Shown here: one piece after another, positions 1 through 64,000 of the stretch | Position numbering within the stretch: the stretch's first letter is position 1 | Layout of the letters: each line of letters opens with the position of its first letter | Virus record (IMG/VR): IMGVR_UViG_3300031760_004705 | Coordinates: 24,424-88,423 of that record | DNA length: 64,000 nt | Source: a virus | Lineage: Duplodnaviria; Caudoviricetes | Reading direction: 5' to 3' (one strand) | Made by a program: the position numbers and the translations under genes | Notes under the pieces: model-generated | Seen by the model: only the letters and a program-made list of their open reading frames with translations | Databases searched by the model: none | Told to the model about the DNA's origin: nothing

Positions 1-204
1 AGTATTGGAGTTATTGACTCTACTTATTGCGGAGATAATGACATTTGGATGTTTCCTGCTCATGCAACTAAAACAATAACAATTCCCGCAGGAACACGTA
101 TTTGTCAATTCCGAATCCAAAAGGAACAACCTAAAATTACATTTAATAAAGTTGAGACTCTTGGAGAGAAAGACCGCGGCGGGCTAGGGAGCTCTGGTCT
201 ATAA
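1..204 (+). CDS. dut: dUTPase, C-terminal part (5' truncated by window)
   Basis: Frame 1 reads SIGVIDSTYCGDNDIWMFPA...RICQFRIQK...DRGGLGSSGL*. Matches trimeric dUTPase motif III (GVIDSxY.G) and motif V (RGGxGSSG). Confidence 0.9.
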   Translation, partial: SIGVIDSTYCGDNDIWMFPAHATKTITIPAGTRICQFRIQKEQPKITFNKVETLGEKDRGGLGSSGL

Positions 205-698
205 TGCGGCGAACATTAGCATTAGATCAAGCTAGTCGTGTCACTGGCTGAGCTATTTACGATAATAAGAATTTAGTTACAAGTGGTCATTTTTCAATTG
301 CCGCAAATAAAACTATGCAACAAAGATTGTTATCTTTTATTGATCATTTAAATGAATTAATTGATAAATATAATGTAGAAAAAATTTATTATGAAGGTAT
401 TCAATATCAAAATAATATTGAAACATATAAAAAATTAGCATATATTCAAGCTATGATTATATATAATACTACTGTTCATAATTTGCCTATCTTAGAATTA
501 ACTCCATCACATTGAAGAAGTCTTATTAAAGATAAACATGGAGTTAAATTTGGTCGTTCACGAACTGAACAAAAACAAAAAGCACAAGAATTTGTAAAAG
601 AACATTTTAATATTAACGCTACTGAAGATGAAGCAGATGCGATTTGTTTGGGGTACGCAGGAATATTAGAGGACGAAAAAAATAAATCTGCTTTTTAA
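204..698 (+). CDS. ruvC: RuvC-like Holliday junction resolvase (164 aa, 2 in-frame TGA=Trp)
   Basis: MRRTLALDQASRVTG(W)AIYD...IYYEGIQ...TPSH(W)RS...TEDEADAICLG. Acidic catalytic D/E/D/D motifs of RuvC. ATG overlaps the dut stop (TAATG). Confidence 0.9.
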
Positions 699-705
699 AG
701 CTAAT

Positions 706-750
706 AAAAAAGAGGGGTATACTCGTAAGAGTATACCCCTTATTTTATTT
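706..750. terminator. Bidirectional intrinsic terminator between convergent ruvC and endolysin
   Basis: Perfect 12-bp stem AGGGGTATACTC-gtaa-GAGTATACCCCT (713-740), with an A-tract on the left and a T-rich tract on the right. Confidence 0.88.
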
Positions 751-2301
751 TCAAGGATTATTCTTAGAATTAAGAGACTTTTGTAATCCTTTAACTGAAT
801 TAGGACCAAAATAACCATCAGCACCATCTGGGCCAACACTAAACTTATGTTTAATTAAAAATTCTTGAATCTTCTTAGAAGTATCTGGTCCCCAATATCC
901 ATCTACATCTGCACCGACTTTCTTTTGAATTGCTTTCACTAAAGCAGATCCAGTGCGTTCTCATGTAACAGATACAATACCTTTAAAATATTCTTGATTA
1001 CCTTTAAGCTGACCAGAGATAACACCATCTACAGGTGTTCCTAAAGATTTCTGTCAAGCTTTGATTGTTTCATATCCACCAATACCATCTACTGCAAGTT
1101 TAGTAGAGGTTGTAGTCTTATTAGTGGTGGTAGAACTAGAAGTAGTTGTTTTAGCTCCGCCCGTAGTAGCACCTTGATAACGAAGAATGCAATCCCATCC
1201 ATGACTATAGGTATAAATATTCTTTACATTAGTCTCATTACCAGACTGGTCACCGGTTTGGCCACCAGTTGCGCGACCACGTTCATCAATAGATGCCTGA
1301 GCAATTTTAGCGTTTCAACCATTTCCAGAAATAACTGCGGCAGTATGGTAATTGTCATTTAATAGAATATCACCGGGCTGTGCTTTAGATAAATCTGCGG
1401 GAATACGTTTCCATCCTCGAGCTGTAAGATTACTAGACATATTACCAGTATAACTTGCGCTTCCAGTATCAAATCCAGCCTTCTTTAAAGCTCAAATTAC
1501 AAGGGAAGAACAATCACATTCTCCACCATCATAAATATTTTGACGCTGATATTGGTCATATCCAAGAGATCATACAGCACATGCAGTATACATTCATTCA
1601 CAAAACTTAGTAAGTTTATCTGAATCTTTAACTCTCTGTTCATTCTTATCATTCTCTAATTTATTTTGTTTAGCTTTAATACGAGAAGGATAATTAATAA
1701 CACATCAATTAAAATCTGTACAACCAGATACGTCATCATAATATAAAGCACCATCAGTTAAACGTTTAGTGCCTTGTTGTCACATACCAATGTCACCCGC
1801 GGCAGTTGGTCAATCACGCTGCCATCAAGCAATTCAATTAGCATATTCATCTAATTCATCTTTGTTAACATTATTTAATCAAGCAGAACCCTGTATATAG
1901 AGTCCCGCATAATATCCAGCTTTAATAAGAGTATCGCAGAAAGTTTTAATTATTGCAGTTAGTGTGCTCTTGGATAATTTAAATTGACGAGGATCTTCTA
2001 CATCCATATAGATGGGCATATCAAAATCATGTCCTTTAAGTAATCCAATAATATGCTCTGCATCTTTCTTTGCTTCAGCTACAGAGGTGCATACAGTATA
2101 ATAATACGCTCCAACATGTAGACCTGCGGCTTTAGCTTTTTTGTAATTAGTTTCGTATTGAGAATCGGTATAACGACCTAATTTAGTTTCATTACCACCA
2201 CATTTAACAATTACGCCTCATAGATTATGTTTTTTTATCCATAAGGCGTAATTTACATTACCGTCTCAATGAGAAACATCAATAACGGCTTTACGTTCCA
2301 T
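745..2301 (-). CDS. Endolysin, 518 aa: GH25 muramidase + NlpC/P60-like (Amidase_5-type) Cys-His peptidase + peptidoglycan-binding repeats
   Basis: Table-4 translation: AVIDVSHWDG...GLHVGAYYY...PIYMDVED...GMWQ...DFNW (GH25); LGYDQ...ECDCSSLVIWALKKAGF...YHTAAV (Cys/His dyad); VDGIGG..TIKAWQ and VDGYWGPDT..IQ repeats. AGGAG RBS. 15 TGA and 5 TGG codons. Confidence 0.92.
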
Positions 2302-2303
2302 TT

Positions 2304-2660
2304 TTACTCCTTTGTGAAATGTTTTCCTTGAAGGAAGTCATCTGTATCATCTACAGAATCGCCATATTGAATTTCTGGAATAGCCATTGCATCTGCATAT
2401 GTTGCAGGAAGGCCAATCATATTCTTAAATGCTTCGTACATACCAGTAGAAGCAAGACCACTAATCATACCAGTAACGATAGTTGGTAAGTCTAAAGTTC
2501 CAAAACTTCAAACAGCAGCTGCAACTCCAAGAATTGCAGAAATAATAGGAATAAAACTATTTAAAATTTTATTGTGTAAAGTATGTAAGGTATATCCAAT
2601 ACCTAAGCACGCAATTAAAATAATTGGTGATATATAATTAGTTATAGTTGAGAGGTCCAT
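2304..2660 (-). CDS. Holin, 118 aa (1 TGA)
   Basis: Three hydrophobic segments, IVTGMISGLASTGLYEAFK motif typical of Gram-positive phage holins, acidic C-tail. Lies immediately upstream of the endolysin. Confidence 0.8.
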
Positions 2661-2663
2661 AAA

Positions 2664-2861
2664 CTACTCCTCTTCTGGTAAATCTTCTTCCTCTTCTACG
2701 GGAGTGATATATCCTTCTTCTTCAAGCTCTAGAAGCATCTGTGCACGCTGAGTGTCAGAAAGTTTAGGATAAGAATCAATTACATCAACAGCATTTTCAC
2801 CATGCTTGATTCGAAGAATAACAGCTTTTTTAATAATCTTATAAGCAACAGCAGTTACCAT
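2664..2861 (-). CDS. Small hypothetical protein (65 aa), XkdX-like position before the lysis genes
   Basis: ORF track, RBS, tight packing between neighbours. Function inferred from position only. Confidence 0.6.
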   Translation of the reverse strand: MVTAVAYKIIKKAVILRIKHGENAVDVIDSYPKLSDTQRAQMLLELEEEGYITPVEEEEDLPEEE

Positions 2862-2881
2862 AATTATTACCTACCTTTCAT

Positions 2882-3391
2882 TTATAATGGAATTGATACA
2901 GTTGGATTTTGTAATATGTAAGCAGAAGCTCTAAAATAATAATTACTAGAAGTACTAGTCATAGGCTCTGATGTCTGTCAGTATAAATTAGGCGTTAATG
3001 GAGTTGAATCAGTATATGCAGTTCCTCCATGTAAATATGCTCTATCTGTTGTTTTACCTGTTGATATATCTATTTCAAAAATAGGAGCTACTATATCTGT
3101 ACCAGTAGCTATCGTGACTGTTTGATTTGCAGTTGTTGGTTGGCTAATCTTTAATATAATAAAAAACATACCTAAACAATTTCATCTTGCAAAACGAATT
3201 AAAGAAGGAGTAATACCAGAAGAAAAATTAAAAAATGTATTTGTTATACCAGTATCACTATTTTCATTAAAAAGAACAAAATCATTTTTATCTTGTATGT
3301 TATTTAATTTATCTCGAGCAATAGCATCACATATATCATACGTAGTATCCCCTACTTGAATTTGAGAAATTTTATTTGTATTTTCAGCCAT
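2882..3391 (-). CDS. Accessory tail/fibre protein with shared N-terminal tag (169 aa, 2 TGA)
   Basis: Joins ORFs 3182..3400 and 2978..3169 through TGA. Starts MAENTNKISQIQVGDTTYDICD. Confidence 0.7.
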
Positions 3392-3516
3392 TTTATTCAA
3401 TCCTTCCTATGTATGGCGGCATCGTTCCATATATATTTAACATAGGCATTATTTTCTCCTTTTCTTTCTTTAGTTTTAATCTAAATCAAATTCTTTATTC
3501 TTAATGTTGAAATAAA

Positions 3517-4077
3517 TTAAATTTCTTCTTCGGCTCCACCTAAGAGATCGGCCATAACAAGTAGAATATCATCAAGAGTTTCTTGATTTTCTGCAACTCT
3601 ATCTTCAATATCACTACCAGCGAGTTCTGCTACGACTTCAAATAAATCATTAGTGTCAGATTCTATTGTATTAAGTCGTTCAGGACCTTTTGCTAAAAAG
3701 ACATTATCAGCTAATTCTTTTTCTGTATAAAGAATATAGCGAAGAATAATCTCTTCTTCTTCATATGCTTCAACTTTAGGTTGATCAATTACATATCGAA
3801 TAGAAGCACTTTTTATTTGAATAGAAGGATCTTCTTTACTAGGGAGATATTTGAAAGCACCCGTTGTTTCATTGATTATTTTAATGCGAGGATCATTTTC
3901 TTTTAAGAAAAGAGTTTCTCCTGTATTTAATTCAAGATAACTAACAAAATAATGACCTTTTTCAGGAACCATTTCATGATAATGAATAATTTTTTCTTTT
4001 TCTAAGTGACCCAAATTTAAATCGGGATCAAAAATTTCATTTCCTTCATTATCTAAAATTCGATATTGATTATCCAT
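3517..4077 (-). CDS. Putative tail fibre assembly/chaperone protein (186 aa), paralog of 5678..6205
   Basis: YRILDNEGNEIFDPDLNLGHL...QETLDDILLVMADLLGG aligns with the 5678..6205 product. Confidence 0.6.
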   Translation of the reverse strand: MDNQYRILDNEGNEIFDPDLNLGHLEKEKIIHYHEMVPEKGHYFVSYLELNTGETLFLKENDPRIKIINETTGAFKYLPSKEDPSIQIKSASIRYVIDQPKVEAYEEEEIILRYILYTEKELADNVFLAKGPERLNTIESDTNDLFEVVAELAGSDIEDRVAENQETLDDILLVMADLLGGAEEEI

Positions 4078-4110
4078 TGGAACTATTAACTCCTCTCTTT
4101 TGCTTTAATA

Positions 4111-4659
4111 TTAATCATCAGAAATATCAACTACTCTAGCAGTTGTCTTTCATAAAAGCATTCTAGCTCTTATTTGAAATGAATTAGGAGTTATTGTAGT
4201 AGATCTTAAATTATAAAAAGATAACACACATCCTCCACCAGTGGATCCTGATTCTGATGCATTGGCCATTTCTGTTAATACTAAATCTGTAGGTGTACCT
4301 TCAATACCTACCACTCCTAATTGATGATATCCCTTTTTTAAATATTCGTCTTGAATATTTTTTGTATGATCCGAACTTAAAGTTCTTAAAGTAATACTGC
4401 TTGTTGTTTTACTAGGAAAATGAGTAGAACTAGAATAATTACAAACTCTAACTCATTTAAAAAGAGTCTGATTTACGGTACCTGTAAGATTGCCTATAGT
4501 AGCAGCATTAGTAGTTGCTGTATCAAGAGCTTCTGTTGCTTTGTCAAAAGTATCTGATATTGCCTCATTTAATTGTACCATACTTGCACGAGCTCCTGCA
4601 TCTTGTATATCGTAGGTTGTATTACCCACTTTAATTTGTGAAATCGTTGGATTAGCCAT
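4111..4659 (-). CDS. Accessory tail/fibre protein with shared N-terminal tag (182 aa)
   Basis: MANPTISQIKVGNTTYDIQD..., reads through TGA at 4453 to TAA at 4111. Confidence 0.7.
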
Positions 4660-4662
4660 AAA

Positions 4663-5658
4663 TTAATAACCTCCTTCAATTAATATTAATTTTGTAGTGC
4701 CAGAAACGATACTACCATCATTAGTTGAATTAATTACTAATTTATAACTTGAAATATCTGGAGTATCAACTGTAGTATCAAGATTAGTTATACTATTATT
4801 ATTTTTATCATATCTATATAATTTTTCAATACGATCAATTACATGATTATGAGGAATGGTAAAATTAAATCTATGTAAATCAGCATGTTTAAAATATAAT
4901 ACATGCGCACTTGAAGTATCTTCTAAATAATTTTCTAAATCACTACTATAAGCAATAATACTGCCTTCTCTTGGAGGATTATCTCCTATAATTAGTTGAT
5001 CTTTTAAATAGGATACTTCAATGATTTGTATAGGATCTAATCTAGAATCTTCATTACCATCAATTAAATAATCTGAATTTTTAACTTGATTTTGTAAAAA
5101 TTCTAGTCTAGATGGACACCCTGTTTGAATTGCATTACTATATTGTGCCACGTCTTCTGTTGCATCAAGTAAATTTTTAAGATAAGTTTTTCAAAAAGAT
5201 TCTACTAATCTTGCAACAGAACTTATTTTAGATGTGGTAATTATTTGATTCCAATTATATTGATATCACTTTGATCAAGCAAGATCTTTATTTATTGCAT
5301 AAATTATATAAGTAACTCCTGCATCATTATATTCTAATGTATGTCATATTTGAATAACAAGATTATTATTTAATGTTATATATGTAGTATATTCTTCAAA
5401 ATTTGAACTTAATTTATAACCAGTATAATCTTCTACATGAGTTCCACCCATATCTAGCAAATATTCTCCCCTATCTTCCTCTACGGGAATTATATTACTA
5501 TTTATAGTATACATAGGATTATTATTTTCATCAACAAGTAAATCTAAATCTAATAAAGCATCATTATTTTCACTTGGAGACGTAATTCCAAACCAAGTAG
5601 GAATATGTAATCTTGGGAGGGGTAAATCCCCTAATTGTTCATATGGAGTTGCTGTCAT
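4663..5658 (-). CDS. Hypothetical virion-associated protein (331 aa, 4 TGA)
   Basis: ORFs 5344..5673 and 4663..5151 are in frame and linked by TGA-containing sequence (IQI-W-HTLE...LA-W-SK-W-YQ...SF-W-KTYL). Confidence 0.7.
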
Positions 5659-5677
5659 TTTTACCCCTCTCAATTAT

Positions 5678-6205
5678 TTATTCTTCTGATCCACCTAATA
5701 AATCAGCTATAACTAATAATAAATCTTCAATTGTTTCTTGAGCTTCAGCTAACGATGTGGGACCATTAGCTAAAAATTCTTTATCTGAAAGTTCTTTTTC
5801 TGTATAAGGAACATATCTATAAAAAGTTTTTATTTCATCTCATGCGGGAACTAGAACGTTATCAATTACAGGAGCAATAGTTTGACCAACAATAGTTCGT
5901 TCTGGTTCACCATCTAGGGATTGATAATTAAAAATTCCCTTTTGACTATCAATAATTTTAACATGAGGATCATTTTCATTTTCAACTTTATAAACTTCTC
6001 CATCAGTAAATCTAAAAGAGACAACTTTATAATGTCATTGTTCTGGAATAGATTCGTGATGAATATTAAATTCTTCTTTTCTAAGATAGCCAAGTTTAAG
6101 ATCTGGATCAGTAATTTCTTGGTTATCTTGATCTAAAATTGGATACTCATATGAAAAACCAGTGTCTTCTACTGATTCAATATTTTCTTCTAAGAGCTCG
6201 TCCAT
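5678..6205 (-). CDS. Putative tail fibre assembly/chaperone protein (175 aa), absent from the standard-code track
   Basis: MDELLEEN...YPILDQDNQEITDPDLKLGYL...QETIEDLLLVIADLLGGSEE*. Paralog of 3517..4077, with a strong RBS. Confidence 0.7.
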
Positions 6206-6224
6206 TTATAGCTCCTTTCCTTAA

Positions 6225-6725
6225 CTATCCTAAAACTATAAAAGCTTCTCTACTTCATGTATTAGCACCATCAATACTATATTCATTTGTTGCTAAATTT
6301 CTAATAAATAAATTCGTTTGAAAACCAGAACTATGAGTAATATACGTAACCATTACTGTATTTACAGTATGTCATCCTAATGTTCCTAATCAAACACCTT
6401 CCGTACTTTCTTCGTAATCTTCATCAAGAAGGTATCCCGAACCTGGTGGATAACATGCGACTTGTCTTTGTACCCCTATTAAACCTGCAGTAGATACTCC
6501 TGGAAGAGGTGTAACTCCTGATGCAAGAAATTTATTAACAGATATTTTAAAATTATTTAATCTGGTAATAGCAGTATCACTTTTTGTTTTTGCATTAGAA
6601 GCATTAGTTCTAATTGTAGACAAATCAGAAATAGTATTTTGTTTTCCAGCAAGAGAAGCTCGTGCAGTAACATCATGTATATTATAAACATTTTCACTTA
6701 TTTGAAGTTGTTTAATATATGGCAT
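6225..6725 (-). CDS. Accessory fibre protein, tagged paralog (166 aa)
   Basis: MPYIKQLQISENVYNIHD..AGKQNTISDLSTIR. Reads through TGA at 6390 to TAG at 6225. Confidence 0.7.
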
Positions 6726-6739
6726 TTTACTTCTCCTTT

Positions 6740-7210
6740 TTATCCTAATTTAATATAAACATCTTTACTATTAGCATCACCTATTGCTACTGTTACTGTT
6801 CCAGTTCCGACTTTTCTTGAATAAAGTATTGTATTACCGCCAGAATAATATACTCTTTGTACAATAAGAGAAGCAGCGCCAGGATTAAAACCAGTAGCTC
6901 CTAAAAAAGTATATCCAGATGGAGCTGTTTTATCATCTAAAGTTATAGTTTTTGCAGTTCCCAATCGTCCTGCAGCTGGACCTGCAGCAAAAGTTACTTG
7001 AGCACTATTTTTTGCAGCTTTATAGGTTATATCAAAATTATTTAATCTATTAATTGCAGTTGTAGCATTTGTAGCTCCAGTAGAAGCATTACTTCTAATT
7101 GTAGATAAATCAGAGATAGTATTTTGTTTTCCAGCAAGACTTGTACGACTGTCAGCGTCACAGATATCATATACTGTATTACCTATTTGAAGTTGTTTAA
7201 CATCTGCCAT
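6740..7210 (-). CDS. Accessory fibre protein, tagged paralog (156 aa)
   Basis: ORF track. MADVKQLQIGNTVYDICD..AGKQNTISDLSTIR. Confidence 0.75.
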   Translation of the reverse strand: MADVKQLQIGNTVYDICDADSRTSLAGKQNTISDLSTIRSNASTGATNATTAINRLNNFDITYKAAKNSAQVTFAAGPAAGRLGTAKTITLDDKTAPSGYTFLGATGFNPGAASLIVQRVYYSGGNTILYSRKVGTGTVTVAIGDANSKDVYIKLG

Positions 7211-7224
7211 AATTCATCTCCTTT

Positions 7225-7695
7225 TTATCCCTTTTTAAAATATACATCTCTACAACTTGCATCACCTATTGCTACTGTTACAGCAGATGTAGTCATATTT
7301 CTACCATTTATATAACTAATACCGGCTAAATGATTTAACTTTGTAGTAATTATTGCTGGCGATCCAGGATATCATCCAGCAGTTCCTAAAAACTTATGCC
7401 CAGAAGGCGCGGTTTTAGTACTCATTGTTAATCTACTTTCAGCGCCTAATGCTCCTTGAGCACTAGAAGCAGCAAAAGTGATTTTACTTGCATTTGTTGC
7501 TGTTACGGCACTAAAACTAAAATTACCAATTCTAGTAATTGCTGTTGCTGCTTGAGTTTTACCTGTAGAAGCATTTGATCTAATCGTAGATAAATCAGAG
7601 ATAGTATTTTGTTTTCCTGAAAGACCTGATTGAACAGTGGCATCACAAAGATAATAATTCATATCACCTATTTTAATTACTTGAATATCTGCCAT
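7225..7695 (-). CDS. Accessory fibre protein, tagged paralog (156 aa)
   Basis: MADIQVIKIGDMNYYLCD..SGKQNTISDLSTIR. Reads through TGA at 7372 and ends VTVAIGDA..DVYFKKG like 6740..7210. Confidence 0.75.
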
Positions 7696-7704
7696 TTTAA
7701 CTCC

Positions 7705-8481
7705 TTATGAAATGCCAGTAACAACAGTTTTTTTAGTAACTCCGGTTACAACAGTTTTCTTTGAAATATTTGGAATTGTAAAAGCAGTACCCAAAGTTGG
7801 AGCAGATCCAACAGAAGTAACATTTGGAATAGATTTTGCAGTATAAGATAAACTTGGCAATGTACCAACTGCAGTCACATTTGGAATTGACTTTGCTGTA
7901 TAAGATAAACTTGGTAAAGTTCCAACTGCTGTAACATTTGGAATTGATTTTGCACTATATGATAAACTTGCAGCTGTGCCTGCAGTTACGGTAGCAGAAG
8001 CTCCATTTGTAACCTGGTCTTCTCCACCATTTAAAACATATTCAGGGAAAATTACTCTTTCATTTGTTGAATCATAAGTAATCTGTACTGCATTAACACC
8101 AGAGACTACTGTATTTGGAGTTACTGCAGTTGGGGTATTTGTAGTTCAACCTGTAATGTCATCCGCAGGGATTGCCGTTCCTAATGTTGGTAATGTACCT
8201 GCACTCCATGCAGTAATATCATCTGCAGGAATCGCAGTTCCAAGAGTTGGTAATGTACCTGCAGATCATGCTGTAATATCATCTGCGGGAATTGCTGTAC
8301 CTAAAGTTGGAGCAGAACCTACAGATGTAACATTCGGTACTGTAAAAGCTGTACCAACTGTGACTGAATCGCCAGTAGTTACAGTAACAGAATCTCCTGT
8401 AGATACTGTACCATGTATTGCACTTGAATCTTTAATATTATAGGTAGTGCTACCTAATTTTATTTTTGAAACATCAGCCAA
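7705..8481 (-). CDS. Thr-rich fibre protein with 20-aa internal repeats, tagged (258 aa, TTG start)
   Basis: MADVSKIKLGSTTYNIKD, then repeats PTLGTAIPADDITAWSAGT and VPNVTAVGTLPSLSYTAKSI. Confidence 0.75.
7800..8345 (-). repeat. Coding 60-nt tandem repeats (two blocks, about 7800-7990 and 8150-8345)
   Basis: 60-nt periodicity is visible in the DNA and encodes the 20-aa units of CDS 7705..8481. Confidence 0.8.
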
Positions 8482-8494
8482 TTAATCTCACCAC

Positions 8495-9067
8495 CTAAAT
8501 ATTCATTGTTATTGTATCACTTGCATAAGTGAATAAATTCTTTCAAGAAGGACTTCAATCTGTTGCTTTGTGTCCTTTTTCTAATTTTACATTTTTTATA
8601 GTAACAGTGGTTCCCGCAGTTGTATTACCACTTGCACCTAATCTTCCAGCAATACAATTTTTTAATGCGGCTGCACCACTATTAAAAGTTCATGTTACTC
8701 AATATTTTTTATATTCAGTTGTTAAAGTAAAGGTAGAATTACCATCAGAAGATGTTCCTGTAATACCTTGATTATTAACACAAGAAGCATTTTGAACAAT
8801 ACCAGATGCGTTATTATAAAAATAAGAAATCATTTTTGTATTTGCTACAGATGCTTTTGCTTCAAAAGACAAAGTTCAAACATCATTAGGTTGAACCGTT
8901 GCAATATTACTTCAAACTTTAAAATCAGAATAACCAGAAGAAGGTACTGTTCCAGTAAATTCACCTTTCGAAGCAGGTAAATAATTGTATCCACCTCATT
9001 TAGAAAATCTATCAACAATAGAATAAGTAGTACCATTAGTACCTTTAATAGCTTTAATATCTGCCAT
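8495..9067 (-). CDS. Tagged carbohydrate-binding-module-like tail protein (190 aa)
   Basis: MADIKAIKGTNGTTYSIVD...GGYNYL...KLEKGHKATDWSPS. The C-terminal motif is typical of CBM/galactose-binding-like domains of siphophage tail proteins. Several TGA. Confidence 0.7.
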
Positions 9068-9082
9068 ATGTACTACTCCTTT

Positions 9083-9736
9083 CTATTGGAAAAATGTAAT
9101 CGTCTCATTAGCATAAGTTGCTAGGTCATAATAAGATGGAGTTCAGTCTGTAGGTTTATTGCCTTTTTCTAATTTTGCATGAGCAAAACGGCAAGTTAAA
9201 CCAGTACTATTTCCAGTCACGCACATGCCAATTAAAAATTCTCAATCAAGTTTAGCACTACTGCTTGGTTGGAATGTGAAACGATATTGTGTTCAAGTAT
9301 TAGCTGGAATAGAAACATTATTTTGTGAAGTTCATCCAGTATATCCAGCTGTTGCAGACCCATTTCTTCAACCAGTATGCATATGTGCAGTTGTTGCAAG
9401 GCTAGACTTTAATCAGCAAGTAAAAGTATAAATCTCTCCAGCTTCAATTGCCCCAGGTTTGGAACATCAAGAACATCCTCTATTTCCTGTACCTGTATCA
9501 TTATTAAGAACTAAAGAATTACTACTATTATCATATTCCTCTAAAGTAAATAATGAAATGGGCGAATTATATCCAGCAGTCTGTCCAAAAGTAAATGCAG
9601 CAGACATTGTAGTTGCTGGAAGTACATAATTATTAGTAGCACCTAAGAGATTTTCATTTCCAAAAGTAGAAACTTTATCTTGTAAATCATAAGTGACATT
9701 ATTTAGTCCTTTAATCTGTGAAATTAAATCTGCCAT
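9083..9736 (-). CDS. Tagged carbohydrate-binding-module-like tail protein (217 aa)
   Basis: MADLISQIKGLNNVTYDLQD..GNENLL...AKLEKGNKPTDWTPS. Reads through multiple TGA. Confidence 0.7.
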
Positions 9737-9744
9737 AATGTCAC

Positions 9745-10365
9745 CTACTCACTATATAATTCAATTGTTTCGTTACCAATAAATTTTGCAATATCTTCTG
9801 GCGCAGGACTTCAATCAGTTGGTTTATTACCTTTTTCTACTTTAACTTTTGCCATTCAAATTTCATCTGCGGTAGTTGTATTGCTACCAATCATTAAATT
9901 AAATCCTACACAATTTGCAGGAGCAGTGTATACAGGTGAAACATAATGGGCAGAAGTAGTAGTTAAAGCTGGAGAAAATCAAACCTGAGAAATAATACTA
10001 CCAGAAGAATTCATTCAATGTATTCCCGCACAACATTTTTGGCCAGCCGTTTTAGCATATGCATCAAAAGATACTATAATTTGATCTCCTTCTGCAACAT
10101 CCCCATATCCTCCACGGTGAACAGAATTTTGAGAATAGCCTTGATATTGAGTTGTGGTTGAAACAATGTGCATATAATTAATTCCATTAATTGTTACAAC
10201 TTCTCTAGTAGTAGGACTTCCTCAATTTACTCAAGGTGCAGGTGGAGTAGCACTTAAAAATCTAGTATTATAAACAAGATTGCGGCCGCCCCATATAGAA
10301 TAATCGTCTCTGATATTGTAATTAACATTATCAGAGGTGGCTTTTATCTGAGAAATAACTGCCAT
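9745..10365 (-). CDS. Tagged carbohydrate-binding-module-like tail protein (206 aa), absent from the standard-code track
   Basis: MAVISQIKATSDNVNYNIRD..GGRNLV...KVKVEKGNKPTDWSPAPED. Confidence 0.72.
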
Positions 10366-10383
10366 TTAAAAGCCACCACCTTT

Positions 10384-13020
10384 CTATGCAGGAACACTAG
10401 TTGTTGCAGATGTTCCAGTAAATGTCGAAGTATAAGTCTTAGGTACTGCAATATTACCAGTAACAAGTCGTACTGCTGTACCTGTAAAGGTAGGAGCACT
10501 AACACTACCAGCAGGTGTATAACTGCCAGTAGAAGTTATCGTTGCAGCTGTACCAGTAAATGCAGGTGCAGAGTTCGTTCCAGCAGGAGTATAATCTTGA
10601 AGGACAAGTCGTTTACCTGTGCCCGTAAATGTAGGCTGAGAAACTGTTCCGGCTGGAGTATATGATCCGGTTGAAGTAATGGTTGCAGCTGTACCTGTAA
10701 ATGTAGGCTGCGTAGATTGATAAGCTGCATCTCCAGTTTTAACGGTTGTATTAGATCCCTTAGTAGGTAGTGTACCAGCAGACCAACCAGAAGCAGAACC
10801 GTTAGTTGCAGTTGTAAATGACATTACTTCATTTGAAACTGAAGTTCCTGTAATAACTGTTTGATTTGTAACTGTTAAAGTAGGTAATGTTCCAACAGCA
10901 GTAATACTATTAACAGTTGTAGTTGTGCCCGCAGTTTTAACTGAAATAGTTGGGGTACTAACTGTACCAGCTGGGGTATAAGATTTACTAACTGAAATCG
11001 TTGCAGCCGTACCACTAAATGTTGGTTGTGATACTGTACCTGCAGGAGTATATGTTGCAGTACCGCTACTTGCAGGACTAACTGTTAAACCAGTAGCTTT
11101 TGTACCTGTAAATGTAGGTGCAGCAACACTACCTGCTGGAGTATATGATTTGCTAACTGAAATTGTAGCGGCCGTACCTGTAAATGTTGGTGCACTATTC
11201 GTACCCGCAGGGGTATATGTGGTAGTTCCACTAGAGGCCGCACTAACTGTAGCAGTTTTATTTTCAGTTGTAGCAGTACTAGTTGCAACCGTACCAGTTG
11301 CAGTTACAGTATGCTTATGATTTCCCTTAGCAGCAGTAGATGCCGTATTTCCAAGAGCAAGAGAAGCACTAATTTCTACATACCCAGCAGTTGATCCACC
11401 ATAACGATAAGTTTTATTTGTAGATACATCTACATAAATTTTATCTGCGGCAGCTGCAATTTCAGTAGTATGTGCAGACTCTGCATAAAATTTATTGTTA
11501 TATAAATATCCTTCTTTAATTTCATCAATTGAGCCTGGAAGGACTGATGTAGGAATTGTACCAGTTAATTTACTTGCATTTAATGAACTAGATGAAGTTA
11601 AGAATCCTGTCACTGTATGAGTATGAGTTCCTGTTGCAGTAATATGGCCCTGAGCATCATATGTTACATAAGGTACTGCTAAAGTAGAACCACTAGTTGC
11701 AGAAGATGTACCTGCGGTTCCCGCAGTTACAGCATTAGTATGTTGAATAACTGTTCCATTTAATTTAATGCCAGTATTAGCAGTATATGTTGTATTATTA
11801 TCAGGTACGGTAACTGTACCAAGACTTTCACCATTTTTATTTTTTAAAGTAATAGTATGATCTGAAATACTAAAACTAGCTGCATAAGAAGTCTTAATAT
11901 TATTACCAGATTCATCCTGAGTTGCTTTAGTCGCGGTAGATGCATTTCCATTTAAGGGACCATTAAATTGAGTAGAAGTAACTTGCGCAGGAAAACTAGC
12001 ATTTTGAGAATTATCGTAGGAATATAAATGACCCTCTTTTGCCATATTAGAAGGAGTTATCCAGCCAACGCCGCCGAATCCCATAATTCTTTGAACTGTT
12101 AAGCCATTATAATTAGTATTTCCACCATTTGCCTTAAAAATAAATCTTATACGGCCATATTGAGAACCAGCTGTATTTCCATAAGTGGCAATACCACTTG
12201 TATTAATTATATTATATCCACTTCAACCAGAGATTCCTATATCTTCTGTTTCATTTACAAAAGTTGTAGGAGTAGATTGTAGTGCTTTTTGAATTTGTAC
12301 GGTACAAGAACTACTGCCATTTGTTGAAATATAAATAACAAATTTATTTAAAACAGTATAAACAGAAGCGGCTCCTGTATCAATTGTTATTCTTAATTGA
12401 TATTTATTTGTATTTGCAGTTGCTTTATTTGTGTTATCTGCTTTTCCAATTAAAAAACTTCCGCCTGTTCCAAAAAGAGTAGCATTAACGTTTGCTCCAG
12501 CTCCATAATCAGTTCAAGTTGATCCTCCGTCACGACTATATTCAATTGTTACAGAAGAGCCTTTTATAAAAGCTAATCTATTAGCTCCTAAATTTGGAAC
12601 CATTGCTGCATCAATAGGGCCATACGATGCCGCAAAATTTTTACCTCCTCAAGTTAAATAAGCTTCTGGATAACCAGTTAAAGTATGAGTATGAGTTCCA
12701 GATTTTGTGATATGTCCTTGTGAATCATAAGTAACATAAGGAATATCTATTGTCCCATTTACACTTGAGGTAGCACTTGATGCTCCTGCTGTCGCGGCAG
12801 TAACATTATTTGAATGGTTAAAAGTTGTACCCGAAAGGCTTAAACCACTACCAGCACTATATGTAGTATTATTATCTTGTTGTGTAAAGGTAAAAGTTGT
12901 ACCATCTCGTCTAGTTGCTGTAAAGGTGGTACCATTTCTTGTAATATTAGCTATTGCACTTCCATCTTTAATATTATAGCTACTATTATTAGGAAGTGTA
13001 ATTTTTGAAATATCTGACAT
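10384..13020 (-). CDS. Long tail fibre protein (878 aa), tagged, with HxH motifs and Thr/Gly-rich YTPxGTVxxPTFTGT repeats
   Basis: ORFs 12649..13032 and 10384..12084 are in frame and joined via 3 TGA. Starts MSDISKITLPNNSSYNIKD. Contains GTHTHT and NHKHT motifs. Confidence 0.78.
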
Positions 13021-13069
13021 TAATATTATCACCCACCTTTAGTGTAATCACCTAATTTGTTTCATATAA

Positions 13070-13109
13070 AATAAAAAGGGCAACTCTGTAATTATACAAA
13101 GTTGCCCTT
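13070..13109 (-). terminator. Intrinsic terminator after CDS 13121..14758
   Basis: Stem AAGGGCAACT...AGTTGCCCTT (13076-13109), followed on the minus strand by TTTTATTTT. Confidence 0.75.
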
Positions 13110-13120
13110 GAAAGCATTTA

Positions 13121-14758
13121 TTAACTATAAGTAACAGTAGCGTCAGTATTGTTTTGAGTAAGTGTAACGTTAATTGTTCCTTCAGGAGTAAAGGTTGTAT
13201 CTCCACTAGTTGCTTTACTAACTGTAGTAGTTTTATTAGCAGTAGTTGCGGTAGAAGTAGCAACCGTACCAGCAGGAGTAAAGTTTCCACTAGCAGAAAT
13301 TGATCCATCAGTAAATGTTGAAGTATAAGTCTTAGGTACTGCGATATTTCCAGTAACAAGACGCACTCCGGTACCAGAGAATGTAGGCTGAGACACGGTA
13401 CCTTTAGGAGTACCTTTGACAGTAACAGTTGCTGAAGTGCCAGTAAAGCTGGGTGCAGTATTTGTACCAGCAGGAGTATAAGTAACCTCACCACTTGAAG
13501 CTGCACTAACAGTAGTAGTCTTATTAGTATTGGTAAGACCAATAGTACCAGCAGGTGTATAACTTCCACTCGCGGAAACTGCACCATTAGAGAATGTTGG
13601 CTGAGATACAGATCCTGCAGGGGTATAATCTTGTAAAACAAGACGCTTACCCGTACCTGTAAAGGTAGGTGCGCTCGCCGTAATAGTAACATCTGTAGTT
13701 GTAATTGAATTAGTTTTAGTTGCACCAATTTGATATAAACTCAATGTTTCACCTGAGACACTATAATAAGTAATTGCATTCGCAGGAGCAGTCGCGCCAG
13801 GTGCAGCCGCAGCTAAAGCATTGACAACATTTACTGCTGTTGGATTTTTAATAGTAGTCGCAGAACCTCCACTTGTTACTGAAATTGTAGGTGCGGTAAC
13901 AGTACCTTGTGGAGTATATGTAGCGGTTCCGCTTGATGCAGGACTAACAGTTAAACCTGTAGCTTTTGTACCCGTAAAGGTAGGCTTAGAAACTGTACCT
14001 GTTGCAGTACCAGTAACACTAACTGTTTCAGCAGTACCAGTAAAACTTGCAGAAGTAGGAACTGGAATATCTCCAGTTACTAAACGTACACCCGTACCAG
14101 TAAATGTAGGTGCGGCAACCGTACCGGCAGGCTTGAATGAACCTGAAGAAGTAAGCTCTGATCCAGTAAATGTTGGTTGAGTTACTGTTCCCGTAGGCGT
14201 ATATGTTGCCGTGCCACTTGAGGCAGGAGATACAGTAGCAGTTTTATTTTCAGTTGTAGCTGTTGTAGTAGAAACAGTACCACTTGCGGTACCACTAACT
14301 TCAACAGTACCTTCTGTTCCAGTAAAAGTAGAAGTATAAGTTGCGGGTACTGGGATATTTCCTGTCACTAAACGAACAGCCGTACCAGTAAATGTTTTAG
14401 CACTAATACTGGCTTTATCATATTTAACATTAACCGTATTCTTAGTAGCTAAACTACCATAGCTATTAAGAGCATCAAGTAAATGCCATTTTTCACCATC
14501 ATATAAGAATTCTTTAGTTGATGTATCTCCCGCAGTTGTTGGAGCAAAAATTAAATCGCCTTTAACAGGAGTATATGCACTACCATTTACTTGTATAGAA
14601 GATGTAGTAGCTCCATCTGTTAAAGCTGTAGTAGTAACACCAACTAATTTAACACCATTATCTATTGCTTCAAGAGTTTCAATTTGACCTCGAGCTCAAG
14701 AGTCTTTAATATTATAAGTATTACCATTAGGTAATGTAATCTTTGAAATATCTGCCAT
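13121..14758 (-). CDS. Thr/Gly-rich repeat fibre protein (545 aa), tagged
   Basis: Starts MADISKITLPNGNTYNIKDS(W)ARG, in frame with ORF 13121..14368. Many YTPxGTVxxPTFTG repeats. Confidence 0.78.
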
Positions 14759-14782
14759 TTAAGGAAATTCACCTTCCTCTCA

Positions 14783-15256
14783 TTAAAATTCTAATCATAA
14801 TTCTCGACTAAGGACCAGAGTTTCTCCTAATTCTGATTGAGAAGAAGGTATATTTAATCTTTCTGCTTGTTTTTGAGCAGTAGTTAAATTTGAATATTCT
14901 GTCCCTAAATAAGCATTAACTTTATTTCTAATCGCATTTGTAACAGCAGTATAATTATAAACTGGTAAATCACCAATGTATGCACTACCATCACCAACAG
15001 CAATTCCAATTTTATTTGGCTCTTGGAAAATATATACTTGTCCAAGAGTGGATGTTTTTCCAGACATAGTTGAATTATAAGTTATTAATTCAGAATCAGG
15101 AATTATGTGGAGCCGTTTTCCATTATCCATGTCAACATACATGTCACCAAGACCATCTGTGCCAGCTCGTTCAATTATAAAAATAGCACCGTCTTGCCGA
15201 GTTTCAGGTAAGGAGGTCCCTTGCGCTCCACGATAAAATTTAACTTTTCCAGCCAT
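14783..15256 (-). CDS. Hypothetical tail-associated protein (157 aa)
   Basis: ORF 14795..15256 extended through TGA (W-L-E-F) to TAA at 14783. GGAGG RBS. Confidence 0.7.
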
Positions 15257-15283
15257 GCGGCCCTCCTTTGTATATGAAGAAAC

Positions 15284-15308
15284 AGAGGGGTACTAAATGT
15301 ACCCCTCT
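15284..15308. terminator. Hairpin, probable terminator after CDS 15333..17120
   Basis: Perfect 10-bp stem AGAGGGGTAC-taaat-GTACCCCTCT, with only a weak U-tract. Confidence 0.6.
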
Positions 15309-15332
15309 ATAAAATTTTATGAACAATAGAAA

Positions 15333-17120
15333 TTAGGCTAAGCTACCCCAAGTAAGAGCAGCGTCAGTATAATCCTTAGCGGCCTGTTCTGCGGCAGCAG
15401 CTGCACCAGCAACTTCAACCTCAGTAGAATCAACTGCGGTAAGTTCACCATCAACCTGGGTTACGCCAGAGACAACAAATACACCAGCATGCTGTGCAGT
15501 ACCAGTAGCATCAAGGTCAGCATCAAGGTCAGCAAGACCGCCAGAAACAACGCTATCAGCATAAGCCTTTGCACCATAGACGGTTGCAGCATCAGCAGTA
15601 TCAGAAGCAGAACCAATTACAGCATTCTTTGCACGAGTTGCAGCACCAGCGAGATCAACATCAATGCTATCAACAGCAGTAATCTCACCATCGACCTGAG
15701 TTACACCAGTAACAACAGCAACTTTCTCAGTATCGGTTACGGTTGCATCAGTAGTAGCATCAAGATCTGCATCAAGATCTGCTACAACGCCATCAGCATA
15801 TGCTTTAGCACCATAGATAGTGTCAGCACTACCAGCATCGCCAGACTGACCAATAATAGCAATCTTAGCACGAGTAGCGGCTCCAGCCTTATCAGCAGCT
15901 GCAGAATCAACAGCGGTGATAACGCCTTCAACCTCAGTAACACCACTTACAACTGCGATAGCTTCAGTATCAGTTTCGGTAGCTGCGAGAGTAGCATCAA
16001 CATCAGCGTTAAGAGCAGCAACACCAGCACCAGTCTTCTCATCAACATAATCAACTACAGTAGTAGCAGTTGCAGTTGCAGGAATAGTTCCGATTGTATC
16101 AAGAGCAGCCTTAACAGTAGAAGCACCATAAGCAACATTCTGAGCAGTTAATGCAACTTCATCAATACCAGTGATAACGCCATCAACCTCAGTGATACCA
16201 GTTACAACACTACCAGCAGTAGCATCGAGATCAGCATCAAGAGCTTCTACAGCATTTTGAATCTTCTGGTCGACTGTTCCGCCAGTTCCAACAGCAGACT
16301 CAAGGGCATTGATAGCCTCAGCTACAGTCTGCTTAGGATTAGCACCCTCAGCAGCCTTATAAACGATCTTAGAAGCGGCAATCTCACCAACAGTAGCCTC
16401 AATCTTATGATTAGTATCTGTTAAAGTGATTTCATTGTTGCTCTGTACTGAATTGTACTCAATAAGATCTGCTACATTGATGTAGAATGGAGTACCATTA
16501 GCAATAGTCATCTTGATAAAAGTACCAGAATTTCCGCTACCATCTTGATCAACTAATTCACCATTAGTAGCAACAAGATCTTTACTGATCTCAATCTCAC
16601 CATTAGTAATAGGAGTTCCGCCTTGACTAAAGGTGTACTTAGAAACAAAACTATCGTTTGCTCCACCGACTGTCTTAGTAACAGTAACAGCACCAGCTTC
16701 TCCACCACTTTCAATCTTAGAAACTAATTCAGCAAGAGCGGCTTCAACATTAGTAGCATCAAGCTTACCAGCAGTATCCGCAACGCTTACATCTGCGGCA
16801 GCTCCACTCTTAGCAACGGCCGCAAGGCTATTGTCAAGAGTAGTAACAGCGTTCATAACAGTTTCGTCACCTGCGGCAATGCTCTTATCAATGTAATCAA
16901 TAAGATCAGTGTAATCGCCAGAAACAGGTAAAGTGCCAATGTAAGACTCGAGAGTAGCAAGGTCCGCAGCTACATTTGCAGCGCCACCATCATAGAGGGT
17001 AGAGCCTTTGTAGATCTGACGAGGATTGCCGATAAAGTAAATAGTATTACTATCAAACGCGGCAATTTGCTCTGGAGTTGCACTAGCAGCATATACAAAT
17101 TTAACTAAATTAGCAGCCAT
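15333..17120 (-). CDS. Acidic Ala/Val/Asp-rich virion protein with four internal repeats (595 aa), possible head/tail fibre or decoration protein
   Basis: Repeats L(D/N)AD(L/V)DAT..VV(S/T)G(V/I)T(Q/E)V(D/E)G. Codon usage resembles the capsid gene. No TGA. Confidence 0.7.
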   Translation of the reverse strand: MAANLVKFVYAASATPEQIAAFDSNTIYFIGNPRQIYKGSTLYDGGAANVAADLATLESYIGTLPVSGDYTDLIDYIDKSIAAGDETVMNAVTTLDNSLAAVAKSGAAADVSVADTAGKLDATNVEAALAELVSKIESGGEAGAVTVTKTVGGANDSFVSKYTFSQGGTPITNGEIEISKDLVATNGELVDQDGSGNSGTFIKMTIANGTPFYINVADLIEYNSVQSNNEITLTDTNHKIEATVGEIAASKIVYKAAEGANPKQTVAEAINALESAVGTGGTVDQKIQNAVEALDADLDATAGSVVTGITEVDGVITGIDEVALTAQNVAYGASTVKAALDTIGTIPATATATTVVDYVDEKTGAGVAALNADVDATLAATETDTEAIAVVSGVTEVEGVITAVDSAAADKAGAATRAKIAIIGQSGDAGSADTIYGAKAYADGVVADLDADLDATTDATVTDTEKVAVVTGVTQVDGEITAVDSIDVDLAGAATRAKNAVIGSASDTADAATVYGAKAYADSVVSGGLADLDADLDATGTAQHAGVFVVSGVTQVDGELTAVDSTEVEVAGAAAAAEQAAKDYTDAALTWGSLA

Positions 17121-17144
17121 TACATCTTCCTTTCGTCGTAAGTG

Positions 17145-17573
17145 CTAAATACCCTCTCAGGTATTAGCGTTTGCAATTAGATTATATGTATTCAATTGAG
17201 GTTTTCAATTGTAAATACCATTATCAGTATAATAAAGTATTCCTTCTTCTCCAAGAGTAGGAAATACTTCTTTTGTTTCTCCATAAACAATAGGAGAAGC
17301 ATTTGTAGGAGTAACTTGACGCCATATACGATTTGCAGTTAAGCGTCAAATAATATTAGTTTCATCTACATAATAAAACCCAGGTGCGGCAAATGCTGCA
17401 TTTAAACGATCCGCATCTGTTTCAAATGTTCTAATGGTTTTATATGTAAAACGTTGACTCTTCATATCAAGAGCTATGATATTATCATCAGGACAAAAAA
17501 TAATCTGTCCATCAACAATATCTAAAGCATCTATTCTTTTAGAAGTAGTGTAAACTAATTTCATTTGTGCCAT
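17145..17573 (-). CDS. Hypothetical tail-associated protein (142 aa)
   Basis: ORF 17346..17573 read through TGA codons to TAG at 17145. Confidence 0.68.
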
Positions 17574-17576
17574 ATT

Positions 17577-18638
17577 CTATTCACCATCCCCTGAATAATC
17601 TACAAACTGCATAGCTGCTCAAAGTTCATCATGTTCTCCCTGAGCTTCTTCTACAGCAACTCTTAGTTTTTCATCTACTTCTCCAAGAGTGGCATACTCT
17701 TGAATTTGGTCTTGTGTTACATATCCAGCCAATTGCTGAATTGTAGCATAGTTAGCTATTTGATCTTGTGTAACGTAATTAGCCAATTCTTGTTCAATTA
17801 ATTCAAGAACTTCATCTTCATCAAGGCCGCAATCACATTTAATATCACCAATTTTTTCTGCGACTTCTCTAACCGCGGCAGCTACGTCTGCAACGTTTTC
17901 CGCAATGTTATCGGTACGATTAATTGCATCATCGACTGCATCTCGAAGTTCTTGTATTGCTTCTTCATTAGCTTGTTCTTTCTCTTGGATTTCATGAGCT
18001 AAGGTTGTAAAATCCTCAATTGTCTCAAGAGCTTCTGTTGCTACTCCTAAAGCATTTTCAGAAATTTGTTTTGCTTCTTCGGCAATATCTTTAGCTTCAT
18101 CCGCTACTTGACGAACATCTTCAAATGCAAGTTGCATATCTTCAAATTCATTACGCTGTGCTTGCATTTGAGCTTTAACTTGATCTTCTAATGTAGTTAA
18201 ACTAATAACAGCTTTTTGGAACTCAGAAAAATCATCTGTTTCTTCAAAGTCAGAACCGTCATTAGGATCAATTAATACGTGAATTGTAAAGTTTACTGAA
18301 GTTGAAATACTTACTTCATCAACAATCTGAATACAAGCTAAAACATTACCTTCATATAGCATTGATTTAGGATATTTAATTTCTCAAGTAGGAGGAAAAT
18401 CTTCATCATCTTCATCCGTTATTTCTGTAAAAACATTATATCCTTTAATGTTTTTCTCTTGATGATACCAAGAGAGATAAACTTTTGTATTAGGAGTAAA
18501 ACGTGCGGCAGCTTCTTGTGTAAAAATAATACGCAAAGCACGCCCCGCAGCTTCACCGGCGCCAACTACTACAGGGTCTGTAATATCCTGGCTTAGTGTT
18601 TTCATGTTAATAACTGTTGCTTTTAACTCGTTAGCCAC
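17577..18638 (-). CDS. BppU-like baseplate upper protein with coiled coil (353 aa)
   Basis: ORFs 18384..18638 and 17619..18362 are in frame through TGA. N-terminal GEAAGRALRIIF / W-EIKYP / STSVNFTIHV resembles the BppU N-terminal domain, followed by an acidic coiled coil. Confidence 0.55.
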
Positions 18639-18655
18639 TTTGAATATCCTCCCCT

Positions 18656-19195
18656 CTATTGGTCATTAGTTAGCGACGATTTTTCATAATAACTGACCCG
18701 CGGTAACTCTCTAACCTCTTCCATTAAATGATCTATAAAAGTATCACCGCCTGCAGTCTTGTAATATAAATAGCGTCTCTCTATTGATTGTAAAGACAAA
18801 TCATCAATTTTCTTAAATTCGTAACAGAACTTATGATGGGCATCTAATAAATCACTTCTTGAGTTCTCTTGGAGACGCTCTTGTACAAGAGCTAAAGACC
18901 GATCTAGCTGTATCTGATGTTCATGTGTCTGTTCGTTTTGTATTTTAAGTTCATCAACTTTGCCTGCAAGATTATCTATATGGTTGTCAAGATTAGTTGT
19001 TAAATCATCTATTTTTTTATCTAGATTATTTCAACGTTCTTGTTGTTTATATTTTTTTCCTACATGAACATCAATTTTTTCTAATCAATATTCTGCAAGA
19101 GATCAAATAGCTTTACCTACAGCCAATAACCCTACAATCAATAATAATAATTCTGATAGAGGGTAGGATGATAATAAATTATTTAATTCATTCAC
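18656..19195 (-). CDS. Membrane-anchored coiled-coil protein (179 aa, holin-like), absent from the standard-code track
   Basis: GTG start. N-terminal hydrophobic helix LLLLIVGLLAVGKAI(W), coiled coil, C-terminal ERRYLYYKTAGGDTFID. Confidence 0.6.
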
Positions 19196-19258
19196 ATCCT
19201 ACTCCTTTCTGTCATTTATAAATATTGTTTATTTAATTATTATTATATGTTTTTGCCC

Positions 19259-19441
19259 TTATGCTATCCGGACTCAACTAGTATAAGTTGTAGTTCCAAC
19301 AGTAAGAGTTTCAGATTTCTGAATTCAAGTTCCTCCAAGTACAACTCCTGGAGTGTTTGCTGTATCACTTAAACAATAATAAAGAGACCCTACTGGTCAA
19401 AGAATATCTAAAATATTAACTCATATTTTTGGTGTAACCAT
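19259..19441 (-). CDS. Small protein (60 aa, all 4 Trp = TGA) with PVGSxY...GGTW motif
   Basis: MVTPKIWVNILDILWPVGSLYYCLSDTANTPGVVLGGTWIQ...SWVRIA*. GGAGG RBS. Confidence 0.7.
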
Positions 19442-19456
19442 TTAAGCCTCCTGTTC

Positions 19457-19633
19457 TTATTCTGTTGGACTTAATCTATGTCATACTTGAAAAGTTTCTC
19501 CATCTTTAACAATGGTTCCAGAATTAGCTCATTCTCCTCCAAATAAATCTTTTGGCTCGAATCCTCATTTTTCAGAGGAAAAATAAACAGATCCAACCGG
19601 TCTAATAAGGTCTACTAAACTTGCAAAATTCAT
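19457..19633 (-). CDS. Small protein (58 aa, all 3 Trp = TGA), paralog of 19259..19441
   Basis: MNFASLVDLIRPVGSVYFSSEKWGFEPKDLFGGEW...VWHRLSPTE*. AAGGAGG RBS. Confidence 0.7.
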
Positions 19634-19643
19634 TTAGACCTCC

Positions 19644-20714
19644 TTAGATTTGAACTCAAATACCACAATGTTCATAGTCTCATTCATTTAAATCATTAGA
19701 ATTTAAATTTGAGGATGTATATAAATCACCTATGTTTTCATTATAAGAAGGAGGTACATCATCAATTCAAACACCTAATAATTTAGTATTAAGCTTATTA
19801 CCAGAAATAGAATTTTCTTTAAGCTTCTTATCTAATTCTAATTCATTAGCCATATGATCTACAGTAACCTTTGCTCAACCAGGATTTTGCTTTGAGTCAG
19901 TAAGTCATGCTTCTGAAGTATGATCAATACCTGCGGCAACTATACCTGCATTATTTATAGTATTAGTGCTTACTGCATCGTTTACTGCTGTATTAAAATT
20001 TGTGATTTGAGTAACTGGAATATTTTCGATATTTTCAGCAGGAAGTTTAAATTTTTTTCCTGAATTTGGATTATTTGGATCATTAAGAGTTGTTAAATCT
20101 AAATTATCTAATATAATTGTATGATCTTCAATATCTCCAGTTTCTATTTTTCCTAGAGATAATTTTATTTCTGTTCCATTATTAGCGACTTCTTTAAAAG
20201 ATAATTTTCCTTGAGGCCTTATTGTTACAGTATCATTTCCAACTTTAAATTGAGCATTAGAAGTAACAATTTCTTGATCGTTTTCTTTAATTTTTTCAAG
20301 ATCAACAGTGAAAGCTATTTCTGCTCATTCACCTCTATCATTTAAAAAATGCTGTCCATCTGCATTATTTGCAGGAAGTTTAGCACCTTCACTAATACTA
20401 CCATTTTCATTAGTGATTGCAATATGATTTCCTTCTGGCTCTATAATTGAAACATTTTTTTGAGTTTCAGTTTTATTGGGATCTTCAGCAGTTGGAGAAG
20501 TTACATTACTTATTTGAGTTACTGGAACAGTACCTGTTAATTTATCAGCTGGGATTTCTCAATTACTTGAAGGTGTAATCACAACTGTTTCTTTAGTACG
20601 ATTATTATTTTCATCAAAATTAGCTGAAACATCAGCAGATCAAATATCTAATCAACTATCAAGATTTTGTGGATTGCGAACTTTATGAGTTAATGTCGCG
20701 GTTTTATTTGCCAT
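19644..20714 (-). CDS. Hypothetical tail/baseplate protein (356 aa), absent from the standard-code track
   Basis: Continuous table-4 ORF MANKTATLTHKVRNPQNLDS(W)...GI(W)VQI* with AAGGAGGT RBS. Confidence 0.68.
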
Positions 20715-20726
20715 TTAGTTACCTCC

Positions 20727-21062
20727 TTAGTCCGCGTTTTGTTCTTCATAACTTACATTTATAGTTAAATAAGGATCACTGTATATTTTTTTTGAAGAAA
20801 AATAAACAGTAATTTTTTCTAAAGTTAAATTTGAAAATTCTAAAACATCTTTTTCTGTTAAAACATAATATTCTGAACTGTCATTTATATTAAAAATACC
20901 AGGATATGTAACTTTATTATTAGCATCAACTTCATATTCAGAAATAGGAATAGAATGTGGATATTCTATTCCTATTTGAAGATACCTTAATTTTATTGGA
21001 CCAGATGGTTCAAAAACTGTTGTATTGCTTTCAAATGGTCCTCGTTTTTGTACAAAAATCAT
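20727..21062 (-). CDS. Hypothetical structural protein (about 111 aa)
   Basis: ORF track 20727..21071. Start placed at the ATG downstream of the RBS. Confidence 0.65.
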   Translation of the reverse strand: MIFVQKRGPFESNTTVFEPSGPIKLRYLQIGIEYPHSIPISEYEVDANNKVTYPGIFNINDSSEYYVLTEKDVLEFSNLTLEKITVYFSSKKIYSDPYLTINVSYEEQNAD

Positions 21063-21074
21063 AGTAATCACTTC

Positions 21075-23288
21075 CTATGATGATGAACCATAATTTAGAT
21101 TTTCATCTGGTAAAATTAATCCAGTTTCAATATTACTATTTTTATTAACAATAAAAGTAAAATCGGTAATAGAAGCTCTATCATTAGGAGCAGTTGGATT
21201 TTCACTATAAAATGCTCCAGAGCTTGAACTATCACCTAATGTTCCACCAACAACTCAATCTGTTCCATTATGGTATATAATATAGTTTGTAGCAGGTGTT
21301 GTATTATTATCTGTTACTGTAACAAAACCTTTACCCATATCAGTATTACCATTTTCAATATGTCCATCTTCTCAAAGTGTCTTACCATCATCTGTTGGTT
21401 CACTATTACTAGAACTAAGTTGATTAAGTTTGTTTAAATATTCTTCAATATTGGAAATATTGTCAGCACCACCAAAAGAATCACTTGCAGATGGTCCAAA
21501 ATTAGGAGTTGTTTTAACTAATCCTAAGTCTACTGGGTTTGTAGAATCATCATGATAATAAACAATTAAATGACCATTATCTTCATTAATTTCCATTTCT
21601 TTAATATCATGAATTGGACCTATAGTTGTTTTAATATCTAAAGGGTCTCCAGTATAGGTAAATGTAATTTCACCACTGTTTTTATCATAACTTGATTCTT
21701 TAATTAAAGGTAAAGTTGCTATAACTGTCGATTCAGCATTAGTTTTTTTAGTACCATCACTATTAAAATCAGTATTTTTATAAATAGTAACTTTACCATA
21801 GGTATTGCTTGCTTGATCTGTGTCAATATCAATTTGTTTTGGATAAACAATATTGCCAGTAACAATATCATTCATTCCAGAATATTCAAAAGTAAATTTA
21901 CCTGTGGAATCATTATATGTAGCATTTTTAACTAAATGTAAATTAGTTTTATATGTAGTACCATCACTATAATTGACAGTGAAATCACCATATGTATTGC
22001 TATTTATAGTTGTATCAATAGTTATTGTATCAATATCTTTGTAAGCTCCGAGATATTGATAAACAGTTTCAGGAGTAACGTTTCCAGTTCTTGGATTATG
22101 TAAGATTCATTCTGCGACTCAATAACTTTCTTCATTTGGGTCATATTCTTCCGTTTCATCAGGAATATAATAATTATCAGCTGGAATCTTAATTGTTCCA
22201 TCTTCATTATATATACCTTCGTAACTATAAGCAATAGTATTAGTATTGTATAAAGGAGAAGGTGCAGTTTCACCTTTTTTCTCTCTTATGCAAATAATTG
22301 ATTTTGGACCTATGCCACGAGCTCCTCTTGGAATATTAAACTCATATTTTTTATAAAATGGATGATATTCCTCGTCTGTTGGTTTAGAGGAATTATTTAC
22401 AAAAACTTCTCCATCGTATGTAAAGTTTTTTTCATAATGTTCTACTTCATAAAAAGTATAAGGAATTTCAAATCCTAAATAAATTCAAGCATCACTATCA
22501 TTTCCATTGGTAAGTGTGCGGCGAACATTACATCAAGTATAACGAATTTTATCGTTATATCCATTGGCATCTTTACCAGGAACTAAAGTAATATTATTAC
22601 TATCACCACTATCTAAAACGGCTATATATTCATAATCATGTTCACGATTTTGAGGTTCAGTTCCAATAGTATCACCAATTACCCCCGATTGTGTAATTAA
22701 ATTTTCTGTTGAAATTGAATTTGAATTAGTGCTATCTGGATAAGAATAATCTCAACCAGTAATATCTGCGGGAGTAGTTGTAGAAAATCCTTCATTTGGT
22801 AAAGTATTTTGTAATCCCGCAGCTTGTTTTCTTACATCATCAATTGAACCAAAACGAATATTTGGCACGCCGCCAGATGGGCCAACTATTTGCCCCATAT
22901 ATTCTGCTCAATTAGTATCTCCTGCGTTAAGGACTGTATCGACTCTTTTTAAAGTACGTCTAAATAATTTACCATTATTAGGATTCATTTTATTTTCTGT
23001 ATCAATAATACAAAATTCACTATATCAAACGTCTCGATATTCTGTGTCTTTAAAACACTCGTCCATTGTAAAATACTTTAAATAAGGACCTCATGTTTGA
23101 TTTTCATTATTTTCAGTTCACCCAGCTCGTTCTAACATAGCTTTTTCTTTAGGACTTAAATTAGTTGAGTCAATAGTCATATTGCTTTTTGCTTGATAAG
23201 CCGGATCTTGATCATTAATAAACTTAAAACTACTACGAATAACGGGGGAAATGCCAGGCTTCCCGCCATAAAAACTTTCTAAAGCCAT
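21075..23288 (-). CDS. Tail/baseplate protein (737 aa)
   Basis: Table-4 ORF MALESFYGGKPGISPVI...; in frame with ORF 21372..21875; ends TAG at 21075. Confidence 0.7.
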
Positions 23289-23303
23289 ACTTATTTCCCC
23301 CTT

Positions 23304-24473
23304 CTATGAAGTTACTCTATATTGATAATCCATAACAAATCTGTCTGAACCATCTTTTGCAACAATTCCTAAAGTTTTAATTACAAAATCATCTAATTCA
23401 TAAAAATTAGTTTGACCAACTTTTATTTCTTCTCCATTAATAGCTAACATTAATTCAGGATGACTTCAAATAGCAATATGATTTAAAACTCCATCTTTAC
23501 CTATTTTTATCGGAGCATCAAAAATACTATTTTCTTCTGGTAATAAATTTGTAATTTCTCAAAGCTCACCATTTATATAATTTACATCCATATATGTGCC
23601 ATAATAAGTATTTTTATCAACAACATATTGAATTTGTGTATGATGACTATCATTACGATCTATTTCTAATAAGATATAAGGATAACCTGCTGTTAATTTA
23701 TATTGTGGAGAAAAAACAATATCAAATTTAGCTATTGAAACACTACTAGATGCAGTTAACCATCTTTTTTCTAGTTCTCCTATAGAAAACTCAGTAATAA
23801 TACGAGCTTTATATTTTTCTTGTTCAGCTTCTCCATAAACACCTGCTACCGCAGCACTAACATAAGTACTTAATAATCCTTCTTCATTTTCTGTAGGTTC
23901 TTCTTCATCGCCTGCAGATAAATAATAAAAAATATCTCCATTTGCAGAAGTTCCTCGATAAACACTTTCTTTTATTCATTTTGGAGAATTAATATTATTA
24001 GTAGAACCAGGTCATTCAAAGATTATATTGGCAAAATAAGGAAGATTTTTAGGATTTTGTTTTTCAGCAGGATCTGAATATAATATTATTTCTTCTATAG
24101 CTTGATCTCCCTTAATAGGAGGTGCTGGAGGAATAATTAATTCTCTAATTTCTTGAAAGGCTGATGTATCAATATCTGAATTTTGTGCCTCAGCTGAATT
24201 TACTTGTGCACATAATTTTATTCTTACTTTTGTTTCATACTGAATGTGTTGAGGTAATTCTAAATGTAAGTAATAACTTTTACCAGAATAAATAGGCGAT
24301 TTTAAATCAATTTCTACATCTCGAAATACAATAACACTTCCTTTATTTATATATTTAGGCTTTATATCTTTATTATCCATACCAATAGTTTGATGTACTT
24401 CATTATTAGTAAGGTAATTAAAACTATTATCATAACGATATTGACCCATTCCTTGTCCAGAAGATACAGGCAT
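23304..24473 (-). CDS. Tail/baseplate protein (389 aa)
   Basis: ORF 24012..24473 read through TGA to TAG at 23304. C-terminal AINGEEIKVGQTNFYELD. Confidence 0.7.
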
Positions 24474-24489
24474 ATTTTACGCACCTCCT

Positions 24490-27400
24490 TTATAATCTTT
24501 CAGAAACTTCGTTTAATGTAACAGCCATATTTGCGCCAGGCCCTAAAGTTAGACTAATATTCTGAATCATATAGTCTCCATATATATTTGTTGAGTAATC
24601 TTTTAAAGTTACTCTATTATTTGGTTCTAGATAATAAACTGGTAAAGCTGTTATTGAAACTACTTTTTGATATTTTAAATGCGCAAATAATTCATATTTT
24701 ATTTGTTCATATGCATCACTTAAATATTTTCCAGTGACTAAACTATTAAATATTTCATCAGAAACTTGAACATATGGTTGACTATTATTAATACATTCTT
24801 GTCTCTGCTCTTCTAATTTATTAGTAATATCTTGAGCGCTTCTTAACTCTTGAATCATAACATTATCAGATCAATTAGCATCTGGATTATCCATATTTAA
24901 AAATACAATATCTGGAATTTCAGGCTCAAATAAACAGTTAATATTTTCATCATTAACTACATCAGTTCTTCTACCAATATTTTTAACACTAAATTCTCCA
25001 AGAGGTGAAGCACTTGCGTCAATTATATCAAAGAAAAAATTACCATTTGTTAATTGTTTATATTGAACTTCTGTATCACCATCTAATTCATCTATAAAAC
25101 ATTGTTTATCTCTATTTAAATTATATTCATAGGGTCAAAATGCTTCTAAATCATCGTAGTAAGGACCGGGATCCGTACCCATATTATTAGCATATTGTCC
25201 ATATAAGTAAAGATAAGTTCTTCAATCTAGTGTATAATATTCTCCTAGATATTTTCACTCTCCAGTCTCAGGATCAGGATATTGTACTCCAGAAAAATTA
25301 CTATCACTATAAGGAATTGGTTTTAATTTAATTTTTCCATCTGTACTTTGATTAGTTAAAACTAATCTATTCTTTAAAGTATAATCTTTTATAATACTTT
25401 GTAAAGATACAAACAAAAAATTATAACAATCATAAAAATCTTCAATAGCTTCAATATTAGTGTTAATTGTTCATCGTAATTCTTCAAATTCTTCAATTAA
25501 CGACTTGTGTGCTATTAAATTTTCTTTAATAACATCCGCACTAATAGTATCATTTTTAAGCTCTTCTGTAATTTGATCTGAAATATTTAAAACATAATCT
25601 ACACAAGAATTTCCTTTTTCATATAAATTCTTTAATGTATTCATATTTCTAGGCCATTCTTGAAGATGCTTTTCTATATTACCAATTTTTCCATCTCTTT
25701 CTGATTTTCAATTTTCTAAAATTTCTTCTATATCAGTTAAAAAGGTTCTATCTGCAATAGCTTTTTCCGCTGGAAAATTTTGATAATATTGCAAATATTC
25801 AACTTTTCTTTTCATGCTTGCTTGAGATTGTTCTTCTTGTGATAAACTTGAATCTATTGGATGTTGTATATTATATTCAGTTTCAGATATAGGTTGTAAT
25901 ATTTCTTTATAAAAAGCAGATTCATGAGAAATTGTTACTATTTTATTTTGATAATTGTTTAAAATATTTTGTAATTGATTATAAACATTATCTTTATTTT
26001 CTTTATCTTTTATATATACTTTGGGTAAACTATTATAATTATCAAATCTAAAAGGATTTAAAATATCTGTTTCCCCAACTAAATAATTTAATAAAGATTC
26101 AATAGATTCATTAATAGAAGATTCTCCATTTCAATTTGTAATAGCATCTAAAATTATTTGATATACACTTAATGGATCAACTGATTCTATAAATAAATTT
26201 TTAATAACTGAACCAATATAACTATCAACTTCTTCTTGATTTTTATAAACTGTAATATCTCCATCACAAAAATTTAAAAGACTACTTAATTTTAATAAAG
26301 TAGGATACCTCTTAAAGAAATCCTTGTCAGATAAATTTAACGGATAAGGTACATGTAATTCTTCTAAATTACTTTCCTCATTTATATATTCTTTATCTAA
26401 ATATTGAATTAAACAATCTGCAATTTCTTCTTTTGTTTTTAATGATTCTATTTTATCTAATAATAAAGATTCTATCGCATCAATATCTAAATATAACGGT
26501 TTTACCGCATCTTCTTTATCTTCTTTAGATAATTTTTCATAATTTATAAAATCTATAATATTAGAAATTGGTAATGTATTTGGATATTTTATAAAGAAAT
26601 TCATCATTTCGTCTAAGGTTTTATTCTTATCTTTGTTTATTGCTTCTTGATAAGAATCATATTGGTTATTATTTATATCGACAGTAAAACGTGGACCATC
26701 TAATCATCAAGTTCGATTTTGAATAAATCCAACCATTAACTCTAAATTTTTTATAATATCTGCTTTGCTTACGGTTTCTGAATTTTCTATATTCTCAACA
26801 ACAGTATTTTCAACAAAAAGCATGTCTGGATTTTTTGAAGGATCTATATTTTCATCTATCAAATATAATTTATGGTATCCATTACCGGTTCAAAGATAAA
26901 ATACATTTTCGCCGTTTTCTATTACTCGATAAATTTGATCCATATTTCCAATAGCTGGATATACTAATTTTTCATATTTAATATTACCATCAATATCTTG
27001 ATATGAAACCGCATCTTCATCTGATTCATCCGCGGGAACTCAATTATCATATCAAAAGCCTAATTTATTGGTTTCTTTTACAATTTTACCTTCATAATAT
27101 TCTGGATAAGTATAATATAAGACATTATTAAAACTACCATAATTACCTTTTAAAATATCCTCTCCATTTTCATTTACTCCAGTTTTAATTCAGTTAACAA
27201 TTTCCGGCTTTTCATCAATTACAAGTCTATAACGAACTAAGAAGTCTGTGTTACTGTTGTCACTATGTCGAATTCCATCAACAATAAAATCATTTTTAAT
27301 ATTGTCATAATTTGGAGTAACAGATATTGAGGTAATGTTACGATCAGAATCAAAAGCATATACGTTTTTATCGTTAGTCGTTTCTATTAAATATTGCTTT

Positions 27401-28440
27401 TCAGAACCGCTATCTAATAAAAATTGACCCTCTTTAAGATTTATGTGTCTGCCTGGGTTAGAAGACTCTTGTAAAAGAATAGTTGATTGATTTATATTTA
27501 AATAATTTTTTATTTCTCTGAAATGAAAAATTCCAAATACATCATAAAAATATTCATAGTTTCCTAATTGATTTTTAATTGTATCTAAAACAGTACAAAC
27601 CGTATCTCCTGCGGCTCCTACTATTTCAGAAGTTGGAACAAAATCATCATAGACATATCCTACTCGATCTCCACGAGAATATTTATTTAATATTTCTCCT
27701 TCAACCGGTTCTGTATAAATTTGTCTAGCACCATTTTCATCTGATGGTCCAAAATATATATCTGTATCAGCATTTCATTGCATAACTCTACGAATACGTA
27801 AAGGCACATCTTGAATAATAATATTATTTAAATCTTCTCCACCTCAATGGGTTAATAATTCTAAAATTATATTATAATATAAAACAGTTTGATTTACGAT
27901 TTCGCCATTTGTTAATTGAGTAGTTACTTTATCAAACTGAACTGTAATAGGTAAAGTACCACCTACATCACCGTTTAATAAGCACATTTTGTCTTTTAAA
28001 TTAATAGTTAAATTAACTGCAGATGAAGTCGCAGAATTTAAACTAAAAGAATTAATATAAAATACACCTTGCGGAAATCAAAAAATAGGATACTTTGGAT
28101 AGTATTCTGTTTCATTTTTTATACCGATTTCAATAAAAACTTTTTTATTTAAAGCGAAATCCATTTCCATTGAGTCAATATCATATTCTTCTTTACTTAC
28201 TGAGCAAGAAAGGGAGCAAGTGCGCCGCACGCTACTGCTCCCATCTTTTGAAATTGATCCAGAAGCAATTATTCCATGAATTTCTTTTAAAGGATTTTCT
28301 TGCCAGTCTAATAAAATTATATTTACATATTGACGTTGATTAATAAAATCATCAATGAAACTTAAAATAGATCGTTTTTGTTGTTCTTCATTTAAATTAT
28401 ACACATAAGGCTCTTCAAGATATGGATACTTCTTTCTCAT
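24490..28440 (-). CDS. Large tail-tip/baseplate hub-like protein (1316 aa)
   Basis: ORFs 28078..28440, 26131..26607 and 24490..24858 share one frame. N-terminal GSISKDGSSSVRRTCSLS and C-terminal LPVYYLEPNNRVTL..GDYMIQNISL resemble hub/Tal-type tail proteins. Confidence 0.65.
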
Positions 28441-28461
28441 TTTAACTCCTATCTATTCTTA

Positions 28462-31400
28462 TTATGTATAATATTTCTTAATTAAACTACCTTTATAGTT
28501 AATCATTCCATTAACTGGTACTTTAGCAAGCATAGTAGTTTTGTCTTCATCTTCAAATTCAACATCGTATCAACCACCATCTATATAATAAAGTTTATAA
28601 CTCATTATACGATTTTCATCTATGACGCCGTATACAGTATTATATTGAGGCTCTTTAATTTCTTCTTCTTCAAAAAGAGTTTCTTCCATAGTACTTCAAT
28701 CATCATATATAACTCTGAAATCATCTGGTTTTCATACAACATATCTTCAATCAATATCTTGAGATAAATCAGAACTTAAAAAAACTCTAACTAAAGCATC
28801 TGTTTCTTCATTAGTTTCTAATTGATACCAATAAAAAGATCCGCCAACTTTATCTTTGTTTCCAGGAGTTATTTCATAAACAGATGGATCTAAAATATAT
28901 TCTCACTCATCTAAATAAGGCTGTCTGTCTGCAGTAGTTTTAAACATGCGGCGACCAAGAATCGCACAGTTACTCATAGGATAATCAGATCCTAATCGTA
29001 AAGTTCCAGTTCTACCAACTACAATTTTTTGAAGTCCTAGTCCAGAATTTATTTGTTTAATACTAAGTACAGTATATGGAGTTAAATCAAAATCACTTGC
29101 TTTTCAATATTCTAATTCTTGCGTTTCACCGACATAAGTTGATGCAGTTTCATTAACATGCTGATAATAATATTTATGATAAATTAATTCATTAATATTA
29201 GAATTTGGTTGCCATCAACCAGAAACTTGACCAACTATATCAGTACCTACTTCATATTTTGAAGGATCTTTTAAATCTTTATATGTAACATCTCATTGAA
29301 CTAAATAATCAATTGTTGCTATTTGATCATCAAATAAATAAACATCTAAGACATTAATATCAGAAGGAATTTGATAATATCCATGCTCATTTACAAAAAC
29401 AGTTCTTTTTAAAGAAGCGGCTCCGCTATCATAAGGTGATACTAATTCAAGTACTAGTTTATAACCTAGTCCATAATTATAAATTTCTTTAAGATTTGTT
29501 CTTTGTTCATCTATTAAAGAATATACTGCAGAAGCATAAGCTGAAACAATATCTTCTTTTGAAGATCCTTCAGACGATGTATAATCTGAAGATTCTACAG
29601 ATGGTGACGATGTATAATATCATTTATTTTCTTTTTCAATTTCTATTTTTGTTAAAATATTGCCATTTACTATTTCAGTTTCTCAAGCACTAAGATATTC
29701 TGTAAGAATATCTATTGCAGTCATAGCACTTTCAGTTCCATCTTCATTTACATAATAAAATGAATTACTTGATTTTAATAAATATTCTCAAGAAATGCTA
29801 TCTGTTACTACCGATGTTCCTTGTGAATTTCTTTCAATAATTTTTAATTTTATTTGTTCATCTGCATTAGATAATGAATCTAAATTATATCATTGTGGAA
29901 CAGATCCTTTAATTCTATCATCATGAAATTGAATTTTAACACTATTTAAAGAAACAGATTCAGGAATGATTTGATATTTAGAACCCAATCCTTCATAATT
30001 CATTTCAATCTTTTTTATAATTTGATCTCTAATAGAGTATCCATTAGTTGTTCCTTGAACTCCATACTGTTGACCAATTTGATAATTTGTAACAGCAATT
30101 TGTTGAGTAATACCACTTATTAAATTTTGATTATAATCATTTTGAATTGGATATAATCCAAGAGTATCAAGAACTTTTAATGAGTATCCATCTTCAACTT
30201 CATAAACTGTAGCAGAAAAATTTCAAGTGCGGCGACCTAATTGAGTATTTGGAGTTAAAGATATTCCATCAAACATGACTACCATATTACCTTCAGTCAT
30301 AGATCGCCAAAGTTTAGGCTCGCCATTATTTAATCATTTAAGAACTTTTTCTCTAAAGACTCTTTCTCACCATCAATTTTCATATGGATATAAATCATGC
30401 AGAGTCATTGAACTACCATTTTTACCAATTTTAGTATTTCTAACTCGCTCTTTGGTAGGTGTATCTGGTTTATCTATCCAATCATGATATGTTCCATAAC
30501 TTCCAGATTCGTTTTCAAGAACTGTGTCATTACGAATTAAATATTTTCCATTCATATTATTATCATATGCAATTAAATCTGCTTGATATTCTTTAGCCAT
30601 TTCATTTAAAAATGTTCTATTAAAATCACTTTCCGCAGTAATTAAACCATTAATTGTAAATTGTTTATAATCTAATCGTGCATTTTCTGCAAATTTAGGA
30701 TATTTTCCTCCTAAAGTATCAATTTTAACTCTGGTTTTTACCGGAGTCATAGAATTAACTTGAGCATTATAACGAATAGCCAATTGTCTATCTTTATCTC
30801 TAACTAAAATATCATGAAAATTAGGATATACCTCTTGACTTTCAACTAATCTTGTTCAAGCATTTTTAAGAGTTTGATATTGAACGGTATAAACATATCT
30901 TATTAAACTACCCACAGTATTGTCTGTAATTTCACAATATACATTTTGTGGATCGTTTGAATTTTCTTCTTCACCTTCTTTTGGATTTCCTCCTAAGAAG
31001 CCTTTGCAATAAATTAATTCAGAAGTTTGAAATCTGTCTAAACTACTTTTTCTTCGAACATATAAATAGCCGGGAGGAAGATCTCCGCATTCAATAGTAA
31101 AGTTAATAATTCCATCTTCTTCTGTAACAATTTCATTTGTCTCTAATCCATGATCTGGAATAGTTAATGTTTTAAAATTCCAAATTGGAAGAAATTCTAC
31201 TGCATAATCTATAAGAGAAAATTCATATGTTTTAGTAAAAGTATAATTATTATTTGTTGTAAAAATTATTTGAATAAAATAATTAGCATTTACTGGATAT
31301 GTAGTATTATTTGAAACATCTAATAAATAGGTAAAACTATCTTTTTCAGCTAAAAGCGCTGTATATTGAGTTTCACTTTGAAATAATATTTGCCCTTTGC

Positions 31401-32118
31401 TATTTGAAGTTCTTATATAATAACTTTTAAGATATTCTCCATGATTGGTTGTGGTATTAGAGCTTCCATCTGTAAAAGTTAAAAAACCTGTTAAATTAAT
31501 TGTACCAGGCAAATATTGTGGAATAGACTGCTCTTCGTTAGCAGAATCATTTACATCTCCACTATTCTCTGCTTGACTTCAAGCAGTCGCATCACTAAAG
31601 TTTTTAAGGAAGCAATCTACTCTTGGAATGGCTTTTAATAAACAAATACTAGACCATTCTGAAAAATATACTCTGTTTCTAGTAAGATAATCTGCACTAT
31701 TTATAACTGATTGATTTGAAGAACTATCAAAACGTAATTGTACTTTATAATAATAATCTATTGTAAAGACTTTATTATCAGTATTGTTTTGATTTTTTAA
31801 TAGCATTCTTGGAATAGTTAAGTGTCATAAATTATCTTTATCACAATGTAATATATCTTCTATTTCTCTAAAAGGTAATATTCAAACACTATTAAGTAAA
31901 ACACCTGCGGGAATAGCTTGTTTTAATCCTTTATTTGATCCTTCAAAAGCATTTTGATTAGTTTTTTGATTTACTAAAGAAACATGTAAAAAATTTATCA
32001 TATTAGCCGTATTATAAGGAGAAATAGAGAACTCTATTGTTGGATCTCCATCATACGGAAAAGCTGGCATGAAGGTATCAATTAAAGGAGGATAAAGAGT
32101 ATTTAATACTGTTGCCAT
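28462..32118 (-). CDS. Large tail protein (1218 aa), distal-tail/baseplate candidate
   Basis: ORFs 31882..32118, 31579..31806, 30856..31512 and 30373..30783 share one frame, continuing via TGA to TAA at 28462. Contains KIDTLGGKYP and PKLWRSMTEGN motifs. Confidence 0.65.
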
Positions 32119-32136
32119 TTTATCCTCCTTTCTTTT

Positions 32137-32424
32137 TTATACATTTTTAACGTTTTGATCTATACCATCACCAGTAACACAATAATATTCCATAATAGTA
32201 CTTCCATTTACAGGTGTTTCTATAGCACCATGAGGCCGAGCATATTTCATAAACATTGGCTGTTTAAAAAAATCTTGAATTTGAGTAAAAAAATCCGCTA
32301 AAGAATATCCAGTATTATTGTTGTTTTCGCTATTTCCTCTAAATACTTGGTCAAATCCAATATAAAGATTAATATCTTGTTTACTACCATTTATGGTTGC
32401 TATTATCTTACGCAATAAAGCCAT
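32137..32424 (-). CDS. Hypothetical protein (95 aa)
   Basis: Part of ORF 32137..32475. Start set at MALLRK after GAGGAGG. Confidence 0.6.
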   Translation of the reverse strand: MALLRKIIATINGSKQDINLYIGFDQVFRGNSENNNNTGYSLADFFTQIQDFFKQPMFMKYARPHGAIETPVNGSTIMEYYCVTGDGIDQNVKNV

Positions 32425-32650
32425 TATCATCTTCCTCCTCTTTATTATGAGCGGAAGATGCGGCTGCCATTTCATATGCTTTTTGTTGTTCTAAAAGATA
32501 GTCTTGCAAAGCCTTATCTTTTAAAGATAATAAAATTTTAGACATAGCATCTTCCATCATTGCTGCTGAAATATTATATTGACTCATAGTTGAATCAATT
32601 CATTGTTGTAATGAATATTGTAATTCAAAACGCAATTGTAAATTATTCAT
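32408..32650 (-). CDS. Small helical hypothetical protein (80 aa, 1 TGA)
   Basis: MNNLQLRFELQYSLQQ(W)IDSTMSQYNISAAMMEDAMSKILL...GFIA*. RBS AAAAGGA. Confidence 0.65.
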
Positions 32651-32680
32651 ATCCTTTTATCTCCTTAATTTTTTAATTAA

Positions 32681-35600
32681 TTAGTCTGTTGAAGTGGTTG
32701 ATGAAGGTATAGAAACAGTAACTTTATTGTTTGTAACGCTAAATTCTTTACTGTATGCATCAACTGTATGAGTATGACCATGAGCTGCATAAGTTGTACT
32801 ACCAATTTTATTTTTAATTCAAGTGCTTCAATCGGTCTTAGTATCGCCAGTAATCAATTTTTTAACTCAATCGCCTCATCCAGTCGTAGTGTCGCCTTTA
32901 ACCGCGAGTGCTACTTCTCCTGCAAATCCATTATCACCTCAAGAAATATCACTTTTACTTATTGTAAAAGTTTGATCTGATATTGCGCTAAAAACTGGTC
33001 GTTCATTTGTTAATGTTATGTTTGTTCCGTGAAGAGTAAATGTACCGTTATATTTACTAATTGAAAAAGAATTAGTAGTACCAGAAGCTGTATTTGTTAC
33101 AGCAGTTCCATCTCCATGAAGTGTAGCACCCTTTATTGCGCCATCAGCAGTAATATCGCCACCAATACCGCCCGCTTTAGTTACAGTAATATTACCTTTA
33201 TTTGTAGCAATATCACCCTCTTTAGTAGTAATATTACCCTTATTCGTAGTAATATTACCTTTTTTAGTAACAATATTACCTTCTTTAGTAGTAATATTAC
33301 CTTTTCTAACTAATATCTGTTTACCTACAGTTAAAGTACCGCCAAAAATAACATTCTTGTTAACAGACAAACCAACACTTGGATTTTTAAGTAATCCTCC
33401 TTGAACACTTAAACCATTTGAATTATATTGAGGGGCTGTTACATAAAAATTTTCTCTGTATTGTCTTGTATCTCCAGCAGTATAATGTTCTGGATAAATA
33501 CCAATTCTTGCAGTCGCCGTACGCACTTCAAATACTGGATAAGAACTTGCTGCTTTTTTAGGATTATTATTTTTAAAATCTGCGTTATTACTTAAAGCTG
33601 ATGCTCAGCCATTATTAGAAGAATTTAAAATTAATTCTGCAGATGTTCCTGAATTTCCAGTAATGGAAGGGCCAGCTTTTAATAAAATTTGTGGATTAGA
33701 TTCTGTATAAAGATTTCCTTCTCCAAGACTAGAAACATTAACTTCAAAATTATCTTGCATTTTTAATAAAATATTAGATTCTGCATTTAATCCAATATTA
33801 GACTGTGTCATAGACAAGCCATTATAATTATTAGTATCTATAAGAAAACCAGCAATTAATGATTGACCTTCAAGTTTATAACCCTCATCTGTAAAAAATC
33901 CAAAACGACGATTAACTTTTTCATCTTCATTAATTGTTTGAAGTTGTACATCAAAATCTGTAAATGTTTTTGCTTGTGAAATAATAGATATTCCACCACC
34001 AGTAGAATTAAATAATTGTATACCATTAGAATCGCCTATTAATTCAATTATATCATCTTCGTATCCAATACTAGTATTATTGTCATCAAAAAGTTCTGTA
34101 CGATTTGTAACTATTTTTCCATAATACTTACCCGCATAAAAAGAATAATCTTTTTGAGATATAAAATTTTCTGTCGATACATATTTTACAGATTCTATTG
34201 GTTCAATACTACCTGTTATTTGAACATATTGTCTTTTTTCTGAATCTTTATATATATATCCAGGATTTAATTCTGAATATACTAAATCATTTTTATTTAT
34301 ATAATAAAAAACACCATTCATACCACGAACAACATTATATTCTTTTAATGAATCATCATATTTTTTCATTGATGAACCAGTTCAAAAATATAATGATGAG
34401 GTATTTAAATTATTAGCTACAAATGTATCAATAAGTTCGTTATTATCAACTCTAACAACACTTCTATATTTAGCATCAGGGTTATTGTTACTATCTTTTT
34501 CAATTGCCGTTATCTTTATAAATTTCTCCTTAATATTATCATAAAAATATTGGTCTATTGCAATTGATTTTGTCGTAATAACATAACTTTCTTCTCCAGT
34601 ATCGCTTATTTCTAAATCATATGTTGGATCGTTTTCTGCAAGATATATACTATTATTTATTTTATAATATTTTATATTTTGATTAGACACTAAACAATAG
34701 TAATTAGTATTATTATTATTATTATTTATTTGATAATAAAATGGTATCGTAGTAGCTTTTTTATAATCTGTGCTATTAATTTTTACATATAAATCATTTT
34801 TATCTCAAGAATCTTTTTCAGCATAAACAGTTGTAGAATTTCCATTTTCATCAGTACCTACTGTAATAGATATATATATTTTTGGATTTGATTGCATATT
34901 AACAGTTTTATTATTAGTAGTATAAATAACAATATTTTGTCCTGCTTTTTGCTCTAATCCTATGTTAGTTTTAAAATTACCAGCAGACATTAAAGATGAT
35001 TCATAATTATCGTCTTTAAAAAGATTAAAATGAGCTTTCTTTACTTGTATTTGTAGTCCATCTTTATTTTCAGAGTAATCATTATCTGCTCCTAATAATA
35101 AATATGTATCAGTTTTTTTAGAATTTTTAGGATCTTCTGCTGAACTAAAAGTTGGATTAGATGCTAATTTAATATTTTTTCCATATATACCAATAGGTCG
35201 AGTATATTCATTATTATTACCTAAACCACCTGTTATAAATAAAGTAGAATCTCCTCCACTATTTGGATTTATTCCATCATTAGAAACGAATAACTGCCCA
35301 ATAGTATTAGATCCTATTTTTATTTTTAATCCTGTATGAGTTGGAAAATCCATTGGAATAGGAGGTGTTACATTTAAATTTTTTGCAAAGTCGTCGAAAG
35401 CTCTAAAAGTATTTACTGAAAATTGAGTCGTATAAACTGAATCTTCATTTTCACCAATATTTACAATACTACTAACAGTATTGGCAACAAATTCTCCTTT
35501 ACCATTAATACCAGCTAAATAAGTTCTAGAACCTTCTTCATAAATCGTTCTAGTTGTAATTTCTCCATTTGAATTACGACTAGATTGAGTTCAATTAGTA

Positions 35601-38600
35601 CCGTTATGTCTAAAAATTGTAAATAAAGTAGGAGTCTTAGGATCTAGTTGAATTTCTAATGAATCTTCTGGACGTAAATATATACCTAAATCATCCGGAG
35701 CTATATCTGTTTCTAATAATTGCCGACCTTTAATAGAAATATAGGGATCTGTTCCAGAATGCAATAAAATTCCAGAATCTTTATAATCTATATCTTTTTC
35801 ATGATGACCGCTATAAGGATCTGAACCAATTTGAGTTATTTTTCCTGTTCTAATTTCTGGAACATAATCATTAGAATAACGAGGTCCAATCTCACCACTC
35901 TGAGTATAATAAAGACTTCGATGCCCTAATCTTCATCCACCTATTTTACTTACTCCACCTGGTCTTAATTCTATTCTACCTTCATTGTAATCATCATTTT
36001 TTAATCCTATATAATTACCTTTTTCATCTGTTTGAATAGAATTGCCATTAGGTAATCCAAAATCTGCATTGCCAGTTTTAGCATCTAAGAAAATAGATTG
36101 GATACCATAAGAATATCCAAATAAACCTATTTGATTTTCTTCAGAAGAACTGCCAGTATAAGTATTAGTTTTACCCATTAAAATACCGGTAAAACGATTA
36201 TTAGAATCTTTTTCTCCCGCACCTACTTGCGGAGCAAGTATTGCACCACGTTCATCATCAATACTAATACTATTACCATCTCATGCATTCACAGAATCTA
36301 AACCAAAAGTATTTAATGTCATATTAATAGGAGCATATACAGTTGCATATAATTTTATTTCTTCATCTGAATCAGGAATATAAATTTTTGCTTCTATTCG
36401 ATTATTTGTTACAGATCCATCATATACATCATTAGGTAAAACATAGATCATAGCTTCATTTGTATCATCATTTAAAATTTGAATATTAGCATCAATAATC
36501 GCTTCTTCATATGGAGAATAAACAGATTTAAAATAAGCTTCAGGAGTTAATGCAACATTTGCTTTTGTATAAATTGTCTTGTAAAAATAATCTTGTTCTC
36601 CTATTTCAGATTTTTCAAGAGCTACATATCCATATTCATTATCTTGTTCATTAACAATAACATATTTATATAAATTATATAGTTCATTCTCTTTTTCTGA
36701 CTCTGTAGTTAATTGATAACGCGATTCTTCTCAAATTGGTAAAGGATAATATTTTTCAATAAGTTGAGATTCACCTTGTTCATTTTCTACTTGTGTAGTA
36801 ATTTTATAAAAATAATTTTTATAAACAGCTTGAGAATCTCATCATTCATTCACATTTTTAGAAAATCATCAACATTCGTTTAAAGGTTTATCTTCACGTT
36901 CTTTATCTCTAATATCATTTTCTGTAAGGTCCGTTCTATGAGGAAGTTCTTCTTCAATAAATTTATTAATAGCTTCTTTTTGTAAAATCCGTAATCTTTC
37001 TTCTTTGAATTTAGCTAATAATAATTCATTTTGAGATTGAACCTTTGCTATATAATTGTCATATAGTCCAGTTCCTCCAGTTATTACTTTATTACCTTCT
37101 TCATCAAGTATTTCATTACCTTGTTCATCAACAGCTAAAGTACAATATAACTTTAAATTTTCATCTTTTTCTTTTTCATATACTTGTCTACGCTGCTCTT
37201 CTTCTTTTTCTAATGTACTTTTTCTTTGAGATATTAATTTAGAAAAAGTATTCTTAGTATTTTTTTCTAATCCAAGAGTAAAACTAGGTTCTAATTCAAA
37301 ACATTCTTGAATAATATTAGAATTATTTGATTTATTTACATCTAATCCTCCACGAGCTTCCCAATAGATGATAGAATTTTCAGGAAGGTTCGTTAATTTT
37401 AACCCTTGATTATGATTAAAAATAGGATTGCGGCCGTCCGCATTATAAACAACATCGTTTAAATATGTTTTTTTATCAATTGCAATACGTTGCATTGGTA
37501 ATAATTCATTGACTAAAGTTGAATTATTTTCATATTCAATAATAGGTAAACTAAAGAAACTGTAGTAAGTTTGTTCTGATTCTTCTTCTGTAATAGCATC
37601 TTTATTTTTTATTAAAATTTCTGATCTAATGTTCTGAAGTAATAAACTTCTAGTATCATTATGATAATTAGGATTTCATTTAATTTCATTAGCAGTTATT
37701 TCAAAATATTTGCCCAGTTCATTTCCTCTTGAGTTTCCTGCTAAAATTCATCTTGGGTATCCCGAGGCAAAATTTACTGAATCAATTTCTTCACCTTTTT
37801 GATAAACATGAGCTTTTAATACAGAATTTTTATTTTCAGCATTTGTAACAATTGTTTGTTTATTTTTTAGTACATCAATATCACCATCTGAATCTGCAAC
37901 ATTAAACATTGCTTGAGTTTCAGTTGTATTTTCATCTATTGGAACATTTTTTTGTACATATAATGTTAGTGGTTGTTCATGAAGAACAAAATATTTATCA
38001 TTTCCATTATAACTAATTTTAGAAATCATATCTGTACCATTAGTACCATTACCACCTATTTTATTAAAATAAAAATTAGTATCAGCATAAAGATCTATAT
38101 CGTTAAAATTAGCATGGCAAGTAATTTGATTATTTTGCGCATCAGGATTATATAATTTTTCAATATCAAAAGTGCAATCTGGTCCTTTTAATAATTGCTC
38201 TTGTTGTGTTGCGGGATTTAATACTAGTCCATCTGGAGGAATAATTAAAGAATTTTCTAAATTAAAAATTCATTCAAAATTAATATTTGAACTAGAAACA
38301 GAAAAAGATAATCCGGTTGGGCCTAAAATTTTTGCATGTAAAGGTTTAATTTCTAAAGGATCTTTTGTTTTAGTAAGAGTTGGAGCATTTCCATATTCAT
38401 CATATTGAAATACCTGATCTCCATTTTCAATTATAATTCTATAATTTGAAGAAGCTCCCATTTTTAAATTTGTAATTTCAATAGAATCTGTACCGATATC
38501 ATAATAATTAGCAGTAGTTTCTGAAATAAAGATTTTTTGAACTGTACACTCAACAGTAAAACCTGAGCTAGATAAAGAAACAGGGTATTGAATTCTTGTT

Positions 38601-40735
38601 GCTCTATTAGGAATCTTTGTTTCAACTAATTCATTTGTAGTTCTATCCAAATATCACATTTTAATTTTAGAAACAATATTATCTTTTAAAATATTAGAAG
38701 TGTTTTTTGAAAAAGCATCTTCTAAAAATAAAACAGATGAATTAGCACTATCTGCTATGCTTCATTGATATTTATATAATGGAGTTTCTATACTATCATT
38801 ATATCCATATTCTTGATAATTGTCTAAGTTTTCATTATCTTCAACAGAAAGAGAGTTCTCTTGAATTAAACAACTAATTGTAGGGCTTCCTTCTGAAAAA
38901 GTAAATTCAGTGCCTAAATCAGATTCTAATTTTATTTTTGTTGAAACTGCATTATTATAAACAGTAAATGTTGTTGATAAAGTAACTGTTTCATCAGAAG
39001 TTTTATATAAAGCTATACATTTATATAAATTTTTGTATGCTCAATTTTCATTACCGGTAGTTTGAAAAATAAATCTACTAGTATTTTTTAATCGTTTCCA
39101 TCCTATTCCCGCATAATGATAATAATCTGGATGACTAGCATTAATTACTTGTGAACTTTGTTTTAATCAAATATATTCAACATTTGCATTAGAAGTTAAT
39201 TCTTCTATTTGATTTCTATAAACGTGAGCATTAAATGTAACTTTATCATCTGCAGATAAACTAGATAAAACTCCAGTACTATTCTCTGCACATTCAACCT
39301 TTAAAGAAAAATTGTTAGATTCCGCATCAGATTCTTTCAATAAAAATAATTGAATGTTTTGACAAAATATATCATATCCAGTTCCTTCATCTTTAGGAGC
39401 GTCACTAGGTGGCCATAATTGTTCTTGTTCTGCATCTTGATTAAATCCATCTTTAAAAAATAAAATATTTTTTATATATTTAAAACGAGAAAATTCTAAT
39501 TTTTGAGATGGAATTATATATTGACTATTTCAATTCTTAAATGCTAAAGGATTACCCATCATTGAATCTGAAGTTAAATAAATAATTTCATCAATATCTG
39601 ATAAATCTCCAATAGAGGTAGATTTTCAATTATTATAATAAGTTTTAATTTCTTCTAAGTTTGCAGGTAATTTTTTTAAATCAGCTAATAAATTTAAATA
39701 TGCAGCAACTAGATTGTCTGTTGCAATAGATTGAGAAGAAGAATTATTAACACAGAAAGTCTGATAAATTGTTTGAATATATTGAGAATAACAATCAAAT
39801 AATCCTAATCCATCTTGTTGTCAATAGGAAACAGATTCATCATTAGCATCACTACTATTAAAAAATAACTGTAATCTTTGATCTCATTCTTTTAAAGATA
39901 TATTATCTATATCAGTTTCACTTATTCCAACTCATCCTGTTGATGGAATTGTAGTATTTGTTTTTACATCAATAGTAAAAGCAGCATTTTCTTTTGTAGA
40001 AGTAATTTTTTTAGCATTTCCAATAATAATTTTACCAAGATTATCTAAAACTTCTCCTTGAGTTTGACCATATCCTGCATTTGGATTACTAAAAGTTAAA
40101 GTTAATGCTAATCCATATCTACCTCCGGCAGATCGTTGCTGAATAATATCTAAATTTGTGCGGAAATCTGCTCTAAATAATATATTTGTAGCTTCTTCTT
40201 TATAAATATTAAATAAATCTTGAGATATGTCAAGATGATTATTAGAATTATCATCTACATTATATAAGAAGCGAGCTCTATGTAAAATAGAATTACTATC
40301 TTCATCTTCTTCATCTAAACTATGATAAGAACGTAGTCCAAATATGGAATCTTCATCAATTAAATTTGGACCTAATTTTACATATTTATTAATTTCTGAT
40401 GATACAGAAGTACTTTCAGCTGTCATAGAAGACATTGAACTTGCTTTTCCAATAATAAATTTTTCTTTAGAAAAATCACTTTGTGGGACTGTAACATAAA
40501 CAGCTGTATTTCGCGCATAAGTTTCAGAAGAATCTCTTGCAGTTGCTACGAAAGTACCACCTTCATATTTTACTTGATATAAAGGATAACCACCAGACAT
40601 TCCAATATTTTTATCTATAATTGCGGTAATTGTTTTATCTAATTTTAAACCGTTTATGCGCCGTTGGACAACTGTGTCAATAGCTTCCAACACGGAACGT
40701 TGATAGTTCTGTTGCGCTCCAATATCGTTACCCAT
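32681..40735 (-). CDS. Giant central tail-tip/spike or host-specificity protein (about 2684 aa)
   Basis: Nine track ORFs from 39932..40735 to 32939..33526 share one frame. The inter-fragment stretches I translated contained only TGA; not every gap was checked. Directly follows the TMP. C-terminal heptad repeats and HGHTH. Confidence 0.7.
33185..33305 (-). repeat. Coding 21-nt tandem repeat (7-aa unit xKGNIxT)
   Basis: VRKGNITTKEGNIVTKKGNITTNKGNITTKEGDIATNKGNITVTK. Confidence 0.85.
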
Positions 40736-40755
40736 ACTGCGCTCCTTATCTCTAA

Positions 40756-40792
40756 TAAAAAAACGGGAGAGTTAAAAGATATAACTCTCCCG
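40756..40792 (-). terminator. Intrinsic terminator after the tape measure gene
   Basis: 11-bp stem CGGGAGAGTTA...TAACTCTCCCG (40764-40792) followed by a T-tract on the minus strand. Confidence 0.82.
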
Positions 40793-40859
40793 CATAATTT
40801 CCTTATATCTCACTCTTTTTAAAATAAAAAGTTAGACAAAGTTTTTATTCGTTTTCGCC

Positions 40860-43800
40860 CTAGATAGTACGATTAGCATATTGATATGCTTTATCAGAAA
40901 GATTTAATAAAGCTGCACGAATATCTTCTGCATCAGTAGCATTAGGGAAGGATGCTTGAATTTCAACTCGTTGTTCCGTTACTGGATTATAAGACGAATT
41001 AAAATTGTTTTTAAACATTCTATTCATAGTAGATAATCCTGATATTGTATTTTGAGTCATATCTCGCATTAATGTAATTGCCGCAAGAATATTTTCTGTA
41101 TCAGTAGCATTTAACACTAATTCTTTTTGATGTAATACAGCTAATTTACCATTTTTACTTAAATTAGTTTCTTCGCCACCTCATTGTCCAGTATATCCAC
41201 CTGTATCATAAGTAATGGCTTGTCTTAACATATCTTCATTTAAGTGCCATCTCTCTGTTTTTTTAGTATCGCTCTTATTTGCTAAACCAGTTCCAGTTTC
41301 TTTAGTAGCTTCTTTACTCGCTTCATAAAAACCAATATTATATTTTGCTAATTTACTCGTATCTCCATATCCTTTGGTATGATGTTCATTAACATGAGAA
41401 ATTTTAACTTGAGTATCTTTACTTAATCTAAAACCGTTATTTCCATTAGCGTCATATTGATCACCATCTCTATGATATGAAACCCACGTTCCTTTTTTAA
41501 GAGTTACTACTTGACCCACTTCAAATTTTTTGCTACCATTCATTAAATCTATGCTATCTTGATAATAACTTTCTTTTGCATTTTTATCTTTAATTGTTTC
41601 ATTAGCTTTATTTAAAGCTTTTCCTAAAAGAGATGTTGTTTGTTGACTAGCTTCTAATTGTTCTCTATATTGTTTTAATTTATCTAAAGCTTGTTGTAAT
41701 TCACTGTTATCTGCACCTAATGCTGCAAAAAGATTGTTTGTAGCTGCAGCCAAATCTTTTGTTGCATTTGCTGCTTCGCCCATTGAATCTGTTATATTAT
41801 CTGCACCAGAACCAATTTTTGTTAATGCTCCGCCAGGTCCAACCATTTTATCTTCTAAATCTTCTACTTGATTTCCCATTTCTAAATCTGCTTTAGTTAC
41901 AGCTTCAACTATATTTGGTAAAATTTGATCTCCAATTAAATTAGCCATATCCATTCAATCTTGACCAGTCTTATCTTTAACTTCACCATTTTTATCATAT
42001 AGAGCATCTAACATACCAAGTGCAGCTGTTGTAGTATCCTCACTACCATTTTTAACTAGTCAATTAAGAACATCGTACATACCAGCAGAAGTATCAGCAA
42101 AATCTTCAGCAAGAGCTTTAAAAGTATCATTATATTCAGATTCAAGATTAGCTAAAGCTATACCACGTGCAGTCGCATCATCTTTATATTTATTTCAAAT
42201 AGCCGCTCGTTTTTCAACATAATTTTGTAAAAGACTAATTGCTCGATCATTATTGGCAACAGTTTCTTGTTTTGTCATTTCATATGCATCATATTCAGAA
42301 TCAGCTAAATCTTGTTGAGCTTCTTTAACATCTCCCTGATCTGCAGTATAAACATAACGATAATTACCCTGAGTATCACGACGTAATTGCATTTTATTTT
42401 TATTACGCTGAGCATCTTCAAGAGCCATCTGTTTTTGAAGAATTTCTAATTTAGCATTTGCAAGTTTAACATCATATTCTGTAACAGTATTTTGTTTTTG
42501 TAATAAATCAAGTTGTTCTTGCATTTGTTGACGAATTCGATTTTGAGTTTGCGCAGATGAACCTTGAGCATTATCCAAAAGATCAAGATATTTACTTCTT
42601 AGCTTATCAATTTCATAAGCTTTTTCAACATCATCTTTATATCTATCCATATAATCTTTTTGAAGTTCTCAGTTGTCAGTAAGCTCATCAATATCATTTG
42701 AACCAAAAAGATCTTTATAAATATGTTGAGAACTAGCTTCAACAGCATTTTCAAATTTTTCAACTCAAAGTTCTGCAAGGTCTTGCGCAGCATCTAACAT
42801 AGCATCTTCCGCGTCGTCCATGCGGTCTTGCATTTCTTCAATTAATTTTTTATCGCCAACTTTTAATGCTTCTTCATAAGCTTTTTGTCAATATTCATAT
42901 GCGGCAGTCATTTGATTTAATTGATTCTGCATAATATCGCCTTGACGAGAATAGAATTGATCTAATTGATCATAACTATCTTCACCGTAATATAAAGTAT
43001 AAGTATCACTTATACGTTCCATTTTTTCAGATAATCTATCAAATTGATTTAACTGACGTTCAATTGCTTCACCTGCATCATTATAAATATCTAAAATATT
43101 ATCACGAGTCTCTTGAACAAGCTGACGATAATTTTTAAATTCATCTAATAACAAATCATATATATCTTTAAAATTTTCAAATAAACTTGCTTCATCCATA
43201 CCAAAAAGATTTGCCGCAGCTTTTGGATTATCCATTCACTCTTGTAATTGAGTTAAATCTTGTGTAAGAATGCCTAAATATCCATTTTGTAATCCATCTT
43301 CTGAAATATTAGCTTTACGATTTTCAAAAAATTTGATAGCTCCTTCAAGAGCATTTCTTGTATCTGGATCTTTTTCAGTTTTTAAAGCTTCTTGTTTTTG
43401 ATTAATTAAATTGTCATAAAAAGTAGTAGCGTCTTTTGCTGTAATATTATAAATATCATCTAATTGACTCATATTTTCAATTAAATCTCCATAAGGAGTA
43501 TCATCAATTGAAAAACTATTCATAAAAGAATCAGAGTCAAAATCTCTAAACAATTTCTTTAATTCCGCTCCTGATTCTAATGCTTCTTTTAATCCATCTC
43601 GTGCTTCAGTATAAAGTTTAAATTGTTCAATTCTAAGATCTTGAATATTAAAAGTTGCGTCTTGAATTTCATTATTTATCTTTTTTAATTCAGCTTCAAT
43701 TTCATCTGAACGTTTTCCACCTTCAAGAAGACTCTTACTTAATTTATCAAATTTATCTATATATTCACCAATGTTTTTTGCTAATTCTTCTTTGCCAGCT

Positions 43801-46800
43801 TTTGCTGCAGCTTTTTGTTTATCTACCATTGCATTATAAGTTTTATCAACTGCAGCTGAAACTTCTTCATAATTTGTAATAATACCATCTGTGTTACGTT
43901 TAAAATCTGGAATCTTCATATCGACGCCAGCTTTTTTAGCAACTCTTTCAGCAGCTTTATCATCCTTTTTTATTTGATTTCGAACATCTCGTCTTTCTTG
44001 ATTCTTTAAAATATCTCTTTTTTCTTTTAAAATTCTTAATTCTTTTTCAAGTAATCTAATTTGTTTATTTTGATTACCACGAGCTTTGTCACCAATTAAT
44101 TTATCTTGCTTATCTTGTATTCCTTTTAAAACTTCATCTGTTTTTTCTAAAAGACTATCTACTTTTTCATAATAATCTTTTTCATGTTCTCTCTTATCTT
44201 TAGTAGAGATTTCTTTCTTTTTTCCTCCGCCATTTTTTTTGTTTCCGCCACCTTTATTGTGAGCAAGAATTTGATTGCGGCCAACATAGTAATTGTGATT
44301 TCCAGAAACTTCAAAATTATAAACAGTTTGTTGTTCTATATTAATTTCAATTTTTCAAATTACATGCCAAGTACCATTGGCAAATAAAACTCAATCTCCA
44401 ACTTTAAGATTTTCAGCTGCAATCCATTGCGGAACACCAGTTAAAATATTTTTAGTGATAAAAAATCTGTGAATACCTGTTACTCTTAATTGTTCATTTT
44501 GAATGTATAAAGTATAAATAGGTTCTTTTGTATCATGAATCATAGTTTGAACTACAGAACTATATTCATTATTTCCGGTTTGTTCATTATAAGAAAGAAC
44601 AATATCATTAGGTTGAATTGTTTCAATAGCTTTAAATCCAAGAGAAGTAGAAACTTGAGTTCCAGCTACAAAACAAGATTTCCCACCTTTATTATGCGCA
44701 AGAATTTGATTGCGGCCGACATAATAATTATGATTATGAGATACCTCAAAATTATATACTGTATGATGTTCAATATTAACATCAATTTTGTGAATAACAT
44801 GTCAACTACCATCAGCAAACATTACTCAATTACCAACTTTAAGATCTGCTGCATGTACTCATTGAGGAATTCCGCAAGTGATTTTATTTGTTACTAAGAA
44901 ACGGTGAACACCAGTAACTCTTAATTGTTCATCTTTAATATGAAGAGTATATATAGATTCAGTGGTATCATGAATCATAGTTTGAATAACTTCACTATAT
45001 TCATTAACTTTAATTCTTTCATTATAAGAAAGGACTATATCACCTTTTTGAATTTCTTCAATAGGTTTAAATCCAGTTAAAGTAGTAACTAAAGTGCCTG
45101 CTATAAAGCAAGATTTTCCTTTACTTCCAGTACCATTATTAGTATTATTTCCAGTATAAGAAGGAAAATTATTTCCTCCAACAGTATTTCCAGAAGGAGA
45201 AGTAGGCATTTTATTTAAACTAGTAATTTTTGGTACAGCTGTATTTATAGGAATATCCATATCAGGAACTTCAATTCCTCCAATTTTTGCTCCTAAAACT
45301 TCAATAGGAATTGAAGTTCCAGGAATACTAATAAAATTACCAGGAGGTCCAGGTTGCATTTCTATTTGTGGATCTGTCTCAACAGAATTTAACATCGCAT
45401 TTAAATCTTGAGCAGTTAGTGTTCCTTTTGCTAATAAATCATTGAGTGTAGCTATAGCTTGTTCATCATGGATTGTAGTAGTTGCTTCGACTTCCATGTG
45501 AGCTCATTCATCAAGTTTTGTATTTAAATAATCTAAATCTTCTTTTGCTAAATCCGCATTAAGATTTAATAATATTTCTTGTGCCGCAGCTGCTCTTAAA
45601 TCATCTAAAGAAGAAATATCTCCATTCGCAAGAGCCTCAATTTCTTCTAAATGTTCTTGAACAAAATCTGCTGATATATATTGTTGTTCAACATTTAAAA
45701 TATCACCTAAACTACTTTGAACCTCTCCTAATGCTTCTGCATATTCTAAAGTTCCTCTTTTAGAGTCATCTTTTAAAATTTCACCATTCTTTTTTCAGCC
45801 TTCTGATAAAGAATCCAATCCTTTTTGAGTTTGCATTACCATATCAGCTAAATCATCAACACTATCTTTATATCCTTCTGCGGCTTTCTTAGCTTTATCA
45901 GTTCTTTTTACATTTTCTTGTAATTCTTTAGATTGTTTCTTTGTTAATCCAGTAACTTTTTCACCGGCTTTTGCTTGTTCAATTTGTTTATCAGTATATT
46001 CTTCTAAACTTTTTGCAGCCTGTTCATATTCTTCATTTAATTCTTTTTGTGTATTTTTTACAATGTCTGAATCTTGAGCCATAGATCTCATTGCATTTTG
46101 AGTAGAATCAGAAATTTTATATTTTTCTGATAATAAATTTTCTCTTTGAGTAGTATCTGCACTGTCACTATAATCTTCTCTCATTACATTGTCTTTTGCA
46201 GATTGCATTAATGTACCAATAATTTGATCAATAGGCTGAGATCAATCAATACCTTCATATAAGGCTATTTTTTCATCCTCTGTTAATTCTGAATTTTCTA
46301 CAGCTGATATAGCAGTATCTACCATAGCTTGAGTATAATAATCTTGTCCTGCAGATGGCAAAGAAACTTGTTGATTTGAAGAATTTATTCCTTTAATATT
46401 ATAATCTTTAAAAAATTGATCATTATTTTCGCCCATTAGTTTTTCTTCAGATAAGGCTTTAAAATGACCTTGTGCTAAAACAACTTTTTGAGCATTATCT
46501 TCCACAGATTTTAAAGCTAAAGCATATTCTTCTGCTTTTGATATTGATTCATTAAAATATGCTGCCGTATTACTATCTTGTTTAAAAACACTTAATAATG
46601 CTTCGGCATCAGTTCCTGCTTCTTTCAATTTTTCTTTAAAAGAATCTAACTGTATTCCATTATTAAATTTAGTCATATAAGTTTCATCTGCAGTTTTTAT
46701 ATCATCTAAAGATAAAAATTCACTAAAATTTTGTTTAGCTTTTTCTAATTGATTATTTAAATCAATATAAAATTGATTATTAGGATCGCTTTGTAGCTGT

Positions 46801-49800
46801 CCTTTTACTGTTTCTTGTTTTTCTTTTAATAAATCTAAAGCTTTATGTGCTTTCCCAATAGCTTGTTCAACAGAGTCAGCTTCTTTTGGCATTAATTGAG
46901 CTTCTGTCAATCAATCTCTAATTTGAGCTGTGGATTCTGTTACTCCAGATCCAGTTAACATTTGAGATGTTACAGAAAAAACAGAATCACGATAAGCTTT
47001 TTGATAATCTTGCTGTGCAGATCCATTAAATAATAATTCTCCATTTAATGACTTTCCATATTCACCTTGGAGTAACATATCTGCATTATCAATAGCTTTT
47101 TGAGCAGCTTCTTGTTCAGCATTATGAACGGCTTCAGCTAAAAGATCAAATCGACCTGATGCAGCAAAAGCCTTTGCTCCTATTATGTCTAAACTTTCCC
47201 CTAAATCATTGCTGGTATCAATAAATTCTTGAGAGATTTCTCCAGTTTCTTGATAAACTTTATATAAACGTTCTCAATTTTTTGCAGTAGTAGAAACATT
47301 TTCGCTATTTGTCTTAGCTTCTTCTAAAGCTTCTTTTTCTGTAGCCATAGCATTTTGAACTTTTTGCTGATATGCTCCTCATGCGGCAGATGCAATAGCC
47401 AATCCTGCAGCTATAGCTGCAAAAGCTAAACTACCTATTAGACTTAGTTGAGCTTGTCTTAAATCCGCAGTAGCCGCAGCTGCATCTTTTTGCGCTTTAT
47501 TCATCTCTTCTGTAGCTTGAGCAACTTCATGCATTCCATTTGAAGCTTTTTTAGCGAATCCTGCTGCTCCTCGTTGCGTATTATGTAAAGTTGTTGAAAG
47601 CGCTTTAAAACCACTTTGAGCTTTACTATTTCCTTTATCTATTTTTTCTTGAGCTTGAGCTATTTCATTCTGAGCACTTGCTATAGCATCTTTTGCTTGT
47701 TGAATATTTGAAGTGCTATCTTTAAAAGAAGGTATCTTTAATATTTCAGTTATTTTTTTTCAACTAGTATATAACATTGGTAAAGATGCTGTTAAATTGG
47801 CTATTGTTTGTTGTATCTTTTCTCCAGTTGAAATATCTGTTTTTTGTCAAAGACTTCCTAAATTTTGAAAAGATTGTCAAGCAAAACTTAATTGACCAAT
47901 ATTTGCTATCATATCGACAACATCTTTAATATTAAGTTGTTTTTCAGCGGCCTTTAAATAGCTTGCTCCAAGTTTATTACTACCTTCAGCAGCTCCTTCT
48001 GTATTTTTAGCTTTAAAAGCCAATTCTTCTAATTTTTTAATAAAATTTTCAATTTCTTGAGTACTTAATTCTTTATTAGATAATTTATCTAAAAATTCAA
48101 TAACACGACCAGTTTCGCCTTCAAACTGTTTAATTGTTGTAGTAATTTCTTCTATAGAAGCATTACCTAAATCAAAAGACTCACCCAAGTCTTTAAAAAC
48201 ATTATTTAATCTATTATATAAACTAGGCTCCATATAGTTCTTTAAAACTTGTAAAGATTCAGACATCATTTGAAGAGAATTTGAAAAATCTTTGTCTTCA
48301 TCTTCTGATTTATTTAATTCTGACTGATATTCTTGTAATCCCTGATTAAATTTTAAAAGTTCTTCTTTTGTTGTCTGAATTGCATCTTTAGTATCTCCTA
48401 ATCCACCTTTTAATTTTTCTATTGCTACTGCAGCATTTATTCCACCAGCATCGTCTAAAAATGGACTAGCATATTTATCGTTAAAAACAGATCCTAAAAC
48501 GGTTCCAACACTTTCTAATTGAGTTTTTAATTCTCCTTGCGCTTGAGTTGCTGCATTAGCATTTTGAACCATTTCTTTAAGAATTTGATTGGCTTGCTCT
48601 CATTGTTCAGAACTTAAATTCGGAGCTAATTCATTAATACGTTGAGCATAATTAATTATAGATTGAGTATTTTGATTACTTTCATCTGGATTAGCAACTT
48701 TTAATTGCTCTAATAAAGCACCTCTATTTTGAGAGTTTTCAATACGTTGTTGCTGTACCGCTTTATTCAGTGCAGCATTATTAATTTGTTCTGCAATATT
48801 GTTACTAAATAAACGAGTAAAAGCCGAAGCCAATCCCAATATAATAGTGGGACCACCACCTACAGATTTAAATAAAGTATCTACTGCATCTGCCAATTTG
48901 GTTAAAGCATCAATAAGAGGATAAACCATATCTGTAGTAAATACATCATTAAATAATCCTTCAAGTGTTGTATTTAATTTTTGAGTACGTCCAGCTAAAG
49001 ACTCTGCATACTCTTGATTCATTTGATCAAGAGTACCAGTAGCTGCACTTCCAGTCGCTCCAACATATTCTTCATACATATCACGATTATCCATCAATGC
49101 TACAAAACGGTTAACTTGATATTTACCTGCTAAAGCTTGTGCAGATGCAATTTTTGCAGTATCATCAAGATCAGCTCATACATCCATGAGATCTTCCATA
49201 ATCTCATCCATTGTACGAATATTACCAAATTGATCTAATACTTTAACTCCAATTGAATCTAATTTTTCAGTTACTTTTCCTAAATCAATTCCATCTTCGT
49301 CTTTTCCTCCACCAGAAATATCAGAAAAACGAGCATAAAGAGTTTTAAGACCATTACCAATTTGTTCAGGTGCTTCTCGCGTTACAGATTCAATAGTAGC
49401 AATTTGTGCTGCTAATGTTTCGCCACTAACGCCGACGGCATTTGCCATTGAAGCAGCTCGTTGTGATGCTTTTGCAAGTTCACTTACATCAGCCGCAGAT
49501 ACATTAGCAATTAATGCTCAGTTATCCATTTGCTGAGTTAATTCTTCAATACTATCTCCAAGGCCATAAGCATTCATATATGCTGTAATTTGATCTGAAG
49601 TAGTAGCAGTATCTTGCTGAGATGCGTTTGCTAATTTTGCAGACAGGGTGGCTAGCTCTTGTGATTGACTAAGATCATAACCTTGTTGTGCAAATACTAA
49701 TGATGCATTAGTCATACCTGTAGTAGACATACTTAATGCTTTTGCGGCTTCATTCGCAGATTTTGCATATTCATTCATTGAATCACGATTATAATCAGTA

Positions 49801-50321
49801 ACAAGCATAATTTGTGTCAATGAATCATCAAGTTCTTTTACATAATCTACAGAATTATGAATTGCATTCATAAATTGACTAAAGAAACTTGAAACAAGTC
49901 CTCATCTAAATGTATTACTAAAAGTAGTAAATAATTTATCTATTTGAGAATTAGATCTTTGAATACCAGTATCTAATTGTCCTAATTGTCCAATTAAATT
50001 ATTAAATGCAATTTGACCTTCAGATCCTGCTTGAGTAAAAGCATCTTTTAATCCTTGCATCGTAACGCCAGATTCTTTTAACTCAGTTTTAAAAGTTGAT
50101 AAATCCAACACTCCAAGAGAAGGATTAAATGCTTTTGTTAAAGCATCTCCTAAACGTTGAATTTGTTCTCGAGCTTCTGAAAAACTTCCATCTAAAAGTT
50201 TTTCATTTCCCATTTTTTGTAAAGTTAATTCAACTTGTTGTAGTTCAGTTTTTAATTTTTGTAATCCAGAACTATCTAATTTAGTTGAAATATTATATTC
50301 AATAGTATTGGAATATTTCAA
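40860..50321 (-). CDS. Tail tape measure protein (3153 aa, TTG start) containing two tandem Hint domains
   Basis: Thirteen track ORFs share one frame, separated by TGA. N-terminal TMP core (VKELDDSLTQIMLVT...FAQQG...KLANAS...PEQIGNGLKTLYARF), long helical body, C-terminal YDTGGYTGQWG...KLAVLHQKELVLNATDT. Confidence 0.92.
44256..44675 (-). other. Hint domain 2 (140 aa), tandem paralog of Hint 1 within the TMP
   Basis: C1-FVAGTQV; RVTGIHRF; VYNFEV..NHNYYV; ILAHN followed by Lys. 98 of 140 residues identical to Hint 1 by hand alignment. Confidence 0.92.
44691..45110 (-). other. Hint domain 1 (140 aa; pretoxin-HINT/BIL-like mini-intein fold) within the TMP
   Basis: C1-FIAGTLV; block B RVTGVHRF; block F VYNFEV..NHNYYV; terminal ILAHN followed by Lys. 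Confidence 0.92.
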
Positions 50322-50422
50322 AGTATTTCACCTTCCTCTCGGAATGTCCTTATATCTCTATGATAGACTTTTAGTCTATAACAATATCTACTATTAAATG
50401 GAAAATTCTTTATTTTTCTAAT

Positions 50423-50457
50423 AAAAAAAGAGCCTTACGATTTCATTCGTAAGGCTC
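50423..50457 (-). terminator. Intrinsic terminator after CDS 50466..51002
   Basis: 11-bp stem GAGCCTTACGA-N6-TCGTAAGGCTC followed by T7 on the minus strand. Confidence 0.85.
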
Positions 50458-50465
50458 AAATAATA

Positions 50466-51002
50466 TTAAACATTAAATAAACTGTCTAATACTTTTTCAG
50501 AATCTACTGGATTTTCTACTCGCTGAGGTTGACGATCCATACCCCATTCTTTTGCAATTTTTAATGTCTCTTTAATTTCATCATTTTTAGTTAAATCATT
50601 CATTTGACCGGCCATATTCTGAAGAACTTCAGAACTGAAAATCTCAGCTTTATTTAATACCCCTCCAATAGAGAGAAGATATTTTTCATAATCTGCAAAA
50701 TACTGAGCGGCAACCTTGCCAATGTAATCGACGGTGGCTGTATGATTTTTAACCAAATTCTGAATATACCCCATTTCTAAGAAATGATCAAATGCAGTAA
50801 GAGGGTTCTCCGCAACCATAGGACCATCAATATCATCTAAATCTTCAATTAGTAAAAGAACTTCGTGACAAACTAATGCACGTTCAAATACAAATTGATT
50901 TAAAAATCCATTGTCTTCTGCTTCCTCAAGACAAGAATTAATCATATCATAGATCTCTTGGGAAGTAAGAGGACAATTTAATACTTCTTCAATATTAATC
51001 AT
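50466..51002 (-). CDS. Acidic hypothetical protein (178 aa) in its own promoter-terminator unit
   Basis: ORF track 50466..51008; ATG at 51002 fits the AGGAG spacing. No TGA. Confidence 0.75.
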   Translation of the reverse strand: MINIEEVLNCPLTSQEIYDMINSCLEEAEDNGFLNQFVFERALVCHEVLLLIEDLDDIDGPMVAENPLTAFDHFLEMGYIQNLVKNHTATVDYIGKVAAQYFADYEKYLLSIGGVLNKAEIFSSEVLQNMAGQMNDLTKNDEIKETLKIAKEWGMDRQPQRVENPVDSEKVLDSLFNV

Positions 51003-51039
51003 ATTCAACTCCTTTTATCTCATATATTTTTACTATTAT

Positions 51040-51068
51040 AGTATAACATAATTTTTATTTTTTGTCAA
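51040..51068 (-). promoter_or_regulatory. Sigma70/sigmaA-type promoter
   Basis: Minus strand reads TTGACA-17 nt-TATACT with a TG extended -10 element, 38 nt upstream of the ATG at 51002. Confidence 0.8.
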
Positions 51069-51080
51069 GATTATTTGTTT

Positions 51081-52502
51081 TTAAAAGAAATCTTTAAAAT
51101 TTAACGAAATAGAAACTTTTGTATCACATATAGCTGTATATACTTTATTATATGCACTAGAAGATCGTTGTTTAGAACTTTCTCAGTCAGGATAATAAGG
51201 CGGTGATACAAAAGATCGTGCATTAATTTCTCCATAATTTCGCATACGAGATCCTTTATCGTTAGAATTTTCTCTAGCACTAATTCAACTATTTTTTATT
51301 CCCATACTATTAAATTCTGTTCCTGAATTATAAGCTGATATTAATTTCGTAAAGATCTCATCTACAGAAATTATTTGAACATCTCCCTCATATCTATTTC
51401 TTATGACATAATAATCTAATCCGCGTCCTAATTCTGAAGCTCCTTTTGCAGCAATTGTATCTGCTGCACATAAAACTTGCATTTGTCTTTTAATATTAGC
51501 TCACACATTATCAATTTGTCAAGCGTTAACTCTTGTAGTAACATCTCTAAAACGAGAGAAGGATACAAAAGCTTGTTGTAAATGCGTATCAGCTAAACCT
51601 CCTGCAGTATTAACTAAAAATTTTCAATCAAAATATCCACCAATATTTAATTGTTTATAAGTTTTTTCAGAAGTAATTCCAATAGATGAAATATCTTTAT
51701 AATTTTTTGCTTGAAAAGAAGTTATATCTATAGTGCCTGTCGCGCTATTTCTACTAATCATTACGTTATCGGCTTTGCTATCTGATCCAAGTGAAGCAAA
51801 AGTTTGTTCTATTTTTTGTCTTGCAGCTTCCATTTGATGATCTGGCAATGATTTCGCTGTGACATTATTACTTGATACATGACCAACAGCCATCATAACT
51901 GAAGTAGCCTTATCTAAGACTTGTCCTGTTGCCGATAATCAAGCTATTGGTAGAGCGATTTCAAAGAGAGATCCTGATAAACTGTTTAATGCAACAGTAC
52001 CTGCCGCAGTAATATCATCATTATCTTTGTCACCTGCAGATCCATTATTTATTGAATTCATCAAAGCTTCAATTTTTTTCGCATAAGAAACAGCTTTTTC
52101 TATTGACCCTGCTGCTAATCCTCCTAAAGCTGCTCCTTGTACTAAAATAATATCTATATCTGCAAGTAGTCTATTCATTTCATTTTTAGCTATTTCTAAA
52201 TCATGAAGTTCATTTAATGCTTCTTCCAACATTTTTTGAGCTGCATCATAATCATCTAAGACTTGCATAATAGGTGTATTATTCAATGCCATCTTAAAAT
52301 CTTCTGGTTTATAACCATATAATTTTTTAATATCTTGCTCAAAACCAGCTTTTTGACTTCGAAGAGCTCCTCTAGTCCTTGTTAATCGATCTGCACCTAC
52401 CCGTTTAATATCTGCTTTGGCTGAATTTATAATACTATAAGGATTAATTTTTTCAACATCTAAATAATTTCCATAAAAAAGATATAAATATTTTTCCATC
52501 AT
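51081..52502 (-). CDS. Hypothetical tail-module protein (473 aa)
   Basis: ORFs 51939..52502, 51624..51896 and 51285..51482 share one frame via TGA; ends TAA at 51081. Lies between the tail tube and the TMP. Confidence 0.7.
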
Positions 52503-52528
52503 AATTTTTACCCCCTAGAATCTCTAAT

Positions 52529-52559
52529 AAAAAAGAGGGGTACCCGCAAGGGTACCCCT
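52529..52559 (-). terminator. Intrinsic terminator after the tail tube gene
   Basis: Stem AGGGGTACCC-gcaa-GGGTACCCCT followed by CTTTTTT on the minus strand. Confidence 0.85.
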
Positions 52560-52596
52560 AAATTGGAGACTATAAGGGTCTCCCGCATTAATTAAA

Positions 52597-53781
52597 TTAA
52601 GGATTAGATACTGGAAGCTGATCAAAGATAGACTTATCATATAAGCTATCAAAATACTTATCATGATCAGCAGTACGATCTGTTAAGCTATCAGCACCAG
52701 AACCATCACCGTGGCCAACAACCTGCTTATTAGCATAGTTGTGCTTAGCTTCAGAAGGATCAATAATTTGAAGAGCAGCCATTACTTTCTTACGCTTATT
52801 AAATTTAGTATAAGCGGGGAAAGCATCAATGGTAAAGGTGAAGGTTGAAGGATCACCAGAATTAGCCATTGTAAAGGTGAAGTTAGACTGAATCTTGCCA
52901 CGAGGAATAATAAACTGAGCAGGTAGATCCTGGCCAGTGGCTTCCTCACGGAAGAGAGTGTCAGCTTCAATGTAATAATAACCAGCGAAATTCTCAGCAT
53001 CAATTTGAATTTCCTGAGCACCAGCACCGTGAACAGTATAGCAATCAATACGAACGGTATCACCGGCTTTAATTCCGCCAGCTGTGCTTGTAGCAGGATC
53101 TAACTCTTGAGTACTCTCATGATCATCAGTATGAGCACTTTCATCATAATCATTTAATGGAGAAGTAAGCTTGAAATAAAGATCTGCATTCGGAGCTACT
53201 TTAATAACACCACGAGTGCTAATTTGATTAGTAGTAAGACCATTTTGTAATTTATTATCTGTAAAGATTTCTGCTTGAGAAACCGCAGATAAGAAATATT
53301 TAGGAGCACCAGCACTATCAAGAGTAGTTGCATAGATAGGAGCTTCTTTAGAGACAACTAAAGTTGCACCGTCACGAATATCTTGTGGAAGACGTGCGTA
53401 ATAATTACCAGCACCAGAGCCTTCAATAACAAGGTCGTAAATCTGATGTGTGTAAATCTTAGGATCAGTATCGCTATCAGCGTCAGCAGCGCCAACACCT
53501 TTAACAATACCAGCACCAGAAAGCATAGCAAAGCTTACAGGAGAAATAAGAGCATCTTCGACGGTGAATGTAAGAGTTTTCTCTCCGTCCCAACCAATTA
53601 GACGAGGATTACCCTTTCCGCCCTGTGCATAAACTGTAGTAGCAGCACCTTCAAGAGTACTGGTCTTAGCTGTATCAAGATAAAGAACAGGCTGACCAGC
53701 ATCAAAGTGCTGATTACCAATATCTACAGAAGTTAAAGGACGAAAGACAACGTCGCAGATCTCGCGTACACCCATGCGCAT
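52597..53781 (-). CDS. Major tail (tube) protein (394 aa)
   Basis: GVREICDVVF...LDTAKTSTLEG..TVYAQGGKGNPRLIGWDGEKTLTFTVEDAL...GKIQSNFTFTMANSGDPSTFTF. Capsid-like codon usage. Position upstream of the TMP. Confidence 0.78.
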   Translation of the reverse strand: MRMGVREICDVVFRPLTSVDIGNQHFDAGQPVLYLDTAKTSTLEGAATTVYAQGGKGNPRLIGWDGEKTLTFTVEDALISPVSFAMLSGAGIVKGVGAADADSDTDPKIYTHQIYDLVIEGSGAGNYYARLPQDIRDGATLVVSKEAPIYATTLDSAGAPKYFLSAVSQAEIFTDNKLQNGLTTNQISTRGVIKVAPNADLYFKLTSPLNDYDESAHTDDHESTQELDPATSTAGGIKAGDTVRIDCYTVHGAGAQEIQIDAENFAGYYYIEADTLFREEATGQDLPAQFIIPRGKIQSNFTFTMANSGDPSTFTFTIDAFPAYTKFNKRKKVMAALQIIDPSEAKHNYANKQVVGHGDGSGADSLTDRTADHDKYFDSLYDKSIFDQLPVSNP

Positions 53782-53923
53782 AAGCGGACCTCCTTTGTCT
53801 TTAAAAACGAACAGAAAAAATTGTATACAGTCTTTTCCTTTTTTGATATAGCTAAGGGTTCGCGCTCCCTGCTAATATCTCTTGAAAAATATATTTAACA
53901 CCGTCAAGGCACAGTGATAAATA

Positions 53924-54697
53924 TTAATATAAATTACGTTGCCAATCTAGTGGAGCTTCCATTTTAGAAGTATCCATCATTGGCATAGAAGATACCCGCA
54001 TATAAAAATCAGATTGTTCTTTACTAAAAAATCGTCTATAAGCATCATATAATTGAAATGGAGTATAATTAAAAAATATTCCTATATCCATTCGCATTCC
54101 AATAGACAAAGTAGAACAATAATCTGCATATATAGAATGATCACCTTCTACTGCGGCTTTCTGTGCATGAATTTTTTCACGACCTTTTTTAATTTTTTCC
54201 GCAATCTTAGAAGCCATGTCATTTGCAGGATTATAATCAGGTTCTCTTTCATTATCCCCTTGTGGAATAAATGCATCATTTAATGTAGCTTGAAGATTTT
54301 CAAAATTAAAAGGATGAATACGTCCTACTATATGTTCAGTTTCTTCATCTGAAATTAAAAAATCTATAGTATTTTCTGTAAACTTTACTTTATATTCAGG
54401 AAAAATTAAAGTAAACAAATCTAATACCATTCTTTTAATTGTTGGGTCTTCTTCTACCATGATCAATAGAAGTTGAAAATCTGATATAATATTTAATTCA
54501 GAATTGCCCTGTTTGATTTGATCTGCAAATTGTTTCATACTAACTAACATTTGAACAGCTACTAAAAAATCATCTTCTCCAAACAAAACAATATCTTTAA
54601 TTTTAGGCTGAGTAACAAAAATATTCGCATCTTTAATAGGCAAAGGTTGCCCTGATAAAATTAAACCCAGCTCTTTCTTATCTCCTTTTATCGCCAT
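53924..54697 (-). CDS. Putative tail assembly chaperone/structural protein (257 aa)
   Basis: ORF track. Function inferred from position only. Confidence 0.55.
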   Translation of the reverse strand: MAIKGDKKELGLILSGQPLPIKDANIFVTQPKIKDIVLFGEDDFLVAVQMLVSMKQFADQIKQGNSELNIISDFQLLLIMVEEDPTIKRMVLDLFTLIFPEYKVKFTENTIDFLISDEETEHIVGRIHPFNFENLQATLNDAFIPQGDNEREPDYNPANDMASKIAEKIKKGREKIHAQKAAVEGDHSIYADYCSTLSIGMRMDIGIFFNYTPFQLYDAYRRFFSKEQSDFYMRVSSMPMMDTSKMEAPLDWQRNLY

Positions 54698-54708
54698 GTT
54701 TTATCACC

Positions 54709-55332
54709 TTACCAAGCACCGCCACCAAGATCTTGCGGAGCAGGTAATTCAGGATCAACGGTAGTGCTATCATCACCACGACCATGAGTCGCAATATAAC
54801 GAAGAACAATACCACCAAGATATTCGTTCATTACGATTTCACTAGCACCCATAAATTGAAGAGTTCCAATACCAGAAAGTTTTGTTTCATTTAACATACC
54901 ATCAATGTATCCCGCAATCTGATATGGACGTAATTTATAATCATCTAATTCCCAATAGTCAAGATGACAAATAATAGAAAATGTAATTGTACAATCTCTA
55001 TAGTGCGGATTTCCAGTTGGAATAAAGTCATCAAACTCTAAAAGAATATACGCTTTCACTTCTTCATGTTCTCCAAATTCTAATTTAGGAACATTTTTAA
55101 GATACTGTTTATCTTTTAAATCTTGAAGATTCATATTATCAATAATTTCTTGATACTGAATTTGTTCTTCATCAAGACAATCCGCAGTATTAATTACTAA
55201 AAGTTTCTTCAATTTATCACTATAAGGGCGACTCTCAACAAAGAGTCGCCGCCAAATAGTTTCTTGATCGGTTTCACAGGAAAGGAAAGTTGATTTAAAA
55301 TTTTTAGCCAACAAGGCCGAGGCTTTTCTCAT
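54709..55332 (-). CDS. Putative tail terminator/neck protein (207 aa)
   Basis: Start MRKASALL. Beta-rich C-terminal half (ITFSIICHLDYW...RPYQIAGYID...GIGTLQF). Position in the head-tail module. Confidence 0.55.
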   Translation of the reverse strand: MRKASALLAKNFKSTFLSCETDQETIWRRLFVESRPYSDKLKKLLVINTADCLDEEQIQYQEIIDNMNLQDLKDKQYLKNVPKLEFGEHEEVKAYILLEFDDFIPTGNPHYRDCTITFSIICHLDYWELDDYKLRPYQIAGYIDGMLNETKLSGIGTLQFMGASEIVMNEYLGGIVLRYIATHGRGDDSTTVDPELPAPQDLGGGAW

Positions 55333-56485
55333 TTTTATCTCCTGTAAATGATCCAATAGCAACAGGAAAGACTACAGTTTCAGTTTCACCATCTTGTTCA
55401 AACACACAAGTTAAATTAAATTTACCCTTGCGACCAGTAATAATTTCAATTCTACATTGTTTACCATCTTGTTCAAGAATAGTTGCAACTGCCGCATTAT
55501 CAATTGAAAATACAACATCTTTACCTTTTGCTCTATATGTATAGAATCCGTATGGTGCAACTTTATCAGGACCAACAATATATTCTCTGCGTCAGTCAAC
55601 TTCAACATTTAAAGTATATTCACCATAGTTAACAGCATAAGAACCAATGGCACCGTCATGTATTCTAACTTTACACATATTGCCATTATTCATTACTTCA
55701 ACTATCTCTACTCTTGGATTACCAGTAACAGTCCATTCATATTTATTCTTTAAATATTCTTTTGGAATATAATAACCAACTGTAGTATCTTGCGGAACGG
55801 TTGTTTCACCAACAATTACATCAGTATCAGCTGCAGCCGCACCACGACGAATTTCTGGTAATTCAGCAATAGGATTATCATAATACTCTTGCACTTCGAT
55901 TTCAAGAATCCCAGGAACAGAAATACTATCTGTTACTTGAACTTCTCATATATGACCATCAACTTTAATATGAGTAAAACGTTCAAAAAATGCACGAGTT
56001 TGTGGATTTAGTTTAATATAAATTGTACCTGATAGATTTAACTCATTAATATTAATCCCACGCTTAATAAACCAACGAAGGTCTGTTTCAGTTGGTCCTT
56101 GAAAATAAATTCAATATTCTTCATCATCAATTGTCATTGTATAACGACAACGAATAATTGAACTTCTTAAATAAGCAGTTTCAGTTAATCGTGGAAGGTA
56201 TATCATCCAATGAGTTCCATCATCAAGACATTCAAATACATCTCCTGGTTCAAGTCCCGCATCATATTCAACAGAAATAATTTTCTTATCATAATCAGGT
56301 TTTAAACCAGCGGTATCATCATTAATTAAACAAGGTCAAGCCGCATGTTTAGGTGTTTTTATCATTCGTGATTGATAATCATCTTTTAATGCAGCTCGTA
56401 GTCCCCGCAATTTTTGTAAGTTAATGCGGCCAAGCTTATCTCCGCCATTATACTGTAGACGTGCGCTAAGAGTTTTCAGAGACAT
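55304..56485 (-). CDS. Putative head-closure protein with C-terminal Ig-like domains (393 aa)
   Basis: Table-4 ORF MSLKTLSARLQYNGG...; in frame with 55592..55894. C-terminal IVG..V..Y.Y.WTV repeats look Ig-like. Confidence 0.6.
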
Positions 56486-56723
56486 TATTACCTTCTTTCT
56501 TACTGCTCACGTCTGTAGCCGTTTTTTGAGAATAACCTAATAATGAACCAATTAATAATCCAGTTGCATTAATTGTTATTACTCAAGGCTCTAAAGATAC
56601 GTGTCATGCCGGCCCTACGACACCTAAGAATGTAGCTACCGCAGGACAAGCGATTAAACCAACCCATTTAAGATGTTCATAAACCTTAAACGGGATTATA
56701 TATTCCTTAGTCTTATCCTCCAT
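56466..56723 (-). CDS. Second holin (85 aa, Dp-1-type, 2 TGA), absent from the standard-code track
   Basis: YEHLKWVGLIACPAVATFLGVVGPAWHVSLEPWVITINATGLLIGSLLGYS. Two TM helices and the Y..LKW...I..PA..T motif of small Gram-positive phage holins. AAGGAGGT RBS. Confidence 0.72.
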
Positions 56724-56744
56724 CTTAGCCACCTCCTTATTTAA

Positions 56745-57053
56745 TTAGAAACACTCAGCAACTTTATCTAATAGACCACAACACTCAAAAATTGTACGGC
56801 GATAAAGCATAAAATTTTCATCTCCATCAATTTCTTTTAATCCTTGTAATTTACAAATTAAAGTCACTAACGGTTCTAAAGTGGAAAAGAGCCCTTGCAT
56901 ACCCAAGAGCTCAAGAATAATAGTTTCAAGAGGTTTTTTACATTCTTGTCCTTCTTCTTGCATAGGAAGTAATTTAAAAACTTGTGATTGTAAACGTTTT
57001 AAATTATTGCGAACAGCTGTATTATCTACCTCAATATCATAAACACTAATCAT
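56745..57053 (-). CDS. Hypothetical protein (102 aa)
   Basis: Part of ORF 56745..57101. Start MISVYD overlaps the upstream stop. Confidence 0.65.
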   Translation of the reverse strand: MISVYDIEVDNTAVRNNLKRLQSQVFKLLPMQEEGQECKKPLETIILELLGMQGLFSTLEPLVTLICKLQGLKEIDGDENFMLYRRTIFECCGLLDKVAECF

Positions 57054-57543
57054 AATAATGCTTATCAGATATGTCCATGACTCTTGCAAATGTTGAGCCA
57101 TATCCTCCTGTTTTTAATCTCTTGCGGCGATTATAAAGTCGCTGTAAGTGAAAACCTTTAGTTTCATATTCTTTTTTTAAAGTAACTAATTGTTTTATAT
57201 GGCTTGCTTGTGAAGTAAATTTAAAGTCACTTCCAGAATATTTCTGTTTTACTAAATCAATATTAGCAAGCTGGTATCCAAGTCACTCACTAATCATATA
57301 TTGGCGAATTATCATCATTTCTTCTTGAGTTAATTTATCACCAAATTCTTTATTTTTTAAATCAAGATCAAATATATTTTTTCTAGGAAATTCAAAGTGC
57401 GGCAAGCCAGCTAAAAGAATTTCTTCTAATAAAGCATCCGTATCTTCTTTTGTCATTTCCATAAACATATCATCTGTAATTCCCGCAAGGAAGAAATCAT
57501 ACATTTCTTCAAAAGAAGTAACGGAAGAAGTGCTATCTGACAT
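57046..57543 (-). CDS. Putative head-tail adaptor (165 aa)
   Basis: ORF 57283..57543 read through TGA (ISE-W-LGYQL) to TAG at 57046. Position after the capsid genes. Confidence 0.6.
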
Positions 57544-57563
57544 TTCGCCCTCCTTCCTTAAAA

Positions 57564-58124
57564 CTAATTTTGAATACGACGTCCAGTTTTTGGAGCTTCT
57601 TCTGTCTTAGAAAGACGACGAGCACGAGTAGGAGTACGCTCAACAACTTGATCAGTTGCTTCTGCAAACTCAATCATTTTATCTATATTAACTCCAGTCA
57701 TACGAGAAATAACCTTACGACGATTGGAGTCCGGAATTTTTCATTTAACTGCGCAATCTACTAAAAGTTCACGAATTCCTTCTGGACCAAAATCAAGAGC
57801 ATCTTCAAGAGCTTCAATTGGAGTATTTAAATCTTCAAGAACACGATGAATATCTTCAATCTTCCAATCATATTCTACTTGATCTTCGGGAATGTTAAAT
57901 TCTTTGCGCATATCATTACTAAGAACACAAAGATATTGATGTAAAAGAACTTCGCCACCCGTGGAATAATTGAGTGCCCGCAATTCACTTGCTGGTACTT
58001 TTTTCTCTTGGAAAGGCTCAAATACAACACGACGATTAAGTTCTGGAATAACATAAACAACTTTGTGATCTACCATATTACGTACAGGGATAAGAGTAGT
58101 ATCATTAATAATAGGCATATTCAA
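57564..58124 (-). CDS. Hypothetical protein downstream of the capsid gene (186 aa)
   Basis: ORF 57741..58124 read through TGA to TAG at 57564. Confidence 0.7.
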
Positions 58125-58142
58125 TTTTCTCCTTTTTACTCT

Positions 58143-58176
58143 AAAATAAAAAGGGAGAGGGAAAAACCCTCTCCCT
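58143..58176 (-). terminator. Intrinsic terminator after the major capsid gene
   Basis: Stem AGGGAGAGGG-aaaaa-CCCTCTCCCT followed by TTTTATTTT on the minus strand. Confidence 0.85.
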
Positions 58177-58203
58177 CCTTTATTGTTTTTTATCTTCTAA
58201 AGA

Positions 58204-59259
58204 TTATTCATCAGGAAGATTATGTAAACGGGTCTCTTTAACGAGATCAGTATTACGATAACTGAAGATAAAGTTAGTGAAGAATGTAGCAACGCCAAAC
58301 TTCTTATAGGTCTGGAAATCGGTGCTCCAGTCATCATTATCCTCGACGGTACGAACAGCGGTAGGACCTTCGAAGACGATCTTAACAGGCTTGTTGTCCT
58401 GTCCAACAGGCATAATATAAGCCTGTGCAGGGTCAATTACCTTCTCCATGTTGGTTTCATCAACAACAGACTGAGGAAGAATAATTACATTGTGACCCTT
58501 GTAGTTGCCAAGCCAACCATCAGCCCAGAGACGATTCTTCATATCATCAGAAACCCAATTCTGCTGTGGAAGCATCTTAGCAGCAAATTCAAATGTGCAG
58601 TAAATAGAAGCACGGCCATAAGTATCAGCGATAGCTAAAAGCTCATCCATTGTAGCCTCATCAAAGCCGGCAACCTCAGCACGCTGATAGCGTGGGAGAC
58701 CTGCGACAACAGCTTCAAGAGCCTTAGCAATCTCACGATAAATGAACTCGTCCATACCTTCCATTACAAGACCAGTAAGCTCAGAGAACTGGATGCGACC
58801 ATCAAGCATCTCTTCAAAGCCGATACGAGCGGCTCCGCCGATAGCAGCGGTTCCGACCTCGAGCTGCTTACCATCGAGCATGAAGACTTCGTAACGACCA
58901 GCTAAACCAACGCGGGTGACGAAAGTCTTAGCACGCTTACGAGCAGCTTCAGTAACGCGCATACGGAAGACAGCCTTGTCACCGTTAGCTACATTACGAA
59001 CCTCTGCGAACTGAGCATACTGCTGCTCAACACGAGCAGGAAGAACCTCATCAATAGTCTGTTCAATTAGACGGAAGATAAGGTTTTTATTTTCACGGTA
59101 ATCCGCATAGCTACCAGCTAATTTCTGGAACTCAGACTGAAGAGCAGAATTAACCTGGTCAAGAGTGTAAGACTCATTGCCGAAAGAATAAGCGGTAGGA
59201 GCGGTAGGATCAGCATTGACTGCAATGCGAGCTAACTCAAGTAGATCATTATATTCCAT
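58204..59259 (-). CDS. Major capsid protein (351 aa)
   Basis: Size, position after the protease and decoration genes, highly expressed codon style, own terminator. All 4 Trp are TGG. Confidence 0.85.
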   Translation of the reverse strand: MEYNDLLELARIAVNADPTAPTAYSFGNESYTLDQVNSALQSEFQKLAGSYADYRENKNLIFRLIEQTIDEVLPARVEQQYAQFAEVRNVANGDKAVFRMRVTEAARKRAKTFVTRVGLAGRYEVFMLDGKQLEVGTAAIGGAARIGFEEMLDGRIQFSELTGLVMEGMDEFIYREIAKALEAVVAGLPRYQRAEVAGFDEATMDELLAIADTYGRASIYCTFEFAAKMLPQQNWVSDDMKNRLWADGWLGNYKGHNVIILPQSVVDETNMEKVIDPAQAYIMPVGQDNKPVKIVFEGPTAVRTVEDNDDWSTDFQTYKKFGVATFFTNFIFSYRNTDLVKETRLHNLPDE

Positions 59260-59276
59260 CTTATTCCTCCTTTCAA

Positions 59277-59771
59277 TTAAGCCTTAATGCACTGTAACTT
59301 AACTGCGGGCTGACCATCAGGAAGAGTGTACTCTTTAACAACACGGAATACAACATCACCATCAGAACCAGCTGCGAGGAAACCATCGTTACCAGGGGTA
59401 ACGTCGTCTCCAACAGAAAGCTCAGTATCATCTGCGAATGTATTAGTTGTGAAAATATCACCAGCTACGACACCAAAGACGCGAGGATAAATCTTGCCGT
59501 CATAGGCATCCTCGACCTTTTGTGCCCAATGCTTGTGCATCTGATAGCGCTCATCATAGAGCTTTTCCTCGTTATAAACGAGCATCCAAGCGCCGTCGCC
59601 TGTAAAGTTAACTTCGCCAGCAGCGTAGTCATACTTTACAAACATGCCGTTTTCAAGGATTTTAATATCCTCTGCGGCAGGAAGCTGCGCATAGACGCGA
59701 CCATCACGAGGAGCAGAGAGATGATTTGGCTCTACTTGGCCATAACCATCACGCTTAATTGTAATAGCCAT
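59277..59771 (-). CDS. Capsid decoration/cement protein (164 aa)
   Basis: Between the scaffold and MCP genes, same codon style. Beta-rich. Confidence 0.65.
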   Translation of the reverse strand: MAITIKRDGYGQVEPNHLSAPRDGRVYAQLPAAEDIKILENGMFVKYDYAAGEVNFTGDGAWMLVYNEEKLYDERYQMHKHWAQKVEDAYDGKIYPRVFGVVAGDIFTTNTFADDTELSVGDDVTPGNDGFLAAGSDGDVVFRVVKEYTLPDGQPAVKLQCIKA

Positions 59772-59788
59772 ATTACAACCTCCTTCAA

Positions 59789-61177
59789 TTATTTAACTGT
59801 ATGACGAAGCGCTTCGATGAAAGCAGGAACGCCCTCAGATGCTTCTTCGTCGAGAGAGAAAGTCATTGCTGGAGTAGAATCTTCTACTTCCTCTTCTTGA
59901 CCATCAATCATGTCGAAATTAACGTTCTTTTCAACGTAAATAACAGCTAACTTAGCTTTAATTTCATCAAGACTGAACTCAGATTTATGAGCGATAACCT
60001 CAGCCTTATCTTCATCAGAAAGCATATGATAAGAAGCAATTAAAGCATCTTTTTGCTGATTTTCTACATTAAGCTTAAACTCACGGAGTTCTTTGATCTC
60101 TGCGCGAAGAGAATCAAGTTCTGCTTGTAAAGCTTCGTACTCTTCTAAGGAATGCTGATTAGCAGGCTTCTTTTTGTCATCATCGTCTTCATCATCAGCT
60201 TCATCAGACTCTTCCTCGTCCTTGTCGTCGGAATCATCCTCTTCTTCCTTTTTCTTATCAACAAATTCTTCAGCTGTTTCCTCAACAGTCTCAACGACTG
60301 CGTCAGTATCATCAGCGGGGTCTGTCTCAGTGAACTCTTCTTCCGTAGGCGCGAGCTCTTCATTAGCAGTCTCGTCTACAGGGGTTTCAAGCTCGTGCTC
60401 GAGCACAGGCTCTTCTTCGACAATTTCCGCAGATTCATTATTTAATTCATTTTCAGACATGTTCAACCCTCCTTTGCTATTAAGAGCTGTTTGTAAGTCG
60501 TTCATCATGCTAAATAGGGTCTGTTGGAACTCAGTATCTTTACTAAAGTTCTTACTGACCTCTGGAGACGTTACAGAGGCTCCCTCATAGCAGGGCTCAA
60601 CATTGTCCCCAAGTATGCACAACTTACTGAAAGTTGCGTCATTAATAATGAAGAAATCTACACCAAGATTATTGTCAGTCGCCCAATGTCCTTGAAGTGA
60701 GCTTGAATCTAGCTCCATTGATTGCGGCTGTCCTTCATTAATTACCTTAGCGAGTTCTTCAAATTGACCAGACCAGAGATAACCCGTTGTCATTAGATAG
60801 GTACGTTCAACTTTGTTGTCAAATTCATCTGTGTCTGTAAAGTTCTGGAATCAAACTTCCGCATCAGGTGAAACAAAGCCATACGGAATGGTCTTAACAG
60901 AGAAAGTAACTTCTCCATCTTCAATGTGCATTACATGCCCATGATCGCCAAAGTCTGCTTTATCCTTGTTAAATGCCGCAACAATTGGAGTTCCTCGCAA
61001 TGTTTTAGACATTTCTAAAGCAGTTTCACGATTAATATAAGACCCATTCCGATTGTGACCTAAATAAAAGACTTTAATTTCGCATTTTTGCATCAAAGGG
61101 TTAACGTCAAGAGGCTCAAGATTAATGAACTCGGGGCCTTGAATCATACTTACCTCGGATTTATTCTTTAATGCCAT
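59789..61177 (-). CDS. Prohead protease/scaffold (462 aa, 1 TGA)
   Basis: ORFs 60851..61177 and 59789..60793 joined (AEV-W-FQNF). N-terminal GHNRNGS...LRGTPIV...DFGDHG...TGYLW...QSME protease-like part, then a very acidic scaffold region. Confidence 0.8.
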
Positions 61178-61195
61178 CTATTTTCCCTCCTTTCG

Positions 61196-62761
61196 CTAAC
61201 CCTGTGATTCTTCATTTGCGATAGTCTTATCGGACTTTTCGTCCTGTGGCAGCTCTGGACGGCCACCTTGCTCTCCCGCAGATGGTTCATTACCTGTCTT
61301 GTTACCGTTCCCGCCACCAGACTGTTGAGTTTTGCTTACGGTAGAAGACATTTGCGGAGGAGTAAATATCTCGTCAAGCTTCATCATCTGATTCTCGAAG
61401 ATCGCGGTCGCGAGCACGGTACTAGGAGATTCTCCAAGAGCAATCTGTGGTAATAGTTTGGAAAATCCAATTTGTGTTTGCTCTTTGTAAAGCTTGGAAA
61501 GATCTTTATAATTATAAATAGTTGTAGGAAGCATCTGTACTTGATATTTTAGACGCTTCGGGTTTTTGTTGAAAACTTTTAATAAGCTTTCAGCAAAGTC
61601 CTCAAATTGAAGAAGAAGATTTGTCATAGTAGCTTCGTCATTGAGAATAGACTTCTCAAGAGCTAAGTTACCACTTGTATTAAATTGCATTTGACTAACG
61701 CCAGCTTCATTATAAACTGTACGTTCAACTTTATCTAATTGGTCGGCCGCAGACATATTACCTTTATCAGATAAATCTTCTACGTGTACATCAGCGAAAG
61801 TAGTTAAAACATCTACTCCTACTGCTTGACCAACCATGCCAACTGCATTTTTATGTAACTCTCGAGCTTCATCTACATCGAATACAAGATCACCATTTTT
61901 ATCAATTGGCATCTCTTGGATAATGAGACGAATAAGCTGTTGTTCCATCTTCTTCTGATCTAAATCTTGTGCATCCTCAAGATCAATTAATTTTGGTATA
62001 ATTGATAAAAATAGAGGAATATCACTATGATTAAGATTAAATTTAAAAGCAGCGCCCGCATCTAGAGCAAATCATCCAAGAGTATCACCATTATGATCTT
62101 TCTTTAAAGTATTATGCTTATATTTAATATAAGCTTGTTGAAACTCTTTAGGGAACATTTTTAAAACTCTAATGCGGTATTCGGTATCTGAGAATTTATC
62201 ATCAAAGAATCTGACATTAAATTCTACGATTGGTGAACCGTTAAACTTAAAACGACTGCGGCAGTAGTCAATAGGAAGCTCTTGGATATAACAAGCATTT
62301 TTCTGTTCAATCTTATATCCATAGAAACAACCATTCTTAACAACCTTTAATGCAATTTCACCAAATTCTTTCTTTAAATTACAGTTGTCAAGATAAGCTA
62401 CTGATTTTAATCAACCCTCAATGACCTTTGCATCTTTAATTTTATCATCATATCGAACAGGAATTACTGTCCAATCATATCTATAAAGATAGGCCATATA
62501 ACGGCATAATCGTGAATAAATACCACTTCTAAAGAAGAAATAATTAGAAATGGCCCTAAGTTCTTTTAAATCATGTCGTTCAAGGGCTCTATAAACATCA
62601 TGTTTACGAATTCTGCGGCGATTACGCTTATCAAAAATAGATGTATTTAATGTAACATCATCTTTAAATAGCTTTTGATCAATACGCATTTTATTGAAGT
62701 CTATAGAAGGACGTGCAGTTTCGTTTGAAGCAACTAAACGAAAATCTTTTGTATCACTCAA
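61196..62761 (-). CDS. Portal protein (521 aa, TTG start, 2 TGA)
   Basis: ORFs 62411..62827 and 61196..61948 share one frame via TGA. AAGGAGG RBS. Size and position between terminase and protease. Confidence 0.82.
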
Positions 62762-62774
62762 ATGCTCGACCTCC

Positions 62775-63131
62775 TTAGTATCCAGCCGCCCGCATGATAT
62801 AATCAAAACTAATTTTGTTTTCATCATAATAAGGAATACAAATTAATTTAATACCATGATCTAAACAATATTTTCGCTTTTGCACATCGTTATATTTTTG
62901 CCGTCCAACACCTTTTCGCCCACCAAATTTATCTACTGCGGTGTAATGTTGTTTCCCTTGGGCTTCAATTAAGAAGTCAAGCCCACCATCCTCTGTAAAT
63001 ACGGCAAAATCAAAACGCAAGTGTCTGCCACTTGATGCAATTAAGTCGTCAAACTCGTATTCTTCTTCAAAAGGAACATCATAATCAGTTAAAATATTGT
63101 GAATTTTAACTTCCATAGCTGAACTCATCAT
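62775..63131 (-). CDS. Small PD-(D/E)xK (Vsr/DUF559-like) endonuclease (118 aa)
   Basis: EEEYEFDDL...LRFDFAV...LIEAQGKQHY...QKYNDVQKRKYC..HGIKLICIPY. Confidence 0.78.
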   Translation of the reverse strand: MMSSAMEVKIHNILTDYDVPFEEEYEFDDLIASSGRHLRFDFAVFTEDGGLDFLIEAQGKQHYTAVDKFGGRKGVGRQKYNDVQKRKYCLDHGIKLICIPYYDENKISFDYIMRAAGY

Positions 63132-63213
63132 AATATTCCTCTTTCAGTAAAACTTACTTATTCATTGTATATGGTTTTACAGGATACTCACTAATAAAAT
63201 TTGACCCCAAATT

Positions 63214-64000
63214 TTAATTAAAGAACATAAATTTTGAAATATCTCTTTTACGTTTCTTATTACGAGAATCTTCCTGTAATTTACAATAATATAAGCCATA
63301 TATTAGTGCGGAAAATTTATCCTTTTTAATCTTTTTAGATGCTTGCTTTAAAATAATATGAGCACCATCATTTTCATATATAAGATTTAACATTTGATCT
63401 TTTAAAATACTTGTCTGTACAAATGGCATAAGGTAATCCGCACGTTGAGATTGACTCATCTTTTTACCTTGCGCTTGAGATAATAATTTATTTTTCGCAA
63501 TAGATTCATCAACTAAGAAATTTACTCTACCGGAATTAATTTCTGTTTGACAATAAGCATACATTTCAGAGTTTAATACCTGATTAGCTTTCATAATATA
63601 CATAGCATCAGTTACCGTATCATCTGTTTTCATATTGCGATATTTATTATCTTCGTCGTTCATTACACCTCAATTGTAAAGTGTTTCACCTGTGTCAGGA
63701 TCAATTGTATCCATTGTTAGCATATCTACAAGGCCCGCACCTAGACCGTTACCGTCGATTACAGCTACGCGGCATTTATACTGTTGAAAAATTCTTTTTA
63801 ATTTTAATGCTTGTAAACCAAAGTGTTCTTCGTCAAAAGAATAAATATTAACAATACGTTTGCGCGGAATGTCACCCGCACCTGGAGTTACTTTAATTAT
63901 AACTACTTCAGTAGTACAACCAAATCTACCAACGTCAACACCCATTACATAATATCCATCTTTTGAAGTTTTATTAGAATATTTTCATTCTGGCATATTA
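63214..64000 (-). CDS. terL: Terminase large subunit, C-terminal nuclease domain (5' end outside window)
   Basis: YYVMGVDVGR (RNase H-like first Asp), IDGNGLGAGLVD, KKDKFSALIYG. ORFs 63670..63945 and 63214..63663 joined by TGA (LYN-W-GVM). Confidence 0.88.

Follow-up and report, generated by a model that had tools for sequence, protein, structure and literature searches.

Stop-codon-recoded gut phages, among them the TGA-recoded 'Agate' phages, have been described in a preprint by Borges et al. (10.1101/2021.08.26.457843), in which the TGA-enriched families are a tail protein, a membrane protein of the lysis cassette and an intron endonuclease. Sparing of capsid, decoration and tube genes is unmentioned in that preprint, where the term 'major capsid' has no occurrences. 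CrAss-like phages carry suppressor tRNAs and can switch code over short phylogenetic distances, and in-frame stops in the capsid gene are among the markers used to recognize their recoding (Yutin et al., 2021; PMC7886860); sparing of the capsid is thus not universal. For the phAss-1 group, recoded stops are listed for the terminase and the tape measure, and not for the capsid protein or DNA polymerase III alpha (PMC10607447). Recoded late genes alongside standard-code replication are a pattern that Borges et al. and Yutin et al. have already published for gut phages with recoded stops.

The DNA analysed here (the window) is a stretch of 64,000 nt, positions 24,424–88,423 of record IMGVR_UViG_3300031760_004705, and represents the late arm, with the virion and lysis genes, of a phage contig of approximately 88 kb. 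This contig is a fragment of the genome of what is probably a large Firmicutes siphophage, which would be about 125 kb when complete. TGA codes for tryptophan in the contig. Code 4 gives open reading frames (at least 100 aa) totalling 121.8 kb, as opposed to 76.3 kb for code 11, and reveals a contiguous array of genes on the minus strand. TGA codons 12, 156 and 174 of the endolysin align with conserved tryptophans of the GH25 structures 5a6s, 4kru and 3hmc. The phage is probably a further member of a class known from the gut and rumen, already published, in which UGA is read as tryptophan during infection of standard-code hosts; contigs of such phages require annotation under code 4. Code 25, in which TGA is glycine and which would imply Absconditabacteria hosts, is ruled out by the alignment of TGA with tryptophan. 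All Trp codon counts were made under code 4 and are written TGA/TGG. The features of the window are as follows.

204–698, plus strand: RuvC-like resolvase (phrog_827), the final gene of the early arm; 2/0.
745–2301, minus strand: endolysin with an N-terminal GH25 lysozyme domain (PHROG endolysin families, PDB GH25 matches); 15/5.
2304–2660, minus strand: holin (phrog_1129, E=2.6e-16); 1/0.
2882–14758, minus strand: array of genes resembling those for tail fibres or receptor-binding proteins (weak matches to PHROG tail and host-range families); TGA-rich, with 7/0, 7/0 and 6/1 as examples at 8495–10365.
15333–17120, minus strand: 595-aa fibre-like gene for which no family match was found; 0/1; PC1 -5.2, GC 0.445.
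19259–19441 and 19457–19633, minus strand: two small Trp-rich ORFs of 60 and 58 aa, with only a sub-threshold Gp10_C match; 4/0 and 3/0.
19644–40735, minus strand: large tail and baseplate genes, including proteins of 1316, 1218 and 2684 aa, with two weak PHROG matches, to function-unknown families; jointly 88/14.
40860–50321, minus strand: tape measure protein of 3153 aa (PHROG tape-measure families, E=2e-53); 26/4.
50466–51008, minus strand: gene of 180 aa, flanked by the tube region and the tape measure; 0/1, a TGG-only state that is unconserved.
52597–53781, minus strand: probable major tail (tube) protein (phrog_2729, virion structural protein); 0/1.
53924–54697 and 54709–55362, minus strand: two virion genes; 0/1 and 0/3, with TGA in relatives at these Trp positions.
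56466–56732, minus strand: small holin-like gene within the head–tail module (phrog_881, E=2e-11); 2/1.
58204–59259, minus strand: major capsid protein, HK97 fold; 0/4; PC1 -7.4, the most extreme codon style, GC3 0.40.
59277–59771, minus strand: probable decoration- or scaffold-like gene, directly upstream of the capsid gene; 0/2; PC1 -5.5.
59789–61177, minus strand: head-assembly gene of intermediate codon style; 1/2.
61196–62827, minus strand: portal (phrog_2739, E=4e-85), also of intermediate codon style; 2/1.
63214–63996, minus strand: large terminase, C-terminal part, truncated by the contig end; 2/0.

The capsid call is supported by a predicted model with an HK97 fold (pLDDT 65, Foldseek E=6e-7). 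The tail tube and decoration calls are probable, being made from gene order, the PHROG term 'virion structural protein' and codon style; the position of 52597–53781 matches that in Enterococcus phage VRE9_2, and its predicted structure has a pLDDT of 43. A full-length orthologue of the terminase is 42–43% identical to annotated large terminases, and the Trp codons of this gene in relatives range from 1/3 to 12/0. Terminator-like hairpins lie 3' of the capsid gene (58178–58156) and of the probable tube gene (52559–52536), as expected of over-expressed genes. Another, at 50457–50430, follows the 180-aa gene, which is itself preceded by a strong promoter-like site.

The strong partition of TGA is that between the early and the late arm. 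In the late arm TGA accounts for 79% of Trp codons (205/54), compared with 18% (21/98) in the early arm, nearly all of which lies outside the window. TGA is present in 35 of 49 late genes and in 9 of 26 early genes. The replisome core contains 63 TGG and no TGA, though 73% of its Lys, Glu and Gln codons end in A, and a GIY-YIG homing-endonuclease ORF of the early region stands at 5/0. The late effect persists after control for a codon axis, taken as the first axis of codon usage when Trp is left out (b=2.65, LRT chi2 99, p=2e-23), and is repeated in G001, a near-complete recoded relative (LRT 64.8, p=8e-16). A genome in which TGA is the main Trp codon of every gene class, as for a Mycoplasma- or Spiroplasma-type host, is rejected by the early-arm percentage and the replisome count. 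Most of the early–late partition, which is much the larger one, lies beyond the window and was invisible to the earlier reader of this DNA.

Within the late arm TGA declines gradually along an expression-like axis, and the genes do not fall into two classes. The codon axis extends from a pole of CAG, AAG, TTC, ATC, GAG and CGT to one of AGA, ATA and TTA; codon style, gene identity and terminators serve as the proxies for expression level. Five genes lie at its extreme, namely the capsid, decoration, tube and fibre genes and one early gene, which is likewise TGA-free. Per bin of the axis the late-arm TGA fraction is 0.09, 0.70, 0.75, 0.95 and 0.84, and dropping the four extreme late genes leaves the slope significant (p=0.011). 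TGA is more unevenly spread over the late genes than chance would give (Pearson chi2 90.1, 43 df, Monte Carlo p<0.0002). Once the axis is taken into account the residual heterogeneity falls short of significance, though it is borderline and Trp codons per gene are few (chi2 57.4, 42 df, p=0.09), and in G001 it is 37.6 (34 df, p=0.37). For the capsid gene codon style predicts a P(TGA) of 0.18 (z=-0.95). Sense TGA codons show neither a weak-termination +4 context nor a skew in position, so that the sequence gives no direct sign of competition with RF2.

The original prediction held that TGA is partitioned by function, being absent from high-copy virion genes and saturating in lysis and tail-tip genes. 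Its counts were reproduced for the TGG-only capsid, decoration, tube and 595-aa fibre genes, as well as for the endolysin, the two small ORFs and the tape measure, and the terminase, the portal, the head-assembly gene and both holins each carry at least one TGA as claimed. For the further TGG-only genes that it named (50466–51008, 53924–54697 and 54709–55362) the counts are right but amount to one to three codons per gene, and the sparing is not conserved, as relatives use TGA there. Saturation in lysis genes was overstated: TGA makes up 75% of the Trp codons of the endolysin, below the late-arm mean, and the gene merely has many Trp codons (3.9% of all its codons). A TGA fraction explained by general codon bias, which the prediction had itself named as evidence against it, is what the late genes show here and in G001, where no significant heterogeneity is left; the split between early and late genes persists.

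Among 11 recoded sequences all four Trp columns of the capsid are TGG, and the probable tube gene is TGG-only in 6 of 6 recoded sequences compared. Together, the capsid, decoration and tube genes have 7 of 7 Trp columns that are always TGG among the 11, whereas TGA is present somewhere in 27 of the 30 Trp columns of the other head and tail genes, leaving three that are always TGG; at the conserved Lys, Glu and Gln columns of the same three genes, 79 of 99 are not all G-ending. The Fisher tests for these two comparisons (p=1.2e-5 and p=3.6e-5, respectively) treat the relatives as independent and, as these share phylogeny, overstate that independence. Judged from the aligned columns, avoidance of TGA in these three genes, predicted to be the most abundant of the virion, is stricter than their A/G codon bias. 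Selection thus appears to keep the recoded codon out of the most abundant proteins even more strictly than it does other disfavoured codons, which argues for a per-codon cost of UGA suppression in a host with RF2; such a cost bears on how tightly recoding can serve as a lysis lock.

No tRNA was found on the 88-kb contig (aragorn; Rfam), nor any release factor or TrpRS gene, so that the decoding agent is inferred from relatives. The contig is without the approximately 50 kb that houses the tRNA array in G001, and a suppressor tRNA missing from the fragment is not equivalent to one missing from the phage. The two near-complete recoded relatives examined, G001 (125 kb) and G005, each encode a tRNA(UCA) that bears a second arm with a CCA loop and is sited within a TGA-poor early region. 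Among the tRNA arrays inspected in three relatives whose head modules are TGA-poor, none held a tRNA(UCA). The hosts of cultured relatives are Enterococcus, Lactococcus, Bacillus and Clostridium, and the nearest cellular homologues of NrdD are from Clostridia. With the TGA-free replisome, these hosts and homologues indicate indirectly that the putative host very probably terminates at UGA. Genes that bear TGA would then depend on a code switch, a model already in print for gut phages with recoded stops (preprint 10.1101/2021.08.26.457843).

The explanation that we favour, with a probability of roughly 0.7, is that UGA suppression is costly and that selection purges UGA from highly expressed genes, for which a timer is unneeded. 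A phage tRNA(UCA) would be encoded outside the contig, in the absent portion of the genome, like those of the nearest near-complete recoded relatives, and would compete with host RF2 for UGA, which it decodes. Once the code had changed, AT-biased mutation would let TGG drift to TGA where selection is weak. Each UGA would yield some truncated product, and with this cost selection would remove UGA in proportion to expression, and fully from the most abundant virion proteins. Replisome genes, needed before the tRNA accumulates, would have to remain TGA-free. The pattern within the late arm would then be codon optimisation against a costly codon, with no separate timing device.

The original prediction instead proposed a codon-level timer, in which the TGA-free capsid, decoration, tube and fibre genes stay translatable by the host and bulk subunits accumulate beforehand. 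TGA-free capsid genes are predicted by this model as well as by the cost model, and only the graded relation favours the latter. The abundant virion genes are indeed TGA-free, and conserved as such in relatives, and the general idea of timing by a code switch is already published; early accumulation is nevertheless unlikely, since TGA use changes by degrees along the codon axis and codon style alone predicts the TGA-free state. It is similarly doubtful that packaging, tail completion and lysis are locked until the suppressor tRNA appears. Every low-copy assembly and lysis gene checked carries at least one TGA, as a lock would have it, but tRNA(UCA) lies among TGA-poor early genes in relatives, which suggests that the locked interval may be short, and subunits made before portal, scaffold and protease would find little to assemble on. 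Nor is it probable that the bulk virion genes are a separately selected expression class, giving a two-step late programme by codon choice alone. The hairpins that bound the capsid and tube genes, and the promoter-like site before 50466–51008, make separate transcription conceivable; against this, the TGA-free genes share a strand-continuous late block with TGA-bearing genes, and the TGA-free early gene of the same codon style suggests that the trait follows expression, not virion function. What is supported of the timer is a host that very probably terminates at UGA and, with it, a dependence on the code switch; early bulk synthesis with assembly and lysis locked is unsupported as stated, given graded use and unenriched lysis genes. 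The alternative offered with it, that UGA is avoided in highly expressed genes, fits better.

Two further explanations concern the origin of the TGA-free genes and the code of the host. Recent import of these GC-richer genes from standard-code relatives, with too little time for drift, would account for their GC of 0.41–0.46 vs 0.26–0.35 in their neighbours, and head modules with little or no TGA do exist in some relatives (0/40 in L013). Exchange does occur, as NrdD shares 98% identity with its counterpart in relatives in which the adjacent genes reach 55–88%. Such mosaicism is nonetheless very unlikely to be the cause, as the same codon style recurs in five dispersed genes, one of them in the early arm, and the axis includes CGT and C-ending Phe, Ile and Asn codons, a pattern characteristic of translational selection that exceeds a GC shift. 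Moreover, the capsid Trp codons are TGG in 11 of 11 recoded sequences but its Lys, Glu and Gln columns are polymorphic in 35 of 46, suggesting that the gene has been resident long enough to drift. A host that itself uses code 4, such as a Mycoplasma-like bacterium, with TGA no more than a rarer or slower codon for Trp, would fit the lack of a suppressor tRNA on the contig and of a special context at sense TGA. It is scarcely credible beside a TGA-free replisome in an AT-rich genome, relatives that bring their own tRNA(UCA), close relatives that are weakly recoded or unrecoded, and standard-code Firmicutes as the hosts of all cultured relatives.

The favoured explanation, selection against a costly codon, can be set beside the known systems. 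Enterococcus phages EF1 and VRE9_2, Lactococcus phage 949 and Geobacillus virus E3 are large standard-code Firmicutes siphophages that share the PHROG family order of portal, capsid and tape measure, at 38–43% protein identity; unlike the phage described here they are without stop-codon recoding. The phAss-1 group (PMC10607447), TAG-recoded gut siphophages, is a distant structural relative (tube 46%, terminase 42% identical) with the same sparing pattern, undiscussed in that study, but recodes TAG to glutamine with CUA suppressors. CrAss-like phages similarly confine TAG to Gln or TGA to Trp reassignment to late genes (Yutin et al., 2021), but belong to a different order, are podovirus-like and have Bacteroidetes hosts. 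Traits are also shared with the Agate phages and with stop-codon-recoded gut phages in general (Borges et al.): TGA read as Trp, recoded structural and lysis genes, and DNA replication kept in the standard code. Others are the size of relatives, approximately 125–130 kb, and their Firmicutes hosts, the slight need for TGA as a stop, the TGA-rich homing-endonuclease ORFs of the early region, and the presence of tRNA(UCA) in only part of the genomes; a difference is that the endolysin here is unenriched relative to the late arm. Compared with these systems the contig is one more well-resolved example of phages changing genetic code during infection, to which it adds a quantitative refinement: the early–late split is very strong after control for codon style, and the differences among late genes follow expression-linked bias.

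The contig (88,423 bp) is a single virus contig lacking a terminal repeat. With TGA taken as sense, its 75 ORFs fall into two divergent arms; they end in 50 TAA and 25 TAG codons, and no gene needs TGA as a terminator. The window covers contig positions 24424-88423 and is filled by the minus-strand (late) arm. The plus-strand (early) arm, which Pfam marks out as a module for replication and nucleotide metabolism, is nearly all upstream of it. The gene content is as follows:

Plus arm (Pfam): topoisomerase II subunits B and A, ATP-dependent ligase, GIY-YIG endonuclease, ThyX-like protein, Sak4-like ATPase, DnaB, primase, RecJ-like protein, DNA polymerase III alpha, guanylate kinase, NrdD, NrdG, dUTPase
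Plus arm, final gene (PHROGs): RuvC-like resolvase
Minus arm: endolysin (745-2301), holin, and many tail, fibre (595-aa fibre, 15333-17120) and baseplate genes
Minus arm: tape measure protein, 3153 aa
Minus arm: head–tail module (probable tail tube, 52597-53781; capsid, 58204-59259; decoration-like, 59277-59771), ending in portal, HNH endonuclease and a truncated large terminase

The PHROG families, taken from portal through tape measure, follow the order seen in the 140-kb Enterococcus phage VRE9_2, and the cultured relatives all infect Firmicutes. The 351-aa product of 58204-59259 models as a capsid protein of the HK97 fold (pLDDT 65; Foldseek matches among phage capsids and encapsulins, E=6e-7), and the large terminase was called from a full-length orthologue that is 42–43% identical to annotated large terminases. 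Pfam returned no match for the capsid, decoration, tube, fibre or terminase proteins, nor for most of the large tail genes. PDB sequence searches with a tube profile and the full-length terminase orthologue also gave no match, and the structure model of the tail tube (pLDDT 43) was too poor for use.

Three TGA codons in the endolysin's GH25 domain (12, 156 and 174) fall on conserved Trp positions when aligned to solved GH25 lysozymes, in the motifs DxSxW(x)G, WIA and MWQ; this match rules out the glycine reading of TGA (code 25). In a few genes TGA occurs within the last few codons, as at codon 154 of 157 in 14783-15256 and, for the RecJ-like gene (viral locus L002:636-2432), at codon 596 of 598. 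Such a codon could serve to end translation until the code switches and be read through as sense from then on, leaving the product almost unchanged.

TGA occupies 205 of the 259 Trp codons of the late arm (79%) and 21 of 119 in the early arm (18%). Twelve replisome-core genes have TGA at 0/63 Trp codons, yet 73% of their Lys/Glu/Gln codons are A-ending. Codon style was described by the first principal component of log relative synonymous codon usage, with Trp left out; this axis explains 23.5% of the variance and sets CAG, AAG, TTC, ATC, GAG and CGT against AGA, ATA and TTA. In a logistic model the effect of the late arm on TGA use stays huge given the axis (b=2.65, LRT chi2 99, p=2e-23). Early-arm TGA is concentrated at three places (TGA/TGG counts): the GIY-YIG endonuclease (5/0), a 141-aa ORF near the arm end, three ORFs before the dUTPase gene (4/1), and the last two genes, dUTPase (3/2) and RuvC (2/0). 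Inserted ORFs, mostly endonuclease-like, are almost saturated with TGA in a replication arm that is otherwise TGA-free. One is at viral locus L001:6035-7042 (plus strand, outside the window; 5/0), and the 125-kb recoded relative G001 has ORFs at 33670-34398, 43694-44641, 51392-52138 and 53845-54846 (23/2 summed over the four). By type, four inserted replication-arm ORFs are one GIY-YIG-like, two HNH-like and one with no assigned type; an intron endonuclease rich in TGA has been described (Borges et al.).

The original prediction held that TGA is partitioned by function among the late genes, being absent from high-copy virion genes and saturating in lysis and tail-tip genes. Every TGA and TGG count on which it was based was reproduced, and TGA use is uneven among late genes far above binomial noise (chi2 90.1, 43 df, Monte Carlo p<0.0002), such that pure chance is rejected as its source. 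A partition beyond general codon bias was not upheld, as the residual heterogeneity after fitting the axis is chi2 57.4 on 42 df (p=0.09). The late-arm TGA fraction climbs stepwise along the axis, away from its expression-like end, through 0.09, 0.70, 0.75, 0.95 and 0.84; the slope is significant over the whole set of late genes (p=3e-7) and stays so once the four extreme ones are dropped (p=0.011). The expression-like end is occupied by five genes, encoding the capsid, the decoration-like protein, an early 318-aa product, the 595-aa fibre and the probable tube; none contains TGA, and the 0/4 of the capsid gene is expected from the axis (predicted P(TGA)=0.18). Nor are lysis genes saturated: the endolysin, at 75% TGA, shows no enrichment over the arm mean, and its large number of TGA codons reflects how many Trp codons it has. 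No difference at the +4 base separates sense TGA from TGG (p=0.52) or from background (p=0.87), and TGA placement inside genes is uniform (KS p=0.89) with no positional skew, so nothing points to 5'-placed gates or to a read-through context that has been tuned. The TGA partition within the late arm is accounted for by codon style.

Several transcription-signal-like elements lie near these genes:

58156-58178, minus strand, GC-rich terminator-like hairpin immediately after the capsid gene
52536-52559, minus strand, GC-rich terminator-like hairpin immediately after the probable tube gene
50430-50457, minus strand, third GC-rich terminator-like hairpin, directly 3' of the 180-aa gene 50466-51008 and before the tape measure
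51068-51040, near-consensus promoter-like site

The hairpin placement is consistent with high expression of the capsid and probable tube genes.

When the capsid protein was used to scan viral contigs, 23 related loci emerged (52–100% identity). Head modules are recoded in ten distinct relatives, with capsid identities of 84–94%, and contain little or no TGA in more distant ones. Conserved columns were compared across the reference and the ten recoded relatives, whose kinship means that the p-values overstate independence. In the capsid (4), decoration (2) and tube (1) genes all 7/7 conserved Trp columns are TGG in every sequence compared. In other head and tail genes, TGA appears in one or more sequences at 27/30 Trp columns (Fisher p=1.2e-5; sequences related). 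Only 20/99 conserved Lys/Glu/Gln columns of the capsid, decoration and tube genes are G-ending throughout (Fisher p=3.6e-5; sequences related), and TGA is therefore barred more strictly than ordinary A-ending codons. The TGG-only state of 53924-54697, 54709-55362 and 50466-51008, which had been counted alongside the virion genes, is chance here, as the relatives have TGA at those positions. G001 is syntenic with the contig and both regression results were repeated in it: late-arm heterogeneity drops from chi2 94.5 (35 df) to 37.6 (34 df, p=0.37) once the axis is fitted, and the late effect given the axis has an LRT of 64.8. NrdD (L002:7550-9463; L075) shares 98% identity with its counterparts in G001 and in a 105-kb contig binned into a 'Clostridium sp.' MAG; that contig is probably of phage origin and ended up in a bacterial bin. 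The genes around NrdD are only 55–88% identical, which suggests its recent exchange among related phages.

Searches of the whole contig (aragorn; Rfam) found no tRNA or other RNA, which is explained by the contig being a fragment. It lacks the ~50 kb that G001 has between the gyrase B gene and the terminase, a stretch where a block of small genes poor in TGA surrounds a tRNA array. G001 and G005, the two near-complete relatives with recoded head modules, both have a tRNA whose anticodon is UCA, and none was seen in the arrays examined from three relatives with little TGA:

L071:16722-16818 (= G001:76722-76818), plus strand, tRNA(UCA) of G001
L041:1323-1416, minus strand, tRNA(UCA) of G005

Relatives' arrays (L029 and L032 for G001; L027 and L041 for G005) also hold Lys(CUU) and Gln(CUG) tRNAs, with Glu(CUC) in G002 and G004, which read the G-ending codons that capsid-type genes prefer, together with Ile(UAU), Leu(UAA) and Arg(UCU or CCU), which read ATA, TTA and AGA, common in tail genes. 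The stretch upstream of the G001 array, G001:62852-73160 (L071:2852-13160), has genes for an RNA ligase, a protein with a TROVE (Ro-like) domain and metallophosphatases, plus a radical-SAM-like match that is weak and sub-threshold; its content resembles a module for RNA repair or tRNA care. Neither RF1 nor TrpRS was matched by any of ten large ORFs sampled from G001 between 61 and 111 kb.

The UCA tRNAs are 94-97 nt long and carry an extra arm in both G001 and G005. That of G001 has A1-U72 and G73, which are tRNA-Trp identity features (review PMC9976931), and that of G005 likely has the same if its acceptor stem is read as seven pairs. Across 39 unique viral-contig sequences the extra arm consists of a covarying 5-bp stem and a 7-nt loop, N-U-CCA-A-A, and is on these grounds a copy of the Trp anticodon arm. 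A census taken without regard to the extra arm found such an arm in 23/33 phage UCA tRNAs, with U-CCA-A in the loop of 23/23. Amber-suppressor (CUA) tRNAs have a long extra arm in 16/73 unique phage sequences (viral loci L235, L250, L252, L253, L259, L265, L301, L315, L318, L325, L333 and L343), and in ~14 of those 16, judged by eye, the hairpin loop contains CUG or UUG, the glutamine anticodons, paralleling the Trp CCA loop. It is plausible that the second arm may keep recognition by an anticodon-reading synthetase, host TrpRS in the case of the UCA tRNA. A literature search of incomplete coverage found no paper describing a two-armed suppressor tRNA.

A standard-code Firmicutes host is very likely, because the nearest cellular NrdD homologues (58% identity) are from Oscillospiraceae, Butyricicoccus and Clostridiaceae and the replisome is TGA-free. 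A code-4 host is rejected by the replisome core (0/63 TGA) and an early arm with only 18%. Searching the 'Clostridium sp.' MAG for prfB gave one match under the family cut-off; the link from this bin to a host is weak as well, and the match is given no weight here.

The best reading of the partition inside the late arm is that selection acts against a costly codon where expression is high. Following acquisition of a UCA tRNA, TGG would drift to TGA under AT pressure where selection is weak, and genes required before the tRNA accumulates would have to remain TGA-free. Because suppression would compete with RF2, each UGA would cost product, and selection may then remove UGA in proportion to expression, completely from the most abundant virion proteins. 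Avoidance of UGA in highly expressed genes had been put forward as an alternative in the original prediction, and it agrees with a late-arm TGA fraction that tracks the codon axis to a residual of p=0.09. The favoured proposal there was a timer, in which bulk subunits are made before UGA read-through. The partition that it set out to explain is real, but a timer, which keeps a small probability, is not needed and fits less well, as the relation of TGA to the axis is graded, an early gene shares the TGA-free trait, and the TGA-free genes sit among TGA-bearing late genes.

No paper stating the sparing of abundant virion genes was found in a literature search of incomplete coverage. The observation is real and the phenomenon known: recoded gut phages show the same early/late picture (Yutin et al.; Borges et al. 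preprint), and the likeness of this contig to those of Borges et al. extends to the TGA-rich endonuclease in the early region.

Follow-up and report, generated by a model that had tools for sequence, protein, structure and literature searches.

An Optional Tandem Cassette of Predicted Type-A Bacterial Intein-Like Domains in the Hinge of a Putative Giant Phage Tape Measure Protein

Introduction

Why should a phage carry two small, predicted autoprocessing domains, one directly after the other, in the middle of its giant tape measure protein (TMP), and what becomes of the protein that contains them? This question is raised by a stretch of 64,000 nucleotides (positions 24,424 to 88,423 of IMG/VR record IMGVR_UViG_3300031760_004705), which was analysed as a whole and is called the window hereafter. 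Maturation of TMPs by proteolysis is familiar from the phages lambda, in which gpH is converted to H*, and T5, in which pb2 is processed. Bacterial intein-like (BIL) domains of type A have been known since 2003, and to our knowledge their natural roles are poorly understood, the few that have been tested having all been placed in foreign contexts. Canonical inteins of actinobacteriophages have TMPs as one of their hosts (bioRxiv 10.1101/2025.01.02.630785), and in the literature searched on Hint and intein-like domains of phages and TMPs no BIL domain was described in a TMP. The TMP family discussed here is a natural experiment, in which hundreds of giant TMPs share one hinge that holds zero, one, two or three intact BIL domains, each followed by a lysine. 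It allows tests of whether the physiological outcome is splicing, be it nucleophile-free or lysine-based, and of what role tandem copies play.

The Tape Measure Gene and Its Modules

All features described here lie on the minus strand of the window. The gene at 40860..50321 has a TTG start and a TAA stop; under translation table 11 its frame is broken by TGA as the sole codon, and under table 4 it becomes one open reading frame, which encodes 3153 aa and includes 26 TGA codons. The gene is read with TGA as tryptophan; TGA in one of the two Hint copies described below pairs with TGG (Trp) in the other copy when they are aligned. An identical 3153-aa protein (P0002) is found in a public protein collection. 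The Pfam family PhageMin_Tail (PF10145, E 1.2e-24) matches aa 188-399 (49125..49760) in the conserved N-terminal part, which is the best-conserved region of the TMP outside the Hint (alignment A2), and a PHROG scan of ten genes around the TMP gave matches to “virion structural protein” families and little else. The product, which is very long, carries PhageMin_Tail and is encoded in a virion gene block, is thus classed from its sequence among the mostly helical phage tape measure proteins, that is, as a putative ruler.

The TMP is divided into an N-module (aa 1-1737, 45111..50321) and a C-module of 1131 aa (aa 2023-3153, 40863..44255), which is the conserved C-terminal end and is 99% identical to the C-module of P0004/L006, L006 being a near-identical genome. 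No Pfam family matches these 1131 aa at E ≤ 1; homologous TMP C-termini occur in 1824 proteins. A first-pass annotation of the window had placed an SH3-like insert in this C-terminal part, which gave no Pfam match. The AF2 model of the last 279 aa, of low confidence (pLDDT 55), contains, at about aa 2935-3000, a small segment rich in beta structure to which no fold was assigned, and a wide structural search with this model returned generic helical matches only.

Two Hint Domains of the Type-A BIL Kind

Between the modules lie two Hint domains of 140 aa each. The upstream flank NNGTGSKGKS (45111..45140), of which the final Ser is the -1 residue, leads into Hint1 (aa 1738-1877, 44691..45110), with Cys1 at 45108-45110, the block-B motif TGVH at 44904-44915 and the terminal His-Asn at 44691-44696. 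The inter-domain linker KGGKS (44676..44690) provides both the Lys at +1 of Hint1 (44688-44690) and the Ser at -1 of Hint2 (44676-44678). Hint2 (aa 1883-2022, 44256..44675) has Cys1 at 44673-44675, TGIH at 44469-44480 and His-Asn at 44256-44261, and is followed by the downstream flank KGGGNKKNGGGKKK (44214..44255), which begins with the Lys at +1 (44253-44255). Both domains end in ILAHN and are followed by Lys-Gly-Gly; the Cys1 codons are TGC in Hint1 and TGT in Hint2, and the His-Asn codons are CAT AAT and CAC AAT, respectively. The two copies are identical at 98 of 140 residues (70%) in a gapless BLASTP alignment (E 6e-77) and at 74.8% of nucleotides, and TRF detects them at 44248-45116 as a repeat with a period of 435, 2.0 copies, 76% matches and a score of 1018. 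A profile search across the whole genome gave exactly two PT-HINT matches, namely Hint1 and Hint2. The layout read in the first-pass annotation, that is, two intact 140-aa Hint domains within the TMP that keep Cys1, TxxH, His-Asn and the following Lys-Gly and are separated by KGGKS, is borne out by translation, Pfam and AF2, and its statement that an endonuclease is absent also holds, as 140 aa leave no space for one. It had further called an assembly artefact unlikely; an artefact is indeed very unlikely because the same two-copy layout is found in the independent assemblies P0003, P0005, L007 and L011.

The highest-scoring Pfam family is PT-HINT (PF07591; 63.6 and 66.9 bits for the two copies, cut-off 27.7), and Intein_splicing is also above its cut-off, so that two of the profiles proposed earlier for checking recognise the domains. 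The top PDB sequence match is 2LWY, a “bacterial intein-like domain” of C. thermocellum (E 1.3e-16). In the AF2 model (pLDDT 81) there are two all-beta Hint folds, for which Foldseek gave 2LWY as the best match (TM 0.90, rmsd 1.9 Å) and BIL2 of Tetrahymena BUBL (PDB 6Y75/6TMM) as the second (TM about 0.8, sequence E 3e-4, ~22% identity). The review PMC4031507, which summarises the work of Amitai 2003, Dassa 2004 and Aranko 2013, describes type-A BILs as domains that end in His-Asn, have no nucleophile at +1 and can splice by means of a freed amino group, although in the tested type-A BIL the cleavage products outweigh the spliced product. Hint1 and Hint2 have the Hint fold, the size of a mini-intein, Cys1, TxxH and terminal His-Asn, and no Cys, Ser or Thr at +1; on these features they are assigned to the type-A BIL domains, with autoprocessing predicted. 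The earlier placement of the pair with BIL-A/PT-HINT domains and not with canonical inteins, which it had based on the terminal His-Asn and the missing +1 nucleophile, is supported. A canonical class-1 intein is ruled out by the Lys at +1, the variable poly-Gly/Ser/Lys hinge as insertion site, the absence of an endonuclease and the better conservation of the Hint than of its host, and a functional pretoxin-HINT is ruled out as well, since the 1131 aa downstream are the TMP C-terminus and not a toxin domain.

An Optional Cassette at a Constant Hinge

All of the 190 distinct giant TMPs found as homologues have a poly-Gly/Ser/Lys hinge, but not all have the Hint. When the Hint-free C-module was used as the query, which yielded the 1824 homologous proteins mentioned above, about 70 of the 120 best matches lacked the Hint. 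Where Hints occur, a TMP has one, two or three of them, and 116 such TMPs have 157 copies in total. The Hint-less TMPs keep the hinge without exception (75/75), and 31 of these 75 have (G/S)KGG, the sequence expected from excision and re-joining. On trees of 135 TMPs, the presence or absence of the Hint changes at least 9-14 times and the copy number at least 15-20 times, counts that are approximate because the trees were made with FastTree from mosaic proteins. A profile scan of viral contigs found 17 loci with an alignment of 12 TMPs, and one locus with the two-copy alignment, which is too specific. Close pairs are telling. The C-modules of P0033, with one Hint, and P0128, with none, are 98% identical, and the high identity sets in precisely at the +1 Lys. 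Over more than 25 kb, L006 matches the window at 96-99% identity, yet the window has two Hints and L006 has one. The Hint is consequently an optional cassette at the TMP hinge, in zero to three copies, and its copy number changes quickly. Because about 70 of the best 120 homologues have no Hint and L006 has one, neither the Hint nor its second copy is required. The search for alleles with zero, one or two copies suggested in the first-pass annotation thus found all of these and three-copy alleles in addition, and the same results weaken its idea of a “built-in” maturation device.

Where the Hint is present, it is kept intact. Cys1, the terminal His-Asn and the Lys at +1 are retained in all 157 copies. 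The dN/dS between Hint1 and Hint2 is 0.25 (dS 0.86), a ratio which the first-pass annotation had wished to see and which supports its suggestion that both copies are under selection, the selection being purifying; over 76 Hint pairs the median dN/dS is 0.31. The Hint is also the most conserved part of the TMP, its median p-distance being 0.35, whereas the N-module reaches 0.50 and the C-module 0.65, and its distances correlate with those of both modules (rho 0.74 for N and 0.71 for C).

Origin of the Pair and Exchange of TMP Halves

The pair had been taken for a tandem duplication, and this does not hold as an account of its origin. A recent duplication in place is ruled out because both copies have closer relatives elsewhere than each other: Hint1 matches the single Hint of P0004/L006 at 90% identity, and the nearest relative of Hint2 is the single Hint of P0031 (80%). 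Identity to single Hints in other phages is thus 80-90% for each copy, versus 70% to its neighbour. Moreover, the order of the two Hint lineages in the window is reversed relative to P0003 and P0005. For these two reasons the array probably arose by unequal recombination between two alleles. Within clades, the tandem copies are position-orthologous; this and the stronger conservation of the Hint than of its host could equally mean a selected function and not a tolerated passenger. Exchange also reaches the modules themselves. The middle of the N-module (about TMP nt 1371-5270) is swapped in comparison with the near-identical genome L006, and in three close TMP pairs the C-modules are 97-99% identical and the N-modules 48-53%. 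The Hint and the hinge also mark a recombination joint at which TMP halves are swapped between otherwise near-identical phages, which bears on the diversification of tail genes in uncultivated, stop-codon-recoded phages.

The Lysine at +1 and the Relatives outside TMPs

The Lys at +1 is invariant in the TMP copies (157/157) and is encoded by both AAA and AAG, while the residues at -1 and from +3 onward vary, and Gly occupies +2 in most copies. The flanks are Lys-rich in the window, and in many relatives they are almost pure Gly save for the +1 Lys. In the closest non-TMP relatives, Lys or Arg stands at +1 in 81 of 158 copies; outside the TMP clade, Ala, Val, Thr, Gln or Gly is also often found there. 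Close relatives of the Hint sit in toxin-type or surface proteins (Scabin-like/pertussis-S1, subtilase-PKD, Listeria-Bacteroides repeats), and of the 137 non-TMP proteins that bear the closest relatives, 55 have tandem Hint arrays, with 2-7 copies. Both the tandem arrangement and the Lys at +1 are common in the BIL subfamily to which the TMP Hints belong, and the novelty seen earlier in the lack of any description of tandem Hints in a TMP is reduced, as such arrays are ordinary for this subfamily.

What Becomes of the Hint Pair

The explanation judged best, to which we give about an even chance, is that the pair is active and excises itself from the hinge, the flanks probably being re-joined, and that it is carried as an optional cassette shuffled by recombination. 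The identity of the domains, their conservation, their optionality and the mosaicism of the TMPs are shown above; we infer both the catalytic activity and the preference of re-ligation over plain cleavage. In this large family of giant TMPs of uncultivated phages, the hinge lies between the N-module, of about 1700 aa, and the C-module, of about 1100 aa. An N-to-S acyl shift at Cys1 would first produce a thioester at the Ser or Gly at -1; the terminal Asn would then cyclise and break the HN|K bond; and the freed amine of the invariant Lys at +1 would finally attack the thioester, by which the flanks would be re-joined. Such splicing with no +1 nucleophile has been described for type-A BILs. Hydrolysis of the thioester would give cleaved N- and C-fragments as by-products, and the mature product would in essence equal the continuous TMP that is encoded as such by relatives lacking the Hint. 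Re-ligation fits at least as well as cleavage because the Hint-less hinges resemble the re-joined sequence ((G/S)-K-G-G). To judge from general tail architecture, a folded Hint would not fit the lumen of a tail tube, and it is proposed that the cassette stays intact because a protein that has to thread the tube would be spoiled if a globular domain of 15 kDa were left in it. Inheritance of the cassette would be mostly vertical, and recombination, both in the hinge and in the conserved 3' end of the Hint, would account for its gain, loss and multiplication. If ligation is efficient, compact Hints that work in Gly-rich flanks with no Cys, Ser or Thr at +1 would be of use in protein engineering.

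Programmed self-cleavage, which the first-pass annotation had favoured, is a possible but clearly less probable alternative. It holds that the TMP is cut into N- and C-fragments of about 1737 and 1131 aa, sizes that are arithmetically right, that both act separately in tail assembly or DNA ejection, and that the second copy serves completeness or timing. The proteolytic maturation of lambda gpH and T5 pb2 speaks for it, as do the long-term retention of the Hint with every catalytic residue intact and the position of the hinge at a boundary between modules that recombine independently, as seen in the three close pairs. Furthermore, cleavage products dominate in the tested type-A BIL (PMC4031507). 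However, a continuous hinge with no Hint serves close relatives, a 96-99% identical genome does without the second copy, and one scissile bond would suffice, yet Cys1 and the terminal Asn are both kept in every copy. In addition, if the ruler were cut at a flexible Gly hinge, nothing would keep its N-fragment in register. In no family member found are the two modules separate genes: among 46 shorter matches there was no split N/C gene pair, the eight longest of them starting at an internal Met (one within the Hint) and looking like truncated gene calls, and the others being short fragments. The absence of such a pair and the match of Hint-less hinges to the re-joined sequence weaken the two-fragment model.

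A route that depends on the lysine itself is improbable. Here the epsilon-amine of the Lys at +1 would replace the usual +1 Cys, Ser or Thr and attack the Cys1 thioester before the Asn cyclises, so that the flanks would be joined by an isopeptide bond. The invariance of this Lys among variable neighbours, with both codons in use, agrees with it, as does the frequency of Lys/Arg at +1 in the closest non-TMP copies; BUBL BIL2, the second structural match, resolves its thioester with a lysine amine and is reported to form a K(epsilon-NH2)-C-terminus isopeptide bond (PMC8616854). On the other hand, the variety of +1 residues outside the TMP clade indicates that Lys is no general need of the fold, and the Lys could derive simply from a Lys in the ancestral Gly hinge. 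The C. thermocellum BIL, in the work of Dassa in 2004, is also said to splice with Ala at +1. If true, this route would be a fourth, lysine-based kind of protein splicing, occurring naturally in a structural protein of a phage, with two or three repeats in tandem.

Less probable still is conjugation driven by the thioester, in which an outside nucleophile, from another TMP chain, a tail protein or the cell envelope, would resolve the thioester and the N-module would become crosslinked or anchored. The Hint thioester of Hedgehog is used in such a manner, and the flanks in the window are Lys-rich; but in many relatives the flanks are almost pure Gly with the +1 Lys only, the cassette is optional, and an acceptor is indicated by no data in the present analysis. 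BUBL likewise uses its Hint thioester in this way (PMC8616854). That the pair is a dead structural insert staying in the mature TMP, or an unreal duplication, can hardly be entertained, as the catalytic motifs are intact in all copies with a dN/dS of about 0.3, the two copies differ at 25% of nucleotides, and the same architecture is seen in independent assemblies.

Comparison with Known Systems

The C. thermocellum BIL (2LWY) shares with the TMP Hints a length of about 135-140 aa, Cys1, the block-B TxxH, the terminal His-Asn, the absence of both a +1 nucleophile and an endonuclease, and Asn instead of Asp in the block-F “VYNF”, but it has Ala at +1 where Lys is invariant here. Type-A BILs likewise lie within non-enzymatic proteins, where the sequence is variable and of low complexity; the present ones, known from sequence, differ in that the host is a phage TMP with a poly-Gly hinge in all members and zero to three copies. 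Pretoxin-HINT domains (PF07591) are akin through the Pfam score and the toxin-type proteins that carry close Hint relatives, whereas here 1131 aa of TMP C-terminus, and no toxin domain, lie downstream. Canonical class-1 mini-inteins, including those of actinobacteriophage TMPs, have in common with the pair the fold, Cys1/TxxH/HN, in-frame insertion into a TMP and “empty” alleles that look like the spliced product, and differ from it in the +1 nucleophile and the homing endonuclease; a flexible Gly hinge as the site, tandem copies and a Hint that outconserves its host set the present pair apart. With lambda gpH and T5 pb2 the likeness is the post-translational processing of a TMP, which is predicted here, but those proteins are cut near the C-terminus and not by an embedded Hint, and their processing is not optional among close relatives. 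BUBL BIL2 (Chiarini 2021, via PMC8616854) shares the fold, but is eukaryotic, is flanked by ubiquitin-like domains and has its acceptor Lys on another domain or protein and not at +1. In curated phage records, the sole full-domain matches, at ~30-34% identity, lie in unannotated non-TMP proteins of Ruminococcus phages and in one unannotated fecal phage record, and the partial matches are ribonucleotide-reductase inteins.

The two Hint domains and their gene

The tape measure protein (TMP) of 3153 aa is encoded on the minus strand at 40860-50321, a frame with 26 in-frame TGA codons read as Trp, and it matches PhageMin_Tail (Pfam) at aa 188-399; the identical 3153-aa protein occurs in the public collection (P0002). 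On the minus strand at about 44200-45200 TGA is the sole interruption under the standard bacterial code, and TGA in one Hint copy aligns to TGG in the other. The source is an IMG/VR viral record of 88.4 kb with an estimated completeness of 59%, and ARAGORN found no tRNA genes, hence no TGA suppressor, in the 64-kb window, despite the use of TGA for Trp throughout.

Hint1 (44691-45110) and Hint2 (44256-44675), both on the minus strand and 140 aa long, are separated by the linker KGGKS and are 70% identical in protein without gaps and 74.8% in DNA; TRF reports 2.0 copies of a 435-nt period. Each has Cys1, T-G-V/I-H and a terminal His-Asn followed by Lys-Gly-Gly. By every sequence criterion they are type-A bacterial intein-like (BIL) domains, because Cys1, TxxH and HN are present, and Cys/Ser/Thr at +1 (the residue after the terminal Asn) and an endonuclease are absent. 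The profile check proposed in the first-pass annotation agrees with its Hint assignment: PT-HINT (Pfam; cut-off 27.7) scores 63.6 and 66.9 bits for the two domains, and Intein_splicing (Pfam) is likewise above its cut-off. The nearest solved structure by sequence is 2LWY, a C. thermocellum BIL (E 1.3e-16); next come the gp41-1 mini-intein and BUBL BIL2 of Tetrahymena. Modelled together with AF2 (pLDDT 81), the pair and its flanks are predicted to form two all-beta Hint folds, with 2LWY as the top structural match of the model (TM 0.90, rmsd 1.9 A) and BUBL BIL2, mini-inteins and Hedgehog as lower matches. The literature searched contained no account of BIL/Hint domains in TMPs; TMPs of actinobacteriophages are listed with canonical inteins in a 2025 preprint (bioRxiv 10.1101/2025.01.02.630785).

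A universal hinge and an optional Hint

With TMP residues 1500-2300 as query, 213 giant TMPs, about 2000-5500 aa in length, were obtained. Of the best 120, 80 have one Hint, 31 two and five three; the four left once the window's own duplicate entry is set aside, together with one more protein, make five without a Hint. In this best 120 the copies of multi-Hint TMPs are all in tandem, with KG as the shortest linker, and Cys1, HN and Lys+1 are found in 157/157 copies, +2 being mostly Gly. This query is biased by the Hint itself, and the search was repeated with the Hint-free C-module (residues 2350-3153), giving 1824 homologues, of which about 70 of the best 120 lack a Hint. Thus, the comparison of relatives at this linker that had been proposed at first pass does reveal alleles with 0, 1 and 2 copies, and also with 3. 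In all 75 Hint-less TMPs a poly-Gly/Ser/Lys hinge occupies this position, and one shared conserved motif comes after it, so that, at the level of sequence, the hinge is a universal feature of the TMP family and the Hint its optional occupant. In addition, the hinge of 31 of these 75 contains (G/S)KGG, which is the exact remnant expected if a Hint were excised and its flanks re-joined. Two TMPs have another Hint-like domain, very divergent, close to the C-terminus and off the hinge (P0078, aa 3117-3263; P0081, aa 3132-3279); Met follows it in P0078, and the P0081 match ends before the domain does, leaving the next residue uncertain.

Recombination and selection

On FastTree trees of 135 TMPs, built separately for the C-module and the N-module, Hint presence or absence changed at least 9 and at least 14 times, respectively, and copy number at least 15 or at least 20 times. 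Three close TMP pairs have C-modules 97-99% identical and N-modules just 48-53% identical, and in one of them the high identity begins exactly at the +1 Lys. The window and L006, a near-identical relative genome with one Hint, are 96-99% identical in DNA over more than 25 kb; TMP nt ~1371-5270 (window 45051-48951), the middle of the N-module, is replaced and unalignable between them, and the right-hand junction of this swap falls within the first ~60 nt of the Hint. The swapped region is a hot spot of mosaicism with the conserved Hint as its boundary. From nt 60 onward the single Hint of L006 is 97-100% identical to Hint1, and Hint2 is missing. Because of the module-wise identity in close pairs, the swap and the lack of Hint2 in L006, the hinge/Hint is, as read from these alignments, a recombination joint at which copy number shifts on a very short timescale.

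The pair had been taken for a tandem duplication. Duplication in place is not borne out, since each copy is 80-90% identical to single Hints from other phages and only 70% identical to its partner, and since the Hint tree unites Hint1, in a supported clade, with the second copies of two homologues, P0003 and P0005, and places Hint2 outside this clade with their first copies. Unequal recombination between alleles is the probable origin of the pair, and the near-identical 3' coding block (...NHNYYVGRNQILAHNKGG) of the copies would be an obvious substrate for it.

Selection on both copies, surmised earlier from synonymous swaps at catalytic codons (TGC/TGT, CAT/CAC) that are real in the sequence, is purifying: dN/dS between Hint1 and Hint2 is 0.25 (dS 0.86), and the median over 76 pairs (13 Hint copies, 10 genomes) is 0.31. 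Conservation within the TMP is highest in the Hint, with a median p-distance of 0.35 versus 0.50 for the N-module and 0.65 for the C-module; Hint distance follows that of the N-module (rho 0.74) and the C-module (rho 0.71), and within clades tandem copies remain position-orthologous. The Hints show the signature of long residence under purifying selection, and these data fit a useful Hint and one that must keep excising lest the TMP be ruined alike.

The wider BIL subfamily

In the full library, phmmer with Hint2 retrieved 14,228 representative proteins at E<=1e-3, of which 3,279 reach E<=1e-10. Of 137 non-TMP proteins among the top matches, 55 have tandem arrays of 2-7 copies, the shortest linker being a single residue. 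Complete non-TMP copies have an N-terminal Cys in 158/158 and a C-terminal HN in 156/158, and at +1 Lys in 64 and Arg in 17 of the 158, the rest being Ala, Val, Thr, Gln, Ser, Gly and others. From these counts the BIL subfamily commonly shows tandem arrays and a basic residue at +1; Lys+1 is, on the same sequences, no universal requirement there and in the TMP clade is invariant like the catalytic residues. The hosts include subtilase-PKD proteins, Listeria-Bacteroides-repeat surface proteins, a Scabin-like/pertussis-S1 toxin and a pilin-like protein.

More distant phage Hints are embedded in runs of Gly and have Gly as their +1 residue. On three viral contigs (L016:1132-5853, L018:9914-14362 and L019:5547-9995) proteins of 1483-1574 aa carry a Hint that lies some 45 residues after the N-terminus and has Gly runs on both sides (GGGGG|CF...VHN|GGGG, Gly at +1); these hosts differ from the TMP, and the Gly-hinge logic is alike.

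Fate of the Hint

Type-A BILs can splice, the freed amino group of the C-flank attacking the N-terminal thioester, and cleavage products dominate the outcome (review PMC4031507). For the TMP we favour, at about an even chance, putative self-excision, by which the Hint would remove itself and the flanks be re-joined at the hinge, because close relatives work with an uninterrupted hinge, hinges that lack a Hint resemble spliced products, both scissile-bond chemistries are kept in every copy, and no split N-/C-module gene pair occurs among the TMP family members examined. Also for this reading, if the TMP ruler were cut at the floppy Gly hinge, nothing would presumably hold the halves in register, and a folded Hint presumably could not remain within the tail tube. 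The main rival, programmed cleavage of the TMP by the Hints, is possible but distinctly less probable; in its favour, cleavage was dominant in the tested BIL and the two TMP halves behave as modules. Isopeptide splicing via Lys+1, suggested by the invariance of this Lys and the BUBL BIL2 precedent (PMC8616854), would be rather improbable.

Recoding and neighbouring giant genes

Three codes are represented among the Hint-bearing giant-TMP loci: in most (the window, L006-L010, L013 and L014) the frame contains 21-27 TGA codons; L011 (IMGVR_UViG_3300021254_000022) has 47 in-frame TAG and none of the other stop codons, and L012 and L015 show no recoding. One tail-gene family therefore extends across differently recoded lineages. 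Downstream of the TMP an adjoining ORF (32681-40735, minus strand; 2684 aa, 28 TGA codons) has no PHROG match, and the two giant ORFs after it (1218 and 1316 aa) have PHROG matches of unknown function only. The helical C-terminal region of the TMP is interrupted at aa ~2930-2999 (window 41325-41534) by a variable stretch, called SH3-like at first pass, that is predicted to be beta-rich (local pLDDT 70-87), with no Pfam match and no assignable fold. L015:2-13219, on a 181-kb contig, encodes an even larger family member: its frame, open over at least 4406 aa in the standard code, has one Hint at aa 3334-3461, flanked by Gly runs and followed by Lys.
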